Part shown: positions 1 to 64,000 of the stretch, one piece after another
Position numbering within the stretch: position 1 is the first letter of the stretch
Layout: the number at the start of each line of letters is the position of its first letter
Source: a virus
Lineage: Duplodnaviria; Caudoviricetes
Length of the DNA stretch: 64,000 nt
Direction: 5' to 3' (one strand)
IMG/VR virus record: IMGVR_UViG_3300029928_000001
Location: 32,001 to 96,000 of that record
Translations under genes and position numbers: made by a program
Notes under the pieces: generated by a model
What the model was told of the DNA's origin: nothing
What the model saw: only the letters and a program-made list of their open reading frames with translations
The model's database searches: none

Positions 1-161
1 AACCAGTAGCAAACTTAGAATTAATTCAAGAGTATGATGCGCTTTGGGAAAGTGGTAAAAGAATTGAGCTGCGCTGGGTGCGCGGACACAACGGGAACAA
101 ATATAATGAAATAGCTGATAAGCTTGCTACAGGGAAGTTAACTATTGAGGAAGTTATTTGA
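1..161 (+). CDS. rnhA: Ribonuclease HI, C-terminal part (truncated by window edge)
   Basis: Frame from nt 3 reads ...IELRWVRGHNGNKYNEIADKLA...; the WVxGHxG..NE.AD.LA motif is typical of RNase HI; TGA at 159-161. Confidence 0.8.
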   Translation, partial: PVANLELIQEYDALWESGKRIELRWVRGHNGNKYNEIADKLATGKLTIEEVI

Positions 162-185
162 AAAAAATAAAAAATATTATATAAT
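158..185 (+). promoter_or_regulatory. sigmaA-type promoter
   Basis: TTGAAA-N16-TATAAT upstream of the 244 gene. Confidence 0.55.
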
Positions 186-243
186 ATATTATAAAGAAAA
201 ATAAAAGAAAGGAAATCTTGAAAAAGATTTAGGTGAAAAACAT

Positions 244-1752
244 ATGAACACTCTTTTACAGGGATTAAAAGCAAATACTAACTTCGGTTATACAGAGAAT
301 GGGGCAGTAACGCATATTACTACAATGTCAGACCTCTATGATATGTTTGCGCTGGGCGGTGCTTACAGAACTCGCTCTGATGAAGACTGTATTGTTTTGT
401 TTAAGAAAGCGTATAAGGAGAATCCTACATATGCGCTTAAGTGTCTGTTTTATCTGCGCGACGTTCGCGGCGGACAAGGCGAGAGGCGGTTCTTCCGAGT
501 ATGCTTAAAGTGGCTTGCCAATTATGATACAGAAGCGGCGGTTAGGAACATCTCTAATGTCCCGACGTTTGGCAGATACGATGATTTGTATTGCTTAGTT
601 GGCACTAAGGCAGAAAAAGTAGCTTTTGATTTTATTAAAAAACAGTTAATGCTTGATATGGAATGCAAGACTCCATCTCTTTTAGCTAAGTGGTTAAAGA
701 GTGAGAACACTTCTTCACTGGAAAGCGTTAAATTGGCTAAAATTACTCGTCAATATCTTGGTATGACTTCCAAACAGTATAGAAAGACTTTATCTGTTTT
801 GCGTGCAAAAATTAACGTCCTTGAAAGACTTATGTCAGCAGGTAAATGGGCAGATATCGAGTTTGATAAGATTCCTTCCAAAGCAGGTCTTATTTACAAA
901 AACGCATTCGCTAGACATGACGTAGAACGAATGAAGGTAAATCCGCAAGTTGTTTCTTATGAAGCATTTGCTAAGGATGAAAATACAACTGTCAATGCTA
1001 AAGCTCTGTATCCATATGAAGTAGTTCAAAAAGCTATTGATGCTATGGGCGGATTTAGTTATTGGGGTCGTTCAAAGGATGTAGCATTAGATGATACAAA
1101 TCGTTTAATGGTAAATAAATACTGGGCTAATTTAAAGGATTACTTCGATGGAGCTACTTTAAATGCACTTCCAGTTATTGATACTTCCGGTTCAATGTGG
1201 GGACTTCCAATCCATGTAGCTATTTCTCTTGGCTTGTATTGCGCAGAACGTAATAGAGGACCATTCGCAGACCATTATATTTCTTTCAGCTCTCGTCCGC
1301 AGTTGATTAGAACTGAAGGAGTAGATTTCTGTGATAAGGTTAAGAGAATTTATGAAACAAATTTATGTGAAAACACAAATATTGAAGCTACATTTGATTT
1401 AATCTTAAATACAGCTATTGAAAATAATTTATCTTCTGATGAATTACCAGAAAATATTATTGTCATCTCTGACATGGAATTTGACGCCGCTCGTGGATGG
1501 GAGTCTAATCCAGCAGAAACATTAATGGAAGGTATTGAAAAGAAGTGGAATAGAGCTGGGTATAAGATGCCTAAGCTTGTGTTTTGGAATTGCGCGGCGC
1601 GCAACGATAGAATTCCAATGAGAGATCAATATGGAATTACATTTGTTTCTGGTGCTTCTCCTGTAATCTATGAAATGATTATGAGTGGAAAAACGGCTCA
1701 GGATTTGATGTTTGATAAATTAGATTCAGATAGATATGCTGTAATTCAGTAA
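244..1752 (+). CDS. DUF2828 / TROVE(Ro60)-like protein with C-terminal vWA domain
   Basis: N-terminal TENGA and LFYLRDVRGGQGER motifs; vWA MIDAS DTSGSM and ISDMEFD. Confidence 0.75.
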   Translation: MNTLLQGLKANTNFGYTENGAVTHITTMSDLYDMFALGGAYRTRSDEDCIVLFKKAYKENPTYALKCLFYLRDVRGGQGERRFFRVCLKWLANYDTEAAVRNISNVPTFGRYDDLYCLVGTKAEKVAFDFIKKQLMLDMECKTPSLLAKWLKSENTSSLESVKLAKITRQYLGMTSKQYRKTLSVLRAKINVLERLMSAGKWADIEFDKIPSKAGLIYKNAFARHDVERMKVNPQVVSYEAFAKDENTTVNAKALYPYEVVQKAIDAMGGFSYWGRSKDVALDDTNRLMVNKYWANLKDYFDGATLNALPVIDTSGSMWGLPIHVAISLGLYCAERNRGPFADHYISFSSRPQLIRTEGVDFCDKVKRIYETNLCENTNIEATFDLILNTAIENNLSSDELPENIIVISDMEFDAARGWESNPAETLMEGIEKKWNRAGYKMPKLVFWNCAARNDRIPMRDQYGITFVSGASPVIYEMIMSGKTAQDLMFDKLDSDRYAVIQ

Positions 1753-1768
1753 AAAATGTACATAAAAT

Positions 1769-1800
1769 AGGGGAGATAAAATCATCTCCCCTTGTTTTTT
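1769..1800 (+). terminator. Rho-independent terminator
   Basis: AGGGGAGAT-aaaatc-ATCTCCCCT hairpin followed by a T tract. Confidence 0.75.
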
Positions 1801-1820
1801 TATAAAAAATATGATATAAT
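1792..1820 (+). promoter_or_regulatory. sigmaA extended -10 promoter for the rSAM operon
   Basis: TTGTTT-N17-TATAAT with TG extension. Confidence 0.65.
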
Positions 1821-1858
1821 ATTTATATAAGAAAATTTTTATGATAAAGGTGATATAG

Positions 1859-3115
1859 ATGAATTATAATAAAAATTTATTACCAATTACTGATGTATGT
1901 TTAAATATAACAGAAGAATGTAATCTTGCTTGTGTATATTGTTTTACCGAGCATCATCCACATTATATGACTTTAGATGTAGCAAAAGATGCTGCTAAAT
2001 GGTTACATGAAAATGCAATTTTATCTTCAAAAATTCAAAATAAAGAAGTAATTCCCAATATTGGATTTTTTGGAGGAGAACCTACGTTAATGTGGGACTC
2101 TATTATTGTTCCATTAGTTAAATGGATCAAAGAAGAAAAAAAATGGAAATTTACATTTGGTATTACATCAAATTGTGTTTTATTAGATAAAGAAAAAGTA
2201 GATTTCTTAGTGCAAGAACAAATTGGACTTTTAATTTCTATGGATGGTAATGAAAAAAGTCAAAATATAAATCGTCCTTGTAAAAATTCTTGTTTAAATA
2301 GTTTTGATTTAGTTTCTAAAAATTTACCTTATATAGCAAAAAATTTTCCTTCTTCAACTTATAGAAGTACTATTAGTAAGCAAAGTGCTCCTTATGTATT
2401 TGACAACTTAATGTATGCAGGAAAAATGGGATTTGAAAATGTTTTTTCAATTATTAATGATTTTGAAGAATGGGATGAAGAATCAAGAAAAATTGTTGAA
2501 CAAGAATTTGATAAATATTGTTTATATATAATTGATGCTTGTATTAAAGAACAAAATTTTGTTAAATTAAGACCTTTTGAACTTGCTATTAATAAAATTG
2601 TAGCAGTCAATACTTTTTTATTATTTAACGAAGAAAGTGATATTGAAGAATTTGGTCCTCAAGATGAACATCGTTGTGGTATGGGCAGCGGATATGGTTC
2701 TATTAATTATAAAGGAGAAGTTTATTCATGTCAAGAAGTTGCAAGTCGCCAAGGAGAAAAAGATATTTTTTATATTGGTAATATTTATGATGGCATTAAC
2801 TTTGACCGTATTGAAAAATTAAGAAAATCTTTTTTAGAAAGAAAAACACGTTTTTATAATTATACCAATTCTAAAAAGTGTAAAAATTGTTTATCTAAAG
2901 CAACTTGTAATGCGAATTTATGTCTTGTAAATAATTATATTATGTACAAAGATTTTAGTGCAAATACTGATGCTTGGTGCTGGTGGAATAATATGCTTTT
3001 AGAAAAAGCAATGAATGTCTTATATATTTTAGGTACAAATAAAAATGAGTTTTTTAAGCAATATTTAATTAATGAAATGCATCAGCAAGGAGGATTATTC
3101 CATGCAAATGAATAA
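1859..3115 (+). CDS. Radical SAM / SPASM-domain peptide or protein maturase
   Basis: CNLACVYC (CxxxCxxC), FFGGEP, ISMDG; SPASM-like Cys set CGMG..GEVYSC..CKNC...C...C. Confidence 0.9.
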   Translation: MNYNKNLLPITDVCLNITEECNLACVYCFTEHHPHYMTLDVAKDAAKWLHENAILSSKIQNKEVIPNIGFFGGEPTLMWDSIIVPLVKWIKEEKKWKFTFGITSNCVLLDKEKVDFLVQEQIGLLISMDGNEKSQNINRPCKNSCLNSFDLVSKNLPYIAKNFPSSTYRSTISKQSAPYVFDNLMYAGKMGFENVFSIINDFEEWDEESRKIVEQEFDKYCLYIIDACIKEQNFVKLRPFELAINKIVAVNTFLLFNEESDIEEFGPQDEHRCGMGSGYGSINYKGEVYSCQEVASRQGEKDIFYIGNIYDGINFDRIEKLRKSFLERKTRFYNYTNSKKCKNCLSKATCNANLCLVNNYIMYKDFSANTDAWCWWNNMLLEKAMNVLYILGTNKNEFFKQYLINEMHQQGGLFHANE

Positions 3116-3932
3116 TTTTTTCCCAATATCTAATTATTATGCTCAAACTTTAGGAGAAACTCTGAAGCAAAAAGAACAACAATTTCCTTATGTAAATAAT
3201 AATGAAGGAATTGCTGTTACAGCTACTTGTTCGGGAACAAATTGTACTGGTGGATGTAAGGGGACTTGCAAAGGAACTTGTGCTGGTGGATGTAAGGGGA
3301 CTTGCAAAGGTACATGTTCAGGGACATGCTCTGGTACATGTACTGGAACATGCAGTAGCACATGTTCAGGTAATTGCGCAAAAACATGTACAGGTGGGTG
3401 TGAAACTTATTGTCAAAAATGCCAAGCTTATTGCCAATATGAACAAACTTTTTCAAAAAATAATGGTGCAAATAAACCGACTGGGGCAGGAAAAGTATTT
3501 ACCTGGGATTCTACTGTTGGAGAAGATAAAACTATCTTAATTAGTGCCACTGATTGGAATAAATTAGCAGGATATGTTGAAAATGCTGCAAGCGTATGTG
3601 TAGGAGGTAGTTCTGGCTCTATCACTAGAGCAAAAAAAGATGAGGCTATCTCTGCTGCAATATTTAATTCTATGAGTTCAAAATTAACGGCAATTACTTC
3701 GCGTATTGTCAAAGATAAAGAAAAAACCGCAAATCAAAGTGTTATTTACGCTTCAGACTTTGCAGCATTAAAAAATGGATATAATAATGCACAAATTAAA
3801 AGTACTTTACCAAGTGGAAAATATCCGACCTCTGGCGGAAAAAACTCTTGTTGTCAGTTAGGACAAGCTTGTATGACACAGGCGCAAGGCCGCCCTAGTC
3901 TGCAACCATGTACTCAATCTCCAGGTAAATAA
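3102..3932 (+). CDS. Cys-rich CxxxC-repeat protein, probable substrate of the adjacent rSAM enzyme
   Basis: AGGAGG at 3088-3093 before ATG 3102; overlaps the rSAM stop; 18 Cys mostly every fourth residue (CKGT/CSGT/CTGG), then a ~160-aa C-terminal domain. Confidence 0.75.
   Translation: MQMNNFFPISNYYAQTLGETLKQKEQQFPYVNNNEGIAVTATCSGTNCTGGCKGTCKGTCAGGCKGTCKGTCSGTCSGTCTGTCSSTCSGNCAKTCTGGCETYCQKCQAYCQYEQTFSKNNGANKPTGAGKVFTWDSTVGEDKTILISATDWNKLAGYVENAASVCVGGSSGSITRAKKDEAISAAIFNSMSSKLTAITSRIVKDKEKTANQSVIYASDFAALKNGYNNAQIKSTLPSGKYPTSGGKNSCCQLGQACMTQAQGRPSLQPCTQSPGK
3243..3314 (+). repeat. 36-bp tandem duplication inside the CxxxC tract
   Basis: tgt(a/g)ctggtggatgtaaggggacttgcaaagg... occurs at 3243 and 3279. 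Confidence 0.85.
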
Positions 3933-3933
3933 T

Positions 3934-3962
3934 TTGAAAAAATATAAAAAATATGTTATAAT
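3934..3962 (+). promoter_or_regulatory. sigmaA extended -10 promoter
   Basis: TTGAAA-N17-TATAAT with TG. Confidence 0.65.
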
Positions 3963-3997
3963 AAATTATAATAAAAAATAAGAAAAGGAAATAATGT

Positions 3998-4684
3998 ATG
4001 AATAAAGATTTAGAAAAATTAACCAAATTATTAGAAGATACTTTATCGTCCTTAAAAAAAGATGAAAAAGATACAACAATTACTAAATTATTAAATGACG
4101 TAATAGATAGTTCTGGTTGGAAAAAAGGTTTTGATTCTATTATTGAAATGAAAAGTAATATTGACCGAGAACTTTTTGTTGGAGATATTGATGATGTAAC
4201 TGGTGATTCAATTAATAGTTATATTCAACTCTTTAATAAACAAGATGAAGAAGATCATATTCCAGTAGAAGAAAGAAAACCTATTAAATTATATATTGAT
4301 TCTCGTGGCGGTGATTTATATGCAACAATGACTATGATTGATGCTATTAAATTATCAAAAACTCCAGTATGGACTATTAATATTGGTTGTGCTTATTCTG
4401 GCGGTTTCTTTACCTTTATTGTAGGACATAAAAGAATTTCTTATCCTAATGCTTCTTTCCTTTTCCACGAAGGAGCTGCGGCAAATCAAGGTGATGCAGG
4501 CAAGTTTAGAAATTTTGCCGATTTTTATAGTCGTCAATTAACAAAATTAAAAGAAATTACTTTGGAACATACTAAGTTTGATGAAGCATGGTATAAAGAA
4601 CACATTAATGATGATGTTTGGCTTATGGCTGAAGATGCTTTAGAAAATGGCGTATGTGATGAAATTACTGATAAATTAGTATGA
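3998..4684 (+). CDS. clpP: ClpP-family protease subunit
   Basis: LYIDSRGG, AYSGG (catalytic Ser), FLFHE (His), WLMAEDALENGVCD. Confidence 0.85.
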   Translation: MNKDLEKLTKLLEDTLSSLKKDEKDTTITKLLNDVIDSSGWKKGFDSIIEMKSNIDRELFVGDIDDVTGDSINSYIQLFNKQDEEDHIPVEERKPIKLYIDSRGGDLYATMTMIDAIKLSKTPVWTINIGCAYSGGFFTFIVGHKRISYPNASFLFHEGAAANQGDAGKFRNFADFYSRQLTKLKEITLEHTKFDEAWYKEHINDDVWLMAEDALENGVCDEITDKLV

Positions 4685-6618
4685 ATAACGAAATAAGAAC
4701 TTTAATAAATAAATTAAATGCTTACACTGAATTATATGATAATGGCACTCCTACAATTTCTGATAAAGAATGGGATGATTTATATTTTCAGTTAGAGCAA
4801 ATGGAAAAAGAGTCTGGAATTATTTATCCAGACTCTCCAACGCAAAAAGTTTTATATAGTGTAGTTAATGAATTACAAAAAGTAGAACATAATCATTTAA
4901 TGTTATCTTTAGAAAAAACTAAAGATATTGCCGAAGTAGGTAATTTTGTTAAAGGTAAAGAGTTTTTAGCCATGAGCAAAATGGATGGCTTAACTTGTAG
5001 TTTATTATATCAAGATGGTAAATTGGTAAGAGCTGAAACAAGAGGTGATGGAATAATTGGAGAAGATATTACCCATAATGCTAAAGTAATTGCTAATATA
5101 CCAACAGAAATAAACTATAAAGAAGAGTTAGTTATTGATGGCGAAGTTATTTGTGATTTATTAACTTTTAATAATTTATTTGCGGAAACCTATAAAAATG
5201 CAAGAAATTTTGCGGCGGGTAGCATTAGGCTGCTCGATTCTGGCGAAAGTAAAAATAGACATTTATCTTTTGTAGCTTGGGAAGTTATTGAAGGATTTGA
5301 AGATATAAATACAGTAAGTGGTAAACTTGATAAAGCAACTGATTTAGGTTTTACTACCGTGCCAAGAATAGTATCAACAGCTTTTGATGATACTGTTTTT
5401 ATTACAGGAATTACCACTGCTTCTAAATCTCATTTTTATCCTATTGACGGTATTGTTTTTAAGTTTAATGATATTGAATATGGTAAAAGTTTGGGACGCA
5501 CTGAACATCATTGGTCAAATGCTATCGCGTTTAAATTTTACGATGAAGTTTATAGAACTGCACTAAGAGATATTGAATGGAGCATGGGTAGAACAGGTGT
5601 TCTTACTCCAATAGCAATATTTGATGAAGTAAATATGGATGGTTCTAGGGTAAGTCGCGCAAGTCTTCATAATGTAAGTGTAATGCGTGATACTTTAGGA
5701 ACACCTTGGGTTGGTCATTTAGTAGATGTTTGTAAAATGAATATGATCATACCTCAAATCCAAAAGAATGAAGAATTAAATGCCGAAGTGCTCGGTCCTG
5801 AAATTCCTTTACCAACTATTTGCCCGGTTTGTGGTGGTGAAGTAAAATTAGAGGAAACTGATAATTCTTTAGTATTAAAATGTATGAACCCTGCTTGTCA
5901 AGGTAAATTAATTAATCGTCTCGACCATTTTTCGGGGAAAAAAGGTTTAGATATAAATGGTTTATCTAAAGCTACTTTAGAAAAACTAATTGATTGGGGT
6001 TGGCTTAATTCATTAATTGATATTTTTAGTTTAAAAAATTATCGTAATGAATGGATTAAAAAAGCAGGTTTCGGTGTTGCTTCAGTAGATAAAATACTTG
6101 CGGCAATTGAAGCAAGTAAAGACACTACTTTAGATAAATTTATCTCTTCTCTTGGTATTCCATTAATTGGTTCTCGTGTTGCTAAAGATATTATGAAACA
6201 TATTAATAGATATGATGAATTAAGAGATTTAGTTATAAATAATTTTGATTTTGCGCAATGGGATGGTTTTGGTGAAAGTAAATCTGATAATTTATTAAAA
6301 TTTGATTATACTGAAGCTGATGAAATTTATAAGTTATTAAATATTGCGAAAACTCGGTCAGAGATCGCAGAATCGGCGCTTGCGCAAGATTTAACTGTAT
6401 GTATTACAGGTAGTTTGAAAGAATATAAGAATAGAACTGAATTACAATCTGCTATTGAATCTATTGGCGGTAGGGTAGTAAGTTCTATTAGTAAAAAAGT
6501 TAATTATTTAATTAATAACGATGTTAATTCAACTTCGAGCAAAAATCAGCAAGCTAAAAAGTTGAATATACCAATTATAAGTGAAAAAGATTTTAAAGAA
6601 AAATTTCTTGACTTATAA
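4681..6618 (+). CDS. ligA: NAD-dependent DNA ligase
   Basis: MLSLEK, KMDG adenylation motif, TRGDG, Zn finger CPVCG, C-terminal BRCT. Confidence 0.95.
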   Translation: MNNEIRTLINKLNAYTELYDNGTPTISDKEWDDLYFQLEQMEKESGIIYPDSPTQKVLYSVVNELQKVEHNHLMLSLEKTKDIAEVGNFVKGKEFLAMSKMDGLTCSLLYQDGKLVRAETRGDGIIGEDITHNAKVIANIPTEINYKEELVIDGEVICDLLTFNNLFAETYKNARNFAAGSIRLLDSGESKNRHLSFVAWEVIEGFEDINTVSGKLDKATDLGFTTVPRIVSTAFDDTVFITGITTASKSHFYPIDGIVFKFNDIEYGKSLGRTEHHWSNAIAFKFYDEVYRTALRDIEWSMGRTGVLTPIAIFDEVNMDGSRVSRASLHNVSVMRDTLGTPWVGHLVDVCKMNMIIPQIQKNEELNAEVLGPEIPLPTICPVCGGEVKLEETDNSLVLKCMNPACQGKLINRLDHFSGKKGLDINGLSKATLEKLIDWGWLNSLIDIFSLKNYRNEWIKKAGFGVASVDKILAAIEASKDTTLDKFISSLGIPLIGSRVAKDIMKHINRYDELRDLVINNFDFAQWDGFGESKSDNLLKFDYTEADEIYKLLNIAKTRSEIAESALAQDLTVCITGSLKEYKNRTELQSAIESIGGRVVSSISKKVNYLINNDVNSTSSKNQQAKKLNIPIISEKDFKEKFLDL

Positions 6619-6636
6619 AAAAAATTATTATATAAT
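6608..6636 (+). promoter_or_regulatory. sigmaA promoter
   Basis: TTGACT-N17-TATAAT. Confidence 0.7.
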
Positions 6637-6659
6637 AGTTATATAATAAAGGAGAAATT

Positions 6660-6812
6660 ATGGATAGAAAAGAAATAAGAGCAATCGCTCGTTAGATAGC
6701 GAAAGCAGAAAAGAAAAAAGATTATAGAAAAATTGAAGAGTTAACTTCACAAATAAAATCATTGGAAGATATGATGCGTATAGATAATGAAGTTCAAAAA
6801 ATTATTTCTTGA
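6660..6812 (+). CDS. Small hypothetical protein (needs TAG=Gln at codon 12)
   Basis: AAGGAG RBS; MDRKEIRAIAR(TAG)IAKAEKKKDY...IIS then TGA; follows its own promoter. Confidence 0.65.
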
Positions 6813-6837
6813 CTTTCTAAAATTTTTCTGATATAAT
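6809..6837 (+). promoter_or_regulatory. sigmaA extended -10 promoter
   Basis: TTGACT-N17-TATAAT with TG. Confidence 0.7.
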
Positions 6838-6886
6838 ATATATACAAAATAAAAAATATTTAAAATTTGAAAGGAAACAAAAAATT

Positions 6887-7150
6887 ATGGCAATGTCAAG
6901 CAATAGCATTAAGGTTTTAGATTATTTAAAGAAGGTTAATGGAACACAGGTTACAGCTGCTGATGTAGCAGAAGCTCTCGGCCTTGAAAAGAAGAGCGTA
7001 GATGGTATTTTTACTTCTGCTATTCAGAGAAAGGGTCTTGGCGTAAGAACGCCGGCTGAAATTGAGCTCGAAGATGGGACTCACCGTCAAGTAAAATTTT
7101 TGTCTTTAACGGCAGAAGGTATGAGTTTCTCACCTGAAGATGCTGAATAA
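6887..7150 (+). CDS. Small winged-helix DNA-binding protein
   Basis: VTAADVAEALGLEKKSVDG helix-turn-helix pattern followed by a wing ending LTAEG. Confidence 0.6.
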   Translation: MAMSSNSIKVLDYLKKVNGTQVTAADVAEALGLEKKSVDGIFTSAIQRKGLGVRTPAEIELEDGTHRQVKFLSLTAEGMSFSPEDAE

Positions 7151-7255
7151 TTCGTTGGGCAAAACGAGTTAAGTTCTTAATAATAAATTTTATAAAGTAT
7201 TGAGAGGAGAAGATAACTCTTCTCAATACTTTTTTATTAAGAAAGGAATTTAACT

Positions 7256-8101
7256 ATGTTAAGCATAAAAGAAATTGAAAATATTTTAAATTGTTCTTTG
7301 TCTGAAGAAAAAAGACAAGAAATTTTAAAATTAGATGATTATTCGGATTCAATTAAACGAGCGAATTTAATTGGTCAACAATTTAATAGATTATTAGTAA
7401 TTGGAAAGGGACCTCAATATATTAGTCCAGGCGGGGCTAAACAAGTTCAATGGTGGTGCATTTGTAATTGTTCTAAACACAATATTATTTTAGCTAGAAC
7501 AAGTAATTTAAAAAGTAAAAATACAAAATCATGTGGTTGTTTAAATTTAGAGAAATCAAGAGAACGTATTATTGAATTAGGACATAAAGCTGCTATTAAT
7601 ATTACTAATCAACGTTTTGGTAAGCTCGTTGCTATTGAAAAAACTGAAAAACGCCATCAAGGTTCAATTGTATGGAAATGTCAATGCGATTGTGGAAATA
7701 TTTGTGAAGCACCAACTAATGCTTTAAGAGCTGGACGTAAATATTCATGTGGTTGTTTAACAGAATCAAAAGCTTCATTTAATATTAAACAATTTTTAAC
7801 TCAAAATAATATTGAGTATATTACAGAAAAAACTTTTGAAACTTGTAAATTTCCAGATACAAATAATTCTGCGCGTTTTGATTTTTATCTTCCTAAATAT
7901 AATTTACTAATTGAATATGATGGAGAACAGCATTTTCAAGAAAGAGATAGAAATTATTTCAAAGATTCTTTAGAAAAACGTCAAAAGCATGATATTTTTA
8001 AAACACAATGGTGTCAAAATAATCAAATAAAACTTTTAAGAATTTCTTATAAAGAGCAAGAAAATATTGAAGAAATTTTAAAGAAAGAATTAAAAATATA
8101 A
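7256..8101 (+). CDS. Free-standing putative homing endonuclease (Zn-binding repeats + Vsr/PD-(D/E)xK-like domain)
   Basis: Two W.C.C.CG...SCGC repeats; C-terminal RFDFYLPKYNLLIEYDGEQH. Confidence 0.7.
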   Translation: MLSIKEIENILNCSLSEEKRQEILKLDDYSDSIKRANLIGQQFNRLLVIGKGPQYISPGGAKQVQWWCICNCSKHNIILARTSNLKSKNTKSCGCLNLEKSRERIIELGHKAAINITNQRFGKLVAIEKTEKRHQGSIVWKCQCDCGNICEAPTNALRAGRKYSCGCLTESKASFNIKQFLTQNNIEYITEKTFETCKFPDTNNSARFDFYLPKYNLLIEYDGEQHFQERDRNYFKDSLEKRQKHDIFKTQWCQNNQIKLLRISYKEQENIEEILKKELKI

Positions 8102-9087
8102 TGGAACAAATATTACTAAGTATAATTATTGGTTTTATTGGTGGAGTTGTATTTTACTTTTTTGTTACTCGACCTAAATTAAAAAAAGTTAAAAAATATA
8201 ACTCTGAGATAGAAGAGAAAAATAAAGAATTAGAACAATAGTCTAAAAATCTATAGATAAAAGTTATTCAAGAAACAGAATAGTATAATTCACTTGTTTC
8301 TAAGCAAGAGACTTTAAAAAATTCAATTACGACCCTCGAAGAACAAGCTCAATCCGCAAGTGATATTTTTTATAAAGAAAAAATGAAATTAGCGGAAACT
8401 AATTTTGCCAATAATACAGAAAAGCTTGCGCAAGAATACAATGAATTAAAAGAAAACTGTGAAAATGAATATCTTTCTCTTTTGGAAGAAGAAGCTAAAC
8501 GTTTTAATACATTGCTTACAACCAATAGAGAAGAATTAAAACAATTGGAAGAACAATTAGCCGCACAAAAGCGTGCTGTTCAAGCTGCTATTGAAGAAGC
8601 TAAAAGACAACAAGAAATAGAAGAGCAAGAAGAATTTTATAAAATTAAACTATCAGAACAAGATAAAGAAGAAATTGCGCGATTGCGTACAGTTATCCCT
8701 TATCTTCGTTCGGCGGAACCAATTAATAAGGTTATTTGGAGTGTTTATTATATGAAACCTTTAAATGATTTAATTGGTCGATTGATTGGTAAAGAAACTA
8801 AATGCGGAATTTATAAAATTACTAATATAAAAAATAAAAAAGTTTATATTGGGCAAAGTGTTAATATCTCAGAACGTTTTAAACAACATGTGAAGCGAGG
8901 AGTGGGCGCAGAAGCGCCAACACGCAATAAACTTTATCCAGAAATGAATGAATTCGGTCCGGAGGGGTTCACATTTGAATTTTTGGAAGAGTGCTCGAAA
9001 GAACAATTAAATGATAGAGAAAAGTATTGGATTGAATATTTTGATTCATATACTTATGGTTATAATAGCACGACAGGAGGTTCTTAA
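8101..9087 (+). CDS. N-terminal TM helix + coiled coil + GIY-YIG nuclease domain protein (3 in-frame TAG)
   Basis: ATG 8101 is in frame with the 8383 ORF, separated only by TAGs; hydrophobic N-terminus ILLSIIIGFIGGVVFYFFV; GIYKITN..KVYIGQS. Confidence 0.75.
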
Positions 9088-9794
9088 TGATTTAGTTTGA
9101 ACATACAGAAGTTTATGGATGGGAAGCTGCCATAAGGGGTATGCGCAACCCTAAAAACAGTTGGGATAAAAGTGATAGTTATGCTGCTGTTGATTGTGAG
9201 AGTTGCGGATTAATTGAAGAAAAAGGAATTTGTAAAAAAGAAGATAGAATTGGTAGATGTCGTGAATTTGAATGTTATAAAATTGGTCCAAATGATTTAA
9301 AATTGATGAAAACATTGCGTCAAGCGGGAACTGATCATCGTAAATATCTTAGAATGATTACTGTCTCTGTTGATATAACAGCTCCTCTCTATTGGTGGAA
9401 AGAAGCAGACACCTATAAGGTGAACACAGTTGCCAACTCCTGTAGCACAATGCATAAGCTTATGGCAAAACCATTTGAAGCTAGTGATTTTAGTTGCGAA
9501 CATCTTACTGCTTATAGTATGAAACATCTTGATGATTTAATTATTTATTTAAATTTAATGAGAGATACTTATTTAACTTTAATAAACAATAATCCAGAAG
9601 CAGCCAAAGAAGTATGGTGGCAAGTAATTCAACTATTGCCGACTTCATATAATCAAAAGCGCACATTTTTATTAAATTATGAAGTTTTAAATAATATGTG
9701 CCATTCGCGAAAAAATCATAAGTTAGATGAATGGTCTATTGGTTTTATGGACTGGGTAAAAACTTTACCATATGCGGAGGAATTAATATTATGA
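9087..9794 (+). CDS. Conserved phage protein, possibly ThyX-like (TAG at codon 3)
   Basis: AGGAGG then MI(TAG)FEHTEVYGWEAAIRGMRNP; DITAPLYWWKEADTYK, NSCSTMH and RKNHKL motifs; ThyX-like fold is recalled, not verified. Confidence 0.5.
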
Positions 9795-10036
9795 AACCTG
9801 AAGTAATTATATTAAAAGAAGAAAAAGATAAAAAAGTAATTATTGAAGATGTGGATGAACTTTTAAAAATATTTAATAAATTTTATGCAGCTGGATATCA
9901 GGATGGAAGAGAAAGTAATATAACTATTACGACGCCTTCATCTCAGTCTGGACAGTCTTATGGCAGTGGCATTGCAGTTCCAGATTGGTCACAAAAAATT
10001 ATTTATACCACTGCTAGCAATGATAGTAAAAATTGA
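9791..10036 (+). CDS. Hypothetical protein
   Basis: GGAGG RBS, ATG overlaps the upstream stop. Confidence 0.6.
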   Translation: MKPEVIILKEEKDKKVIIEDVDELLKIFNKFYAAGYQDGRESNITITTPSSQSGQSYGSGIAVPDWSQKIIYTTASNDSKN

Positions 10037-10061
10037 CTAATGTAAAAAAATATGGTATAAT
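10033..10061 (+). promoter_or_regulatory. sigmaA extended -10 promoter
   Basis: TTGACT-N17-TATAAT with TG. Confidence 0.7.
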
Positions 10062-10098
10062 AAATATATAAAATAAATAAAGTAAAGAGAGGAAATTA

Positions 10099-10458
10099 AT
10101 GAAAGGAAAAAATGATTTTATTAATTATGTAGAAAAAATATTAAATGAAAATGAAATCTCAGAAGATGGTTTGAAATTTTGGAAATTTTTTAAAGAAAAT
10201 AAAGATATTGAAAAACCTCTATTTACTGAAAATGGGAAAAAGATTTTTATTTTTTTAAGAGAAAATTTAGACACTGAATTGTGGAAGTCAAAAGACATCG
10301 CAGAACGCTTAGGAATTTCCTCTCGTAGCGTATCAGGGGCAATCCGCAAATTAGTATCTGATAATTTCGTTGAAAAAGTAAGTGTCGAGCCAATTATTTA
10401 TACGTTAACTGAATTTGGAAAAAATTATAATATTGAAGAAAGTGAGAATAATAATTAA
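10099..10458 (+). CDS. Winged-helix DNA-binding protein
   Basis: KSKDIAERLGISSRSVSGAIRKLVSDNFVEK..YTLTEFG. Confidence 0.7.
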   Translation: MKGKNDFINYVEKILNENEISEDGLKFWKFFKENKDIEKPLFTENGKKIFIFLRENLDTELWKSKDIAERLGISSRSVSGAIRKLVSDNFVEKVSVEPIIYTLTEFGKNYNIEESENNN

Positions 10459-11393
10459 TGAAAGCAAAATTTGAGAATATTACACACATCGAAGGTTATG
10501 TTTATGAACACGATTTAAAGTTAAAAACTTCTGGACCAAATTCTAAGAATCCTGGAACTCAATTTATTTCCGGCGATTTAAAAGTTGCTACAGATGAAGA
10601 ATGCTTAAATGTAATTACAGTTCATTTTACTTATGTAACACCAACAACTGCAAGTGGAAAAACTAATGCCACTTTTACAGTTTTAAATAATATTATTGAA
10701 AAGTCTTATAAAACAGTTATGGAAGCAGGCAAGGAAAGTGCTGTAAAGGTTAGAATTGATTCTGCTCTTGATTTAAATGAATTTTATGACAAAGATGATA
10801 ATCTTGTTTCTGCTAAGAGAAATGAAGGTGGCTTCGTTCATGTAACGACTGATTTGAATGAAGAAAAAATGAGAAATACATTTAAAACAGATATGGTTAT
10901 CACTAATGTTCGTAGAATCGAAGCTGATGAAGAAAGAAAATTGCCAGAAAAAGTAATTGTTAAAGGTGCCGTATTTAATTTCAGAAAAGCATTATTGCCG
11001 GTTGAATTTAGTGCAACAAGCGAAGGCGCAATGAATTACTTTGAAAGCTTAGAAGTATCTACTTCTAATCCTGTATTTACAAAGGTATGGGGACGGCAAA
11101 TTTCTACAACTGTTGTAACTACTCATGTAGAAGAATCTGCTTTTGGTGAACCAGAAGTAAGAGAAGTAAAGAGTTCCAGAAAAGATTGGGTAATCACTGG
11201 AGCTGCTACTGAAACTTATGTATGGGGCGAAGAAGACACAATCACTAATGAAGATTTGAAGAAATGTATGGCTGACAGAGAACTTCATTTAGCAGAAATT
11301 AAGAAGAGAAGAGACGAATGGAGAGCTTCTCAAGGTAATGCAATTCCAGCTGCTACAGTAGCTTCTACTCCAGAAGGCGAATTTAAATTTTAA
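10458..11393 (+). CDS. Putative single-stranded DNA-binding protein
   Basis: Beta-rich protein with acidic/aromatic tail (PEGEFKF), directly upstream of the AAA-helicase-primase block; function inferred from position. Confidence 0.45.
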   Translation: MKAKFENITHIEGYVYEHDLKLKTSGPNSKNPGTQFISGDLKVATDEECLNVITVHFTYVTPTTASGKTNATFTVLNNIIEKSYKTVMEAGKESAVKVRIDSALDLNEFYDKDDNLVSAKRNEGGFVHVTTDLNEEKMRNTFKTDMVITNVRRIEADEERKLPEKVIVKGAVFNFRKALLPVEFSATSEGAMNYFESLEVSTSNPVFTKVWGRQISTTVVTTHVEESAFGEPEVREVKSSRKDWVITGAATETYVWGEEDTITNEDLKKCMADRELHLAEIKKRRDEWRASQGNAIPAATVASTPEGEFKF

Positions 11394-11414
11394 TAAGAAG
11401 GGAATGTATAAATA

Positions 11415-14400
11415 ATGGCAATTAATTTATTGAATATTCAACCACATAAAGTCAGTAAAGACTTAAGCGGTTATATCACATATATTTATGGAGCTTAAAT
11501 CGGGGCTCCCTACGCGGTAACACGTAGAAAACAATTCCTATAAGAAACTGGAACCCTTGCTATTTATAGTATTGTGGAATCAGAGCGGAAGTTATAATTT
11601 AAAAGTTATAACACGCGCAACGCATAGATATATAAAACTTAATTTTAAAAGAAAGGAGTGTCCAAAAATGGATACCAGATTATTACCAGAAGCTATTGAT
11701 TTTTATAATCAAGGTAATTCAATGAATAAAACAGCAAAACAATATAATAGTACTCCACAAACTTTAAAAAAACTTTTTATTTCTAATGGAGTTAAGATTA
11801 GAAACCAAAAAGAGCAATTAATTTTAGAGAATATAAAAAGAGCAAAGCCTATTAATCATACTTATTTTGATAAATTAACTAATGAAAATAGTTATTATTT
11901 AGGATTTTTAGGTGCCGATGGAACTGTAAGAAAAGATAGAAATGAAATTAAAATCGGTTTATCTTCAATTGATTTAAGTTTTTTAGAAGAATTTCAAAAA
12001 AAATTACAATCTGAAAGACCAATTCATAATTATCAAACTAATAATGGTTTTGACGTTTCCGAATTAATCTTTTCTTCTGCTAAAATAAAAGAAGAAATAA
12101 TGAAATATGGGATTGTCCCTAATAAAACTTATATAGGTTTAAATTTAGATTTAATTCCACAAGAATTTCAATTGCCATTTATTAAAGGTTTCTATGATGG
12201 TGATGGTAGTGTAGTTTATAACCAAAACACTAAACAAGTAAAATTAACTTTTTGTTCATATACAAAAAAGATATTAGAACAAATTAATATTTTTTTTAAT
12301 AATAAAGGACATATTTACTCTAACCAAAGGACAAAAAATATAATTTATGAATTAGATTTTTCTACATTGCCAAGTTTGGATATTTTAAAACAATTTTATG
12401 AATTAGATACACCTTGTTTAATTCGTAAATATGAAAAATATCTTAATATTTTAAAATTAAGACAATAAAATCCACGAGATAGGAACTCCTCAGACGAGGA
12501 TGAAAAGTTATGCTGAACTGGGTCGGAATTGACCGACCGTTAAAATGAGAGAAATCTCCAGAAGTAGAAGATAAAAAGCTTCTACGATAACAGCTCGTTG
12601 CCGAAAACGGGCAAAACAACTCTGGCTACGCAAATGGGAGAAGCATTACTTTTAGCATTCGAGCAAGGATATAATGCTCTTCCAGGCGTTATCGCTCAAG
12701 ATATTACAACTTGGGGACAGATGAAAGAAGTTTATAGAGAACTTAAAAAGCCAGAAGTAAAAGAACATTATAAAGCTGTTATTGTTGATACTATCGACAT
12801 TGCAGCCGACAGATGCAAAAAATATATTTGTAATCAAAATGGTATTGAGGACCTTGGTGAACTTGGATACGGTAAAATCTTTGCCGCTTAATATAGTAAT
12901 ATATTAATGAAAATGTAGTAAAAAGCTGGAAAGCTAAGTTATATAAAAATAATACGCTAATCAGAGGTGAAGGCTAAATTTAAAAGTTTAGTCAGCCGCA
13001 ACGCATAGAAAAATAAAACAATAAAGAAAGGATTTGTCTAGGCATGGGAAAAATCATTATTCCACAAAAACAAGTAGAAAAAATTATATATAATTATCAA
13101 GTATTAAAAATGGCACAGGGAAAAGCCGGTCAAGAATTTGGCTATTCTGCAAAAATTGTTAAAAGATTATTACAAGAAAATAATGTTTATATTAGGAGTC
13201 AATCAGAATCACGACAACAATATCACATCAAAGAAAATTATTTTAATACAGAAACTTCTAATATGGCTTATATTTTAGGATTATTAGCATCAGACGGATG
13301 TGTAGCAAGTAATAAAAATTTAATATATATTGAATTACAGCGTTCCGATAAAGAATTATTGGAAAAAGTAAATCAAGAATTAGAAAATGAACGTCCAGTG
13401 AAAGATTATTGTGCTTCAAACGGATATGAAAATAGCAAAATTTATTTCTATTCTAAACAAGCTAAAGAACAATTAGCAAAATATAAAATTATTCCAAATA
13501 AAACTTATAGCGAAAATTTTGGGTTTCCTACAAACTTACAAAAAAAATATTGGATAGATTATATTAGAGGCTATTTTGACGGAGACGGATGTATAAAAGA
13601 TTCAAATCATACTCCAACTTGGGAAATTAATTCTGTAAATTATGAAATTATTGAAACAATTCAAAAATTTTTCTTAGAAGAATTTAATATTCAATTAAAA
13701 ATTCAAACTTTTATAAATAATAGAAAAATTCCAATGTATAGAGTATATTGCTATGGACAAGAAAATTGTCATAAAATTTTTGATATATTATATAATAATA
13801 CAAATTTGTTTTTAACAAGAAAAAAAGAAAAATTTAAATCTTTATTGAAATAATTTTCCACGAGACTACATATCTCTTGTATGGAGATAAAAAGTTATGC
13901 TGAACTTATAGGAAACTATAAGAGCTATAGGATAAAAAGCCTATAGGATAACAAAATTGAAAGGTTGGACCAAGTTTAAAGATGAATTTAATGAAGTCTT
14001 TAGAGGTTTAACTCAATTAGGATACGCCGTTTTCTTTATCGGACATGATAAAGAACAGTTTGTTGATAATCCTGACGGTACTCAATCTAGAATTATTAGA
14101 CCAGCCCTCTCTAATTCAACTAGAGAAGTCATTTCTGGTATGGCTGATATTTATGGATATGCTCATCAAAAATATGCTGGTGAAATGTCTGTATTAACTC
14201 TTAGATGCACTGATGGAAGTATTTCTTGCGGATGTCGCTTTAAGTATCTTCCAGATGAAATTACAATGAGTTATGATAATTTAGTAAATGCTTTACATGA
14301 AGCTATTGATAAAGAAGCTGCAGAACATGATAATCAGTTCGTTACTGAAGAACGCGCTACGGTAGTCCCAGAAACTCCAACATATGATTTTGACGCTCTT

Positions 14401-14586
14401 ATGAAAGAATTTGAAGGATTGGTTGGAGAGCTTATGAATAAAAATCAAACTTATTACGCTCCTAGAATTACTGAAGTTGTTAATAAATACCTTGGCAAAG
14501 GGCGCAAGGTTTCCGACGCAACACCTGCGCAAGCTGAGTTTATTCATTTAATCGTAAAAGAAATTAAAGAAGATTTAATGTCTTAA
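11415..14586 (+). CDS. Phage AAA (Sak4/AAA_24-like) ATPase, spliced; exons 11415-11495, 12601-12873, 13960-14586 (326 aa)
   Basis: Joining the exons restores Walker A YGA|PKTGKTT, Walker B VIVDT and ELGYG|KGWTKF. Confidence 0.85.
11496..12600 (+). mobile_element. Group I intron 1 in the AAA gene (variant P7)
   Basis: 5' exon ends in U; IGS GGCTCC pairs GGAGCT; TCGG pairs 3' exon CCGA (P10); P3 TTCCTAT/ATAGGAA; P7 GCATA/TATGC; terminal G. Confidence 0.85.
11668..12468 (+). CDS. Intron-encoded double-motif LAGLIDADG homing endonuclease
   Basis: YYLGFLGADG and FIKGFYDGDG motifs; AAGGAG RBS before ATG 11668. Confidence 0.9.
   Translation: MDTRLLPEAIDFYNQGNSMNKTAKQYNSTPQTLKKLFISNGVKIRNQKEQLILENIKRAKPINHTYFDKLTNENSYYLGFLGADGTVRKDRNEIKIGLSSIDLSFLEEFQKKLQSERPIHNYQTNNGFDVSELIFSSAKIKEEIMKYGIVPNKTYIGLNLDLIPQEFQLPFIKGFYDGDGSVVYNQNTKQVKLTFCSYTKKILEQINIFFNNKGHIYSNQRTKNIIYELDFSTLPSLDILKQFYELDTPCLIRKYEKYLNILKLRQ
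12874..13959 (+). mobile_element. Group I intron 2 in the AAA gene (variant P7)
   Basis: IGS CTTT-GCCG pairs 5' exon CGGT and 3' exon AAAG; P3 TGTAGT/ACTACA; P7 GCATA/TATGC; ends ...AAAATTG. Confidence 0.85.
13044..13853 (+). CDS. Intron-encoded LAGLIDADG homing endonuclease
   Basis: YILGLLASDG and YIRGYFDGDG motifs. Confidence 0.9.
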   Translation: MGKIIIPQKQVEKIIYNYQVLKMAQGKAGQEFGYSAKIVKRLLQENNVYIRSQSESRQQYHIKENYFNTETSNMAYILGLLASDGCVASNKNLIYIELQRSDKELLEKVNQELENERPVKDYCASNGYENSKIYFYSKQAKEQLAKYKIIPNKTYSENFGFPTNLQKKYWIDYIRGYFDGDGCIKDSNHTPTWEINSVNYEIIETIQKFFLEEFNIQLKIQTFINNRKIPMYRVYCYGQENCHKIFDILYNNTNLFLTRKKEKFKSLLK

Positions 14587-14593
14587 TTATAAA

Positions 14594-14629
14594 AAGCCTG
14601 GTTAAATTCTAACCAGGCTTGATTTTTTT
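14594..14629 (+). terminator. Rho-independent terminator
   Basis: AAGCCTGGTTA-aattc-TAACCAGGCTT followed by a T tract. Confidence 0.75.
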
Positions 14630-14647
14630 GTAAAAATATGATATAAT
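14619..14647 (+). promoter_or_regulatory. sigmaA extended -10 promoter
   Basis: TTGATT-N17-TATAAT with TG. Confidence 0.7.
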
Positions 14648-14681
14648 ATTTATATAAACTATAGAAAGGAGTTAAAGAATA

Positions 14682-15209
14682 TTGGCAAAACATTATGTAA
14701 AATGTTATTATTGCGGCGAAAAATTTGATGCTAATGAAGAAGAATATGTTATGATTAATTCTCGTCGTTATGCTCATAAAAAATGCGCTGAAAATAAAGA
14801 ACAATCTTTAACTCAAGAACAATTAGATAAAATCGCATTTGAAGAATATGTAATGAAAATATTTAAATTAGAATATATAGAACCTCAAATGCAAATGCAA
14901 ATTAAACGCTTTATAGAAAAGAATAATTTTACTTATTCTGGTATGCGCAAAGCATTAATTTATTTTTATGAAGTAAAAGGAAATCCAATAGAAAAAGCAG
15001 GAAAAAGTCTCGGTATTATACCTTATGTATATCAAGACGCATATCGTTATTATTTTTCTATTTGGCAAGCGCAACAGCGTAACCAAGTAAAAGAAATAAA
15101 GCAATATATTCCACAAGTAAAAGAAATTATAATCCCAATTCCGCAGTTACAACCTAAAAAAGAGCGAGAATTGTTTAAATTTTTAGATGAAGAACAGGAG
15201 AAACAATGA
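14682..15209 (+). CDS. Zn-finger protein upstream of the helicase (possible helicase loader)
   Basis: CYYC...HKKC; position between AAA and DnaB resembles the SPbeta-type replication gene order. Confidence 0.55.
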   Translation: MAKHYVKCYYCGEKFDANEEEYVMINSRRYAHKKCAENKEQSLTQEQLDKIAFEEYVMKIFKLEYIEPQMQMQIKRFIEKNNFTYSGMRKALIYFYEVKGNPIEKAGKSLGIIPYVYQDAYRYYFSIWQAQQRNQVKEIKQYIPQVKEIIIPIPQLQPKKERELFKFLDEEQEKQ

Positions 15210-17827
15210 GTTCAAAATATGTTGATATTAGTGCTGTAATACAGGTAATTGGTAATGTATTTAATAATCCTAGCCTTTTGGAATTACAAGATAAATATAT
15301 AATTACTGACAATGATTTTTCTAATGAATTTCATAAAGTCGTTTTTGGTTCAATGTTTAAATTACATGAATTAGGAGTAACTGAATTTACTTTAGAGAAT
15401 ATTAATGACTTTTTAGCTACTCGTCCAAAATATGAAGCAGTTTATAAAAGTAATAAAGGTGATGAATGGATTTTAAAAGCTTCTGAAGCAGCAGTATCCA
15501 CAGCATTTGATTATTATTATCAAAGATTAAAAAAATTTTCTTTACTACGCGCTTTTGACAACTATGGAATAGATGTTTCTGATATATATGATGTTGATAA
15601 TATTTTAGACATAAAGAAAAAACAACTTCAAGAAGATTTATTAGATAATTCATCATTAGAACAAATAGCTAATAAAGTTGATTTAAAAATTGAAGAGATT
15701 AGAGCAACATATGTTAATGATGATTGCGGTGAAGCTAAACAGGCAGGCGAAGGAATTTTAGCCTTAATTGATAGATTTAAAGAATTTCCAGAAGCAGGAG
15801 TAGCGATGTATGGACCATTAATCAATACTGTTACTCGTGGAGCGAGATTGCGCAAGTTCTACCTCCGTTCCGCTCCAACCGGCGTAGGAAAATGTATTCC
15901 TGACTATACTATAATTCCAACTCCTATTGGAGATCGAAAAGTTAGCGATATAAAAGTTGGAGATGAATTATTTGATGGTTTTGGTAATCCGACTAAAGTA
16001 TTAGCTGTATATCCGCAAGGTGAAAAAGAAGTTTGGGAAGTTGAATTCAAAGATGGTCGTAAAGCTGAATGCTGTGAAGAGCATTTATGGAGTTATTGCA
16101 CAGTAGGTCAAAAAAAAGTTTCTAAAGAAAATCGTAAATTTTATACGAATACCCTAAAAGAAATTTCTAAAAAAGAATTATATAGAAAAAGTGATGGATA
16201 CCAAATATTAGTTCCAATGCAACAAGCTGTTCATTTTTCAAAGAAAGATTTTTCTATAGATCCTTATATTTTAGGATTAGCTTTAGGCGATGGAAGTTTT
16301 AGATATGATTCTAAGAATAAAGCTTTTATGTTTAGTTCTGCTGACGAAGAATTAGTTAATTCTTTTGAAACAATTATGGGCTGGTCTAGTAAAAAATATT
16401 CAAATCATTCATTTTATAGCTGGTATTTTGAAGATTTAAATAATTCATCGCATAAAAATGTTTGGGTTGAAGAATTTTTAAAAGATTATCCTAAATTATG
16501 GAATGTAAAATCAGAAGATAAATTTATTCCACAAGAATATTTTATGGGATCAATAGAGCAAAGATTAGACTTATTAAATGGTTTATTAGATACTGACGGT
16601 TCTATTGATAAAGAAAAAGGACGAATTAGTTTTTATACAGTTAGTAATCAACTTAAAGAAGATGTAATTAAATTAAGTTTAAGTCTAGGGTTTAAAGCAA
16701 CTTATTTGATTGATGATCATAAAGATACATTACCTGTTTTTAAAATTGAAATAACCGGTAAACCAGAAGATAAAGTTAAATTATTTAAATTATCTCGAAA
16801 AAAAGAAATAATTTTAAATTGGTTTAATAATGGAAAAAGAAAAGAAAATAATTTATTTAATCCAATTGTTAAAATTACTAAAACTAATAAAAAAACTCCT
16901 ATGACTTGTTTTTATGTAGATAATGATGAACATTTATTTTTAATGAATGACTATATCGTAACTCATAATACCAGAACAATGATTGCTGATATATGTTATA
17001 TTGCTTGCGAAAAAATTTATGATGAACAATTTGGATGGATTGGTAGTGGACCTGCGCAACCATGTTTATATATTACCACAGAGCAAGACTTAGAAGAAAT
17101 TCAAACTATGATGTTGGCATTTATTTCTAATGTTAATGAAGATCATATTATTTATAACGAATATGAAGATGGCGAAGAAGAACGTGTTCGTATGGCGGCA
17201 GAAATGATTGCCGCAGCTCCTTTATATATTGAAGAATTACCAGACTTTTCATTACAAGATGTTGAAGACAAAATTAAAAAGAATATTAGAGAACATGAAA
17301 TTAAATATTGTTTCCATGACTATATCCATACTAGTCTAAAGATTCTAGAAGAAATAACTAGACGTAGTGGAGGAGTAAGGCTAAGAGAAGATAATGTTTT
17401 ATTTATGTTATCCACAAGATTAAAAGATATTTGTAATAAATATGGCGTTTTTATTATGTCGGCTACTCAATTAAGTGGAGATTATGTCGATTCAAAAACT
17501 CCTGACCAGAATCTTTTAAGGGGGGCGAAGGCAATTGCTGATAAAATTGACTTTGGCTCAATTTTATTACCAGTTAAAGATGAGGATTTAGTATCACTTG
17601 AACCAGTGCTTGCGGCAAATGTATATGAAAAACCAAACTTAAAGTTATCTATTTATAAAAACCGTAGAGGAAAATATAAAGGAATTTATTTGTGGTGTAG
17701 AGCTAATTTAGGAACTTGTAGAGTAAAGCCTATGTTTGCTACTGGATATGATTATGGTTTAATTGAAATGGATGATATAAAAATTACTTTAAAAGAACCT
17801 TCGGCTTTTGAGGATGATGAAGAATGA
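15206..17827 (+). CDS. dnaB: DnaB-like replicative helicase, intein-containing
   Basis: Walker A SAPTGVGK|T, YITTE, HDYI, SATQL and KNRRG motifs. Confidence 0.9.
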   Translation: MSSKYVDISAVIQVIGNVFNNPSLLELQDKYIITDNDFSNEFHKVVFGSMFKLHELGVTEFTLENINDFLATRPKYEAVYKSNKGDEWILKASEAAVSTAFDYYYQRLKKFSLLRAFDNYGIDVSDIYDVDNILDIKKKQLQEDLLDNSSLEQIANKVDLKIEEIRATYVNDDCGEAKQAGEGILALIDRFKEFPEAGVAMYGPLINTVTRGARLRKFYLRSAPTGVGKCIPDYTIIPTPIGDRKVSDIKVGDELFDGFGNPTKVLAVYPQGEKEVWEVEFKDGRKAECCEEHLWSYCTVGQKKVSKENRKFYTNTLKEISKKELYRKSDGYQILVPMQQAVHFSKKDFSIDPYILGLALGDGSFRYDSKNKAFMFSSADEELVNSFETIMGWSSKKYSNHSFYSWYFEDLNNSSHKNVWVEEFLKDYPKLWNVKSEDKFIPQEYFMGSIEQRLDLLNGLLDTDGSIDKEKGRISFYTVSNQLKEDVIKLSLSLGFKATYLIDDHKDTLPVFKIEITGKPEDKVKLFKLSRKKEIILNWFNNGKRKENNLFNPIVKITKTNKKTPMTCFYVDNDEHLFLMNDYIVTHNTRTMIADICYIACEKIYDEQFGWIGSGPAQPCLYITTEQDLEEIQTMMLAFISNVNEDHIIYNEYEDGEEERVRMAAEMIAAAPLYIEELPDFSLQDVEDKIKKNIREHEIKYCFHDYIHTSLKILEEITRRSGGVRLREDNVLFMLSTRLKDICNKYGVFIMSATQLSGDYVDSKTPDQNLLRGAKAIADKIDFGSILLPVKDEDLVSLEPVLAANVYEKPNLKLSIYKNRRGKYKGIYLWCRANLGTCRVKPMFATGYDYGLIEMDDIKITLKEPSAFEDDEE
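15893..16969 (+). mobile_element. Intein (359 aa) with LAGLIDADG domain in the DnaB P-loop
   Basis: GK|CIPD...EHLW...MTC...VTHN|T; LGLALGDG and LNGLLDTDG. Confidence 0.95.
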
Positions 17828-18933
17828 TTAATTATGATAAAGATTTCATAAAAGAACAAATTACAGACGAAAATGTTTTTAATCTTCTCCAAGATTTTGG
17901 TGGCAATCCAATAGACAATGGTAAAGCAATAGTTTCTGACACGATATGCCACAATGAACCAGGCGTAGGGAGCCATAAGCTTTACTATTATAAAGCTAAT
18001 AAAATGCTTTATTGTTATACTGGTTGTGATGAACCAAGTTTTGATATATTTGAATTAACTCGTAAAGTTTTTCGTATTCAAAAGAATAAAGAATTAGATT
18101 TCAATGATGCAATACGCTGGGTCGCGCAAAAATTAAATATCATTGTTCAATTAGACAATATTGATCCAGAAGATGATATATTAGAAGATTGGCATTATTT
18201 AGATAATTATAATCGCATTCAAGAAATTGAATTATCTACAAATAATGTTTTATTAAAAGAATATGATAAAAATATTTTAAAACGATTTAATTATAATATT
18301 GCGCTTACTCCTTGGCTGCGCGAAGGCATATCCCAAAAAGTAATGCAAGATAATCAAATAGGATATTATCCTGGTGAAGAACAAATTACGATACCACATT
18401 TCGATATTAATAATAAACTTATAGGCATTAGAGGCCGTTCATTAGTAGAAGATGAAGCAAATAAATATGGTAAGTATAGACCTTTAAAAATAAATGGAGA
18501 ATTATATAATCATCCATTAAGTATGAATTTATATAATTTAAATAACTCTAAAGAAAATATACAAATTATGAAAACAGCTATTTTATATGAATCAGAAAAA
18601 AGCTGTTTAAAATATCAAAGTTTTTTTGGGCAAGAAAATGATATATCAGTAGCTGTTTGCGGCTCTGCCGTTTCAGAATTTCAAATTCATTTATTAATAC
18701 AAAGTGGGGTAAGGGAAATTGTTTTAGCTTTTGATAGAGACTTTGAAGAATTGGGTGATGATCGTTTTAAACGATTAAAAAATAAAGTTTCTAATTTATC
18801 AAAAAAATATAGTAATGATGTGATTATAAGTATTATATGGGATAAGGAAAAAATTACAGGTTTAAAATCAAGCCCAATTGATGAAGGACCAGAGAAATTT
18901 TTACAATTATTTAAAGAAAGAATTATTTTATAA
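17824..18933 (+). CDS. DNA primase
   Basis: N-terminal Zn motif TICHN..CYTGC, IPHFD..GIRGR, TOPRIM YESEKS and AFDRD. Confidence 0.8.
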   Translation: MINYDKDFIKEQITDENVFNLLQDFGGNPIDNGKAIVSDTICHNEPGVGSHKLYYYKANKMLYCYTGCDEPSFDIFELTRKVFRIQKNKELDFNDAIRWVAQKLNIIVQLDNIDPEDDILEDWHYLDNYNRIQEIELSTNNVLLKEYDKNILKRFNYNIALTPWLREGISQKVMQDNQIGYYPGEEQITIPHFDINNKLIGIRGRSLVEDEANKYGKYRPLKINGELYNHPLSMNLYNLNNSKENIQIMKTAILYESEKSCLKYQSFFGQENDISVAVCGSAVSEFQIHLLIQSGVREIVLAFDRDFEELGDDRFKRLKNKVSNLSKKYSNDVIISIIWDKEKITGLKSSPIDEGPEKFLQLFKERIIL

Positions 18934-18987
18934 CAATTTTAATTAAAAAATAATAAATAAAAATTAAATAAAAAAGGAGAATGAAAA

Positions 18988-20754
18988 ATGCGATATGAAT
19001 TAATATCTTAGAATTCTTCTTTATCTCCAATAGAACAAATATTAACTAATAGAGGAATTAAATTAGAAGATATAAATCATTATTTAAATACGACAGATAA
19101 TGACATTTTAGAACCTAAGTTGTTAATGAATGTGCATGAAGGAGCTAAAATGTTATTTTCTCATATAGCGCAAAAAGATACGATATATATGATAGTGGAT
19201 CCGGATGTAGATGGTTATACGTCGGCAGCATTATTTATTAATTATCTAAATGCGCAGTTTCCTGGATATGCTCAAAACTATATTTATTATACAATGCATG
19301 ACGGGAAACAACATGGATTAATTGAATCAGATATTAATGATGTATTAGAACATAATGCAAAATTAGTAATTATGATTGATTCATCCAGTAATGATTATGA
19401 TTTACATAAGCGATTAAAAGATAAAGACATTGACATATTAGTTATTGACCATCATGAGGCTGACCAAGTGTCTCAAAATGCTTGTGTAATTAATAATCAA
19501 TTATGTGATTACCCAACGAAATCATTATCAGGAGTAGGAGTAGCTTATAAATTTTGCTCTTACTTAGATGAATTGATTGGAGAATCTCATGCTCATGAGT
19601 TTGAGGATCTCGTAGCCGTTGGCGTAATCTCGGATATGATGGAGTTGCGTGATTTTGAAACAAGGCAATTGGTTACGCGAGGCCTTAACAATTTGCGCAA
19701 TCCTTACATTAAAGAGATTCGTGAACGCAATGCCTATTCAATAGACAGAGCAGGAGGATTAAATCCCTTTAGTGTAAGCTTTTTTATTGCGCCTTATGTC
19801 AATGCTACCATCCGTATTGGCTCGCAGCAAGAAAAGCTCATACTGTTCGAGTCGATGCTTGACTATCGGGGATATGAGCTTATCCCTTCAACCAAACGAG
19901 GATGTAAGGGTCAAGTAGAGACAAGAGTAGAACAGGCTTGTAGAAATTGCAACAACTTAAAAAATAAGCAAACTAAAGCAAGAGACGCAAGTCTGGACGC
20001 GATTAAATTCGTAATTGAAGACCAAAATCTTTTAAAGCATAAAGTATTAGCTATTCGACTCCCAAAAGAATTGGAAACGGAAGAAAATTTAACTGGTTTA
20101 ATAGCTAATGAATTAGCTTCTGAATATCAAAGACCTATTTTATTGTTAAATGAAAAATATGATGAAAATGGTGAATTGGTATGGAGAGGCTCAGGACGTA
20201 ATTATGCTAATTCACAAATTGAGAATCTGCGCGAGTGGCTTCTGAGCTCGCAACTCGTTGATTATGCGCAGGGCCATGGCAACGCTTTCGGCATTTCCAT
20301 ATACGATAGTGAATTTAATGATTTCATCTCTTGGAGTGATAATCAATTAAAAGATTTTGATTTTTCACCTTGTTATAAAGTAGATTTTATTTTCCAGGGA
20401 GCTGATTTTAAAGGCAGTGATATTTTAAAAATTGCTGAATTAAAATCGATCTGGGGAAGAGGTGTTGAAGAAGCGCTAATAGCGATAGAAAATATACATG
20501 TAAATATAAGCAATATTCAATTATTGTCAAAAGATAGAAATCCAACACTTAAAATTACTTTAAACAATGGAGTCGATTTGTTGAAGTTCAGGTCGTCTGA
20601 GGAAGAATTTGAAAAATTAACAAGTTCTGACTTAGGTTGTGTAAACATTAATGTGGTTGGCAAATGCGATCGCAATGAATGGAATGGGCGGATTACACCG
20701 CAAATTCATGTTGAAGAGTACGAAATTGTAGGGGTTAAAAAGTATTACTTCTAA
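18988..20754 (+). CDS. recJ: RecJ-like ssDNA exonuclease (DHH family); TAG at codon 8
   Basis: AAGGAG RBS; MRYELIS(TAG)NSSLSPIEQILTNRGI is in frame with the 19120 ORF; DPDVDG, IDHH, GSGR and QGH motifs. Confidence 0.85.
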
Positions 20755-20797
20755 ATATACACATCCGGCCTAATATGATTATGTTAGGAGGACATAT

Positions 20798-21598
20798 ATG
20801 AAAAAGATAATAAGTATTATATTAGCTGTTGCTGTCGGCGTTTCAATTATGATATATTCGCCAGCTTATGCTGATACACTTACAACTTCGGAAGATTACA
20901 TCCCTTCTGAAACCTTAATTCAAGGTAATATTACAGTGGTATCGGAAGAACGCGTACTTACCGATAATAAAGCAGAAGTTAAAAAACTTATGAAAAGCTG
21001 TAAAGAAAAAATGAATGCTGCTAAAAAAATGAAAAAAGCAGGTTATGATTTAGATTATGACGATAATCATGTCATTATTAAAACTGCTAAAAAAGAATGG
21101 TCAAATGCCAAAGCAGATTATGAGCATTATAAACAATTATATGATGAACTGTGTTGGCAAGAAAAAGTGGATAAATATCCTGTAGCGGCAGAAATTTGGT
21201 CATATTTAAAAGCGCAAGGTTATAATGACTATGTTTGTGCGGGAATACTTGGTAATATTATGACTGAAGTAGGGGGTCAAACACTCAATATTAAATATTG
21301 GACTTCTGGCAATGGATACTATGGTATGTGTCAATGGAGTGTCAAATATTTTCCTGGAGTGCTTGGCGCAGATTTAAAAGGACAATGTAAATTTTTAAGT
21401 CGTAATATAGAAAAGGCTTTTAATTCTTGGGGCTATCTATATTCTTCTGGCTTTGATTATAATTCATTTTGTAAATTAAAAAATGAAAAAGATGTAGCAT
21501 ATGCGTTTGCAAGATGTTATGAACGCTGTTCAAGTGCTTCTTATAGTCAAAGACAAGCTAACGCTACTAAAGCGTATAAATATTTTAAGGGGGCATAA
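20798..21598 (+). CDS. Secreted protein with phage-tail-lysozyme-like C-terminal domain
   Basis: Signal peptide MKKIISIILAVAVGVSIMIYSPAYA; AGILGNIMTE..YGMCQW..YER motifs. Confidence 0.7.
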   Translation: MKKIISIILAVAVGVSIMIYSPAYADTLTTSEDYIPSETLIQGNITVVSEERVLTDNKAEVKKLMKSCKEKMNAAKKMKKAGYDLDYDDNHVIIKTAKKEWSNAKADYEHYKQLYDELCWQEKVDKYPVAAEIWSYLKAQGYNDYVCAGILGNIMTEVGGQTLNIKYWTSGNGYYGMCQWSVKYFPGVLGADLKGQCKFLSRNIEKAFNSWGYLYSSGFDYNSFCKLKNEKDVAYAFARCYERCSSASYSQRQANATKAYKYFKGA

Positions 21599-21612
21599 GC
21601 CCCCTTATTTTT
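21587..21612 (+). terminator. Rho-independent terminator
   Basis: AAGGGGGC-ataa-GCCCCCTT then ATTTTT. Confidence 0.75.
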
Positions 21613-21708
21613 ATTTGGTTTTTGAAGCTTGGTTCGATGACGAAGGTATGATATCGTAAAACCGAAATAAAAAAGCCGCTACGATTTTTTGAACCAAATA
21701 GGGCAATT

Positions 21709-21737
21709 TTGACTTTTCATATAAAATTTGATATAAT
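21709..21737 (+). promoter_or_regulatory. sigmaA extended -10 promoter
   Basis: TTGACT-N17-TATAAT with TG. Confidence 0.7.
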
Positions 21738-21767
21738 ATATATAGAAGAAATAGATAGAAAGGAAAT

Positions 21768-22076
21768 GTGAAGATGAAAAAGAAATTAGATATCTTAACC
21801 AATAATGGAAAAACATATCTTGAAATAAATAGTTTAAATGAAATGATAAAAGAATATACTGAATTACAAAAACATTGTAATGGATATGCTTATGATAGCT
21901 TAGTATATAGATATCAATTTGTAAGAATGAAATTGGCTCAATATGATGCTGAAGAATATTTAATGATGAATGGCGGTTCTCGTATAGAAGCTCGAGCAAA
22001 AGCAAATGATTTAGCTCAAAGAGATATAATGCGTTTTGGACAAATTTTAGACGAAGTAATGAAGGAGCATGATTAA
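21768..22076 (+). CDS. Hypothetical protein
   Basis: GAAAGGA RBS, follows a promoter. Confidence 0.6.
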   Translation: MKMKKKLDILTNNGKTYLEINSLNEMIKEYTELQKHCNGYAYDSLVYRYQFVRMKLAQYDAEEYLMMNGGSRIEARAKANDLAQRDIMRFGQILDEVMKEHD

Positions 22077-22270
22077 TGATAGTTTGTGATAAATGTAGAG
22101 AAGAGAAAAAATTAACAAAATATATAATACCAAAAGAAGATTGGACAGGATGGAATGTTGAATATCGAGGTCAAATTTTAAAAAGTTTTACAGAATATAA
22201 AGTTCTTCCAACAGAAATAGAATTATGTAATGAATGCGCAACCGAGGTGGCAAGAAAAATATGGAATTAA
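22076..22270 (+). CDS. Small Zn-ribbon hypothetical protein
   Basis: CDKC...LCNEC; translationally coupled to the upstream gene. Confidence 0.6.
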   Translation: MIVCDKCREEKKLTKYIIPKEDWTGWNVEYRGQILKSFTEYKVLPTEIELCNECATEVARKIWN

Positions 22271-25200
22271 CTATACGTCAGCAAGAAGGATTGCGCATTG
22301 CGGTTGAGCGATACCATAATAGAGAACCTTATACCGTAATTAGCGGTTATGCGGGTGCGGGCAAGGCGCAACCAATAGAAACAATTATACCGACTCCAAA
22401 CGGAAAAAAGAAAATAGGAGAATTAAAAATAGGTGATTATGTTTTTGATCGTTTGGGTAAACCAACTAAAGTTTTAGGCATATATCCGCAAGGAAAAAGA
22501 AAAAAATATGAAATTACTTTAGCTGATGGACGAAAAACTATTTGTGCTGATGATCATTTATGGAGTTACTATACCAGTCGAGGTAATTTAAATACAAAAA
22601 CAACACAAGAAATGTTAAATAGTGGCTTAAGAAATTCTAGTGGATTTAAATATAAAATTCCAAATAATCAAGCTGTAGAATATCCTAAGCAAGAATTTAT
22701 TATTGATCCTTATATGATGGGAGTATTTTTAGGTGATGGATGTTGCAAAGAAAGATATTTAACGCTATCTTCTGAAACTGATGAAATTCCTAAAAATATT
22801 GGAGAAATAATTGGTGCAATTCCTTATAAAAGTTCTATAAATAATTATAGTTGGACATTTGAATGGATTGAACATACGGAAACAGTTAAATGGAATAATT
22901 CTAATAGAATAGAAGAGCGAAAAAAACCAAAAACAATAGATTATTTTCAACCATATGAAAAATATTTGTTATGTTATGCTCAAGAAAAAGATATACCTCC
23001 AGAGTATAAATTAGGAAGTATACAACAAAGATTAGAATTAATCCAAGGCCTCTTAGATACAGATGGCTCAATTAGTCAACATGATCAAAATCGTTTCAAT
23101 ATAAGATTTACTTCGACAAGTATTAAACTAGTTCAAAGTTTACAAGAAATTTTATATAGTTTAGGATATGCATCTACAATAACTGAAGATAATCGTAATG
23201 AAAAATATACAAATGAAATCTGCTATGGGTTAAATATTAATATTCCAAATGAAGAAAAATATAAATTATTTCGCTTAAAGAGAAAAAAAGATATAGCGGA
23301 AAAAGCCAAAGAATTTCATAAACATAAAGATTATAATAAAATTTCTATTATTGATATTCAACCTTTACAAGAAGAAGCAGAAATGGTTTGTATTTATGTA
23401 GAAAATGATGAACATTTATATTTAACTAATGATTATATAGTAACGCATAATACTACACTTGTAAAATTCATCATAGCAGCTCTTGACCTTAATCCGGAGA
23501 AAGATGTTGCTTATGTGGCATTCACAGGCAAAGCGGCCACGGTCCTCTCAAAGAAAGGTAATCCAAACGCTATGACAGCGCATAAGCTTCTTTATACTGC
23601 TCGTCAAAAATCCGATGGAACTTTTTTCTTTATTCCTAATCCTCCGGGTTCTTTAGAATATAAAGTCATAGTATTAGATGAATGTTCTATGCTCCCAAAA
23701 GGTATGTGGGATAGGCTACTCAGCCATGGAGTTTACGTGATAGCCTGCGGAGATCCGGCTTAACTAGGAGGAAATGGGTCGGATTTAAAAAAATTGGTTT
23801 AATTGCGGGGATATCCTTAGAGGTTGCTCATACCAACTTAAAATAGTGATATTTTAAGGGCGAAAAGTAATGTTGGAGATATAGGTAAAAATTGGGCGAC
23901 ATTGGACAACCCGCAGCTAAGTTTCTTTAAATATTTATGAAATTAAAAGAAAGGATAAAAATATGAATGGGAAAAAGAAAAACACAAGAGCAATTTGAAC
24001 AAGATGTATTTGAGCGCTTAGGCGAAAATTATGAATTATTGAGTCCATATCCTGGCGCTCATGGAAAAGTGTTAATGAAGCATTTTATCTGTGGAAATAC
24101 TTTTCAAAAAAATGTTCATGATATTATTAGTAAACGAAGTGGATGTCCATATTGTAATGGAGCAAAACCGGCTTTGTATAATGAAAAATGGGTGAAAGAT
24201 AATACACCTGAACCATATGAATATCGTTCAGGATATAGTAAAATGAAAGAAAAATGTATATTTTATTGCAAAAAATGCAATAGCGAATTTGAACAATCTC
24301 CTAGTAGATTAATTAATGAACATATTTATGGATGTAATTGTTGTCCAACAAAAAAATGGTCTAATGAAGAATTTTTATCACAATTAGGCGAGACTTGTTT
24401 AAATGAGTATGAAGTTTTGGAAGAATATATTACAACTGATACTCCAATTCGTTTTAAGCATAAAAAATGTGATACAACATTTTCTTTATCTCCTTATAGA
24501 TTTATTTATCGACATAATAAAAAATATTGCCCAATTTGTTATTATAAAAAATCTCAAGGAGAAGTAATAATTACTACTTTTTTAAAGAATAATAATATAG
24601 ATTATCAAAAAGAATTTATATTTTCTGACTTACCACAAAGACGTTTTGATTTCTTTTTGCCAGAAGAACAAATAGCTATTGAATTTGATGGTAAACAACA
24701 TTTTGAATATATCCCATTTTTACATAATAATAACATTGAAAATTTTTATTTAACTCAACAAAGAGATCAAGAAAAAAATGATTTTTGTTTATTAAATAAT
24801 ATTAAATTATTTAGATTTTCTTATATAGATTTAGATAATTTAGAAGAAATACTCCAACAAATATTTAAAGAAAAAAGTTCAACGACTATCGAAAAATATT
24901 TAGTAAAAAATATGAAGTAGAGTAGAGAATAAGCTAATGATTCTCGAAACAGCCAACATAGAAGATATAGTCTGTTCTTATAAGAAATTATAAGCCCTAT
25001 GGGGAAAAGAGTTGCGTCTTTTCCTAAACAATATAAACAATTACCTCCAATTAATCCCGAAGACGACAACCATGCGCTCGACAAACCGCATATTTTCCTT
25101 GATGAAATTATGCGTCAAGCGCAAGATAGTGAAATTATTAGATTATCTATGTGGGTGCGTGAAGGGCATGATATAAAAGATTTTAACTGTTCAAATAAAC

Positions 25201-25817
25201 AAGTAAAAATTCTTTCAAAAAATGAATTAGTGTCAGGTGTATATAGCTGGGCTGATCAAATTCTTTGCGCTACTAATGCGACTCGCAATAATATTAATGC
25301 TTTAATGCGTCAGTATAAAGGTTTTGGATCTACACCTGAAGTAGGAGATAAAATTGTATCTTTATCTAATCATTGGGAGTATTTATCTAAAAATAAAACG
25401 AATATTCTTACAAATGGTTCTATTGGATATATTACTAATTTTAAAATAAAAAAAGAATATTTTCCTCGATACATTACTTCTGAGCCAATAGATTATATGT
25501 ATACAACTATGAAATTGGAAGATGAAGAAGATTATTTTTGTAATATGCCTATTGATTATAACACTTTATTAAATAATCAAAAATCTTTAACATTAAGACA
25601 AAGTGCGCAGATTAAGAAAAGTAAACAAGTGTTTATTGATCCGCCTTATGATTTCGCTTATGCGTACGCGATGACCTATTGGAAAGCCCAAGGTAGTGAA
25701 TGGAATAAAGTTTTAGTAATGGAAGAAAATTTTCCTTATGATAAAATAGAACATCGACGAGCAATGTATACAGCTTGTACAAGAGCTTCTGAAAAATTAG
25801 TATTAATTTTAAATTAA
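22261..25817 (+). CDS. Dda/RecD-like SF1B helicase with intein and intron; exons 22261-23760 and 25038-25817
   Basis: GYAGAGK|TT, AFTGKAA, LDECSM, GDPA|QLPP, TYWKAQGSEW and YTACTRA motifs. Confidence 0.85.
22366..23451 (+). mobile_element. Ala1 (class 3-type) intein, 362 aa, with LAGLIDADG domain
   Basis: GK|AQP...DHLW...MVC...VTHN|T; MGVFLGDG and IQGLLDTDG. Confidence 0.9.
23761..25037 (+). mobile_element. Group I intron in the helicase gene; apparent terminal A
   Basis: IGS GGTCGGAT pairs ATCCGGCT; P7 GACTA (24884)/TAGTC (24968); 3' junction inferred from GDPA|QLPP. Confidence 0.8.
23967..24932 (+). CDS. Intron-encoded endonuclease (Zn ribbons + Vsr/PD-(D/E)xK-like domain)
   Basis: Repeated H/C..C...CP.C units; RFDFFLPEEQIAIEFDGKQH; with TAG=Gln it ends at TAA 24930-24932. 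Confidence 0.75.
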
Positions 25818-25888
25818 CACCGGTCATAAATATATGAAATACTGCTCATAAAATTCATATATAATAGAAAATAAAAAAGGAGGTATTT

Positions 25889-26671
25889 ATGAGTAAATTA
25901 ATTGATTTAACCGGTCAAGATTTTGGCTATTGGCATGTAATAGAACGAGCAGAAAATAGAGCTAATGGCAGAGCTTATTGGAAATGTAAATGCACCGCTT
26001 GTGGAACAATTAAAGATGTTTGTGGAAGTCATTTACGAGCGGGCCATACTACCAATTGTGGTTGTATTCGTATGGAAAAAATACGGCAAGCCAATATTAA
26101 ACATGAAGAAGGTAAAACTTATGGTTTCCTTTACGTAAATCGCATTGCTACAAAAGAAGAGAAACCTCAAAATAATAGAGCAGGAATCTATTGGAATTGT
26201 ACTTGTACAAAATGCGGAAGAGAAAATATTATTGTATTAGGTGATTATTTAAGAAATGGCGATACTAAAAGTTGTGGTTGTTTGAATAGCTTTAATGAAA
26301 GCAAAATTTGTCAAATTTTAGATAATATGAATATACAATATAAACAACAAATTAGCTTTAAGGAATTAAGTAGTAATTTATCTTTTGATATTGGTATTTA
26401 CAATAATAATATTTTACTTTATATAATTGAATATGATGGAATTCAACATTTTGAAATTGGACATTTTAAAGACACTTATTATAAAACGCATGATAATGAT
26501 TTAATAAAAAATAAATATTGTTTTGATTATCATATTCCATTAATTAGAATACCTTATATTTATGAAAATAAATATACAATTCAAGATTTACAATTAACGA
26601 CTACTCGATTTTTACTTACGCCTGAAAATGAGAAAGAATATTATGAAAAATATAGTAACAATAGATTTTGA
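25889..26671 (+). CDS. Free-standing putative homing endonuclease, same family as 7256-8101
   Basis: DLTGQDFG..W.CKC..CG..CGC repeats; FDIGIY..IIEYDGIQH. Confidence 0.7.
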   Translation: MSKLIDLTGQDFGYWHVIERAENRANGRAYWKCKCTACGTIKDVCGSHLRAGHTTNCGCIRMEKIRQANIKHEEGKTYGFLYVNRIATKEEKPQNNRAGIYWNCTCTKCGRENIIVLGDYLRNGDTKSCGCLNSFNESKICQILDNMNIQYKQQISFKELSSNLSFDIGIYNNNILLYIIEYDGIQHFEIGHFKDTYYKTHDNDLIKNKYCFDYHIPLIRIPYIYENKYTIQDLQLTTTRFLLTPENEKEYYEKYSNNRF

Positions 26672-27296
26672 TATAATCATGGCGCCATGCATTCAATTAT
26701 ATAATAATATGGTGCCAAATTTCTCTTGGGATGACTTAAAGCGCAGTTTTCCTTAGATGCAATTATTAAATGCTGATTTAATTCATTATCAACGATTAAC
26801 CAAATGGTTATATGAAATTATTAAAAAAATATCAAAAGAAAATATAATTTTTATAGAAAATCATGCTGCTATTAATAAATATTTACCAAGAGAAAAAATG
26901 AATGTTTATAATATAGACCATCATCATGATTGCGGCTATGGTTTAAAAACAGAAGAATCTGAAAGTTTAAATTGTGGAAATTGGGTATATGACATATCGC
27001 GACATGGTTTTTTAAATACATATACTTGGATAAAAAATATTAGTTCTAGTCAAGAAAAAGAAAAATATGAAGGATTAATCAATTATCAATTTGATTTATT
27101 AGATTATGATTTAGAAAAATTACCTAAGCCTGATTTACTTATTCTTTGTTTGTCAGAGCCATGGACGCCTCCAGAGTATCGACCATTATTTTATTTATGG
27201 AAAGATTTATTAGAACGGTATTATCAAACTGAATTTACAATGGATTATCAAATTGATTTTAATAAAGAGGATTATTATGGGACTTTATACAACTAA
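26643..27296 (+). CDS. Arginase/UPF0489-like metallohydrolase-fold protein (TAG at codon 38)
   Basis: MKNIVTIDFD...FP(TAG)MQ is in frame with the 26757 ORF; NIDHHHD, LNCGNW and CLSEPWTP. Confidence 0.55.
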
Positions 27297-27897
27297 TGGA
27301 TTATATAATGGTTATGATAAAAAAAATAAAGAACGAGAAGCATTAGATTACTATGCTACTCCAACAACAGAGGTAGAAAATATATTAGAAACTTTAAAAA
27401 TAGATTTAAATAATAAAATTATTCTTGAACCTTGCGCAGGCGGTGGACATATGGTGCAGGGGATAGAAAATTATTGTATAAATAATAACTATGCACCTAA
27501 AAAAATTATTAAAACTGATATTATTGACAGAGGTCGCCCTAATTGTTTAACTGGAAAAGAATATGATTTTTTTAGTGATGAATATCCTATTAACAAGGCT
27601 GATATTATTATTATGAATCCGCCTTATTCTTGCATTGAAGGTTTTATGATTCGAGCTTTAGAAATTGCTCCAATTGTAATTATGCTAGGACGTACACAAA
27701 CTCTTGAAGGAAAAGATCGATATGAAAATATTTTTAGAGTAAATCCACCTTCAAGCATTTATCAATATGTTGATAGGATTAATTGTTGGAAAAATGGCGA
27801 AAAACCAAAACAAAGTTCAGCACAAGCATATGCTTGGTTTATTTGGGATAAAGAAAAAATAGGAACTAATTTATTTTGGCTAAGACGAAAGAATTGA
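27277..27897 (+). CDS. Amino-DNA methyltransferase (N6A/N4C)
   Basis: DYYATP, ILEPCAGGG SAM-binding motif, NPPY catalytic motif. Confidence 0.8.
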   Translation: MGLYTTNGLYNGYDKKNKEREALDYYATPTTEVENILETLKIDLNNKIILEPCAGGGHMVQGIENYCINNNYAPKKIIKTDIIDRGRPNCLTGKEYDFFSDEYPINKADIIIMNPPYSCIEGFMIRALEIAPIVIMLGRTQTLEGKDRYENIFRVNPPSSIYQYVDRINCWKNGEKPKQSSAQAYAWFIWDKEKIGTNLFWLRRKN

Positions 27898-27922
27898 TTT
27901 ATTATATAAAATATGATATAAT
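27894..27922 (+). promoter_or_regulatory. sigmaA extended -10 promoter for dnaE
   Basis: TTGATT-N17-TATAAT with TG. Confidence 0.7.
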
Positions 27923-27956
27923 ATAATATAATCAAAAAGGAGGTGCTGCCAACATA

Positions 27957-30900
27957 ATGAGTATAAAACGTTTTGAAATACATTCACACACTCATTATTC
28001 TTAACTCTAATCTAAGACTTATAGACTCCATTAATCATCCAAAAGATTTGATTAATAAAGCTATTGAGTTAGGGTATTGTGGAATAGCAATTACTGACCA
28101 TGAATGTTTAAGTGCTGCAATGGAAGTAAATCAATACGCTAAAAAAATAAAAGAAAAATATCCAGATTTTAAAATTGCTTTAGGTAATGAAATTTATCTA
28201 ACAGACAATAGAGATCGTGGGCAAAAATATTATCATTTTATTTTAATTGCTAAAGATGAATATGGTTTTAAAGCATTAAAAGAAATGAGCACAATTGCTT
28301 GGGATAACATATATACAGATAGAAAAATGGAGCGTGTCCCTTTATTAAAAACAGAACTTAAGCAAGTAATGTCAAAATATAAAGGTCATATTATTGCTAC
28401 AACTGCTTGTATTGGTGGAGAATTATCTCAATTATTACTGCAATTAGTTGAAGCAAGAAAACAAGATGATAAGCAAAAAGCTAAAATTACTTATAAAAAA
28501 ATTATTGATTTTATTGAATTTTGTTTAGATGTATTTGGGCAAGATTTTTTTATTGAATGCGCGCCATCTGATTTCAAAGATCAGATTATTGTAAATCAAC
28601 AATTATATAAGGTAGCACAAGTTTATGGCATTGATATGGTTGTTGGTACTGATGCGCATTATTTAACAGCAGAAGAGCGTCCAATGCACACAGCATATCT
28701 TAATTCAAAAGATGGCGAACGAGAAGTTGATGCTTTTTATCATTACGCTCATCTTATGGATTTTGAAGAATGTGAACGATTATTGAATTTAAGTTTTAAT
28801 GATTTAGATATCGTTCATACAATTATGTCTAATAATAATAAAATTTATGATAAAATACAAGAGTATGATTTAGCTAGAAAACAAATTATTCCAAAAGTAA
28901 CGGTAAAAAATTATCCAAAATTAAGTAAAATAATTGATGAAATAAATTATCCTGTTTTATCTCAACTATTTATTTCAGATGAAATTCAAGAAAGATATTG
29001 GGTAAACGAATGTTGGAATGAATTAAATAATAAACAATTAGTAAATCCTGAATATATTAAACGACTTGAAATTGAAGCTGACATTATTAAATATATTGGA
29101 ACACAATTAGAAGATTGCCTTTTTGCTTATTTTAATACATTTAAACATTATATTGATTTATTTTGGGAATGCGGCTCGATTGTCGGTCCTGGACGTGGTT
29201 CAGCTACAGGTTTTTTAAGTAATTTCTTATTGGGTATTACTCAATTAGATCCAATTCGTTGGGGGCTGCCGTATTGGCGTTTCTTGAATAAAGAACGTGT
29301 GGAGCTTCCAGACATCGATATAGACCTCGCACCGTCAAAACGCCCAGCAATTTTTGAAGCAATTCGTAAAGAAAGAGGAAGATATGGATTAGTACAAGTG
29401 GCTACTTTTGGTACTGAAGGGACTAAATCGGCAATCCTTACTGCGTGTTTCAAAAAAGGCACTAAAGTAAATACTATTAATGGAGATAAAAATATTGAAG
29501 ATATTCAAGCCGGAGATTTAGTAAAAACTTCTGAAGGATATGAAAAAGTTATTGCTCCTACAATTTTTACAGGAACCCCTTCCTATTGTATCAAGACAAA
29601 AAATTCTACAGTAAAAAATTTTTACTGTACTTCAGATCATGAAATTCTTGCAATAAAAAGAACTAGAAGAACGGAAGGCGATAATGTTGATATAAATACT
29701 TTTAAAACATTATTTCCTGAAATTAAAGATTTACCTTCTACAAATAAATTTTATGATGTGAGAAGAAGAAATTGTAAAAAAATTTCTCCTAAATGGGTTC
29801 CCGCAAAAGAAATCGGAGATAATTATTATGGATTAACTTTAATTGATAATACTGTTAATAATATAGCTGAAATTCATTGGGAAAATAATTTTTATCAACG
29901 TTTTGGAATCGGTATAAATAACAATATCCCAATTTCAAATGATTTTTGTGAATTAGTGGGAATTTGGCTAGCCGAAGGAAGTATTAATAAAGCTAATAAT
30001 ACGGTAAGTTTTACAATAAAACAAAAAGAAGAGGCATTAACAAAAAGAATTATTGAATTAATGTGGAAAGTATTTTCTTTAGACAATGCTTGTATAACCG
30101 ATAGGGATAGCTCCGCTGCAAGGACTATTGCATATTCTTCTTCCCAACTTGCCAATTTCTTTTTACAGTTATTTGATAACACAGGAATTTGGAAAGAAAA
30201 AAGATCTGATAATTCTTATCATTATTTAACTCAATGGGATAAAAAATTACCAGATATTTTACGTTATATAGACCCTAAAAAACAACTTCAAATTTTTAAA
30301 GGATGGTTTTTAGGAGATGGATATGCTCGTTCTGAAGATTTGGGGGATCGTCAAGCCAAAGGAACGACTGTATCTAAAAGACTTGCTGATGATATGATTT
30401 TTATTTTACATAGAAATTTTATTAATCCAAGTATTGATATTGAAAAAAGAAGTCTAAATCGATCTGACAGATGTGATTGTTATAATATTTCACTATATGG
30501 AAATTATGCTACATATTTATATAATTACAAATATGTTAATAAAGATTTCTCTCAAATTTTAGAATTTCCTATTGAATGTATGCGAAGCATTGACGTTCCG
30601 GTAATTTATAATTCTAAATTATATTTAAAAACTAAGATACAAGGAACTTATATTCCAGAAGAAACAGAAGATATCGTATATTGTTTAAAGATGCCTCATG
30701 GCAACTTTTCTGTGAATAATACCCTTGTCCATAACTGTAGAGGATATCGATCTGATGAGTTTCCAGCAGGAATTAATATCGAAGATGCTCAATATATGTC
30801 AGGACTAATTCCACAAGAAAGAGGATTCTTATGGGATATAAAAGATGTCGTATATGGTAATGAAGAAAAGAAAAGAAATCCTGTATCAGCTTTTATAAAA

Positions 30901-33900
30901 GAAGTAAATAAATATCCTGGCTTATTAGATATTATTATGAGCATTAATGGACTTATTAATAAACGTTCTACTCATGCTAGCGGTGTTATTTTATATGATA
31001 ATGATCCATTTAAAACCGCTTCTTTTATGAAAACTCCTGGAGGCGACTTGGTTACTTGTTTTGATCTCCATGCGGCAGAAAATGGGGGAGATACCAAATA
31101 TGACTTCTTAGTAACTGAAGTTAGTGATAAAATTATCCAATGCTTAGAATTATTAGAAGATGAAAATGTAATTGAAAAAGATTCATTGCGTAATCTGTAT
31201 AATAAATATTTGCATCCAGAAGCAATGGATACAACTAAACCAGAAATTTGGCAACATCTTGAAGCAGGAGATATTCTTGACGTATTTCAATTTAACGAAA
31301 GTTCAGGCTTAGCTATTGCTAAAAAATGTAAACCAAAAGATGTATATGAAATGACTGCGGCAAATGCTATGATGCGTCTTATGAGCGAATCGGGCAAAGA
31401 GTCACAACAAGACAGGTACGTGCGCATTCAGAAACAAGGTATCCAAGTTTTTGATAATGAAATGAAGCAACATCATTTATCTGATAAAACGAGAGCAGCT
31501 TTACATAAACATTGTGATGCTTATTTTGGTTGCGTGCCGTTACAAGAGCAAATGATGGAAATTCTTATGGATGAAGATATCGCAGGTTTCACTTTAGGAA
31601 GAGCAAATGCGGCGCGTAAAATTGTAGCAAAAAAGAAAATGGATCAAATTCCAGATTTAAAAGCTGAGGTTTATGAACACATTCCTAATAAAGAAACGGC
31701 TGACTATGTCTGGGAGATCGCGATAGCGCCGTCATTAGGGTAAACGAAAAGTCATGCCCTTACATACCTAACCTGTTATCGCAGGGGTAAATTAATCACC
31801 AAAAATTTGGGTATTCTTGATTAATTTGCTAACGGGGAAAGCTAAGTATAATAGAGGAAAATATTATATATGCCAATCCCGTGACAAAGATTATCTTAAT
31901 ATTTTATTTTTCCTCTGAATTTTTTAAATTGAAAGGAAAAATGAAAATGAATTATATTTATTGTTATACTAATTTAATCAATGGAAAAATTTATATCGGT
32001 CAAACAAACAATATTGAACGACGTATTCGAGAACATAAAAGTAATGCTTTTAATAGTAAAAGCGTAAATTATAATAATATTATTCATAAAGCTTTTAGAA
32101 AATATGGATATGAAAATTTTTCAATTGATATATTAGAAACTTTAGAAAATGCTAGTCGAGAAGAAGTAAATGATAGAGAAATTTATTGGATAAAAGAAAA
32201 GCATAGTTTAATTTCAGAAAATGGATATAATGTATTAGAAGGTGGCCGAAATGGATACCAAAAATCTTTACTAAATAAAGAACAAATTACTGACATTAAA
32301 CGAATGATCAAAGAAAAAACTCCATATGATGATATTTGTAAAAAATATAGTGTTTCTAAAACTTTTATTTCAGATATTAACAATGGAAGATTTTTTTATG
32401 ATGAGCAAGAAATTTATCCATTATGTTCATATAGATTAGACAAGGATTTATATGATTTATTAATTGAAGATTTATAGAAACCTATTTTAACCTTTTCCCA
32501 ATTAGCTGATAAATATTCAATAGCACAATCTACTGTTAAAAAATTTAACTATGGAACTTTACGTCATGGAGAATTTTACAAAGGAGAATATCCTATTAGA
32601 AAAATTACTCCACAAGATTATAAGGCTGAATTGATTATTGATTATTTATTAAATACTGATTATACAAAAAAAGAAATAATTCAATTGGTTGGAACTTCTG
32701 ATGAAACAATAAGAAAAATTAATTTAGGAATTAGACATCATCATGAAGATTTAACTTATCCATTAAGATAGTAAGTTTGTAGAGACTATCCCGGGTTAGA
32801 CTGGGAGTAGGGCTACTATTGATACGTAGCTAGGTTTTAGGAAACGAAGCCTATGAAAACCGAAACGGTATGATTATTTATTTTAAAACAAATAATTAAA
32901 AGATAGTCCAATTCTAATAGAAATATTAGAGAAAAATTGATGCTTTTTCAAAAAATCATTCACTTCCGTATTCTTTCGTCGGTGTCCAAACGATCGTTTT
33001 AGCCACACAATTTAATCCTATCTATTGGAATACAGCTTGTTTAATTGTCAATAGCGGTTCATTAGAAAATAATGAACAGCTTGAAGAAGTGGATATATTT
33101 GAAGGTGAAGATGATATAGCTGATGGTGTTATTTATATAGATGCGCCAGATGGACAAACTAAATTAAGAAAAGTTTCTACAGACTATGGTAAAGTGGCAA
33201 AAGCTTTAGGTGATGTAATTAATGCAGGTATTAAAGTTAGTTTAGTTGATATTAATAAATCTAGTTTTGGTTTTAAACCCGATGTAGAAAATAATCAAAT
33301 TATGTTTGGCTTAAAAGGTTTATTAAATGTAAGTGATGAAATTATTGCTGATATTATTAAAAATAGACCTTATAAATCTCCAAAAGATTTTTTAAGAAAA
33401 GTAAAGCCAAAAAAACAATCTATGATTTCTTTAATTAAGAGTGGAGCTTTTGACTCAATGATGGAGCGTAGGGCTTGTATGGTTTGGTATATTTGGGAAA
33501 CTTGTGATAAGAAAAGTAATTTAAACTTACAAAATATGGCAAGTTTAATTAAGTTTAATCTTTTACCAGAACAAACTGAAGAACAAACAATGGCTCGTCG
33601 TGTTTATGAATTTAATAGATATCTAAAAGCTTGTTGTAAAATTAATGGAACAACTAATTATATTATGAACGAGCGTACTATTGATTTTCTTGCTGAATTA
33701 GATAAGGTTAATTTAATACAAGAGGATAATACATTAAATGCTAAAATATGGGATAAGGTTTATCAAAAATGGATGGATGTATTCAGAATATGGATTAGCG
33801 AAAATAAACAACAGATTTTAGATAATTTAAACACTTTAATTTTTGAACAAGATTGGGAGAAGTATGGCGATGAAGGAAATATATCTCGCTGGGAGATGAA

Positions 33901-34384
33901 AACTATGTGTTTCTATTATCATGATCATGAGTTAAAAAATCTTCAAGAAAATTATTATGGAATAAAAGATTTCTTTAAACTTTCTTCAGAGCCAATAGTA
34001 GAAAAGACTTTTGAGCGTGGTGGAAAAACTATTCCATTATATAAACTTGATAAAATAGCAGGAACTTGTATTTCTAAAAATAAAAGTAAAGCAACTGTTA
34101 CTTTATTAACCACTACTGGTGTTGTAAATGTTAAATTTAGAAAAGAATATTTTTCTTTATTTGATAAACGTATTTCAGAAAAACAGCCAGATGGAACAAA
34201 AAAAGTTAAAGAAAATAGTTGGTTTAATCGTGGAGAAATGATTATTGTTAATGGCATGCGCTCTGGTGATGATTTTATTGTGAAAAAATATGCAAGTACA
34301 GTTGGACATCAATTAATGAAAATTACAAGTATTGATAATGAAGGTCGAATTACTGTAACGAGTGAAAGATATGAGGTACAATAA
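27957..34384 (+). CDS. dnaE: DNA polymerase III alpha (DnaE) with a 7-nt 5' discontinuity, one intein and one group I intron
   Basis: PHP motifs HSHTHYS / AITDH / TDAHY; GPGRGSA; PDIDID; STHASG; KYDFL; splicing 31741^32940 restores PSLG-YAFSKNH. Confidence 0.9.
29446..30735 (+). mobile_element. Intein (430 aa) with LAGLIDADG domain in DnaE
   Basis: LTA|CFKKGT...TSDH...LVHN|CRG; VGIWLAEG and FKGWFLGDG. Confidence 0.95.
31742..32939 (+). mobile_element. Group I intron in dnaE
   Basis: IGS CAT-GCCCT pairs 5' exon AGGGT and 3' exon ATG; AGACTAT (~32783) and ATAGTCC (~32903) form P7; terminal G. Confidence 0.9.
31941..32774 (+). CDS. Intron-encoded GIY-YIG homing endonuclease with HTH repeats (internal TAG)
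   Basis: YIYCYTN..KIYIGQT; reading through TAG 32475-32477 adds two more HTH-like repeats ending YPIRK and YPLR; stop TAA 32772-32774. Confidence 0.85.
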
Positions 34385-34740
34385 TGAAAATGATAATTGT
34401 AATGCGTAAAGATTTAGGAATGCGCAAAGGTAAAATGTGTGCGCAAGCTGGTCATGCGGTTCTTGGGGCAATGACTACTGCGCTTGATATGTTTGAAAAA
34501 GAAAAATATGCTAATTGGTATAAAAATAACTTACAAACTAAAATTTGTTTAGGAGTAGATTCTGAACAAGAGCTTTTAGATATTTATGAAGCAGGATTAG
34601 AACAAGGTTATATTGTTTATTTAGTAGAAGACTACGGTTTAACTGAATTCCATCAGCAACATACATATACTTGTCTTGCTTTTGAACCATTAGAAGATGA
34701 ACAAATTGACACAATTACAGGAGGGCTTTCTCTTTTATGA
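34384..34740 (+). CDS. pth2: Peptidyl-tRNA hydrolase, Pth2 type
   Basis: KMIIVMRKDLGMRKGKMCAQAGHA, TKICL and EDYGLTE motifs. Confidence 0.9.
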   Translation: MKMIIVMRKDLGMRKGKMCAQAGHAVLGAMTTALDMFEKEKYANWYKNNLQTKICLGVDSEQELLDIYEAGLEQGYIVYLVEDYGLTEFHQQHTYTCLAFEPLEDEQIDTITGGLSLL

Positions 34741-35285
34741 GTTATAAAATTATTGCGCTAATCGGTAAAAGTGGCGCAGGCAAAGACCGCATGCTTAAAG
34801 AATTGATTAAATCAAATAAAAATTTCCATGAAATTATTAGTTGCACTTCTCGCCCTTCTAGAGAGAACGAAATTGATGGTGTAAATTATCATTTTCTTTC
34901 TAACGATGAATTTGCTAATGAATTATTAGAAGATGCTTTTATGGAAGCTACTGTTTTCAATAATTGGGCTTATGGAACACGGTTCCAAGACTTAGACGAA
35001 GAAAAAATTAATATTGGAGTGTTTAATCCCGATGGCATTTATAATTTATTAGAACATAAAAATATTGATTTAAAAGTATATTATATTACTGTTTCTGATA
35101 AAGAACGACTAATAAGGCAATTAAAAAGAGAAAAAGAACCAAATATTGAAGAAATTATACGACGCTATGGAACTGATAAAATAGATTTTTTAGATTTAGA
35201 CTTCGATTATGTGGAACTAACAAATGAGACGCCTCAAGAATTTTTTGTTGCCATTGACCGCATACTCGAGGACAGTTTTAATTAA
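34737..35285 (+). CDS. gmk: Guanylate kinase
   Basis: GKSGAGKD, SCTSRPSRENEIDGVNYHF, WAYGT. Confidence 0.85.
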   Translation: MSYKIIALIGKSGAGKDRMLKELIKSNKNFHEIISCTSRPSRENEIDGVNYHFLSNDEFANELLEDAFMEATVFNNWAYGTRFQDLDEEKINIGVFNPDGIYNLLEHKNIDLKVYYITVSDKERLIRQLKREKEPNIEEIIRRYGTDKIDFLDLDFDYVELTNETPQEFFVAIDRILEDSFN

Positions 35286-35347
35286 TTTAGTATAAAGATT
35301 TTTCATATATATATGTTAATACCCAAAATATAGAATGGAGGAAATTT

Positions 35348-38300
35348 ATGCTATATATACAGAAACGAGATAATACTTTAGAACCTTTTAATAAAGATAA
35401 AATTATCACAGCAATAAATAAAGCTTTTTTAGAAGTAGATAAAGTATTATATGAAACGGATACAGCAAATGATATTGCTGATGAAATAGAACAATATTAT
35501 TTAGATAATCCAAAAGAAGAATTAACAGTAGAAGGAATACAAGATTTAATCGAAGACGCTCTTATGCGCTCAGAGCGAAAAGATGTAGCGCGCGCATATA
35601 TTCGTTTTAGATATAAGAAAGAATTGGTTAGACAATCTAATACAACTGACCAATCTATTAAAGAGTTACTTGAAGGTGATAGTGACTATTGGAATAATGA
35701 AAATTCTAATAAAAACGCCAAAAGAACAACAGTTCAGAGAGATTATATGGCTGGCATTGTTAGTACAGATATAACTCGAAGATTTTTATTAGATGCTGAT
35801 ATAGTAAAAGCACACGACGAAGGGATTATTCATTTTCATGATGCTGATTATTTTGCGCAAAATGCTTTACATAATTGTGAACTTATTAATCTTGAAGATA
35901 TGCTTCAAAATGGAACTGTTGTTAATGGAGTTATGATTGAAAAACCACATCGTCTTTTAACAGCTACAACTATTGCGACTCAAATAATTGCGGCAGTTAC
36001 CTCATCTTCTTATGGCGGCGCTACTATCTCTTTAACTCATCTCGCTCCCTTTGTAAGAGAAAGTAAGAAAAGGTATATAGAGAAATATAAAAAGAGAGGC
36101 CTTTCTAAACAAGATTATGAACAATATGCTATGGAAGATACTTTAAAAGAAATTTCTGACTCTGTTCAAACCTTTAATTATCAAACTAATTCAATGACTA
36201 ATACAAATGGACAAGCACCTTTTTTATCAGTTTATATGTATTTAGGTGAAACGAAAGAGTATAAAGAAGAATTAGCATTATTAATTGAAGAATTTTTAAA
36301 ACAAAGAATTCAAGGCTTTAAAAATGAAAAAGGAGTTTATATCACTCCTGCTTTTCCTAAATTACTTTATGTTCTTGAAAAAGACAATATCCATAAAGAT
36401 ACTAAATATTGGTATTTAACTGAATTGGCAGCTAAATGTACAGCAAAACGTATGGTTCCAGATTATATTTCTGAAAAAGTAATGCTTAAGCTGAAGGGTG
36501 ATGTATACCCATGTATGGGGTGTAGAAGTTTCTTAACCCCTGATCCAGAGAACCATAAGTATTATGGACGCTTAATTACACCTAAAATTAGGGCGTCATT
36601 AAACGAAGTGAACGCGTGATAAAGCGGTGTGAAATTAAAATAAAAATTTTGCTAACGGTGAACTCCCTATGGGACAATACCGTGCCAAGCCTAATAAATA
36701 TCTTATTAGGAAGGTGTAACGACTATGGGTGATGAATGTAACCCAGTAGGATGGATTTTATCACCATCCGAAGCGCTTCGCTATTAATTTTGGACTAATC
36801 GTTTTAACCAATGAAAAAGAATAGCAACAAGAAGTTCAAAAGTTCTTAAAATTAATAGAAGAGATAGTCTAAATTATATAGTAATATATAAAACAATTGT
36901 TAACCAAGGTGTAGTGACAATTTCATTGGCTGATGTAGCTTTTTCTTCAAAAGGTGATTTTGATAAATTTTGGAAATTATTTGATGAGCGTCTTGAGTTA
37001 TGTCATAGAGCACTTCAAGCACGACATGAACGTTTAAGCCATGCTAATGCTGATGTATCACCAATACTTTGGAGATATGGAGCTTTAGCTCGTTTACCGC
37101 AAGGAGCTAGTATTCATGAATTATTACATAACAATTATTCAACTTTATCTCTTGGATATGCTGCTTTATATGAATGTGTAAAATATATGACTGGAGAAAG
37201 TCATACTAAAGGCGGAAAAGAATTTGGCTTAGCAGTGATGAAAAAGTTAAATGACAAATGTGCTGAATGGCGAGAAGCTGAAAATATTAGTTATAGTGTT
37301 TATGGTTCTCCTATTGAAAGCACTACTTATAAATTTGCTAAATGTCTAAAAAATAGATTTGGTAAAGATATATTTATTGAACTTGATGGAAAGGATCGAG
37401 ACTACATAACCAATAGTTACCACGTACCTGTATTTGAAGAAATAGATGCTTTTACTAAGTTAGAATTTGAAGCAGAATTTCAAGAATTAAGTCCAGGTGG
37501 TTAAATTTCAATATAACTTAAAATAGCCACCTTGAAACTGTGTGAACGTAAGAAAAAACGGTGTTTAGATTTATATAAGTCTAAGCTAACGGGGGACACT
37601 TAATTGGAAATCCCGTGCCAAGCTTTATTATTTTATTTAATAAAGAAGGTGTACAGACTAATTGTACTGGTGATTTTATCACATCAGGAAGCGCACAGCT
37701 AATGAAGCGGAGGTATCCCGCTATTAGAAGATATAGTCGAAAGGAAAAAATATGTATAATTGTGAAATTTGTGGAAGAACAGTAAATAAAAAAATCCGTT
37801 TAGGCGGATATACTTTATGCTCTAAGCATATGCATCAGTTACATTCTCATGGAAAATTCTTAGATAATTGTCCTAGAACCCAAAATGATTTAAATGAATA
37901 TAGAATAGAACAGGACATTGCTTATGGCGGGTTATATGATGGTGTTACCTCAGAGAAAATTGATGAATTTATAATTGACTCTGAAGATTTACCAAAAGTG
38001 AAATATCATAAATGGAGATTTAGCCATGGACATATAGTAACCGGCTTACCCGCACAAAAAACCCAGCGAGAATTGAGTTGGGTTATTTTGGGGCTTGATA
38101 ATCGTGTTGAAAAAGACATTGTCATAGACCATATAAATTGTAACCCTAAAGACAATCGCAAGCAAAATTTAAGAATTTGCAAACAAAGTGAAAACGTTCA
38201 AAATAAATCCTTCATGAGTAATAATACCTCTAATTTTATCGGAGTATCATACCGAAAAGATAGAAATAGATACGATCCTGAAATTAGAAAAAATTCTATT

Positions 38301-38800
38301 CGTTGCCATTTAGGATATACTAAAACGCTCGAAGAGGCGGTTTATAAAAGATATTATGCGGAGCAACTTGTTTTCGGAGAGTTTGCAAATCAAGCTGAAC
38401 AAAATAAAAAACAAAAATTTACTGAAAATCTTCCAATAGAAACTAAAGAACGATTACAGGCTATTGTTAAAGAAAAATTACAAGCAAAAAACCTTTGGCA
38501 ATAAGTTATATAGAAACTTCTAATTTACAAGGAAATATTGAAGCAGTCGAAACAGTAATACAATTTATTTATGAGCATATTATGTATGCTGAATTAAATA
38601 CTAAATCTGATTATTGTCAAGAGTGTGGTTATGACGGTGAAATTTTAATAGATGAAAATGTTGAATGGTATTGTCCTAATTGCGGAAATTGCAATCATGA
38701 AACATTAAATGTGGCTAGACGAACGTGTGGCTACATTGGTTCTCAGTTCTGGAATCACGGAAGAACGGAGGAAATTCGAGACAGAATAGTTCATTTATGA
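35348..38800 (+). CDS. nrdD: Anaerobic ribonucleoside-triphosphate reductase, spliced; exons 35348-36572, 36900-37501, 38498-38800
   Basis: ATP cone, MGCRS, YYGR-F-NQGVVT and SPGG|AISY restored by splicing; glycyl-radical loop RRTCGYI. Confidence 0.95.
36573..36899 (+). mobile_element. ORF-less group I intron (327 nt) in nrdD
   Basis: IGS GGCGTC pairs GACGCT; GACTAT (36721)/ATAGTC (~36864) P7; terminal G. Confidence 0.9.
37502..38497 (+). mobile_element. Group I intron 2 in nrdD with HNH ORF downstream of the core
   Basis: IGS GCCACC pairs GGTGGT; AGACTA (~37655)/TAGTC (~37734) P7; terminal G before GCA ATA AGT. Confidence 0.9.
37752..38504 (+). CDS. Intron-encoded HNH endonuclease with AP2-like domain
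   Basis: IDHINCNPKDNRKQNLR; NTSNFIGVSY..HLGY..LEEAV. Confidence 0.9.
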   Translation: MYNCEICGRTVNKKIRLGGYTLCSKHMHQLHSHGKFLDNCPRTQNDLNEYRIEQDIAYGGLYDGVTSEKIDEFIIDSEDLPKVKYHKWRFSHGHIVTGLPAQKTQRELSWVILGLDNRVEKDIVIDHINCNPKDNRKQNLRICKQSENVQNKSFMSNNTSNFIGVSYRKDRNRYDPEIRKNSIRCHLGYTKTLEEAVYKRYYAEQLVFGEFANQAEQNKKQKFTENLPIETKERLQAIVKEKLQAKNLWQ

Positions 38801-39279
38801 GATACGCAGATTTAAAAATAAACGATACAGCTAATGGACCTGGAGTAAATGTTTCATTCTGGGTCCAAGGTTGTCCTCATCATTGTAAAAATTGTTTTAA
38901 TCCAGAAACTTGGAATTATAAAGCAGGAAAAGAATTTACAGCAGAAACATTAGAACAAATCAAACAAGCTATTTCTGCTAATGGTATTCAACGTAATTTA
39001 TCAATTCTTGGCGGTGAACCTCTTTGTGCAGAAAATTTATTTCTAACTGAGTTAGTAATTCGAGAAATAAAAAAAGATTTCCCACATATAAAAATTTATG
39101 TATGGACTGGATATATTTATGAAGAATTATTAAATAATAGCAATAAATCCTTAAAATATATTTTATCTACTATAGACACTTTAGTAGATGGTCCATATAT
39201 AGAATCACAAAGAGATATTACGCTTCCTATGCGCGGCTCGCGCAACCAAAGAATTATTGACTTAAAACAAAAAATATGA
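38797..39279 (+). CDS. nrdG: Anaerobic RNR activating protein
   Basis: NGPG, QGCPHHCKNCFNP, LGGEP, LVDGPY and RGSRNQR. Confidence 0.95.
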   Translation: MRYADLKINDTANGPGVNVSFWVQGCPHHCKNCFNPETWNYKAGKEFTAETLEQIKQAISANGIQRNLSILGGEPLCAENLFLTELVIREIKKDFPHIKIYVWTGYIYEELLNNSNKSLKYILSTIDTLVDGPYIESQRDITLPMRGSRNQRIIDLKQKI

Positions 39280-39285
39280 TATAAT
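39257..39285 (+). promoter_or_regulatory. sigmaA extended -10 promoter
   Basis: TTGACT-N17-TATAAT with TG. Confidence 0.7.
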
Positions 39286-39308
39286 AAAATAAAAAAGGAA
39301 AGTGTCAA

Positions 39309-39683
39309 ATGAGTGAATTAAGTTTATATGAATTAAATAAAAATATTATGGAAAACGTTCCTAAGGAAGCAATTCCAACAGAAAAGCAATTAATAGAAGC
39401 AATTAATAAATATGATAATCACTCTAATTATTACATGCTTTTAAGCAATCAAATTAAATATTATACTGTTTTTGAACGAGTAGTTGAACATGGACCATTA
39501 AAAATAGATTGTTTAAATAATTTTGCACAAGAGGTAATTTTATGTTTACAAGATATGGGTGAAATTGTTGGTGTATCTGAAGAACCAGGAGCATTAGAAT
39601 TTTGGGTGAAAACAGAGAATGGTCCTGAGTGTTTTTATTTGTTTGATTATTCTCAAGGAATTGTTTATTTTAAAGGAGAATAA
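39309..39683 (+). CDS. Hypothetical phage protein
   Basis: ORF with RBS after a promoter. Confidence 0.65.
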   Translation: MSELSLYELNKNIMENVPKEAIPTEKQLIEAINKYDNHSNYYMLLSNQIKYYTVFERVVEHGPLKIDCLNNFAQEVILCLQDMGEIVGVSEEPGALEFWVKTENGPECFYLFDYSQGIVYFKGE

Positions 39684-39686
39684 GAT

Positions 39687-39947
39687 ATGATTACTTGCGC
39701 AATTGATATGTTTGGCTTTGATCAAATAATTTATTATACAGATCAGTCAGGCGAAAAACATAAAATTAAAACAAATATGGATAATTTAGGAATTGATATT
39801 GCAAATGCTTGCCAAATTTATAATTGTTATACAGTTAAAATCTATGGTTCAAAAGCTTATGCAGATAAAAAAGTAATTCCGCAAATTTATAAATGCTTAG
39901 AAAATAATTATGATTTAAATAAAATAGATATTGAGGTGATTTTATAA
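39687..39947 (+). CDS. Hypothetical protein
   Basis: AAGGAG RBS, operonic position. Confidence 0.6.
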   Translation: MITCAIDMFGFDQIIYYTDQSGEKHKIKTNMDNLGIDIANACQIYNCYTVKIYGSKAYADKKVIPQIYKCLENNYDLNKIDIEVIL

Positions 39948-39948
39948 T

Positions 39949-40215
39949 ATGGCTAAATATTTAGTAAGTGTAGTAGAGACTTATAGAGTAGATAGTGAAG
40001 AAGAAGCAGTAAGATTAATCGAAGAAGCAAAACATAATAATAAATATGAATTAACAAAATATACTAATGAACACAAGGAAGTAAAGCAAAAAGGTGAAGT
40101 AGTTGATGAGTATCAAAAAGTAGCGTTAACAAAAATTGTTAATGACATCAAAGATCCTTACGTAGAAACTCAAATTGAATACTATAAACCAGGAGATAGA
40201 GAGGGAACATTTTAA
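39949..40215 (+). CDS. Hypothetical protein
   Basis: GAGGTG RBS, operonic position. Confidence 0.6.
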   Translation: MAKYLVSVVETYRVDSEEEAVRLIEEAKHNNKYELTKYTNEHKEVKQKGEVVDEYQKVALTKIVNDIKDPYVETQIEYYKPGDREGTF

Positions 40216-40787
40216 TGGCAAAATTTGAAGTAATTGAAAAGTATAAAGACCAAAATATTAATTTGCCGGTGCGCGCCACTGCGCACGCCGCAGGTTATGA
40301 CTTTGAGGCTGCCGAAGATATTGTTATTCCTTCTTACTTTACTCTATGTAGTATAATGAATAATTATGGAACTAACTATGGAGATATTTTTTCAACGTTA
40401 ACCGGAGAGACAGGAACAGTACCAAAATATTTAGATGAAATGGCAGAATTAACTAAAGCATTACGTACTAAGCCTACTCTTATTCCTACTGGTATTAAAT
40501 GCCAACTTGCCGATGATGAATATTTAGAGCTTGTTGCAAGAAGCTCTATGCCGCTAAAGCATTGGCTTGTACTTGCTAATGGAGAAGGAATTGTGGATTC
40601 TGATTATTATAATAATCCAGATAATGAAGGTCATATTATGTTTCAATATATTAATTTTTCTCCTATGGATATTATTATTAAAAAAGGAGAGCGTATAGGG
40701 CAAGGGATCATCCGAAAATATTATATCACCGAAAATGATGCCCCAGGAGGCGAAAGAACTGGAGGTTTTGGATCCAGTGGCAAATAA
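40215..40787 (+). CDS. dut: Trimeric dUTPase
   Basis: AGYD, ARSS, GIVDSDYY, RIGQG and RTGGFGSSG motifs. Confidence 0.95.
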   Translation: MAKFEVIEKYKDQNINLPVRATAHAAGYDFEAAEDIVIPSYFTLCSIMNNYGTNYGDIFSTLTGETGTVPKYLDEMAELTKALRTKPTLIPTGIKCQLADDEYLELVARSSMPLKHWLVLANGEGIVDSDYYNNPDNEGHIMFQYINFSPMDIIIKKGERIGQGIIRKYYITENDAPGGERTGGFGSSGK

Positions 40788-41268
40788 TATATTAGCATTA
40801 GATTAGAGTAGCCGTACGACAGGCTGGTCTGTTTATAGAGATAATTAGTTGTATACTTATGGACATTTTACTTTAACTGATGATAATGAAGGTATGAGGC
40901 TCCATAAGATAAGAGAAAAAGTAGCAGAATTAATTATGGATTATGATATTCAAGAATTAGTCTTTGAAGATATTTACATGGATGGGCAGCATATAAATAA
41001 TGTATCTACTTTTAAAAAACTTGCCGAAGTATTTGGTATTCTTTGGGAACTGGGTATCAGTTTAGAAATGCCGACGGAGGCGGTTCTGCCCGGAACGTGG
41101 CGGTCAACTTTAGGAATTAAAGGCCGAACTCGTTCGGAGCAAAAACGAGCTGCAAAAGAATACGTGTTAAATACATATAATAAAAAAGCTACAGAAGATG
41201 AATGTGATGCTATCTGTATTGGTGCGCATTATATTAAGAAAAAAAATTCAGAAATGAATTGGGAATAA
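40777..41268 (+). CDS. ruvC: RuvC-like Holliday junction resolvase (2 TAG near the N-terminus)
   Basis: GGAGG then GTG; ILALD(TAG)SSRTTGWSV supplies the first catalytic Asp; VFED and DECDAICI. Confidence 0.85.
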
Positions 41269-41362
41269 GGACAAAACTTGTTAATAAAATAATTCTATTT
41301 TACAATATTTATGAAGAGTTCCAGTAAAGTAAAAATATTTGTTTCTAAAGGAGAAGAGTTTA

Positions 41363-41821
41363 ATGGTCGAATTTATCTTAAAATATTGGGTTGATTTTCT
41401 CTTTGGAATTATAGCAGCATGGGCAATAAGTAAATTAAAGCGCTTTCAAGAGCTTGAACAAAAACATCAAAAAGAAGTCCAAATAAAATTAGAGGAACAA
41501 ATCATGGATAAGGTAAAAAAAGAAATTGATGATTGCATCAATTAGTCAATTACTGGTGATAATGATTTAAAATCTGATATGGAAATTTTGAATATTAATA
41601 TAGATGGTATAAAAAAAGCAATTCTTTCAATGCAAGGCAAAGAATTTAGACAGACTTGTAAAATTTTATTAGAACCAAGTCATGTTATTACCACTGAAGA
41701 ATATAATTAGTGTATTCAAGACCATGATGCCTATAATGGAATTGGAGGCAATCATCAAGGAGATTTATTATTTGATGCAGTGCGTCGAAAATATAATGCT
41801 TCAGTATCTGATGATAAATAA
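41363..41821 (+). CDS. Membrane-anchored phage protein (2 TAG), possibly lysis-associated
   Basis: N-terminal TM segment, coiled coil, YNGIGGN motif; continuous only if TAG is read through. Confidence 0.6.
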
Positions 41822-41823
41822 AA

Positions 41824-41857
41824 AAAGGGAGAAAGTTAATAATAACTTTCTCCCTTT
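41824..41857. terminator. Probable bidirectional terminator between convergent genes
   Basis: AAAGGGAGAAAGTT-aataat-AACTTTCTCCCTTT inverted repeat. Confidence 0.65.
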
Positions 41858-42156
41858 AAAATGTAATTAGTGAGTTCAATAATCTCTAAACCATAAGTAG
41901 CAAGTAAATCGGCAAATAATTCTTCTTGCTCTGGTGGTAACTCGACATTATAACTAAACATTACAGCATGAGTCATTTCATGGCATAACACTTTAAATGT
42001 ATCCTATTCATTCATATCTTCTTTTATATAAATACATTTAGTTATGTCATCACAAGAGCCGATAGCTAAAGAACCATCGACCCTATATAATTTTGGATGA
42101 TTAGCAGATACTAAAAGTACCTGCCATTCTTCACCATTTATTTTAACTCTATTCAA
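41836..42156 (-). CDS. Small HExxH metallopeptidase-like protein (1 TAG)
   Basis: Reading through TAG 42004-42006 gives KVLCHEMTHAVMFSY...EQEE. Confidence 0.65.
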
Positions 42157-42673
42157 TTTTTGTTGCCAAAGCAGCAATCTTTCTATATAATAACTATTTT
42201 TCTTCTGGGGAAGCATCTCGAATCATATCGGTAATATCACTTGACAATTCTTTTAAATAATTTTCCAGATCATTTAATTGTTTAGCGGTATCATGATGCA
42301 TTTCCTTGGATTCCATATACATCTTTCTATACATTGGACTCCGTCCTTCTTTATCGGAGTCCATGTATCTATTGTTTCCATTTTTGGATAAATTCATAGG
42401 ACGCTCCGTATAATACATAGTGTGTGAAGAGTTCCCCTTATCATAATACGAAGAAGGACTTTCCATATAATAATAGTTATTAATTGGATTTTCTTCATTA
42501 GCGCCTTCCATGGCCTCAACTATACTTCCATAGTAAAGAGCTTCCTCAAGATCCTTAATCATATCTATTACTTCACCTAATTCTTTTGCATCTACGCACT
42601 CTAAATGAGACATCTGCGCTTCTGCTTGCGCCATTAGACAATTTTTCATAGATTTCAATCTTTTCATTCCCAT
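42143..42673 (-). CDS. Hypothetical protein of the five-gene cassette (2 TAG)
   Basis: ELGEVIDMIKDL, EGRSPMYRKMYME; C-terminus ASPEEK(TAG)LLYRKIAALATKIE. Confidence 0.7.
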
Positions 42674-42674
42674 A

Positions 42675-43097
42675 TTAAGCCACCCTTTCTATAATTAAAC
42701 TTGCATTTTGAATAGAAACAGAAGTGGCACTTGTATTTTCTACACTTAACTGCGAACAGCAACCAGCGGGAATATCTAAGAAAAGACTTCTATTAACTCC
42801 ATTATAAGTTGCCGCAGTCGCTGGTGAAGAGATCATAGTAGTCTCGGCTACTGGTTCACCGTTCAAAGCAATTGCTAATAAAATAGGAGTGATTGGAGTT
42901 GTATCGGCCGGAAGGGCTACATTACAACCAAAGGTCACTCTGAATCTAGCTCTACATTGATTAGTAATACCTCTTAAAGTGACTAAACCACTTCCCTCCC
43001 GATGAAGCATACATTGGCTTCCGGAAACAGCGGTATTAGTAAATACTACATTAGAGCCAGCCGCAACTGTCTATAAAGCATTTGCTGTTATTTCCAT
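42675..43097 (-). CDS. Hypothetical beta-rich protein of the five-gene cassette (TAG at codon 9)
   Basis: GGAGG RBS; MEITANAL(TAG)TVAAGSNVVF...HREGSGLVTLRG. Confidence 0.7.
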
Positions 43098-43120
43098 TTA
43101 TTTTACCTCCAAATAATTAA

Positions 43121-43903
43121 TTAGTAGCTAAGAGTAGAGCTACAGCCTGTGCATCCTGTATTGGCGCTGTAAGCGGAAAAAGGATTCTGTACGACGTAGG
43201 CCGGAATCGGCGCCTTTTGACCTAACTGAGCGATCAAATATGCGTTCTGCTCAGCCTGCGATTGTGCGCTTCTAAGAGCCTGGTTCTCAGTCGTAAGAGT
43301 TGTAATTTTATCATTTACTAAGAAATCTAAAATTGCTCTTGTATTTTCTTGTCCTGCTTGAATAATGTCTCTAGCATTGTCAACAGTAGTTTGACGATTT
43401 TGGCAAGCAAGTGTAGCAAGGTTGTAGTTTAAATCCGCGAAGTTCTGGTTGATGAGCTACTTGGACTCACAACAACATTGCGCTTGAGTTGCCGACATTT
43501 GGTTGAGCAAAGTCGCAATATCAAACTTATTCTGTAAATTAGTAGTATTTAAATTACAAATATCACTTTGAATACTTCTAATACCACCATTTACATATTC
43601 ATTAGTAGTTGCCGCATTAGTTAAACCGGATGTATTGAGATTATAGAAACCATTAGCAAGGTTAGTATTTAAATCTCCCATCATGTTTCTTAAGCTAGCA
43701 GCATCAATTTCTTCTCTTACTGAGTTAGTTCCGGCTCCATTGCCATTTCCTCCCCAGCTATTTCCACCCCATCCTGCGAAGCAAAATAAGAATAAAATAA
43801 TAATCCACCAAGCATTCCCATCGCCCCAGCCACCATTGTTATTTCTATCACCAGTAGCAGCAGCGATATCGGATAAAGAATATCCACCATTTTGATTAAA
43901 CAT
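43121..43903 (-). CDS. Gly/Trp-rich membrane-segment, coiled-coil protein of the five-gene cassette (1 TAG)
   Basis: GGWGDGNAWWIIILFLFCFAGWGG; QCCCESK(TAG); TRAILDFL; PIPAYVVQNP. Confidence 0.75.
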
Positions 43904-43918
43904 AATTTTTCCTCCTTT

Positions 43919-44158
43919 TTACAAACCAAAAGTGTTTTTAAAATTATTAAATTCGGAATCAAAATCTCTTCCGTTTTGAGAAAAAATATTGCGCGCAATT
44001 GCTTCAATGTCTCCTGTCTAACCATTCTATGCTAATTTAATTAAATTTTCTCCCATTGGTGTATTTCCCATTTGTTGCTACATCAAATCTAGCATAATCT
44101 ATTGCGGATTTCCACCTTTTCTTATCATTTGTAAAATCTACATTGGATTAGCGTTCAT
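43919..44158 (-). CDS. Gln/Met-rich small protein with 5 TAG codons in 79
   Basis: GGAGG RBS; MNANPM*ILQMIRKGGNPQ*IMLDLM*QQMG...LA*NG*TG (* = TAG). Confidence 0.75.
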
Positions 44159-44174
44159 TTAATTTCCTCCTTTT

Positions 44175-44552
44175 TTAGAATCTAAACTCATCTTCTGGCG
44201 GCGTAGTTTGCACTTGAGCCGCAGCAAGTTGAGTCAAAGCAATTTTAATATCTCCTAAAGTATTATCAAACTCTTCCTTTGTTACATATTGGCTTTCTAA
44301 AGTGGGAATTTCAGTAAGACAATACATATTTAGCGAAGCTGTTCCGTCTAAATTAATTTGCTTTGTATAAATTCTTTTATTAGCAAAATCTGGGAAAATA
44401 AAAATACTACCATCGAAGTCAATCTAAGCGGCTCTAACTTCGTCTAAGGAAGAAACAGGTCTACCCTTTAATCCTATTTGTGGCGGCACCATTGGCACAG
44501 GCTTAACAGGGGTAGGACTATACCCATTATAATTTGTGTTATACATAACCAT
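44175..44552 (-). CDS. Hypothetical protein, first gene of the five-gene cassette (1 TAG); absent from the ORF track
   Basis: GAAAGGA RBS; LKGRPVSSLDEVRAA(TAG)IDFDGSIFIFPD...IYTKQINLDG...YVTKEEF. Confidence 0.7.
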
Positions 44553-44653
44553 ATAAATCCTTTCTAAAGTTTTCTTTTTCTCAATAATATATAACTTTTA
44601 TTTTTAATACTTTATCAAGATATAGTATCACTTTTTTAACAAAAAACTCACAT

Positions 44654-44682
44654 TTGACTTTTTAAAAATTTTTTGTTATAAT
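44654..44682 (+). promoter_or_regulatory. sigmaA extended -10 promoter for LytTR-holin
   Basis: TTGACT-N17-TATAAT with TG. Confidence 0.7.
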
Positions 44683-44707
44683 AAAAGAAAAAGGGAAAAA
44701 AGGTAAT

Positions 44708-45436
44708 ATGTATAAAATTGCTATTTGCGATGATAATATATATACTTTAAATGAAATAACACAGGCAGTCTTAAATTTTAGCATTAATAAGAATTTACAA
44801 GTATAGATTTATCAATTTAATCATAAAGATAATTTTATGAAACAATTTGATCAATTTGACATCTACTTTTTAGAATTAGATTTAAAAGAAACTAATGGGC
44901 AAGAGTTAGCTATCCAAATTAGAAATAATAATCCAACAGCAGAAATAATAATTTTAAATTCAGATGATTTTTATCGTTCTTTTTCTTATAAAATAAATAG
45001 TTGTTATTATTTAATGAAACCAATTACTAAATCATTATTAGACACTGCTTTAGCAATAGCTTTTTCTCGTATTAAACAAAAGAAATGCATTATAAAGACT
45101 AAAGAAGGATATCAAAAAATTATATTAGATGATTTGTTATATATAAATATAGAACAACGTAGCTCTTGTTTCCATTTAAAAAATAATATTACTTTTTTTA
45201 GTACATGTCTACATGAATCATTTTGTAAAGAAAATAATTATTTGTTAAATCACCCAGAATTATTATTAATTGAACCAAGCTTAATAGTTAATTTAGATAA
45301 TATAGAAATTTTAAATAGAGAAAAAATAACTTTTACAAATAAAGATATATTATATTTACCAAGAAAAGCTTATAATAAAATTTATTCAGTTTGGTCTTAT
45401 TATCATTTACCAAAAGAAAGAGAGGAAATATTTTGA
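44708..45436 (+). CDS. LytTR/AgrA-family response regulator with atypical receiver (TAG at codon 33)
   Basis: MYKIAICDD is in frame with the 44837 ORF; YLMKPI; LytTR-like DDLLYI...SLIVNLDNI. Confidence 0.8.
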
Positions 45437-45825
45437 ATATTGAATTATTAAACCAAATTTTTCAATTATGTATTGTTCCATTGCTTGGTGTTTTAACCAC
45501 CTATTTAGTTCAATTTATTAGAAAGAAGGTTAAGGATATTACTGCCACAGAAAAGAATGAAAAAGCACAAAAATATATCCAAATGCTTTCTGATACCATT
45601 ACTAATTGCGTAATTGCTACTAATCAAACTTATGTTGATAATTTGAAAGATAAAAATGCTTTTGATGAAGAAGCGCAAAAAGTAGCTTTTGAAAAAACTT
45701 ATCAAGCAATTATGAAAACATTAAATGATGAAGCTTATAAGTACTTAGAAGAAATTTATGGAGACTTAGAAGAATACATTAAAACTAAAATTGAATCAGA
45801 AGTTAAAACACAAAAAAAGGCTTGA
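45433..45825 (+). CDS. Putative holin (LL-H-like)
   Basis: Single N-terminal TM segment; CVIATNQTYVD..K, TKIESEV. Confidence 0.6.
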   Translation: MNIELLNQIFQLCIVPLLGVLTTYLVQFIRKKVKDITATEKNEKAQKYIQMLSDTITNCVIATNQTYVDNLKDKNAFDEEAQKVAFEKTYQAIMKTLNDEAYKYLEEIYGDLEEYIKTKIESEVKTQKKA

Positions 45826-45841
45826 GTTTATCACTCAAGCC

Positions 45842-46543
45842 TTATTTTATTCTAATCCAAACTCTACCATTTACTTTAACTTTATCATTCCAATACTCAT
45901 ACGTAGGTATTTCAGAAACAATGCCAATTATGCGATCTGGATATTCTTTAATCTCTTCTCTCGTCATTGCCGACACTGTGCCGCACGGACCAGCGCAAAC
46001 TGCGTCGCCTACGCGCAACGTGCCACTCGGGCAAGCTAATACTCTTCCTACTATTGCTACTGGAGTTTTGCATTGCTCCGTTTCGCCAATCGCAAAACCA
46101 TAAGTGTCAGATATTACTTCTGCTCCTGACTGTAATCTTTCCTGCGCGAGGGAGAGCGTGCCGTCACCATTTTCACAAATCACACGACCTGGCTCATGCA
46201 CCTCGCTACACCGGAATTCCGCAAAGTCATTCCAAGCAGCTCCCATCAATACATTGGTATTACTAATATAAATATTAGAATTAGAATAAGTTTGTGGATT
46301 AGTTGCCTAAGAAGCAGCGCCTATAACATATAATTTAGTTCCTGTTAAATTTGTAGAACCTGCCGTATTTTTTGTATCAGTTGATGAATAATTATTTAAA
46401 GCGTTTTTTACAAAAGCCGTAGAAGCTGCCTATGTATTATTGGTCCCTGAACTGGCAGTAGGAACAGTAGGCGTCCCAGAAAAATTAGGAGATACTAAAT
46501 TAGCTTTTGTTTTAATTTGATTAATTATTTTTGGTTCAGCCAT
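45842..46543 (-). CDS. Tail-fibre-type protein with C-terminal chaperone/peptidase-G2-like domain (2 TAG)
   Basis: SPNFSGTPTVPTASSGTNNT(TAG)AASTAFV fibre motif; AAWNDFAE; in frame with the 45842-46249 ORF. Confidence 0.75.
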
Positions 46544-46552
46544 TACATAAAT

Positions 46553-46810
46553 TCACTCCTCATTTACTATCTAAACTTTAACTTTTAAAGCGGCAGTTTG
46601 CGCTTCGAAGGTTAAAGTAATCTTTCCAGCTACTACAGTTGCACCTGTTGGAGCTACTGTATAATTATCTGTATATATATCTATTAAAGATTCTGTTGTA
46701 ATAGCAGAGTTTGATAAAGATACTGATGTTGATCCGGCGGCAAGAGTACCTGAAAGGATCAACGGAGGAGAAAGTTTATCAAGTTTCTCCTTTATACGAT
46801 TTTTTGCCAT
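46553..46810 (-). CDS. Small tail-associated protein (1 TAG)
   Basis: AGGAG RBS; beta-rich; ends TGA at 46553 after TAG readthrough. Confidence 0.6.
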
Positions 46811-46825
46811 TTTATTGACGCTCCT

Positions 46826-47529
46826 TTATAATTTTACATATTTAAAACCATCTATATGTATACCATTTGTTGGATAATCGTCTGAATTGTCAGATACTAC
46901 ATACCCCTCTATTGTTTCTACACCTATAGTTTTAGTAATTGTTTTAGAGCCTAACAAATTTTGATCCCAATAATTTGAATCTAATGCTTCAGGACATGTT
47001 AAATTTCCATCAGTCAAATGCCATTTTCGATTATCTACATCGTAAGCTGGTCCACCCAAAAACTGCCAACCATATCCGGCTGTAGTACCTAAATAAGTCC
47101 ATGAAAATAATTCATAGCTCCCATTTTCTTTAAAAACAAATTTTAAAGCACTATTAGTCGAATTTGACGACCAAGTTGTTGTAATTAGTTCTAATCCAAT
47201 AATATCAGATTCTATACATGTATAATTTGGTATGGGTGGTGTTAATGTAACTACAGGCGGATTAACAAAACCTGACGATTGCATTTCCACAGTTACTTTT
47301 AAAGTACTTGTATAAGTTTTAGTTTCATCTTTAATTTTTTTCCAAGCATATAATCCAGACGATTTTCCTAACTCTAATGCAGTTATTTCTTCTATCATCT
47401 CTCCAGGAGTTAATAAGCCAGGATCAGAACCCCCCCCTCGATTACCTTGCGGCGAACCGCATCAGAGAGATTATTAAGGGTGGATTTTTTAATTAATAGT
47501 TGCTTATCATTTGTTTTTATTATATCCAT
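46826..47529 (-). CDS. Tail-associated protein frameshifted at a G8 tract (47430-47437)
   Basis: GGAG RBS and ATG 47529 give ..STLNNLSDAVRRKVIEGG; one extra G joins it to SDPGLLTPGEMIEEITAL and the 46826-47398 ORF. Confidence 0.6.
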
Positions 47530-47544
47530 AATTTTTACACTCCT

Positions 47545-47817
47545 TTAAAACGTTTCATTACCAAAACTTAATGATTCCGCTTCTGCAAGAGAAACTGCTT
47601 GCCATTTACCATTTACTACTTGAAGAATGGAGCCATCTGGAATCGATCCCATCGTCTTACCATTCCCTCCTAAAAATGGCAATGGATATAAAACATCGCC
47701 CCCCCCAAACTAGAGAGATTTAAAATATTCTGTCTCGCCGTCCCACATAGTGGCAGTTGGCCCTGATACTGACTCAAGCGCAGCGAGAACTTTATTTTTT
47801 ACTAATTTATCTGCCAT
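47545..47817 (-). CDS. Small protein paralogous to the N-terminus of 47835-48767 (1 TAG, in-frame G8)
   Basis: AAGGAG RBS; LVKNKVL...WDGETEYFKSL(TAG)FGGGDVLYPLP...ILQVVNGKW. Confidence 0.7.
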
Positions 47818-47834
47818 TTTTAATCTCCTTTTTA

Positions 47835-48767
47835 TTAGATACAGCCGAACGGAGCAAGCCCATAAGTATCGAACGCAGCGCTAGTGTTCGCACTGCCACT
47901 GCTAATGACACGACAGAAACGATCCGAGCCGCCCGAACGCGGAGAGCACTCCCACCAAGAGTATGCAGAACCTGTATCGCTAAGTTTTTTGATGCGGTTT
48001 GAGGCTGTTTGATACCATTTCCATTGTGCGTAAAGAGCTGCTTCATCCGATTGCGCATAAGACACGCTTCCAAATATGGCTTTTTCCGGCGCAAGTCCAA
48101 AATAGTCGGTTGTCTCAAGAAGTCCGCTTGAGCTTCCGCCGCCTTTTCCTTGCTTCCATTTGAACTGTTTGAAAATGCCGCGAAGCGTACTTGGGATTGC
48201 CGCGCAGAATACATCATTGCACCACGTTCTTCTTGCACATCCCGACCATCCATTGGTGTTGCTCTTTGTCGAATTCATGTAACCTGCTTCTGCAAGGCTA
48301 TTTTTTAGCCCGACAATGAATGACGGTTTGGTCTTGCCGCCAGATGTTGCCGATGCAAGCGTGAAGCCTGTACAAGTCGAATCCATCAGAACGAGCGTTA
48401 CTGCTTGCGCCGCATGGGATTCTCCCACCCCAGTTGCTGCCATTGCAGATAGCTGAACCGTCCGTTCGTCACCGACTGTCCAATAATCAGTTAGGTTAAT
48501 TTGACCTGCGTCTGCCGCCTGCACCATTGCGACGATCTCTTCATCCGTGCCGCCCGCCCAAGTGACAATCTTTAAACTATCCAACTCTCCGCTCCGCCAT
48601 TTACCATCTACCACCTTTAGTACCTAACCTTCTTCTCCATTAGTCGGTAAAGGATAATAAGTATTATTTCCATAAGTAATAGATTTAAAATATCCAGTTT
48701 CTTCGTCCCAATATTCAATTTTATCAGGAGCTCCTGATATGGCTTTTAAAATCTTATTCTTAACCAA
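47835..48767 (-). CDS. DUF6273/CLec-like putative receptor-binding protein (1 TAG)
   Basis: AGGAG RBS and TTG start; GWSGCARRTW; C-terminal WWECSP..FCRV..G..A..GLAPFGCI. Confidence 0.7.
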
Positions 48768-49565
48768 TTATCTCACTCCTTTATACTTATCAAACTGTGC
48801 AGGCACGTTCCCTGCGAGTCCGAAGGCCACCGGATGCCGAGCACACATAACGACTCTCTGTTCCTACCCAGCTCCTCTAACATTGCCGAACTTGGTTACG
48901 TCCTCTCCGAGTCCAGACTTGCCGATCGCAGCCGCAAACGCGTTCGTGCATTCTATTAATGTAATAATACCATTCTCATCTTTATTATAAACAATACTCA
49001 CATGCGTGATGTATCTAAATGAACTCTGCTCAAGCGCGTCAGTATCGCCGTCACTGATATTATCACTGCGATAAAAAACTAAATCACCAATATCAGCTTC
49101 TGAATAAGGAATCTCACAACCTTTTCTATAAAGCTCTTGCGCCATCGCTGCGGCATTGTCAAAAGTAATGAAGCATCGCTCACCATTTTCATTCTCGTAG
49201 GTGTTGCCTTTGTAGTACGTAGAAGAGTTCTTCATGATGCCATAGGCCGCCCTTGCCGCAAGAAAATCAAAATAATAACCCCAATCAAAGGCTGTATTAA
49301 TTTTTGTAGTTGGTTGGGCGGAAAAGTCAGAGACCTTTCTGCCCATCCATACCATTTGCGCAAATAATCCGCAATTAAGAACATACTTACCTTTATACAT
49401 ACAACCATTAATTTCATCTTGCGAATCTAAAGTTGTTACTGCTTTTGGATAAGCATAACTTTCTCTACGAAATGTTCCATCGTAAATAAATTTTGTTTTA
49501 TTATTAAAATAATCATCCATTAATTTCTTTAAGGATGTCTTTTGTCCATAAGTTAGTTTGTTCAT
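48768..49565 (-). CDS. NlpC/P60-like cysteine peptidase (cell-wall hydrolase), 1 TAG
   Basis: LNCGLF, IGDLVFY and ITHVSI motifs. Confidence 0.7.
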
Positions 49566-51742
49566 ACTTCCACCCATGATCCATTCATTTTTACATACAT
49601 TGACTTCATCTCAATCCACGGCAAAGCAATACTTCCCGCCGAAAAAGCTGTAGATGAAGCGCTTGTATAAAATACACTATTTACTGTATCATATAATCCT
49701 GCTACTGAATCAGAATTCCTTTTAGCTGGTACAAAATTTCTAACTAACGTACCATTGTCATAAATTTTGCAAGAATATAATCTCATCTAAGACTAATAAC
49801 CTACAGACCCAGCATTATTTACCGCAAATAAATATAGTGCATTTGTGCATGTACCAGAAGTAACAGCAGTATTAGTTACTTTTGTATTACCGACTGTGGT
49901 TACATTTTTATTTTTATCAACTGTTTGCCGAGTTAATAAAGTTGGAATGGAAACTGATTGATTTGTGCCGAAATAGTCAGTACGTAATGCCACAGATCCA
50001 CTATTCCATAAAATAAATTGATTAGATGCAGTACCTGAAGTAACATCTCTCGTACCATAATATCCAACTATGGATGAATAAGCTGCTATTGGTTCAAAAT
50101 CCATTAACACTCTTGTATTATAAGTTGGTTTAAAATTTGTATTAATATACTAAGAGCCAGAACTATAGATATATTTTAATTGAGTATAAGTTGATGGAAC
50201 TTGATAAGGCATTTTTATATATGCAGTACTTATTTTTTTCCAGTTATCCCTTGTTTCTGTGCTAGTCTCAAAAGTACCAGTGCCTGCATTAGTATAAAAT
50301 TTAGAATTTACTGTATCGTACATTCCTAATACATTATCAGAAGTGCGTTTAGCCGGAATGAATTTTCTCTATAATACATCATTATTGTAAATTTCGCATT
50401 CATAAATACTTAATCCATTACAAGCTTCTGTTAATGTTCCATTTCTATTAATACCAAATAAGTAAGCACTAAAGGCGCAAGAAAATGAAGATGTAGTGAA
50501 ACTGTAAACAGTTGTACCATTTTTCTTTAATACTCCTTTATCAAAATCTAAAGTCACTGGATCAGTCGTATTGCTTACATCCCATGTCTAATTAGTAGCT
50601 GTAGAATTATAATAACTTAAATGTTTCGCCCACATTGCAAAAGACAAAGAACCCCATCCAGTTTCAGCACCCATAATGCCAATTAAATTACTAGCAGCGT
50701 TCATTTTCATTTTTATAACGTACCTAGTATATCCAGTTGGCTTAAAACCGGTGTCTATATATTGAGTACCCGTACCTTTTAAATAAGGTACAGCGGTATA
50801 GCCAGATGGTAAATTAGGATCTATTTTTGCATACTTTTCATCACTACTTTGGGCTTCAATAACGGTAATTCTTACATAACCGTTGCCATAATGTCCAGTT
50901 TCAGTAGTACCAGTAGGTGAAGTCATAGAAGCATTTCCGGCAATCATAGAAGCATCTGTTAAATAATAACTACTATTTAATAAACATCCAGCAGGATAAC
51001 TAGGAGCTGTAGAACTAGTGTAAATATAACCAGAACCTCCGCCGCCGCCTCTATCATCATCACCAGAACTATCTGGATAAGAGCCACATCCTCCATACCA
51101 GCCGCCACCACCGGCGCCAGCATAACCAGAATATGCATAGCATCCAAACCCACCAAATCCAAAACCATTATACCAACTATCACCAGTATTTGTTGTGCCT
51201 TGTGTAGTAGCCACATATGTACTACTGCTAGCGGTATTACCATTTTGTGCACCACCATAACCATAAGAGCCATAATTTTGCGTACTAGCTCCTCCAGCAG
51301 TGCCACCGCCATACATACCATTTTTACTAGCAGCGCCATCCGAACCACCACCACCAGCAACAATAACTCTAGCATAAAGTGAGTCTTGCCTGATACGCAC
51401 ATCTGAGCCGCCGCCACCGCCTTTATACCCATAGCGGTAACCTCCACCGTTAAAACCTCCAGTTACAACTGCGTTAGTATTGGTACTACTATTACCTCCA
51501 GCGCCACCAGCGTATAAATAAACTACAGTTTTATCTATTAAAGTAATCGTACCTACACTATAGCCACCTTTACCACTATAACTCTACGAACTACGATAGC
51601 CGCCTTCAGCTCCCCACACTTCTAACTTATAAGTTCCAGGAGGAAGAGTAATCTATTTTTTAGAACCGCTATATGGACAATTTAAAATATCTCCTGTTTT
51701 TACTTTTGAAGGAATTGAACTTGTTAAATCATATGTTGCCAT
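49562..51742 (-). CDS. Gly-rich tail fibre / receptor-binding protein with two LamG-like repeats (726 aa, multiple TAG)
   Basis: Four ORF-track fragments share one frame and are separated by TAG; LPPGTYKLEVWGAEGG, IVAGGGG; repeated QYIDTGFKP / *YINTNFKP. Confidence 0.8.
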
Positions 51743-51754
51743 TCAAATCCCTCC

Positions 51755-54700
51755 TTATAATTCATAAACAATACAAATATCTCCGCTTACACCTTCACTA
51801 GCTGTTGGAGCTTCTGTTTTATACATTATATTTCTAAGTGCTTTAGAACCAGAAGTAGTAGTTGTAGTAGTAGAAGTAAACGCAGTTAATAACTTAGATT
51901 TACTCACACGCTTCATTCCATACCCATTACCGTTGTCGGTAATAAAATAATTGAAGCTTGTCGAACTGGATGAAGTGTTTAAATAAATATTAGCTCCCTT
52001 AATTGTGCCCGAAACCGTTACGTCACCCGTCACACTGCCACCACTAAGTGGTAAAAAGTCACCTGTATTTAAATTATCTTTTAAATATTCCAAAGCGTCT
52101 TGTACACTATTAATGCTATCAAACTTCGTGCTATTTAAAGAAACGCTTGAAGCATCTGTTGCAACATTAAGTGGCGCTAATACTTTATTACTAACAAACG
52201 TATAAACGTCCCCACCCGTAGCTGTATAGCCATTTAATGTAATTGCGGAAGTAGTGGCAGTATATTGTTCGCCTTCTTCAAGTAACAAACCATTTTCATA
52301 TACTGCTAAACCAGTAGTAGAAGCAATAGAAATAGGAATGCTAATTGTGCTCGCGCCCTCTGTCGCTACCGTGCGACCTCTAACAATCTCATCGGCAGTT
52401 GCCGCCGGACTTGTTTCTTCACCATATACAAATGTAAAGATGTCACCATTTTCAGCGCTGTAACCATTCAAATCAATGCCCGTACCATCAGTTTTAATAG
52501 CATAATGTGTGCCGATTGTTAATAATAAACCATTCTGATAAACAGCTAATGCTTCAGTATTATTGATCGTTTTGCCGAAGCTAATACTTGAAGTAGTTTC
52601 ACTTACGTTCACCGTATAGCGTTGTGCAATCGTAACAGCCGTTTCCGCGTCTTGATCTTTGCCGATAAAGGTAAATACATCACCAGCACTGGTTGTGTAA
52701 TCTACAAAATCAATACCCGTTCCATCTGATTTAACAGTGTAGTTCACGTTTGGCGTTAATAATACACCATTTTGATAAACTAATATTTTTGTTGTATCAG
52801 TAAAGGTATGGTTAAACGGCACCTCTGTAACTGCGCTATCGACGATGGTAGTATACCTCTTAGCAACGCCGCCCGCATTTTCCATCACCGAATCGACATA
52901 ACCCTTATTAACAATTTCATCAGTATCAGTAATTTCTTGATGATAAAGAGTTTTACTATTTGCGTAGTCTAATTCTAATAATCCTTCTGGAAGAGCTGTT
53001 GTTTTACCAAAAAACAAACTATCATTGGCAGAGTTACTAATGTTAGTATAAGCGTCTGTTGTGTTTAGTTCAATATCTAAAGTACGACCACCACTTAACC
53101 CTAAAGACAATGTTTCTTTTACTTTAGTTGTATCTATTAAAGTAGTACCGCCAATTGCGGAAATATTAGTTCTCGCTTGTTGCTGTTGGTCACTAGTAAG
53201 TGTTTGTTTATCATAATGAACCAATTTTTCAGTCTAAGCAACAAACGTCGTATCAGCATAATTTTTATTAACAGCATCTCCAGAATTAGTTGGAGTTGCA
53301 AGATTTGTTATTTTATGTGAATTAGCATTAATGTCAGCACTCATTTTCATGGCAGATGCTAACTCAATATAATCCTATGTACCCTATTTACTTAATTTAG
53401 ATGTAGCCACTTCTCCAATTTCTAATGAAGTAATTGGATTAACAACACCCACTTTATTCACATAAACTGGTAATTTTTCACTACCAACTGCTTTACCACT
53501 ATTATCTTGGCCAGCGCCGCGCACAACGACATTTTCATTGTTATTTTCAACAATAGTCCAATCTGCGTCATTAGCACTTTCTCCATTAGCAATACAATAA
53601 ATAGTATCCCCAACTTCACACCACTATCCCGCATAAGAACCTGCTTCAGCTACTTTATATGTCCAACCAATCTCATGCGTGTCTGGTAAACCTTTAATTT
53701 TTGTTACCGTACCTTTAAATAGCATCGCATCATTCGCATGGAATGAATCAGCAATTTCTTGAGTTACTTCTGTATGAAGATTATTAATTCCTGTATCAAC
53801 ATAATTTTTAGTAGCAGCATCTTGAGGAGAAGCTGGGTCCATAACATTAGAAATTAATCGAGAATGAGCATTATAATTACTTAAAGGTAAACCAGTAAAT
53901 AAAGTGCTAATATCAAAACGAAGTTCTCCAGTTTTAGCAACTTCTAAAAACATCTATACATATTCTTTTGTATCATACCAATAAATGATATCTCCAAATT
54001 GAATAATTCCCCCAGTTGTAGAACTACTAATTACTGGCAATTCTGCAATCGCGTCACCATTTTTTACTTGGCATACTACATAATCACCATTATTATATGC
54101 TTCTAAAATTGTTTGATAAGAATAATCAATACTAGTAATAGTAATACCATTATAAACTGCATGAACAATAAATTTTGTAATGATGTCATTTTCTAAAGTT
54201 TTGTTATTTACTTTTCTATCGACTGGCACACTTCCAATATCACTTGGCACCAATTGAATATCATATTCTAAAGACTTGCCATTTATAGTTCTTGTGGTAG
54301 GCACCATAAACCCATGTATAACGGCCCATTGCCCACTTTGGCACAATACGGTTATAAATTGTGGTTGTTCTACTTCAAAACCACCACTACCACTAAAAGC
54401 AAGTATAAAGTCATCAGTTCCCCAATATGAAATAAACATTGGTAATGGACAAGGCATATTATTAGTATTCTTAGCAGAACGCAATACACATGTAATTGCA
54501 CGCTTATCTTTATAAGCCTATTCTATCTAATTAATTAATTCACTAGGTTCAATACTCGTATCCCCGTCAGTGCCAACGGATAATTGTAATTCACCAGCAT
54601 TATTTTCATCAAGCCAAAAGTAAAAAGTAGAATAACTAGTAATATCTCTACCATTTTTATCCTTGTCTGCGCGATCGGCACTGAGCGGCACACGAGTTAA

Positions 54701-54826
54701 GACATTATTAATTTTGGCATCTATATAAAATTTCCCATCATCTGGCGTAAACCAAGCATAGCCCTCATTTAATGACTATTTCGCCAAATCGACAGAATTA
54801 CCTTTACTTATTTTAAATAAAGCCAT
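51755..54826 (-). CDS. Long tail fibre-like protein (1023 aa, multiple TAG)
   Basis: Three ORF fragments in one frame; MALFKISKG start; DAATKNYVD motifs; three VYQNG repeats. Confidence 0.8.
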
Positions 54827-54911
54827 TTGTTCATTTTTCTCCTCTCTGAGTAAGATTTTTTATTCTATAGATATATCACGAATCTTTATTTTTTTTTAAT
54901 AAAAAAAGACC

Positions 54912-54946
54912 AAAAAAAAAGTGAGTAGGATATTAATCCTACTCAC
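54912..54946 (-). terminator. Rho-independent terminator
   Basis: GTGAGTAGGAT-atta-ATCCTACTCAC hairpin with a T9 tract on the minus strand. Confidence 0.75.
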
Positions 54947-55569
54947 ACGTCTTTCCACATTGTAGTTGCATTAGATTGCGCAAGGGCTAAATCCGCATAT
55001 ATCTAATGAACAACCGTTGTATCTAATTTAAATTTTTCTAATTCTTTATCCGATAAATCTATACCATGTAAAACTTCTCCTTGAGCTGGCTACATACTCA
55101 TATTAAAAAGAAAAGTTTTACGTTCTGCATCTAATTGATAAAAACGCACTGTGAAAGTTACAGTCCCAGATGAGGCCGTCACTAAACCTTGTATTGACCA
55201 AGGAATTAGCATTAAAGGAGTTAAACTTTCATCATCATCTTCATACACATCCACATTATAGTAAGGAACCCAATACAATCCGCTTTCACCGGCTGCATTA
55301 ACATATTCAATAATACAAACCGTCATAGCCAAATCCATATTGTCAAAATAACGAGGACATCTAAAGTAAATTATTTCTGCGTTATGATCATACTGGACGC
55401 TCAAAAATTGAGGGATACTGATCGTCCTAGAATCTAAGTCAATATCAAAGATTTGATCATTTTCTGGGAGTAAATGCACTAACTAAGGGTATCTCTGACC
55501 TTTTTCGTCTTCATAATTTTGAATCTGGAGTAATAAATCTTCATAAGATTCAATCTTTGTTAATGCCAT
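54943..55569 (-). CDS. Baseplate-like (BppU N-terminal-like) structural protein (3 TAG)
   Basis: IDLDSRTISIP..SVQYDHNAEIIYF..RYFDNMDL; GTVTFTVRFY; paralogous to the N-terminus of 55585-57627. Confidence 0.6.
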
Positions 55570-55584
55570 AATTCACACCCCTTA

Positions 55585-57627
55585 TCAACCTGCGACAGTA
55601 ATAGAAATACAATCGTCTACTGTAAAGTTTGTTATATCATTAACGGCTTCACTACCATTAACGGTATTTTTAGCAATACAATAATAGAAACCTTGACCTG
55701 CCAATTCTCCATTTTGTAAAGTAATATGGTCTGGACGGAAAGCTATTAAGCACTTATTACCTTCAATTGTAATACAATTGTCTGTATCTACAATTAAATC
55801 GTCATTAGAAATTACAAATTTATCGCTTACGCTACCATCTTCATTGTAATCCGCATTAGCTTTACGCCATTCAAAAGTAATACCATCGCCATCGTTAGTA
55901 TGTAAAATAGCATCTTGATTTACAACAACAGCTTCAAGAATAGCAGTTTGAGAAGCTGTTTTTAATCTTACATTCTTAGAACCAGTGTCTTTTTGCCCAA
56001 TAGTTACTTCAGGAGCATGCGCAGAGTCAGTAATTCTAAAACTCTAAGATTTAACTTCAGATTTTTCACCATTTCTAGTAGCATATACATCAACTGTAAC
56101 TGTTGCATCATATAAAGCTCTATCTTCGACAGCTACTGGGGCAATACTATACTCATTAGCGACAGGAGAAGCAACATTAGTTGTTTCTATAGGGGTTTCA
56201 CCATTCCAAGTATAAATAATAGTATCGCCTACAATACCAGAAGCATCATCAGTTACTCTTGCCGTTTTACCTAAAACAGATAATGTTGCTTGCCCAACAC
56301 CTTCTGGACCATCTATAAGCAATACATTTTCAGATTGCTTTTCTGGCAATTCTACGGTAAAAGTATCTTTATCTGGACCTGGTATTAAAACCTTTTCTTT
56401 AGCAAATCCTTTAGCTTGACCTACTTTATTAATTGCAGTTGCTATATAAATACCAGTAACGTTTTTATCATCTAATCCATTTGGATAAACAACCTTACAA
56501 TGACTAACTTTTTCATAAAGTCCAGCGTCAAGAACTTCTTGATCGATCGGTTGGTCTTTCATACCAGGAGCAACTGTAAATACAGAATAAGAAGTTACTC
56601 CATCAGCCACTGTTTTTACATAATAAAGTTTTTCACCCGAATAAACAGTATCTTCAGTCAATACATATTGAGTACCAATATTAGGACCACTTTCAAGAGT
56701 CATTTCATTACCAGTGGACAAATCCTTTCGCTGCCATGTATAAGAAATAATGCCCTCGCCCGTTGCTTGGATTATAAAATCCCTTTGGAGTACAGAATTA
56801 TTTTCTTCATCAACTATTTTTTCAAGATCAATAGCATCATATTCTACTTCTTTGCCGTCTTCCATGATAGTAAGTTTATAAGTTTTATCAAGATGACGCA
56901 AGAATACTGGTGCATCAGCTTCTCCTACTTCGCCTGGTTGTACACTATCACGAAATCTATTAGCAATCATCTAAGAATCATCATAAATAGTTTCTGCAAA
57001 TTTTCCAGTATCTTTATTCCAAGTAAAATCAAGACCAGGGTTAATAGTAGCTTGCGCAGTTAATGTACTTAAACTAAAATCGAGTTCTTGCTTAGAGTTG
57101 AATTTATAAAATCTTACAGAAAATTTAATTGAGCCAGCATTTTTCGTAATAGAATTATTAATCGCCCAACCAAATAACATTTTTCCTGTAGTTTTATATA
57201 AAGATATATCTTTTAAATAAGCAACTGAATAACCTCTCTCTGATGGTCCTCCTTTTGATGCAGCTGTTTCCCATTGGATAATAATATGAACCTCGTCAAG
57301 AAATAAGTCCATTGCATCTACAAATCGATCAATCGTAAAATAAATAATTTCAGAAATTTGATCGCCCTGAACAGAGATACCATTTTTTCTAAACTCATCT
57401 GGTACATTGATTTGACGTGTATTTGCATCAATGTCAAATGTAGGCTCATCTAATGGCAAAATACCATAAATTTCATTCTTGCCTACGATTTCTACGAGAG
57501 AATTGAAATATTGATCTAAGGAAGTAATTGCATTATTGCTTTCTTCAGTAAGACCAAGTTCTTTATTCACTTTTTCAAATAAAACTTGGTATAAAGCTTT
57601 ATTTTCCTTAGTTACTTTCGTAATCAC
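55585..57627 (-). CDS. Baseplate/tail structural protein with Ig-like repeats (680 aa, TAG readthrough)
   Basis: ORFs 56971-57627 and 56044-56970 abut in frame at TAG and extend to TGA 55585. Confidence 0.7.
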
Positions 57628-57702
57628 TTTCTTATCATCCTTTCTTTAAAATTAAGAGGAGAAGAATAACTTCTCCTCTTATATATTAATTATTTTATTA
57701 AA

Positions 57703-57903
57703 TTATTTATCAACTTCTGTCCATTTATCTAAATCTTTTTCAGAAACATTAATAGAGGTAACTTCTTGTTCACCGTCAGTTAATATTTTTCCCTCATCCG
57801 CAGCAAGATAATAAAAAGAAGTATTATAAACGCCAGGAAGTTCTATTGGAGTTTCAATATATCCATTTACGCCTAAATAGCGGAAAAATTTATTTTTAAT
57901 CAT
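57703..57903 (-). CDS. Small phage tail-associated protein
   Basis: AAGGAG RBS; LAADEGKILTDG..WTEV. Confidence 0.6.
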   Translation of the reverse strand: MIKNKFFRYLGVNGYIETPIELPGVYNTSFYYLAADEGKILTDGEQEVTSINVSEKDLDKWTEVDK

Positions 57904-57915
57904 ATTTTATCTCCT

Positions 57916-60900
57916 TTATGCTAAAATACCTTCAACAGTAGCAGTAGCTATAACTTTATCCGCCAAACCAAATTTTAATTGAGTAATAGTTTGATCGCTA
58001 TAAGGTTGGCCAGCAGAATAATAGTAAGTAATTTTAAAGACATTTGCAAGACTACCGCATCCACCAAATGGGCCATCTCCTACGGCACTCAACTAAGAAG
58101 GATTTCCTGAGCTACCAATATAAACTTGAGTTAATGCTTTATGATTTCTGAAAGCGCCACTATCCATAAATATTAAATTACCTGGTAAATATAATGTCTG
58201 TAAAGAGAAATTACCAGTAGAAAAGTTAATAGCAAAAGCATTTGCTTCAATTCTTGTAACTCTACTGAAAAACATTTTCTATTCTTCAGCAGACAAATTC
58301 TGGATAATATTTGTATAATAAAAACTATTACTTCCGAGCGTAACACTTTCAGCTACAGTACTCATTTCATAATAAACAAGTTTTAAGCATTCTCTAAAAG
58401 CATTTTCTTCTATTGTTGCCACTCTATTATTCGTATCTTCAGAATAGAATATATGAGTAATTTTATTTTGTCCAGCGAAACCACCTGCACTAATACCAAT
58501 AATATCTATGTCATTATAGGTTGTTGGCAAAGTAATTTTACCACTCAATTGAACTCCAGAAGCAACTGAAATATAATATCCACCGTTTCTTTGTGCAAAA
58601 CTCAAATAATTACTATCAAGAACATTACTATACACAGATTTTTCTTCATATACAGCTATAAATTCATAATCCATAATTGGATGAACATTAGCCATATCTA
58701 AAACTCTACTCGGCGCTGTGCGCATTGCCCAACCAGCAAATCCCCAAACACCAGTCAAATCAAGATCGTCTGCTGGTTTAGATGGTAAAATTTTAATTAC
58801 ATTAACAGGATTGGTTCTGCTATATGGCGTTTCTGTTGTACCTAACTCTGTGCCGTCATAATTATAAAATGTAGCTTTATACTTATGTAATTCAAAAACT
58901 GCATAAAGAGTTACTACATTATCTACAGCCAATTCTTCAAAATTAATTCCCATCCAAATATCATCATAATAATTATCATCATCACTTTGTTTTGGACTAA
59001 TAATTACTCCTTCTTTTGTACCATCTTTAGACCATCCATAAAAGTCATAATTATTTTTGCTAGGAACTAATGTGATATTTCTATTAGGGTTAGAAAAATA
59101 TTCATTATCGCCGGAATAAGCGCGACCTTCACAATGTAATGCTTTTTGGGCTTCATATACTTTAGTTAAACCAGTTACATCATCTACCTAAATATATTTA
59201 ATAGTATAGTTATTCTAAACTTTAGCTACTCGTATATCTAAAGATGGGTAAAGCACATTATATGTTTGAATCTCAACTTCAGAAATTTCCGTACCATTAG
59301 TATTATCTACATAAATTTCACCAGATACATAAGGCATATTTGTATTATATACTGTATCATGGAATTGCGGAGCATCTTCAGAGCCGGCATCTTTCTTAGA
59401 TTGGACGAATTTGTCAATAATTTCCATAGAAGGAATTTGACTTCCATCTTTATCTGCATTCTTTATGAAAATTAAGCTATTTTTGCGTTTATTTATAAAT
59501 GTTTCATCCGATGGATCAATTTCTACATACTGATAATGATCGTTCAATTCATAATAAGTAATCGTACCATCTATTACCGCAGCTGTATCTAATAATTCAA
59601 ATGGAGTCCATTGAACATTTTCTAATCTTAAAGCAAGTCCTGGTTTATTTGTTGGAGTGGTTTTCTTAATCTTACGAGCTAAAGCTGTTTTAACAATTTG
59701 ATAAGAATCATAGCCTAAACTATCATTTTTAATTTCAATAGTAGATAAAGCTAAATTTTCGGCAGAAATTACATCAATTAATTCAGTAATCGTTTTGCTT
59801 CTATCAATAATATTAGTTAAACCATCAATATATAAACCTTTGACTTCTGCATTTTCAGCAACATTATCAGAAATTTTTTCAGTAATGATATTAATTAAAT
59901 TATAATTAGTATTCAAAGCAAGTGTAGTGACAGTAGACGGTAAGTGCATAATGCTAATAGGAGCACCAATAGCTACTTTACAACCAGTAATATTAGTATT
60001 TAATGCTCTAAATTCTTCAATTTTAGCAGAACCACTTATGTCAATATTTGCTGAATCTGCCTTAATATTTTTTAAACCTGTCAAAACGACTTTCTTTAAA
60101 AGAGTTTTTGCGTTTTCATTTGGAGATTCTGTAGTATCTGCCGAGTCTGCTAATGAAAGCGTAACAGAGTTTTCATTATAATATCCATCATCATCATTAC
60201 CTAATACTAATTCAGTTAATCTAATACTAGATTGTAATTGAATTTCATCAATATACTTCATATCTAATCCAGAAACTTTAGAGAGATAATTCGCTCCTGG
60301 GATATAAACTAATTGTTGAGTAAATGGCACACTAGTTTTATAACCAGCTAACACATTTTCAGGCACTACTGGCAAAATATATTGCATAGTATTAGTAAAT
60401 TTCTAAGGTACAGTTACCGTAGTATCATCATAATACATAGAAACATATTGAGATAAGAATGGTGTAATTTGATAATAAGGAGTACCATCGAGAGGTAAAC
60501 ATTCAGAAGGATTAGCTCCTAATTTACCAACCTAGAACCCAGATTTCTTTTGTTCATCGGTTAATGTTGTTACATCTAACCATCTATCACTTGTTGAAGT
60601 AGAGTTTGCGCTCGCTCGTAATTTTAATGAAGTAGTACTAGAAGCTCCAGTAGGTGAATAAATATTAGCCTACATTTCACTATCTAAATAATTCATTCTA
60701 TTACGAATTAAAAGTTGACGGGATAAATCTCTATCACCCTAGCAAGCGTAGAAGAAAGAATTACCATTATCTTGCACCCAATTGCCGGCAGTGTTAATAT
60801 AGCCATAATCAGTGCCTTTTCCTACCTCTAATGTCGGCAAAATATATTTATACTCAAAATCAGAATTCAATGCAACTAAAGGACGCACTCCTTTACAAGC

Positions 60901-63900
60901 ATAAGAAGTTGTAAAAATTTCTGGCGAACAACGATAAGCTTTTTCAATAAAGTTTTCATTTAAATTCGCTAATCTCATTTGCTGATATTTTTGTTTTATT
61001 TCATCAAGAAAACAATATAACAAATTATACCATAATACACTATTTGCCGTTGAGAACGTCTCAGCGCCAGCCGCCGCATTTACAGAAGCATCTACGTCAT
61101 AATCCCATGTTGGAATACCAGTATTATTAATACCTAACTGAGTATCAATGTCATAAAAAATTGGGAACCAAATATATTCTCCATCTTTTTCCATTGGACC
61201 CCAAGACGCAATCATCATATTCTTACCACGAGAATCATAACAAAGTAAAAGCTCTGTCATAATAAAATATACTAAACAATATTCTTTATTAAGATGTTTA
61301 TCAAATTCAGAAATAAACTTAGCCCTTCTATATTCTCTCGTATCATAATTATATGTAGTGCCATCAATTACTTTTGGAGGATCAAAAGTATATTTAGCAA
61401 CTGCTTCTTTATTAGCCTCAATCGGTCCTTGCTCTTTTTGCGCCGTTATTGCAGCTTCAGTATCTTCAATAATTTTTTGTTGTTCTGGAATAGCTGCAGT
61501 ATTAGTTTCAATATTTGCTTGTAAATCTGCGATTTGATTTTGAATTGACTATTTTTCTTCTTCGGTTAAAGTAGTATCAGTAGCTAACTTAGCCTATAAA
61601 GTTTCAATATCCTTGTTCGCAGAATTAATTAAATAATTTAATGTATCAATTTGCGCTTGCGCATCTGCAATTTTTTGTCGATAATTCTTTAATGTATCTC
61701 CATATAACAAATTTTCTTCATCAGTATAGCTATTCGCTGCTATATCAACCTCTTGAAACCACTTGTAAAGTTTTTCAATATTCTTATAACGTTTCAAAAT
61801 CAAACTATTATAATCTGCTTTAGTAGCTTTAGCTTCACTTTGTGCATCAATTAATTTTTCCTATTCTGCAATATTATTTCTATAAACATTTATTCCATTC
61901 GCTGCTTCTAATTCATCAATTTGCTTTTGAATTTTCTTCTTTTCGTCTTTATCTTTAGTAGTTTCTAATTTCTCTTCTAAAGCTGTTAATTGAGAATCTA
62001 ACTCTGGGTTGGCCTCACGAATTTGTTTAATTGAAGCTTTTTCCTATTTAATTTGATCTTCATATGGTTCAATATCATCTTCATATAAAGGTGATTCAAT
62101 TTTTCCGCGAGTTGCAGCTCCTTCGACGCCCGCGTAACAAATATCAAGATTATCATCATCACTATTATATCTATATTCTAAGTGGTCAATAATTTCTAAA
62201 ATACCCTTGTTATTTAAACGACCCTTATCTTTTTCGCTAAATCCAGTTTGACCTTCGTAAGGGAATTTAAAAGAACAATAGTTGCCTTGATTATCAGCCA
62301 TTTCCCAACATTCAACAATTTTTTTGAAAGCTTTTCCTCCTGCAAATGGATTGCAGTCTGAGCCTTCAACTTTTTCCATTTTCTTTTTTTCTTCATTATA
62401 TTTATAAGTGCCGTCATATTTAAATCCATAACTATCATCTGAACCTTTATCTAAGTTCATATTATATCGGCCAATATATTGATAGTCTAAGCCGCCAGAA
62501 TTATTTTTAACGGCATGGAAAGTTAATACTGGGAAACCTTGAACTGAAGTACGATATGTCTTTAAAATATTATCTTCAATACCGGAGAAAGATTCTTTAT
62601 CAAATGCTTTATAATAATCTAACGGATGTTTTTCATACATATAATGTACCATATTAGCAAATCCTGTATTATAAGATCCAGAAGATTCCATAAAGTCTAT
62701 TTTTAAGGTAAATTTATTATTATGTACGACAGAATTTTCTATGTCCATACACCATACATTAGTACCTTTTCCTGTTATATCTCTATCTTCAGTGTTTGCT
62801 CTTGGACCACCGTTATATCTCCAATAGTCTGCATTTTTAAGTTTTAGCTTATAATTACGCCTTGGATAAGCTTGTGAAGACGTTCCTTGCACATCTAATT
62901 CACCTCCATAAGCTATAAAGCTTGGACAATGATATGCATAATAATCTGCCGTCGTCATATCGGCAAGCTTATTAGTAATTGTATCTAAATCTCCATTTTC
63001 ATAAGCATAGTCTAATGCTGGGTTTACAAAAGTAGTTTTTACATAACGAGCTTTTCCTTTTAAATAAGGAAGATTTTCATCATCAATTGGCATTGGCACA
63101 ACATCTTCTAAGTTCTTTTCATTAGCTGGAGTACCATCATCGGTTCCATAAGTAGCACCAGTGCCAATATTATCTACTGTTTGAATAATCAAATATGGCA
63201 TTGTTAATAAATCAGGTCTGCCATTTTGCCTTTGTGTTTGATTATATTGTAATAATTTATTATAATCAATTACTGTTAAATTATTAATATTATTAGAAAT
63301 TTGATTTTGGTCATAATCAATAATATTTCTTAAATCAGATAAATAATTCTATACAATTGACCAAGAGTCAAGAGCACCATTATATACTCTAACAGCATAC
63401 AAATCAACGTCACAATATTGTGAATTAATTGTGATATATTTTACTGGAATAGAAAAACCACGATTACCACCACTAGAAGAGATAGTAGAAATACCAGTTA
63501 ATAAACCATTCACATAAATATATACTCTACTTAAAGATGGATTATTATTAGATGAAACAACATAAGAAATATTAAATATTTCATCTTCTTTATATTTAGC
63601 ATTTACATACTCTTGTCCTGTACCAAAATAACTTTCTTGAGTTCCTAAAGCAAAGCCTTTAGAATCAGAAAGATAAGAAACACAAATACCTTTGTTTGTC
63701 GATACTGTTTTTTCAACCTTAATAATCTAAGATTGAAATTCATCCTATTCTACAAAACTGTCTGGATCTTTTGAACCTTGACTTTCCGCATAGCTAACTA
63801 ATTCATCCCAAGATAAATATAAATCTTGACCTTTAAGTTTATATTTTGTTGTATTTTTAATTAAAGTATCATAACTTGTAATATTTCTAATTTTTAATCT

Positions 63901-64000
63901 AAATTCAAAAGTATAATTCTAACTACCATTTTGATTTAAATTAATACCAACTTGCCCTGCTTCACTTAATGGAATCTAAACCGAAGCACCATCTGAAATT
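57916..64000 (-). CDS. Giant tail-associated protein (>2000 aa, 5' end outside window): LamG-like, CotH-kinase-like, coiled coil and BspA-type LRR regions
   Basis: Six ORF fragments share one frame and end in TAG; QGTSSQAYPRRNYK, DSRGKNM, FYDIDTQLG; IEENAFREC repeats; TAA at 57916. Confidence 0.75.

Follow-up and report, generated by a model that had tools for sequence, protein, structure and literature searches.

Our analysis suggests, with a probability of roughly 60%, that a large gut phage infecting an anaerobe encodes a dedicated enzyme-substrate pair, in which a radical SAM (rSAM)/SPASM maturase would staple with thioether bonds a ladder of regularly spaced cysteines that the partner protein displays on a folded carrier domain. 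The two genes lie near the start of the window, the 64,000-nucleotide stretch of DNA analyzed here. The enzyme gene (418 amino acids; 1859 to 3115, plus strand) was assigned from profile matches and cysteine motifs, and the target gene (276 amino acids; 3102 to 3932, plus strand), read from the ATG at 3102, from homolog alignment. Since the pair recurs in related phages, the enzyme probably staples the target with sulfur-carbon bridges.

RESULTS

Boundaries and genomic setting of the two-gene unit

An earlier note made from the sequence of this DNA had proposed a unit with its own promoter, enclosed between a terminator and the next promoter, and these elements are all found. On the upstream side, a terminator-like hairpin followed by a T run (1769 to 1792, plus strand; 9 to 10 pairs, 5 of them G-C) ends a DUF2828/DUF7788 gene. 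The promoter of the unit follows directly (1792 to 1827, plus strand) and is of the σA type, with TTGTTT, a 17-nt spacer, and the extended -10 element TGATATAAT at 1812 to 1820. This motif has 6 copies on the plus strand of the genome (at most 6 mismatches in 36 positions), all in the TAG-free arms, and the piece is present several times within contigs of X1 to X4, four sequencing runs from a single study that contain the phage and are represented by contigs only. None of the sequencing runs listed as containing the phage is an RNA data set. The unit ends at the promoter of the next gene, which encodes a ClpP-like protease (3934 to 3962, plus strand; TTGAAA-17-TG-TATAAT, 11 of 12 positions plus the TG); this second motif has 10 copies on the genome plus strand. 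An NAD ligase gene also lies downstream, and there is no transporter among these neighbors, as had been stated.

The 178-kb genome recodes TAG, which is read as an amino acid: between 70 and 140 kb, the coverage by open reading frames (stop to stop, at least 120 amino acids) rises from 0.30 to 0.76 up to 0.85 to 0.99 when TAG is read through, and a tRNA with the anticodon CUA is encoded at genome positions 9907 to 9978. The pair sits in a TAG-free replication arm, among replication genes and outside the structural module. The view that host-code translation suffices for both genes stands for this genome, in which neither contains an in-frame TAG, but does not carry over to the relatives, where enzyme and target genes have up to 6 in-frame TAG codons each. 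The genome encodes NrdD, which agrees with an oxygen-sensitive enzyme and with an anaerobic host. Five rSAM-like genes are present in all; there are also a second rSAM pair and a second repeat protein, which bears an NYSY/WNSGNYG tract and is built on a distant relative of the carrier domain described below.

A complete rSAM/SPASM enzyme outside the curated families

Judged by its profile, the first gene encodes a complete rSAM/SPASM enzyme resembling peptide maturases, as the earlier note had recognized. The rSAM triad CxxxCxxC occupies residues 21 to 28 (C21, C25, and C28), and all seven SPASM cysteines are present (residues 273, 291, 341, 344, 350, 355, and 374). They are laid out as C273-x12-G-x4-C291, C341-x2-C344-x5-C350-x4-C355, and C374, with one spacer of 4 residues (C350-x4-C355) where the standard arrangement, CX9-15GX4C...CX2CX5CX3C...C, has 3. 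Accordingly, the protein passes the cut-offs of both PF04055 (37.9; cut-off, 29.5) and TIGR04085 (33.2; cut-off, 27).

The top NCBIfam matches of the enzyme are all thioether or peptide maturases, the highest being the PapB-type family (NF047865; 147.9 bits), followed by nif11 (120), SCIFF (115), and CcpM (108). Nevertheless, the score for the PapB-type model is under its curated cut-off of 340, and the same is true of the CXXX-type maturase (TIGR04115; 90.3 bits, cut-off 350) and of QhpD (TIGR03906; 88.5 bits, cut-off 453). As the profile scores miss the curated cut-off of every maturase family by a wide margin, family membership does not tell which reaction the enzyme catalyzes. An N-terminal RRE domain was not found in the enzyme; the triad begins already at residue 21, and the matches to the RRE-bearing models (SCIFF, nif11, and CcpM) begin at profile positions 73 to 95. 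In our reading of these features, the enzyme belongs with the CXXX-repeat/ranthipeptide maturases, of which it is a minimal variant specific to phages.

The target protein: leader-like segment, cysteine ladder, and tail

The overlap between the rSAM stop codon (3113 to 3115) and the target start that had been noticed earlier measures 14 nt. A Shine-Dalgarno sequence, GGAGGA (3089 to 3094, plus strand), precedes the target ATG by 7 nt and is still part of the rSAM gene, near its end, pointing to translational coupling; homologs align from this ATG and not from the one further upstream at 3072. The other features given for the protein, i.e., a leader of about 42 residues, 18 cysteines mostly 4 residues apart with a 36-bp expansion, and a C-terminal domain with later cysteines, are all in the sequence.

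The leader-like segment (residues 1 to 42; 3102 to 3227, plus strand) was delimited by homolog alignment and carries the conserved motif [FY]-I-P-I-S-x-Y-[LY]-A, with a helix predicted at residues 11 to 27. It is missing from one subgroup of target homologs. A conserved glycine stands just ahead of the ladder, in the context N-N-E-G / I-A-V here and N-Y-G / I-S-L in relatives. The ladder itself (residues 43 to 111; 3228 to 3434, plus strand) holds 18 of the 23 cysteines of the protein, in units of the form C-[SKTA]-G-[TGS], the others being at residues 166, 250, 251, 257, and 270. Successive ladder cysteines are spaced by 5, then fourteen times by 4, then by 3 and 4, and the ladder closes with a conserved cap, C-E-T-Y-C...C-Q-x-Y-C. 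It is nearly free of Asp and Glu, and AlphaFold gives it no confident fold.

The number of units is variable. A 36-bp tandem duplication (3242 to 3317, plus strand; 2.1 copies, 92% match) corresponds to three CxxxC units, one unit (12 nt) is missing from a contig of run X4, and the ladder of X2 and X3 shows a cluster of substitutions. Among 49 homologs, the ladder comprises 12 to 50 CxxxC units with the cysteine register kept; it is therefore not a product of chance. The protein ends in a tail (3849 to 3932 with the stop codon, plus strand) that was defined by alignment and contains four cysteines, in the pattern CCQ-x-G-x-x-C-M-T...G-R-P-S-L-Q-P-C...Q-S-P-G, of which C250 and C270 are nearly invariant among homologs.

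The kinship with CXXX-repeat families that the earlier note had pointed out holds in part: PF27846 (tSAM_targ_Cxxx_rpt) is the precomputed annotation of an identical protein and of most homologs, but neither protein of the pair reaches a curated cut-off of these families, the target scoring 19.4 bits against TIGR04114 (cut-off, 20).

A predicted three-fold beta-alpha domain shared by many proteins

Between the ladder and the tail, a carrier domain of about 120 residues (residues 118 to 238; 3453 to 3815, plus strand) is, according to the predicted structure (pLDDT, 78; pTM, 0.74), a three-fold beta-alpha repeat. Each of its three beta-strand-plus-helix repeats opens with I-x-A-x-[DI][WF][NA] (ISATDWN, ISAAIFN, and IYASDFA). 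The nearest solved fold is the BARA/Beclin beta-alpha repeat (VIA Z, 5.7), a weak score within the range of common arrangements. Foldseek returned no significant PDB or BFVD match for either the whole-target or the domain-only model (E > 0.02), and a search of the ESM Atlas yielded solely unnamed viral clusters, with scores of at most 0.84. A profile of the domain matches 499 representative proteins, none of them annotated, and in many of these, which bear FN3 domains or Listeria-Bacteroides repeats, it stands at the C terminus. One such FN3-bearing protein is encoded in a phage tail module, after a 3213-aa tape-measure gene.

The pair is conserved in related phages

The earlier note had proposed gene-pair co-occurrence as a check, and the pair is indeed present elsewhere: an orthologous rSAM gene lies directly upstream of the target in 7/7 other phage contigs examined, with enzyme identities of 35 to 64%. 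The two genes overlap or abut in six of these contigs and are 161 nt apart in the seventh (L009). In loci L004 and L010, the adjacent enzyme has lost three cysteines of the motif CX2CX5CX3-4C, which a second paralog there retains, and a Peptidase_C39_2 gene lies immediately downstream of the pair. No protease neighbor is conserved over the eight loci (this one and the seven others), and the downstream ClpP-like protease was rejected as a part of the system for not being a conserved neighbor. Five of the related loci have a gene for a 116-aa protein close to the pair; this protein was also rejected, because it is absent from this genome.

The closest cellular enzymes, searched over 185,579 cellular species with one genome each, share 20 to 29% identity, and a CxxxC-rich open reading frame was found within 4 kb in 3 of 80 cellular relatives; by sequence comparison, the enzyme clade is phage specific. 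For P0063, a bacterial "modification target Cys-rich repeat protein," there is no rSAM gene within 5 kb. The INPHARED phage records gave neither a DNA nor a protein match, and a related-loci search of viral contigs with a single-protein query returned no matches. The bacterial proteins named "modification target Cys-rich repeat" among the matches are 284 to 413 residues long, mostly about 400, and align to the phage target over the repeat alone (14 to 40% query coverage). Together with the published QhpC and CrpA (PMC13692751), they show that a substrate of protein size, which the earlier note had set against short peptides, is not unusual.

DISCUSSION

In the mechanism that we propose, the unit would be transcribed from its own σA-type promoter in the TAG-free replication arm, and the translation of enzyme and target would be coupled. 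The enzyme would cleave SAM at its CxxxCxxC cluster, a hydrogen atom being abstracted from a residue within the C-x-G-T units; with the assistance of two auxiliary clusters, the sulfur of a neighboring cysteine would then be joined to the radical-bearing carbon. Progressing along the ladder, the enzyme could add one thioether after another, giving as many as about 18 small rings and making a rigid stretch, resistant to reduction and proteases, out of a disordered segment rich in Gly, Ser, and Thr. This stretch would be displayed on the three-fold beta-alpha domain, which also ends FN3-bearing phage proteins. We infer that the enzyme acts on the adjacent target protein and produces thioethers, in which the linked carbon is probably not an alpha carbon; the leader may assist recognition. 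Structure prediction of the enzyme-target complex gave a score of 0.06. The modified product may serve in or on the virion, but the setting among replication genes and the early-type promoter fit such a role poorly. The earlier note had also named antidefense and competition as possible functions.

To our knowledge, the CXXX-repeat system (TIGR04115/TIGR04114/TIGR04116) has been defined by comparative genomics and is uncharacterized; our literature search found no paper on it, nor on such a pair in a virus. As in that system, a SPASM rSAM gene adjoins a target with a cysteine at every fourth residue, and this target runs to hundreds of residues. The phage pair differs from it in that the TIGR04116 (CXXX_rpt_assoc) partner has no match at an E value of ≤1 across the whole 178-kb genome, in the enzyme score (90 bits versus 350), and in an enzyme clade whose identity to cellular enzymes does not exceed 29%. 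Moreover, in contrast to the bacterial repeat proteins among the matches, the phage target possesses a leader and a beta-alpha domain.

The ranthipeptide maturases provide a further comparison, as NF047865 is the top-scoring family for the phage enzyme. PapB and QhpD use Asp or Glu as acceptors, and PapB requires a carboxylate, whereas the phage ladder is almost without such acceptors. PapB acts processively on PapA (freyrasin), where it closes numerous small rings by Cys-to-side-chain thioethers at a repeated motif, and binds the leader via its RRE (PMC12373016); the phage enzyme, on the contrary, has no RRE, and its 276-aa substrate includes a folded domain. CrpC, a SPASM rSAM enzyme of Methanococcus voltae (TIGR04463), was reported in 2026 to introduce ranthionine crosslinks into the large Cys-rich protein CrpA, as QhpD does in QhpC, with substrate recognition relying partly on domain-domain contacts (PMC13692751). 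Its acceptors are located at about i+3 from the cysteine and are varied (e.g., CAGM, CAVD, and CPLV) (PMC13692751). Both systems resemble the phage pair, for which thioethers are proposed, in combining a SPASM rSAM enzyme with a large Cys-rich protein; they differ in being cellular, with an RRE and no phage context, and in their repeat units (17-residue repeats with C-x-x-Q/D).

The scarcity of Asp and Glu, the usual ranthionine acceptors, also bears on whether the enzyme might modify the ladder in another way, through formylglycine formation from cysteine, sactionine (alpha-carbon) links, epimerization, or C- or S-methylation, yielding a reactive or metal-binding surface instead of rings. The anaerobic sulfatase maturase model does match the enzyme (E value, 2.6e-14), as do many other SPASM families, with no cut-off reached. 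We nonetheless consider such chemistry improbable: the top enzyme matches are all Cys-thioether maturases, the target has no sulfatase-type C-x-P/A-x-R motif, and CrpC accepts nonacidic residues, such as Met and Val (PMC13692751).

The leader-like N terminus and the conserved glycine just ahead of the ladder would suit a true RiPP precursor, from which the ladder is cut free of leader and domain, so that lysis releases a stapled peptide against competing bacteria or phages. Release by lysis would make an exporter unnecessary, and protease genes lie downstream of the pair here (ClpP-like) and in L004 and L010 (Peptidase_C39_2). These neighbors vary across the eight loci, however, and one target subgroup has no leader at all. 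In addition, the folded domain and the cysteine tail are better conserved than the ladder, and the carrier domain also occurs as a module in larger FN3 proteins, which together leave a released peptide little chance of being the correct explanation. It is similarly hard to believe that the ladder is a metal or Fe-S module (metallothionein-like, or a cluster or sulfur store) with the rSAM enzyme as client or partner, providing the five rSAM-type genes with their own Fe-S supply: its dense Cys-Gly-Ser-Thr-Lys composition is like that of metallothioneins, many Cys-rich proteins bind metal cofactors, and the Crp cluster is reported to be induced on pyrite (PMC13692751), but the ladder strictly adjoins a single SPASM maturase clade, mostly in coupled form, and not the other rSAM genes, most targets have the leader-like segment and the conserved cap, and a defined cluster site would not usually vary so freely in its number of units.

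A dedicated stapling pair thus remains our preferred reading. More speculatively, and in our view less likely than not, phages of strict anaerobes may use thioether stapling on one of their own particle components, or on an accessory protein docking to the particle via the three-fold beta-alpha domain. The ladder of up to about 18 rings would then be a redox-proof substitute for disulfides, the second rSAM pair would act likewise on the NYSY/WNSGNYG protein, and rSAM maturation of carrier-domain proteins would be a general viral strategy.

A small pair without an RRE, which needs no helper gene and whose enzyme apparently tolerates 12 to 50 units, can easily be tested in E. coli and is attractive as a stapling tool. 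Enzymatic thioether crosslinks are known from small antibiotic peptides and very few cellular proteins (QhpC and, since 2026, CrpA). If our reading is true, the crosslinking of its own protein by a phage would be a new viral posttranslational chemistry, and thioethers would suit the anaerobic gut, since disulfides cannot be relied on under its reducing conditions. If the stapling pair is confirmed, the carrier domain of 499 proteins would gain its first functional handle.

Results

Two overlapping plus-strand genes of the window would encode a peptide maturase and its protein substrate, a relationship to which, from sequence and by analogy, we give a probability of about 0.8. The first gene (window 1859-3115, + strand) specifies a 418-aa radical SAM/SPASM protein with the radical SAM triad C21-x3-C25-x2-C28, a complete SPASM set (C273-x12-G-x4-C291, C341-x2-C344-x5-C350-x4-C355, and C374), and Pfam matches to Radical_SAM, Fer4_12, and SPASM. 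Judged by its NCBIfam scores, the enzyme appears nearest to the thioether-forming peptide maturases (PapB type, 148 bits; nif11 type, 120; SCIFF, 115; CcpM, 108; CXXX-repeat-target type, 90; QhpD, 88), all of these scores being far under the curated cut-offs, none of which is reached. The catalytic core begins right at the N terminus, and maturase models that bear a RiPP recognition element (RRE) align to the protein only from model positions 73 to 95, so the enzyme carries no RRE.

The second gene runs on the + strand from an ATG at window position 3102, with GGAGGA seven bases before it, to 3932; its start overlaps the stop of the first gene by 14 nt. The 276-aa product consists of a leader-like segment (residues 1 to 42, with a predicted helix at 11 to 27), a ladder of 18 cysteines (residues 43 to 111), a folded domain (residues ~118 to 238), and a conserved C-terminal tail with four more cysteines. 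Within the ladder, built on the unit C-[SKTA]-G-[TGS], 14 consecutive cysteine intervals measure exactly four residues, and 36 bp are tandemly duplicated. Contigs from the only study that holds the phage include a strain variant lacking 12 nt of the ladder, equal to one CxxxC unit, and others with a cluster of seven substitutions in the duplicated part; the variable sites lie at window positions 3281-3296 and 3260-3275.

The unit is bounded upstream by a hairpin and T run at the end of the preceding gene (window 1769-1792), followed by its own promoter (1792-1827; TTGTTT, 17 nt, TGATATAAT), and downstream by the promoter of the next gene (3934-3962; TTGAAA-17-TG-TATAAT). The two motifs are related, of the TTGnnnAAAATATAAAAAATATGnTATAAT type with an extended -10, and occur on the + strand of the genome in 6 and 10 copies, respectively, 14 of these being additional to the two at window 1792-1827 and 3934-3966. 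Since every copy is located outside the TAG-recoded block, the motifs seem to be the sigmaA-type promoters from which the phage transcribes its early genes. The pair is a two-gene operon with a promoter of its own, probably early or middle.

The earlier note had made its proposal of a maturase and a CxxxC-repeat substrate depend on the two genes co-occurring, and they do so across phages. A search of 5.8 billion proteins returned 173 relatives of the target, several of them on contigs of 100 to 200 kb. About 49 are full length (217 to 416 aa) and have the ladder, domain, and tail in common; most also have the leader, which one subgroup lacks. All seven divergent loci compared have a radical SAM gene just ahead of the target gene, which it overlaps or abuts in six and precedes by 161 nt in the remaining one (L009). 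The seven enzymes are orthologues of the window enzyme (35 to 64% identity), whereas the nearest cellular enzymes, in single genomes representing 185,579 species of bacteria and archaea, are only 20 to 29% identical, and of the 80 best matches just 3 have a CxxxC-rich ORF no more than 4 kb away. By these comparisons, the enzyme clade is phage specific. In two of the related loci, L004 and L010, the enzyme adjoining the target has lost three cysteines from the second SPASM motif, and a second maturase paralogue lies just upstream (L004:3030-4736 and L010:3499-4737); the L010 paralogue keeps these cysteines, and an intein interrupts that of L004. In both loci, the next gene after the target encodes a Peptidase_C39_2 protein.

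The idea that both genes can be translated in the host code holds for this phage, where neither contains an in-frame TAG, but not for the family: relatives carry one to six such codons in one or both genes (in the locus L006, in the enzyme gene only), so this property belongs to the window phage. Part of its genome (178,419 bp, of which the window covers positions 32,001-96,000; G+C, 31%; rated complete by CheckV) uses TAG as a sense codon. Between ~70 and 140 kb of the genome, TAG read-through raises coding coverage, counted from stop to stop on ORFs of 120 aa or more, from 0.30-0.76 to 0.85-0.99, and a tRNA with anticodon CUA is encoded at genome positions 9907-9978.

The pair sits on the + strand within a TAG-free arm of replication and nucleotide metabolism genes (RNase H, a DUF2828/DUF7788 protein, a ClpP-like protease, an NAD-dependent ligase, helicases, primase, RecJ, DNA polymerase, and NrdD). 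The presence of NrdD points to an anaerobic host; a 186-aa radical SAM-like ORF close to it (genome 70866-71132, around window position 38866) is, because of this proximity, probably the NrdG activase, and a further radical SAM-like ORF lies at genome 168222-168431. Several homing endonucleases break up the arm. Its replication genes are heavily invaded at window 11557-13853, 22234-25817, and 27973-34384, with two LAGLIDADG genes in these stretches; the DNA polymerase occupies two ORFs (27973-31743 and 33089-34384), and a Dda-like helicase is cut in two by an HNH endonuclease gene. The DUF2828/DUF7788 gene (window 244-1752), whose product we take to be a Ro60/TROVE-like protein with a vWA domain, lies within ~5 kb of the pair in seven of eight loci and directly adjoins it in the window and in L006, which may reflect conserved synteny or a functional link. 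The first gene after the target, a ClpP-like serine protease (window 3998-4684; PF00574, E = 6e-24), has its own promoter and is not kept as a neighbor in the related loci.

AlphaFold was confident only for the folded domain of the target (domain alone: pLDDT 78, pTM 0.74), which is predicted to form three strand-plus-helix repeats, each beginning with a common short motif (ISATDWN, ISAAIFN, and IYASDFA). No significant structural match was found among solved or viral predicted structures; the best, to the BARA three-fold beta-alpha repeat of Vps30/Beclin-1 (Z = 5.7, rmsd 3.7 Å over 108 residues), is in the range of common arrangements. The domain profile matches 499 proteins among 1.84 billion representatives. 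Thirty-two of the best 141 matches have a CxxxC ladder; in most of the others, the domain forms the extreme C terminus of proteins of ~200 or 500 to 800 aa that contain FN3 domains or Listeria-Bacteroides repeats, and a few consist of the domain alone. In PHROGs, it occurs only as part of phrog_37329, of unknown function. A 3213-aa tape-measure gene and a gene for a 1377-aa protein directly precede the gene of one FN3-type protein, placing it in a tail module. The domain is thus a portable module which, at least sometimes, belongs to tail-associated proteins displaying an N-terminal part.

The same genome has a second radical SAM cluster (genome 2018-5540; 26 to 30 kb before the window start), whose genes are all readable only with TAG as Gln. 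In it, two coupled radical SAM genes (467 and 478 aa) come after the gene of a 225-aa protein that contains 4 cysteines and NYSY/WNSGNYG repeats. The N-terminal 70 residues of the 225-aa protein weakly resemble the folded domain of the target (hhalign probability 69%, E = 4e-5; HMMER domain E-value within the genome, 0.003), which is suggestive, not conclusive, of a domain in common.

Discussion

In the reading with the best support, the SPASM enzyme would form numerous thioether bridges within the target molecule, along its ladder. The class resemblance of the enzyme, the conserved coupling of the genes, and published chemistry make thioether formation somewhat more probable than not, though less so than the enzyme-substrate relationship. 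PapB yields repeated small Cys-to-side-chain rings (PMC12373016), and QhpD crosslinks a protein, QhpC (PMC13692751). CrpC was shown in September 2026 to act on a large Cys-rich repeat protein, where its ranthionine links join Cys to residues some three positions further on, Met and Val among them; contact between RRE and leader is only a partial basis of its recognition (PMC13692751). By analogy, each C-x-G-T unit of the phage target would likely offer its position-3 residue (Thr, Ser, or Gly) as the acceptor.

A virion-associated role of the product seems rather unlikely to us. Relatives of the folded domain point to the virion or tail, whereas the early-type promoter and the position in the replication arm are not what a classical structural gene, expressed late, would lead one to expect.

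Our literature search found no paper on a virus-encoded radical SAM enzyme acting on a Cys-repeat protein, nor one on the CXXX-repeat system. By analogy, the phage pair would work in a mode like that of CXXX-repeat target systems and ranthipeptide maturases. Compared with each curated family, however, the enzyme stays under the score cut-offs and has no RRE, and the pair is without TIGR04116, the associated partner protein of the CXXX-repeat system, which was not found in the phage genome. For these reasons, we would file the pair, on its sequence, as a new, phage-specific, and minimal variant of the CXXX-repeat-target/ranthipeptide kind.

Follow-up and report, generated by a model that had tools for sequence, protein, structure and literature searches.

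The genes of this tailed phage are very probably written in a code in which UAG is decoded as glutamine, and the recoding would serve as a translational gate on the late genes. Four independent lines of sequence evidence indicate that TAG specifies glutamine in the phage genome, where it is used mostly in the late genes for tail and head: the coding cover, TAG columns that behave like glutamine columns in alignments, a tRNA(CUA) encoded elsewhere in the genome, and a gene for release factor 2 (RF2) with SPF and GGQ motifs. The 64,000 nucleotides analysed here (the window) are one part of the genome of a gut-type phage of ~178 kb; the source genome measures 178,419 bp and encodes a tape measure of 2730 aa. 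The host is probably a member of the Bacillota, and the named matches of the portal protein are phages infecting Bacillota. Phages with TAG-to-Gln reassignment (genetic code 15) are already well documented, so that the finding, though correct, is no novelty: the phenomenon, the late-gene bias and the association with RF2 and a tRNA have all been published, and no new question is opened. An earlier sequence-only reading of the window had noted that such recoding occurs in gut phages and had described it here as genome-wide. The pattern agrees with that of the phages with alternative codes studied by Borges et al. TAG is indeed a sense codon in the late genes, but the left arm is nearly free of it, usage is uneven and in a few early genes a TAG lies on the ancestral stop or next to it.

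Coding cover and distribution of in-frame TAG

Cover of the two arms of the window was computed from greedy ORFs. For the right arm (minus strand, 41.3-64 kb) cover was 0.625 under code 11, 0.935 when TAG was treated as sense and 0.631 when TGA was; the fragmentation of this arm under standard annotation, and its repair under table 15, had both been anticipated from the sequence. The left arm, which holds the replication genes, changed from 0.887 to 0.893. Over the whole genome cover rose from 0.69 to 0.89 with TAG as sense and to 0.705 with TGA as sense, and in a complete relative that uses the standard code (G003), taken as negative control, from 0.860 to 0.867, a gain of only 0.007. The naive whole-genome value also climbs, from 0.69 to 0.83, when TAA is made a sense codon, an effect of the spurious frames that this opens in DNA rich in AT. 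Since this inflates the metric, reliance was placed on the G003 control and on homology across TAGs.

In-frame TAG occurs 333 times in the genome, 64 of these in the tape measure. Within the window ~25 ORFs contain at least one, of which ~21 are credible, since a few TAGs sit in spurious N-terminal extensions (for example 1841-1858); the earlier reading had counted more than 20 genes broken only by TAG. The codon is commoner in late structural genes than in those for replication. Per 1000 codons it occurs 1.1 times in the left arm and 7.9 times in the right, rising to 12.7 beyond the window, and its share of Gln-like codons is 3% for the left arm compared with 20-28% for late genes.

Replication genes and TAG codons near gene ends

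The replication and nucleotide-metabolism block (244..40215, plus strand), which includes ligase, helicases, RecJ, DNA polymerase and dUTPase, is nearly TAG-free, with 13 TAG in 12,076 codons, and can be read with the standard code. Some of its TAGs are nevertheless real internal codons. Two genes at 8101..9794 (plus strand) contain TAG at 8239, 8254, 8281 and 9093; for the gene at 8101-9087 a single HSP to G003 covers residues 5-322 across the TAGs (E 7e-76), and for that at 9087-9794 the alignment begins at residue 2. The RecJ-like exonuclease (18988..20754, plus strand; phrog_2484 at 7e-148) has a TAG at codon 8 (19009), which is crossed by alignments to three relatives that begin at Met1. 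A GIY-YIG homing endonuclease (31881..32774, plus strand) lies between two DNA-polymerase ORFs and has an internal TAG at 32478. Searches of the window and of the related locus L007 with Rfam at gathering thresholds gave no match, so that suspected introns are unsupported.

It had been claimed that every confidently called gene ends in TAA or TGA. This holds, but at three places it is indistinguishable from termination at TAG: TAG 24918 lies three codons ahead of the TAA of an HNH endonuclease (23967..24932, plus strand), where it cannot be told whether it is a stop or a sense codon, TAG 32772 directly precedes the TAA of the GIY-YIG endonuclease, and TAG 42146 is separated from its TAA by one codon. 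TAG may have two meanings: until the suppressor builds up, host RF1 would terminate a subset of early genes at TAG, and late genes would use it as glutamine. We regard this as quite possible, while inclining slightly against it, and it would refine the main explanation, not exclude it. Two genes outside the window are suggestive. The sole TAG of the gene at 152900-153298 (genome coordinates) falls on the column of a TAG stop in G003 and a TAA stop in G001, and the gene at 152507-152881 (genome coordinates) has a TAG 1-2 codons from the stops of its relatives. In the surrounding plus-strand block (143.5-154 kb) four of 20 code-11 ORFs end in TAG, a share near the TAG-stop rate of G003 (18%). 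TAG is enriched in the last five codons of genes in this block (P 0.014) and in the left arm (P 0.015), and no such enrichment is found in late genes (P 0.75). The numbers are small, however, with 2 observed against 0.2 expected per block, and just one case is column-exact; a TAA or TGA follows 0-16 codons after the TAG, so harmless read-through explains the same data, and the left-arm genes with real internal TAGs also weigh against a second meaning.

TAG in the late structural genes

The late structural block of tail fibres and virion proteins (41836..64000, minus strand) uses TAG as a sense codon, with 59 in-frame TAG in 18 genes, and continues past the window to ~143.5 kb of the genome. 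TAG accounts here for 20% of Gln-like codons. At the window edge lies a 2524-aa virion protein, of which the C-terminal 2027 codons are in the window (57916..64000, minus strand) and whose ORF reaches window position 65490. It contains 23 TAG, 17 of them in the window, and no TAA or TGA in 2524 codons; as TAA and TGA together occur off-frame in the same block at ~8% per codon, this is not due to chance. Its homologues in two relatives, G003 and G004, are stop-free open frames of 2488 and 2683 aa, and TAG 60739 stands opposite Gln in three relatives.

The genes that follow, all on the minus strand, show the same interruption. A 680-aa protein (55585..57627; TAG 56971 and 56044) had no family match and gave one weak match by tblastn and none in a search of related loci; beside it is a 208-aa protein with three TAG (54943..55569; 55483, 55090 and 55003). 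The 1023-aa tail-fibre-like protein (51755..54826), assigned to PHROG tail fibre families, has eight, of which 54776 and 53624 lie mainly opposite Gln in relatives. Seven are present in a 726-aa protein (49562..51742) that carries an ALK/LTK glycine-rich domain, the PF12810 match (1.9e-45) covering two of them, and two internal repeats, identical at 72 of 201 positions when aligned to each other. These repeats had been put forward as an internal control, and at two of their five TAG columns the other repeat does have a codon for Gln (GTGT-Q-YIDT against SSGS-TAG-YINT, and TN-TAG-T against TN-Q-S). One TAG each is found in two genes encoding 310 aa and 269 aa (47835..49577).

A 233-aa tail-fibre protein (45842..46543, minus strand) has TAG at 46430 (TNNT-TAG-AASTAFV) and 46307, and PHROG tail fibre matches run across both; a PDB sequence search with it returned no match. 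The proposal that 46430 is a glutamine site is upheld by related phage DNA, which has CAA there in four of five distinct instances. Among aligned database homologues this column is Q in 20 of 39, where a database Q may be CAA/CAG or a translated TAG. The 79-aa Gln-rich protein (43919..44158, minus strand), likewise singled out beforehand, has five TAG, of which 44099 is Gln in 23 of 28 relatives and 44138 in 19 of 25. Three further minus-strand genes of 176, 140 and 260 aa (42143..43903) have TAG at 42194, 42146, 43071 and 43457; 43071 is opposite Gln in 24 of 25 relatives and 42194 in 16 of 23.

On the plus strand, a 160-aa protein (41339..41821) has two TAG (41543 and 41708), and a 242-aa protein with one, at 44804 and opposite Lys, is followed by a 144-aa holin that has none (both in 44708..45825; holin phrog_13712 at 2.6e-33). 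The RuvC-like resolvase (40567..41268, plus strand; Pfam RuvC and PHROG resolvases) has TAG at 40804, 40846 and 40696. Its domain begins at ~40789, and TAG 40696 probably precedes the genuine start codon. Glutamine had been expected at 40804. Within the phage lineage this is so: the standard-code relative G003 and six loci have Gln in this column and 15 recoded loci have TAG. In RuvC of E. coli, however, the residue is Pro. All four codons that the sequence-only reading had cited were located exactly where it placed them, with CAA at 50762-50764 and TAG at 50150-50152 and 46430 on the minus strand, and TAG at 40804 on the plus strand.

Decoding genes outside the window

As had been observed, there is no tRNA in the window. 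The suggested search of the full genome found both a tRNA(CUA) at genome 9907-9978, on which ARAGORN and the Rfam tRNA model (44 bits) agree, and a gene for RF2; a tmRNA is also present outside the window, within the tRNA array. The tRNA(CUA) shares U1, G2, G3, G73, U35 and A37 with the identity set of E. coli GlnRS, and has A10 and A38 in place of G10 and U38. When it was compared with 60 phage tRNAs typing was ambiguous, the closest being tRNA-Trp and only the 5' acceptor strand being tRNA-Gln-like, and by sequence it is not clearly Gln-like. Searches with this tRNA by blastn of five complete relatives and four bacterial genomes gave nothing or chance non-tRNA matches. No GlnRS was found encoded in the phage genome, and charging would be by a host enzyme.

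RF2 recognises UAA and UGA and not UAG. The phage gene scores 398 bits against TIGR00020, for which the cut-off is 370, and itself contains zero TAG. It is confined to the TAG-recoded members G000, G001 and G011 and occurs in none of eight standard-code relatives, and since four complete TAG-recoded relatives are without it, it must be dispensable. The best match of this RF2 comes from a phage-like contig of 4.2 kb that was placed in the bin of an Absicoccus MAG. Its use as a host marker was rejected; bacterial RF2s are all 43-55% identical to it, with no clear donor.

The amino acid inserted at TAG

Alignments to relatives span 189 of the 333 in-frame TAGs. With G003 as reference, Gln is found at 28% of 138 TAG columns, compared with 33% of true CAA/CAG columns and a background of 3-4%; in the right arm of the window TAG columns are 26% Gln and 6% TAG, and Gln columns 31% Gln. 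The alignment of homologues that had been recommended thus yields a substitution profile like that of Gln columns. No stop lies opposite 137 of the 138 columns, the exception being an early gene outside the window whose TAG is on the G003 stop. TAG at true C-termini of homologues, named in advance as evidence against recoding, was seen for one of the 189 aligned TAGs, which falls on the stop codon of two relatives.

That TAG encodes some other residue (Trp, Lys, Glu or pyrrolysine) is very unlikely. The CUA tRNA is labelled 'Pyl' by ARAGORN, though by convention, and its resemblance to tRNA-Trp would favour tryptophan, but the log-likelihoods relative to Gln (0) are -63 for Lys, -77 for Glu and -212 for Trp, Trp appears at one of 129 TAG columns, most of the 26 standard-code loci have Gln at 24 of 35 TAG sites (compared with 17 of 366 Lys sites), and the paralogous repeats set TAG opposite CAA. 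A decaying or chimeric contig, with TAGs that are lesions of pseudogenes or errors of sequencing or assembly, can be dismissed with near certainty; nothing speaks for it except fragmentation under code 11. Frames are interrupted by TAG only and never by TAA or TGA, the same pattern is seen in 53 of 80 related phage loci (with 5-16 TAG per 1000 aligned codons, frequently in identical columns), decoding genes are present in the genome, and conservation of TAG columns across independent assemblies already refutes this reading. Annotation under code 11 fragments late genes in this genome and in those 53 of the 80 loci sampled.

A possible course of infection

With TAG read as glutamine, infection might proceed as follows. 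Early in infection the TAG-poor genes, that for RF2 included, would be translated by the standard code of the host while the tRNA array is transcribed. The tRNA(CUA), charged by a host enzyme, would build up and outcompete host RF1 at UAG, after which the TAG-rich tail, head and tape-measure genes could be produced, and phage RF2 would maintain efficient termination at UAA and UGA. Recoding would thereby gate the late genes at the level of translation, in line with the proposal of Borges et al. (bioRxiv 10.1101/2021.08.26.457843). Given the real TAGs in RecJ and in the genes at 8101-9087 and 9087-9794, the separation of early from late genes by such a gate is not clean.

Comparison with known recoded phages

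The family to which the phage belongs (~224 members; portals 55-68% identical) has TAG-recoded, standard-code and one TGA-recoded member, so that codes 11, 15 and 4 are mixed in one clade, as among the phages of Borges et al. The nearby standard-code and TGA-recoded members form a good comparative set for the spread of a code change through a genome, and the present phage adds one more large Bacillota-type lineage in which the whole visible kit, a suppressor tRNA and RF2, is present. More tentatively, and against our own leaning, it might be that in this mixed-code family TAG is still a working terminator in some early genes, in the columns that hold the stops of relatives, and glutamine in late ones, with tRNA(CUA), RF2 and tmRNA as the switch kit; if so, one could retrace for each gene the steps by which the code changed.

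Code 15 has been proven by metaproteomics in crAss-like phages (Peters et al., PMC9523058), which share the TAG-to-Gln reassignment but are an unrelated podovirus lineage with Bacteroidota hosts; what was validated there by proteomics is here read from sequence. The alternatively coded gut phages described by Borges et al. comprise Lak, crAss-like, Jade, Sapphire, Agate and others, with a suppressor tRNA(CUA) and RF2 in TAG-recoded Lak and Agate phages (bioRxiv 10.1101/2021.08.26.457843). As in those phages, in-frame TAG is concentrated in structural genes, replication genes mostly follow the standard code, and a suppressor tRNA(CUA) and RF2 are present with no cognate synthetase encoded. The present phage differs in having a tmRNA within the tRNA array, and it could be placed in none of their named clades. 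It differs also in its holin: lysis genes were reported to be the most biased in the recoded codon (bioRxiv 10.1101/2021.08.26.457843), and the TAG-free holin is an observation that counts against the model.

A megablast search of GenBank phages with 23 kb of the window (41-64 kb) gave no match. By portal comparison the nearest published relative is phAss-1 (OQ749652), of the proposed Phassvirus, in which TAG is Gln in virion genes (PMC10607447). It is the best named match of the portal, and the 41% identity by tblastn falls short of genus-level similarity to the Phassvirus group, which would make the two distant relatives at most. The genome is 178 kb here and 136 kb in phAss-1, there is one CUA tRNA here as against three, and RF2 is present here whereas the description of phAss-1 mentions no release factor (PMC10607447). 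The two nevertheless share a large siphovirus-type genome, a tape measure of ~3000 aa and a DNA polymerase III alpha-type replicase, together with TAG as Gln in virion genes, a CUA tRNA and the absence of a synthetase.

Gene layout and reading frames

The window covers positions 32001-96000 of a 178,419-bp sequence, a single IMG/VR virus record (IMGVR_UViG_3300029928_000001) that is rated complete by CheckV. Its G+C content is approximately 31%. The sign of the GC skew changes near window 41-44 kb, the region in which transcription passes from plus strand to minus strand. The left arm (plus strand) encodes replication and nucleotide metabolism proteins (NAD-dependent ligase, helicases, RecJ, DNA polymerase and dUTPase) and the right arm (minus strand) tail-fibre and virion proteins. 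The minus-strand block continues beyond the window, where it includes genes for the portal, other head proteins and a 2730-aa tape measure with 64 TAGs. The DNA polymerase is present as two ORFs (window 27973-31743 and 33089-34384), between which lies a GIY-YIG homing endonuclease gene with two TAGs (31881-32774). A late gene is also split (genome 127828-129988): parts 129545-129988 and 127828-128304 are contiguous and in one frame in the complete standard-code relative G003, and are separated here by approximately 1.2 kb with an endonuclease ORF (phrog_4645), with a TAG at codon 136 coinciding with the break. The arrangement resembles an intron or homing-endonuclease insertion, though Rfam intron models gave no match at the locus.

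Under the standard code (code 11) the minus strand of the right arm is broken up into short ORFs, and reading TAG as sense joins these to give frames 726, 1023, 680 and more than 2027 codons long. The sequence-only reading had proposed a genome-wide reassignment of TAG to Gln (code 15) and a comparison of coding density under the two codes. The gain is present, greedy ORF cover rising with TAG as sense from 0.625 to 0.935 in the right arm (0.631 with TGA as sense) and from 0.69 to 0.89 genome-wide, concentrated at 72-132 kb; left-arm cover is nearly unchanged (0.887 to 0.893). In G003 the same treatment yields a gain of only 0.007, so the metric is not simply inflated. Reading TAA as sense likewise lifts naive cover, as spurious frames open in AT-rich DNA, and homology was therefore relied on rather than cover alone. 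The chosen frames are interrupted by TAG only, and TAA and TGA reach approximately 8% per codon when these genes are read off-frame; chance cannot account for an open frame of 2524 or 2730 codons.

Residues at TAG columns

The four codons cited in the sequence-only reading are each exactly as stated, and its internal control holds at two columns, one beyond its own count, at which the repeats of the 726-aa protein (72/201 identical) pair TAG with a Gln codon. This tail-associated protein (window 49562-51742, minus strand) strongly matches the ALK/LTK glycine-rich domain PF12810 (1.9e-45), whose name comes from animal receptor kinases.

For comparison, phage proteins were aligned, with TAG masked as X, to four related genomes, 80 portal-flanking loci from related phages and 80 loci flanking the fibre gene. 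Against G003 (190 kb, with terminal repeats), 138 TAG columns contain Gln at 28%, Lys at 9% and Glu at 7%, and true CAA/CAG columns contain Gln at 33%, Glu at 12% and Lys at 10%, over a Gln background of 3-4%. This supports the interpretation of TAG as Gln. In an empirical substitution model derived from the same alignments, Gln leads by 63 log units over Lys, 77 over Glu and 212 over Trp. In counts by site, which keep related sequences from being scored repeatedly, Gln forms the majority at 24 of 35 TAG sites and 87 of 154 Gln sites but at only 17 of 366 Lys sites among 26 standard-code loci. The pooled right-arm TAG columns of the window give Gln 26%, Glu 13%, Lys 9% and TAG 6% (Gln columns: Gln 31%). 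Strongly conserved columns include window 43071 (Gln in 24/25), 44099 (23/28), 44138 (19/25), 42194 (16/23) and the RuvC column 40804 (TAG in 15, Gln in 6), and among five distinct instances of the fibre motif in related DNA, four have CAA in place of TAG. The alignment check suggested earlier thus favours Gln, with 137 of the 138 G003 columns free of a stop; the exception, on the relative's stop, is an early gene (genome 152900-153298).

For the fibre protein at window 45842-46543 (minus strand), the protein collection includes the full-length product of TAG read-through (233 aa, 100% identical) as well as a code-11 fragment (134 aa), so some upstream gene callers have already applied code 15 to this DNA.

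Decoding machinery

As previously claimed, no tRNA was found in the window; of the machinery proposed for a full-genome search, a tRNA with anticodon CUA and a release factor are present, and no class-Ic synthetase domain was found in the genome. The tRNA, canonical and 72 nt long, belongs to an array at genome 7.5-10.2 kb and was confirmed by the Rfam tRNA model. It has U1, G2, G3 and G73 in common with tRNA-Gln, and also U35 and A37, but A10 and A38, and the phage tRNA closest to it in sequence is a tRNA-Trp; its sequence does not itself settle the identity of the amino acid. Escherichia coli amber suppressors with a CUA anticodon, including one derived from tRNA-Trp, are charged largely with Gln. 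The same point on CUA suppressors has been made by Borges et al. (bioRxiv 10.1101/2021.08.26.457843).

The same array contains a tmRNA (L003:9176-9465 in genome coordinates, outside the window; Rfam RF00023, 82 bits, gathering score 47), with tag peptide AKNNYRPVLMAA according to ARAGORN. The presence of a ribosome-rescue RNA beside an amber suppressor tRNA could be relevant to ribosomes stalled at UAG.

The release factor 2 (RF2) gene (genome 143,646-144,698) is TAG-free, scores above the TIGR00020 cut-off and encodes SPF and GGQ motifs. A 4.2-kb contig from an Absicoccus sp. MAG bin (CAVJCN010000207.1) encodes an RF2 74% identical to that of the phage, bacterial RF2s being 43-55% identical; this contig is probably a related-phage fragment that was placed in the bin of a Bacillota genome, and gives a weak hint of the host.

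Codes among relatives

Among the 80 portal loci (portals 55-68% identical), 53 contain 5-16 in-frame TAGs per 1000 aligned codons and 26 essentially none. One 175-kb record, L039 (IMGVR_UViG_3300028048_000052; portal 59% identical), shows 21 in-frame TGAs and zero in-frame TAGs in head-gene alignments. Across all 80 loci, the query residue at in-frame TGA columns is most often Trp (13/53, L039 supplying 21 of the 53), and L039 is apparently a family member in which TGA is recoded (code 4). RF2 is present in three TAG-recoded members and absent from eight standard-code members, the TGA-recoded member and four complete TAG-recoded members, and is therefore accessory. The 32-tRNA array of G003 includes an ARAGORN-called tRNA with anticodon UUA (G003:C1:123974-124046), which would decode the ochre stop TAA.

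Uneven use of TAG

TAG is used unevenly. Of Gln-like codons, it accounts for 3% in the left arm, 20% in the right arm and, at 97-143 kb, 28%. TAGs are not wholly missing from the left arm, as alignments to relatives cross them in window 8101-9087, 9087-9794 (codon 3) and RecJ (codon 8). In TAG-poor blocks the TAGs cluster at gene ends. In gene 152900-153298, outside the window, the TAG falls on the column of the TAG stop of G003 and the TAA stop of a TAG-recoded relative, and a neighbouring gene has a TAG within two codons of relatives' stops. TAG is the final codon in 4 of the 20 ORFs called under code 11 in this block, close to the TAG-stop rate of G003 (18%). These small numbers fit a temporal model with early genes still terminated by host RF1. 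Harmless read-through is equally possible, because a backup TAA or TGA always follows within 0-16 codons.

Comparison with known phages

The original observation is confirmed and the TAG-to-Gln interpretation supported, qualified by uneven use, in a kind of phage that is already known. The closest named relative is phAss-1 (PMC10607447), a TAG-recoded phage of siphovirus type that has a 136-kb genome, a tape measure of approximately 3150 aa and a portal 41% identical. More distant named matches are phages of Enterococcus, Bacillus, Lactococcus and Clostridioides, and for this reason the host is probably a member of the Bacillota. Code 15 has been validated by metaproteomics in crAss-like phages (Peters et al., PMC9523058). 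Borges et al. described gut phages with TAG-to-Gln recoding and a late-gene bias, suppressor tRNAs in approximately 40% of recoded genomes, RF2 in the TAG-recoded Lak and Agate phages and clades mixing codes 11, 15 and 4, and proposed a model in which the standard code gives way to the alternative one as infection proceeds. The phage described here shows exactly the same pattern as those alternatively coded phages.

Follow-up and report, generated by a model that had tools for sequence, protein, structure and literature searches.

The locus analysed here raises the question of how a phage makes its DNA polymerase when the sole gene for this enzyme is interrupted after codon 15. The phage is an uncultured gut virus with a 178-kb genome, of which a stretch of 64,000 nucleotides (hereafter the window) was analysed. 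In the window sequence, the fifteenth codon of dnaE (Ser15, UCU 27999–28001) is followed by the stop TAA 28002–28004, a single C at 28005, and TCT 28006–28008. The 1256-aa DnaE frame runs from TCT 28006/AAT 28009 onward, which is +1 relative to ATG 27957. The following elements lie around this break.

27894–27922, + strand: promoter-like site for dnaE (TTGATT, 17 nt, TG-n-TATAAT)
27938–27945, + strand: Shine-Dalgarno sequence AGGAGGTG, 11 nt 5′ of ATG 27957
27957–28001, + strand: first dnaE coding piece, 15 codons (MSIKRFEIHSHTHYS) that include the first PHP metal motif HxH
27999–28001, + strand: take-off codon UCU (Ser15), identical to the landing codon
28002–28008, + strand: 7 nt predicted to be untranslated (UAA, C, and the landing codon UCU 28006–28008), missing in unbroken homologues

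The promoter-like site agrees with the consensus at 10 of 12 positions and carries the extended −10 TG; this motif occurs approximately 10 times genome-wide and is conserved in L068 and L069 (L-numbers are labels for the related dnaE loci compared). Deletion of the 7 nt generates the motif HxHTxYSN(L/I)RLxD exactly as it is found in about 85 distinct unbroken metagenomic alleles, and the same unbroken motif is present in the cultured-phage homologues GR1, SPbeta YorL, and VPE25. These 7 nt form a real non-coding insertion in the only polymerase gene of the phage, and the comparisons below suggest that they are most likely skipped by the ribosome.

The original prediction had described a 7-nt coding gap flanked by matched codons and had asked whether related phages share it at the same site. 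This layout was confirmed, and the relatives do share the gap. Together with the window, related contigs from other metagenomes gave nine distinct gap alleles, all located at the same dnaE codon, of which the eight others come from about 25 contigs and many samples. All of them have a Ser take-off codon, a stop directly after it, 1–5 additional bases, and then a landing codon for Ser. The bases between the two Ser codons are TAAC in the window and TAAA, TAGG (in two backgrounds), TAGT, TAGGG, TAGTGGG (two alleles), and TAGGTAAG in the others, so that the stop directly 3′ of the take-off codon is TAA or TAG in 9/9. The take-off/landing pair is TCT/TCT in seven alleles including the window, TCT/TCC in one, and TCC/TCC in one, the last of which represents co-variation of the two codons. 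TCY occupies the landing position in 9/9 gap alleles versus 17/85 unbroken alleles (Fisher p = 3e-6). All gap alleles also carry G(A/G)GGTG at a similarly long distance from the start codon, while the sites are weaker in the unbroken sister alleles compared. Within the mini-ORFs preceding the gap, HxHTHYS is invariant and the residues before it diverge, which indicates that the first piece is still under selection at the protein level. The codons ACY CAT TAY TCY are common to all gap alleles; this points to a shared ancestry of the patch, and the nine alleles are not to be counted as nine independent events.

An assembly or sequencing artefact of the metagenomic contig is very improbable: the exact TAA-C allele does occur in one assembly only, and searches of IMG/VR and metagenome contigs, which may have withheld records of the window's own genome, yielded nothing near-identical to this phage (best match, 71% aa identity), but a 7-nt insertion is atypical of short-read error, it is accompanied by an allele-specific stem and Thr-His-Tyr codons, and the independent same-architecture alleles from other samples likewise refute the assembly chimera that had been raised as an alternative.

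The distances to be crossed in the gap alleles are 7, 8, 10, and 11 nt, which include both +1 and +2 frame offsets. As read from the aligned alleles, the canonical protein is predicted from every one of them only through re-pairing at the landing codon. These comparative data favour the reading, modelled on T4 gene 60, of matched codons around a stop as sites of a ribosomal hop. The best explanation, to which we assign a probability of roughly 65%, would be a hop over the 7 nt, with the insertion derived from a nuclease-linked mobile module. Translation would begin at AUG 27957 and stall with UCU 27999 in the P site and UAA 28002 in the A site. The peptidyl-tRNA-Ser, bearing a 15-residue chain, would then release UCU 27999, the mRNA would slide by 7 nt, and the same tRNA would re-pair with UCU 28006. 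Decoding would restart at AAU 28009 and lead to the normal DnaE N-terminus (...HSHTHYSNLRLIDS...), and the hop product would give the tryptic junction peptide FEIHSHTHYSNLR. The architecture of the site, its recurrence and co-variation, the swapped patches, and the association with nuclease genes are directly observed; from these we infer the hop and how efficient it is, what the stem does, and the immunity function considered below. Stop-hops in synthetic constructs are reportedly inefficient in E. coli, which is awkward for a hop in an essential polymerase.

The stem is formed by the start codon region and the codons immediately before take-off.

27954–27962, + strand: 5′ arm of the stem, AUAAUGAGU, which includes the AUG and pairs with 27990–27998 in both the MFE and centroid folds
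27990–27998, + strand: 3′ arm of the stem, ACUCAUUAU, which encodes Thr-His-Tyr and abuts the take-off codon

When base pairs were counted in the register that sets AUG against CAU, 9–11 bp were obtained for 9/9 gap alleles; none of 72 unbroken alleles exceeded 6 bp, and 8 alleles of the CTTTGAC class (described below) gave 0 bp. Compensatory changes from A-U to G-C were observed at two stem positions across the gap alleles. This register-anchored count was used instead of RNAalifold, which gave no structure on the MAFFT allele alignment because the start codons are misaligned in it. The stem of the window itself is 9 bp long, A-U rich, and weak (approximately −6.7 kcal/mol), and the local fold of the window was no better than those of shuffled sequences (z = −0.99), the support for the stem being entirely comparative. 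The 9-bp stem would be a part of the device. It may act like the 5′ stem-loop of gene 60, pairing again once the ribosome has passed and so promoting its forward movement, or alternatively it may gate initiation. A gene 60-like hairpin within the gap is impossible, since the gap is just 7 nt. A second hairpin 3′ of the gap was considered and rejected, as the MFE of the region from −12 to +48 was not clearly lower in gap than in unbroken alleles (p = 0.09). The pairing of UCUUA(G/A) with (C/A)UAAGA was observed only in a subset consisting of this window, L171/172, and L204/206.

The origin of the insertion was examined in the region upstream of dnaE, where a variable slot separates this gene from a helicase gene.

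25889–26671, + strand: gene for a free-standing homing endonuclease, in the variable slot
26628–27296, + strand: unknown ORF with one in-frame TAG, in the variable slot
27253–27897, + strand: DNA methyltransferase gene (phrog_799 match, 1.3e-50), in the variable slot

In most relatives the slot genes are missing wholly or in part, and about 110 nt separate the helicase gene from dnaE. The product of 25889–26671 contains two Zn-ribbon repeats (WxCxCxCG...SCGC) and a Vsr/PD-(D/E)XK-like nuclease domain (IEYDGIQHF), and it matches phrog_374 (2.9e-27), phrog_559, and phrog_9084, which are annotated as HNH or homing endonucleases. Its homologues are located directly upstream of the recoded dnaE in L021 (65% identity) and L189. 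In the window the nuclease gene is 1.3 kb upstream of dnaE with two genes between them, while a nuclease is directly adjacent to dnaE in L171, L055/57/160, L189, L021/129/179, L204, and L210; in L171, the stop codon of the HNH gene overlaps the dnaE ATG. The type of the upstream nuclease varies, for example HNH in L055 and Vsr-like in L189. After alleles were collapsed into clusters, nuclease motifs within 1.3 kb upstream were found for 7/24 recoded and 1/73 unbroken clusters (p = 1.8e-4), and none was present within this distance in 10/13 gap-allele clusters. Nuclease paralogues are abundant in these phages, so that the adjacency to dnaE could partly be chance.

Closely related pairs show how the element moves. 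L171 and L172 are 97% identical except for a clean HNH indel of about 750 nt, and the gap is kept in both. L068 and L069 are about 97% identical outside a patch of about 210 nt around the site; L055/57/53/67/49 and L039/41/43/44/73 likewise differ in a short patch, which extends from the RBS to the shift site, and remnants of the HNH 3′-end persist in L053/67/49. For the phage of the window itself, no near-identical partner for such a patch comparison was found. Both allele classes (gap and CTTTGAC) were scattered in a tree. Another tree, built from the 150 nt downstream of the site, was too poorly resolved to distinguish a single from multiple origins of the patch. These patterns are consistent with an insertion belonging to a small mobile module that would comprise a strong RBS, the first dnaE codons, and the gap, and that would travel with free-standing homing endonuclease genes inserting just upstream of dnaE. 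By interrupting the conserved 5′ end of dnaE, the insertion probably disrupts the target of the nuclease, in the manner of the 50-nt gap in gene 60 with respect to MobA. The suggestion that the 7 nt are an intron scar came near in spirit but erred in the detail: it is free-standing homing endonuclease genes, and not an intron, that accompany the break.

Among the competing explanations, one accepts the hop but takes it mainly as a regulatory sensor, with DnaE output tracking release-factor activity or an amber code switch and with the nuclease linkage being incidental. We consider this unlikely, although it accounts for several features. TAG is a reassigned codon in this phage, which has genes for a suppressor tRNA-CUA, an RF2 of its own, tmRNA, and Pth2, and the RBSs are stronger on recoded alleles. 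Where TAG-recoded relatives have TAG at the site, suppression would let ribosomes run into a nearby 0-frame stop, which would shut off DnaE synthesis late in infection. However, the stop at the site bears no consistent relation to the reassigned one: the window has TAA, a TGA-recoded phage and several TAG-recoded ones have TAG, and TAG-recoded CTTTGAC alleles have TGA. A rule that the site stop is never the reassigned stop held in the first three genomes; it broke down with L171, L189, and the TAGTGGG group, in which TAG is reassigned and yet stands at the dnaE site. Pth2 was dropped as a companion of the hop, as it is missing from two other recoded-dnaE genomes (G001 and G002), and a release-factor gene with an RF-1 domain was not found in four other recoded-dnaE genomes. 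Furthermore, nearly identical phages do well without any gap. The original prediction had proposed that synthesis of the polymerase could be tied to how efficiently translation terminates. As the reason for the gap this is not supported, since no consistent stop rule holds across the phages; such coupling is possible as a secondary effect.

A similarly small chance is left to a plain +1 frameshift at UCU UAA C, through out-of-frame binding of Asn-tRNA to AAC or through slippage. The frame change needed in the window is indeed +1, and a stop in the A site is the classic trigger. This gene family evidently makes use of such shifts at stops, since a second allele class, represented by 16 relatives, carries the true prfB-type heptamer CTT TGA C five codons downstream of the gap site, where the shift restores ...RLL|DCIN. 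Against it, the product would be a DnaE with two extra residues (HYS-NS-NLRL; junction peptide FEIHSHTHYSNSNLR), which none of the homologues has and which would fall within a motif of invariant spacing in the about 85 unbroken alleles. Re-pairing of the UCU-decoding tRNA on CUU would be poor, the 8- and 11-nt alleles require +2 despite the same architecture, and the matched landing codon would be left without a reason; the first two of these points also count against the +1 shift as it had been offered beside the hop in the original prediction. The window carries UCU UAA C with no SD-like stimulator in the 15 nt upstream, and the prfB heptamer occurs only in relatives. The CTT TGA C relatives also lack an SD-like stimulator.

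It is less probable still that there is no bypass, and that the locus consists of a 15-codon leader followed by internal initiation or re-initiation of a DnaE without HxH, or is a recent pseudogene in a phage using the host replicase. The +1 frame is open from TTG 27973, and the PHP metal sites of some DnaE proteins, such as that of E. coli, are degenerate. This TTG is, however, not preceded by an SD sequence, the downstream frame of L068 has no start codon before the gap, and HxHTHYS is conserved across all the diverged mini-ORFs. The remainder of the gene, about 1,700 codons, is otherwise intact as follows.

28009–31741, + strand: dnaE exon 1 after the hop (NLRLIDS...APSLG), with the PHP, Pol III alpha, and finger domains
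29446–30735, + strand: LAGLIDADG intein of 430 aa within dnaE, between ...ILTA and CRGYR...
31742–32939, + strand: probable group I-type intron, with a GIY-YIG endonuclease ORF at 31881–32477 (PF01541, 1.1e-09)
32940–34384, + strand: dnaE exon 2, with HhH and the C-terminal part (PF14579, 4.5e-18)

Exon 1 matches PF02811 (2.3e-24), PF07733 (3.6e-39), and PF17657 (1.1e-16). The intein, whose boundaries were set by comparison with the intein-less DnaE of L171 and L055, matches Hint, LAGLIDADG_3, and Intein_splicing. Joining of the exons at GGGT|ATGCT yields ...SLGYAFSKNHSLPYSF, the sequence also found in L171. Both the intein and the intron thus still restore the frame. Rfam gave no match in the window at gathering thresholds, so we infer the intron type. 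The domain order PHP, Pol III alpha core, finger, and HhH places DnaE in family C, in a YorL-like phage clade, and it is 38–41% identical to the GR1, VPE25, and SPbeta YorL polymerases. Its gene is the only one for a family A, B, or C polymerase in the 178-kb genome; being otherwise intact as well, it is unlikely to be dead. ARAGORN detected no tRNA in the window. A genome-wide tblastn of G000 against G001 and G002 revealed no second clear hop among other frame breaks. One strong split was observed at approximately 27,228 of G000, outside the window; it lacks both a stop and matched codons and may represent the junction of an intron.

To our knowledge, natural bypassing is secure only in T4 gene 60 with its homologues and in yeast mitochondria, with one further candidate in Streptomyces phages. 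In T4, a 50-nt gap within the MobA HNH homing-endonuclease element is bypassed, and this was proven experimentally (bioRxiv 10.1101/2022.08.31.505936; PMC7026636), whereas the dnaE hop is predicted from sequence comparison. Both insertions interrupt a conserved, metal-binding region of an enzyme that is essential for replication, and both are associated with a free-standing homing endonuclease gene. In both, near-identical genomes occur with and without the element, the nuclease families (HNH, Vsr-like) are exchanged, and the nuclease can vanish while the gap stays. The dnaE gap differs in its length (7–11 nt, not 50), in its gene (not a topoisomerase gene), in the take-off codon (Ser UCY, not Gly GGA), in having no room for a take-off hairpin, in a nascent chain of just 13–15 residues, and in a stem that includes the start codon. 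The dnaE element has no sequence homology to the T4 cassette, and its nuclease is upstream of the whole dnaE, which is not split into two ORFs. The dnaE gap and its nucleases would thus represent a miniature analogue of T4 mobA/gene 60.

For the terminase genes of phiHau3-type Streptomyces phages, a UUA-triggered bypass of 10-nt gaps and one 7-nt gap was proposed with mass-spectrometry support in E. coli (PMC10732093). These gaps of 7–10 nt resemble those of dnaE in that they lie in an essential phage gene, are absent from homologues, and have conserved junctions, and in that a +1 shift adds residues where bypass restores the canonical protein. Their trigger is a hungry UUA sense codon read by the host bldA tRNA, with a proposed role in lysis/lysogeny, and no start-codon stem was described (PMC10732093); in dnaE, the A-site codon is a stop and the site is linked to homing endonucleases. 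The heptamer of prfB (RF2), CUU UGA C, is identical to that in the 16 dnaE relatives, and a stop in the A site triggers both. In contrast, the window has no such heptamer, the phage sites have no SD-like stimulator 3 nt upstream, and dnaE does not encode a release factor, so no autoregulatory loop is evident. In the stop-hops built into synthetic constructs in E. coli (Weiss et al. 1987, cited in PMC5009743 and PMC10732093), the P-site tRNA re-pairs to a matched codon a few nucleotides past a stop, as is proposed for dnaE; those sites were engineered, whereas the dnaE arrangement is natural, conserved, and needed for an essential protein.

A wider proposal, which we hold tentatively and at somewhat less than even odds, is that mobile miniature bypass cassettes at the dnaE 5′ end form a whole family in gut and rumen phages. 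Each would combine a strong RBS, the stem between start codon and take-off, a Ser take-off codon, a stop, another 1–5 bases, and a Ser landing codon. They would let ribosomes hop 7–11 nt with useful efficiency in Firmicutes-type hosts, would be swappable with a prfB-like CUU UGA C shift site, and would spread together with HNH or Vsr-like homing endonucleases, to which they would provide self-immunity. In amber-recoded phages, alleles with TAG at the site would also turn off polymerase synthesis upon appearance of the suppressor tRNA. Gene callers split or truncate these polymerase genes, and annotation pipelines for gut phages must therefore know the pattern. Because CTT TGA C alleles occupy the same slot, hopping and +1 shifting could be compared directly among natural variants. 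If the hop is true, it would add a second, unrelated phage family to those using bypassing, a very rare mode of gene reading, and would provide dozens of natural variants with gaps of 7–11 nt, both frame offsets, minimal signals, and a co-varying stem, and thereby a compact system for what ribosome hopping requires. It would also mean that homing endonucleases repeatedly escape self-cleavage by means of untranslated bases inserted in essential genes.

The dnaE gene lies on an IMG/VR virus record of 178,419 bp (31% G+C), of which bases 32001–96000 constitute the window. Its 5′ end is organized as follows (window coordinates).

27894–27922, promoter-like site 5′ of dnaE (TTGATT, 17 nt, TG-n-TATAAT)
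27938–27945, AGGAGGTG, between the promoter-like site and the ATG
27957, ATG opening a 15-codon frame, MSIKRFEIHSHTHYS
27999–28001, take-off codon TCT, codon 15 and the last of this mini-ORF
28002–28004, stop codon TAA, directly after the take-off TCT
28006–28008, landing codon TCT, one base past TAA and followed by AAT CTA AGA

The landing TCT is in a long frame that encodes the remainder of the DNA polymerase, a family C enzyme with PHP, Pol III alpha core, and finger domains. The original prediction had described this break as an ATG frame ending in TCT-TAA, with DnaE resuming in the +1 frame after TAA, C, and TCT, which was confirmed exactly. The promoter block TTATATAAAATATGATATAATATAA (27900–27935) occurs in about nine other copies across the phage genome and is kept before dnaE in the related loci L068 and L069; it is probably an early or middle promoter of the phage.

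An uninterrupted HxHTxxSN(F/I)RLxD(A/S) motif was found in the cultured-phage homologues Geobacillus GR1, SPbeta YorL, and Enterococcus VPE25 (38–41% identity), and likewise in about 85 distinct alleles among 160 related loci collected from IMG/VR and metagenome contigs. Without the 7 nt, the window reads HSHTHYSNLRLIDS, whose spacing is exactly canonical. The site is most likely a programmed 7-nt ribosomal hop, carried by a small module that recombines and has historical ties to homing endonucleases, with a probability of about 0.65. The same-site comparison in related dnaE genes, which had been proposed as a check, showed that the gap is shared by contigs of other samples. Including that of the window, nine distinct gap alleles were identified, all at the same dnaE codon.

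TCT TAA C TCT, this window
TCT TAG G TCT, L074, and L214/216 in a second background
TCT TAA A TCT, L181–183
TCT TAG T TCT, L189
TCT TAG GG TCT, L171/172/218
TCT TAG TGGG TCT, ten IMG/VR contigs (e.g., L202, L204, L210), with a variant, L206, landing on TCC
TCC TAG GTAAG TCC, L068/L176

In all nine, a stop codon immediately follows the take-off Ser codon, and the point at which the canonical frame restarts has a Ser codon for the same tRNA; the TCC/TCC allele represents co-variation of the take-off and landing codons. A TCY landing codon was found in 9/9 gap alleles versus 17/85 unbroken ones (p = 3e-6, in which independence is overstated owing to the shared ancestry of the alleles). Judged from these sequences, the canonical protein is predicted to arise in all nine alleles only if the peptidyl-tRNA pairs anew with the landing codon.

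Every gap allele shows a stem in which the region around the start codon is paired with the nucleotides immediately 5′ of the take-off codon, AUG always lying opposite the His codon CAU; in the window, 27954–27962 (AUAAUGAGU) is paired with 27990–27998 (ACUCAUUAU). When counted in this fixed AUG/CAU register, the uninterrupted helix was 9–11 bp in the nine gap alleles, compared with no more than 6 bp among 72 distinct alleles of the unbroken type, while eight alleles of the CTT TGA C class described below had 0 bp; duplex energies were also computed. Compensatory A-U to G-C changes were observed at two stem positions (AUGAG/CUCAU versus AUGGG/CCCAU, and AUAAUG/CAUUAU versus GUAAUG/CAUUAC), and in the TAGTGGG group the helix reaches over the take-off codon and stop. 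The window's own stem is weak, its local fold being no better than shuffles (z = −0.99), so that support for the stem is comparative. A further hairpin, looked for on the 3′ side of the gap in the alleles, was not significant. The 5′ stem-loop of T4 gene 60 likewise ends at its take-off codon, and mRNA pairing on exit from the ribosome has been argued to drive forward bypassing (preprint 10.1101/2024.12.09.627546). We infer a role for the stem in dnaE, and since it buries the start codon, it could also gate initiation.

TAG is a sense codon in this phage, the long-ORF coverage rising from 0.60 to 0.80 with TAG read through. Its contig carries the following genes outside the window.

G000:C1:143646–144698, RF2 (TIGR00020, 398 bits), with no internal frameshift
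G000:C1:9176–9464, tmRNA with the tag AKNNYRPVLMAA
G000:C1:9907–9978, suppressor tRNA with anticodon CUA
G000:C1:8408–8493, tRNA-Ser(UGA), which could read the UCU take-off codon

Release-factor sensing had been suggested to lie behind the gap. A rule that the stop at the site always remains a stop fits three genomes, namely TAA here, TGA in the TAG-recoded relative G002, and TAG in the TGA-recoded relative G001. It is broken by the TAG-recoded L171, L189, and TAGTGGG group, all with TAG at the site, so that release-factor sensing is not a general explanation. In TAG alleles of TAG-recoded phages, the suppressor would be expected to lead ribosomes on to a 0-frame stop close by, so that production of DnaE could cease late in infection. 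A primarily regulatory device is nonetheless unlikely, as no consistent relation between stop and code holds across the recoded genomes. In-frame TAG was also seen within dnaE of L082, L191, L192 (codon 6 after the Asp), L048, L050–54, L062, L065, and L072, indicating that some amber-recoded members of the group do carry TAG in replication genes. Directly 3′ of dnaE lies the gene for Pth2, a peptidyl-tRNA hydrolase of the archaeal/eukaryotic type (34384–34740; PF01981, 3.9e-32); it was not found in G001 and G002, both with a recoded dnaE, and hence does not always accompany the hop.

A plain +1 shift would insert two residues (HYSNSNLRL), which are seen in no homologue. The gap alleles span hop lengths of 7, 8, 10, and 11 nt, with both +1 and +2 offsets, and a single-base shift is unable to account for those of 8 and 11 nt; this explanation is accordingly improbable. 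It is more doubtful still that no bypass occurs. The first halves of the mini-ORFs diverge (MSIKRFEI, MRTYFGA, MGFFNG, MGSYFDN, MSSYYSI, MGYFSG, and others), but HxHTHYS is retained in every one, as expected if the mini-ORF still belongs to the enzyme. Furthermore, no family A, B, or C polymerase gene other than dnaE was found in the genome, and dnaE is otherwise kept intact through two further mobile insertions.

29446–30735, LAGLIDADG intein of 430 aa in the Pol III alpha core, between ...SAILTA and CRGYRSDEF; not present in the relatives L171 and L055
31742–32939, inferred intron with a GIY-YIG ORF at 31881–32477

At the latter, dnaE stops at APSLG* and restarts with AFSKNHSLPYSF at 32940; Tyr is regained across the inferred junction GGGT|AT, and removal of 31742–32939 restores ...SLGYAFSKNHSLPYSF, while no Rfam match for a group I intron was obtained there at the gathering score. 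At G000:C1:27170–27290, which is outside the window, a G002 ORF of 112 aa aligns in two frames (61% and 87% identity), across a break, GGA ATA A CAC GTA, that has neither a stop nor matched codons and may be where an intron ORF, at its 3′ end, runs on into an exon (VGEQDSHELGE...). The 7-nt feature is real and not an error, an artefact being extremely improbable.

Instead of the gap, 16 related loci (L020–23, L049, L053, L055, L057, L067, L070, L128, L129, L133, L159, L160, and L179) read ...CGC TTA CTT TGA CTG T..., about 15 nt past the Ser codon. This site, five codons 3′ of that codon, is the exact prfB heptamer CUU UGA C, at which a +1 shift restores ...RLL|DCIN; unlike prfB, the phage sites are without an SD-like stimulator. 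The heptamer is unchanging while synonymous sites nearby vary, was found in several samples, and is polymorphic among near-identical phages.

On a tree built on 440 DnaE residues, both recoded allele classes were scattered, some recoded genes being almost identical to unbroken ones. L068 (gap) and L069 (no gap) are ~97% identical across 5 kb outside a patch of ~210 nt, which extends from the RBS to about codon 60. Between the CTT TGA C loci L055/57/53/67/49 and L039/41/43/44/73, the differing patch runs from the RBS to the shift site, with synonymous differences in its coding part; the recoded allele has the stronger RBS (AAGGAGGG versus GAAAGG).

Free-standing homing endonuclease genes, consisting of Zn-ribbon repeats and an HNH or Vsr-like IEYDGxQH nuclease domain, are located directly 5′ of several recoded alleles (L189, L021/129/179, L204, L210). 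In L171 the nuclease stop codon overlaps the dnaE ATG, and in L055/57/160 the dnaE RBS is made up of the final nuclease codons; the CTT TGA C alleles show linkage to an HNH gene that supplies this RBS with its 3′ end. L171 and L172 are 97% identical except for a clean HNH indel of ~750 nt; the gap is kept in both, and L172 still has a 3′ remnant of the nuclease ORF, ~22 nt long. With near-duplicates collapsed into clusters, nuclease motifs occurred within 1.3 kb upstream in 7/24 recoded versus 1/73 unbroken clusters (p = 1.8e-4). The helicase–dnaE spacing, ~110 nt in most relatives, is a variable slot that houses the relatives' nucleases and is occupied in the window as follows.

25827–27956, the slot, with a nuclease, an unknown ORF (one TAG), and a DNA methyltransferase (phrog_799, 1.3e-50), the latter two intervening before dnaE
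25889–26671, the nuclease, of the same family (phrog_374, 2.9e-27)

These gap and nuclease features match the set known from the T4 MobA element and its relatives, in which HNH is exchanged for Vsr-type or GIY-YIG nucleases and the nuclease may be lost with the bypass retained (10.1101/2022.08.31.505936). In the literature searched, no paper joined translational bypassing and phage dnaE in such a way. What is new here is a TAA-C allele from an amber-recoded phage, the linkage of CTT TGA C sister alleles to the same HNH family, and the failure of the stop/code rule at the recoding site.
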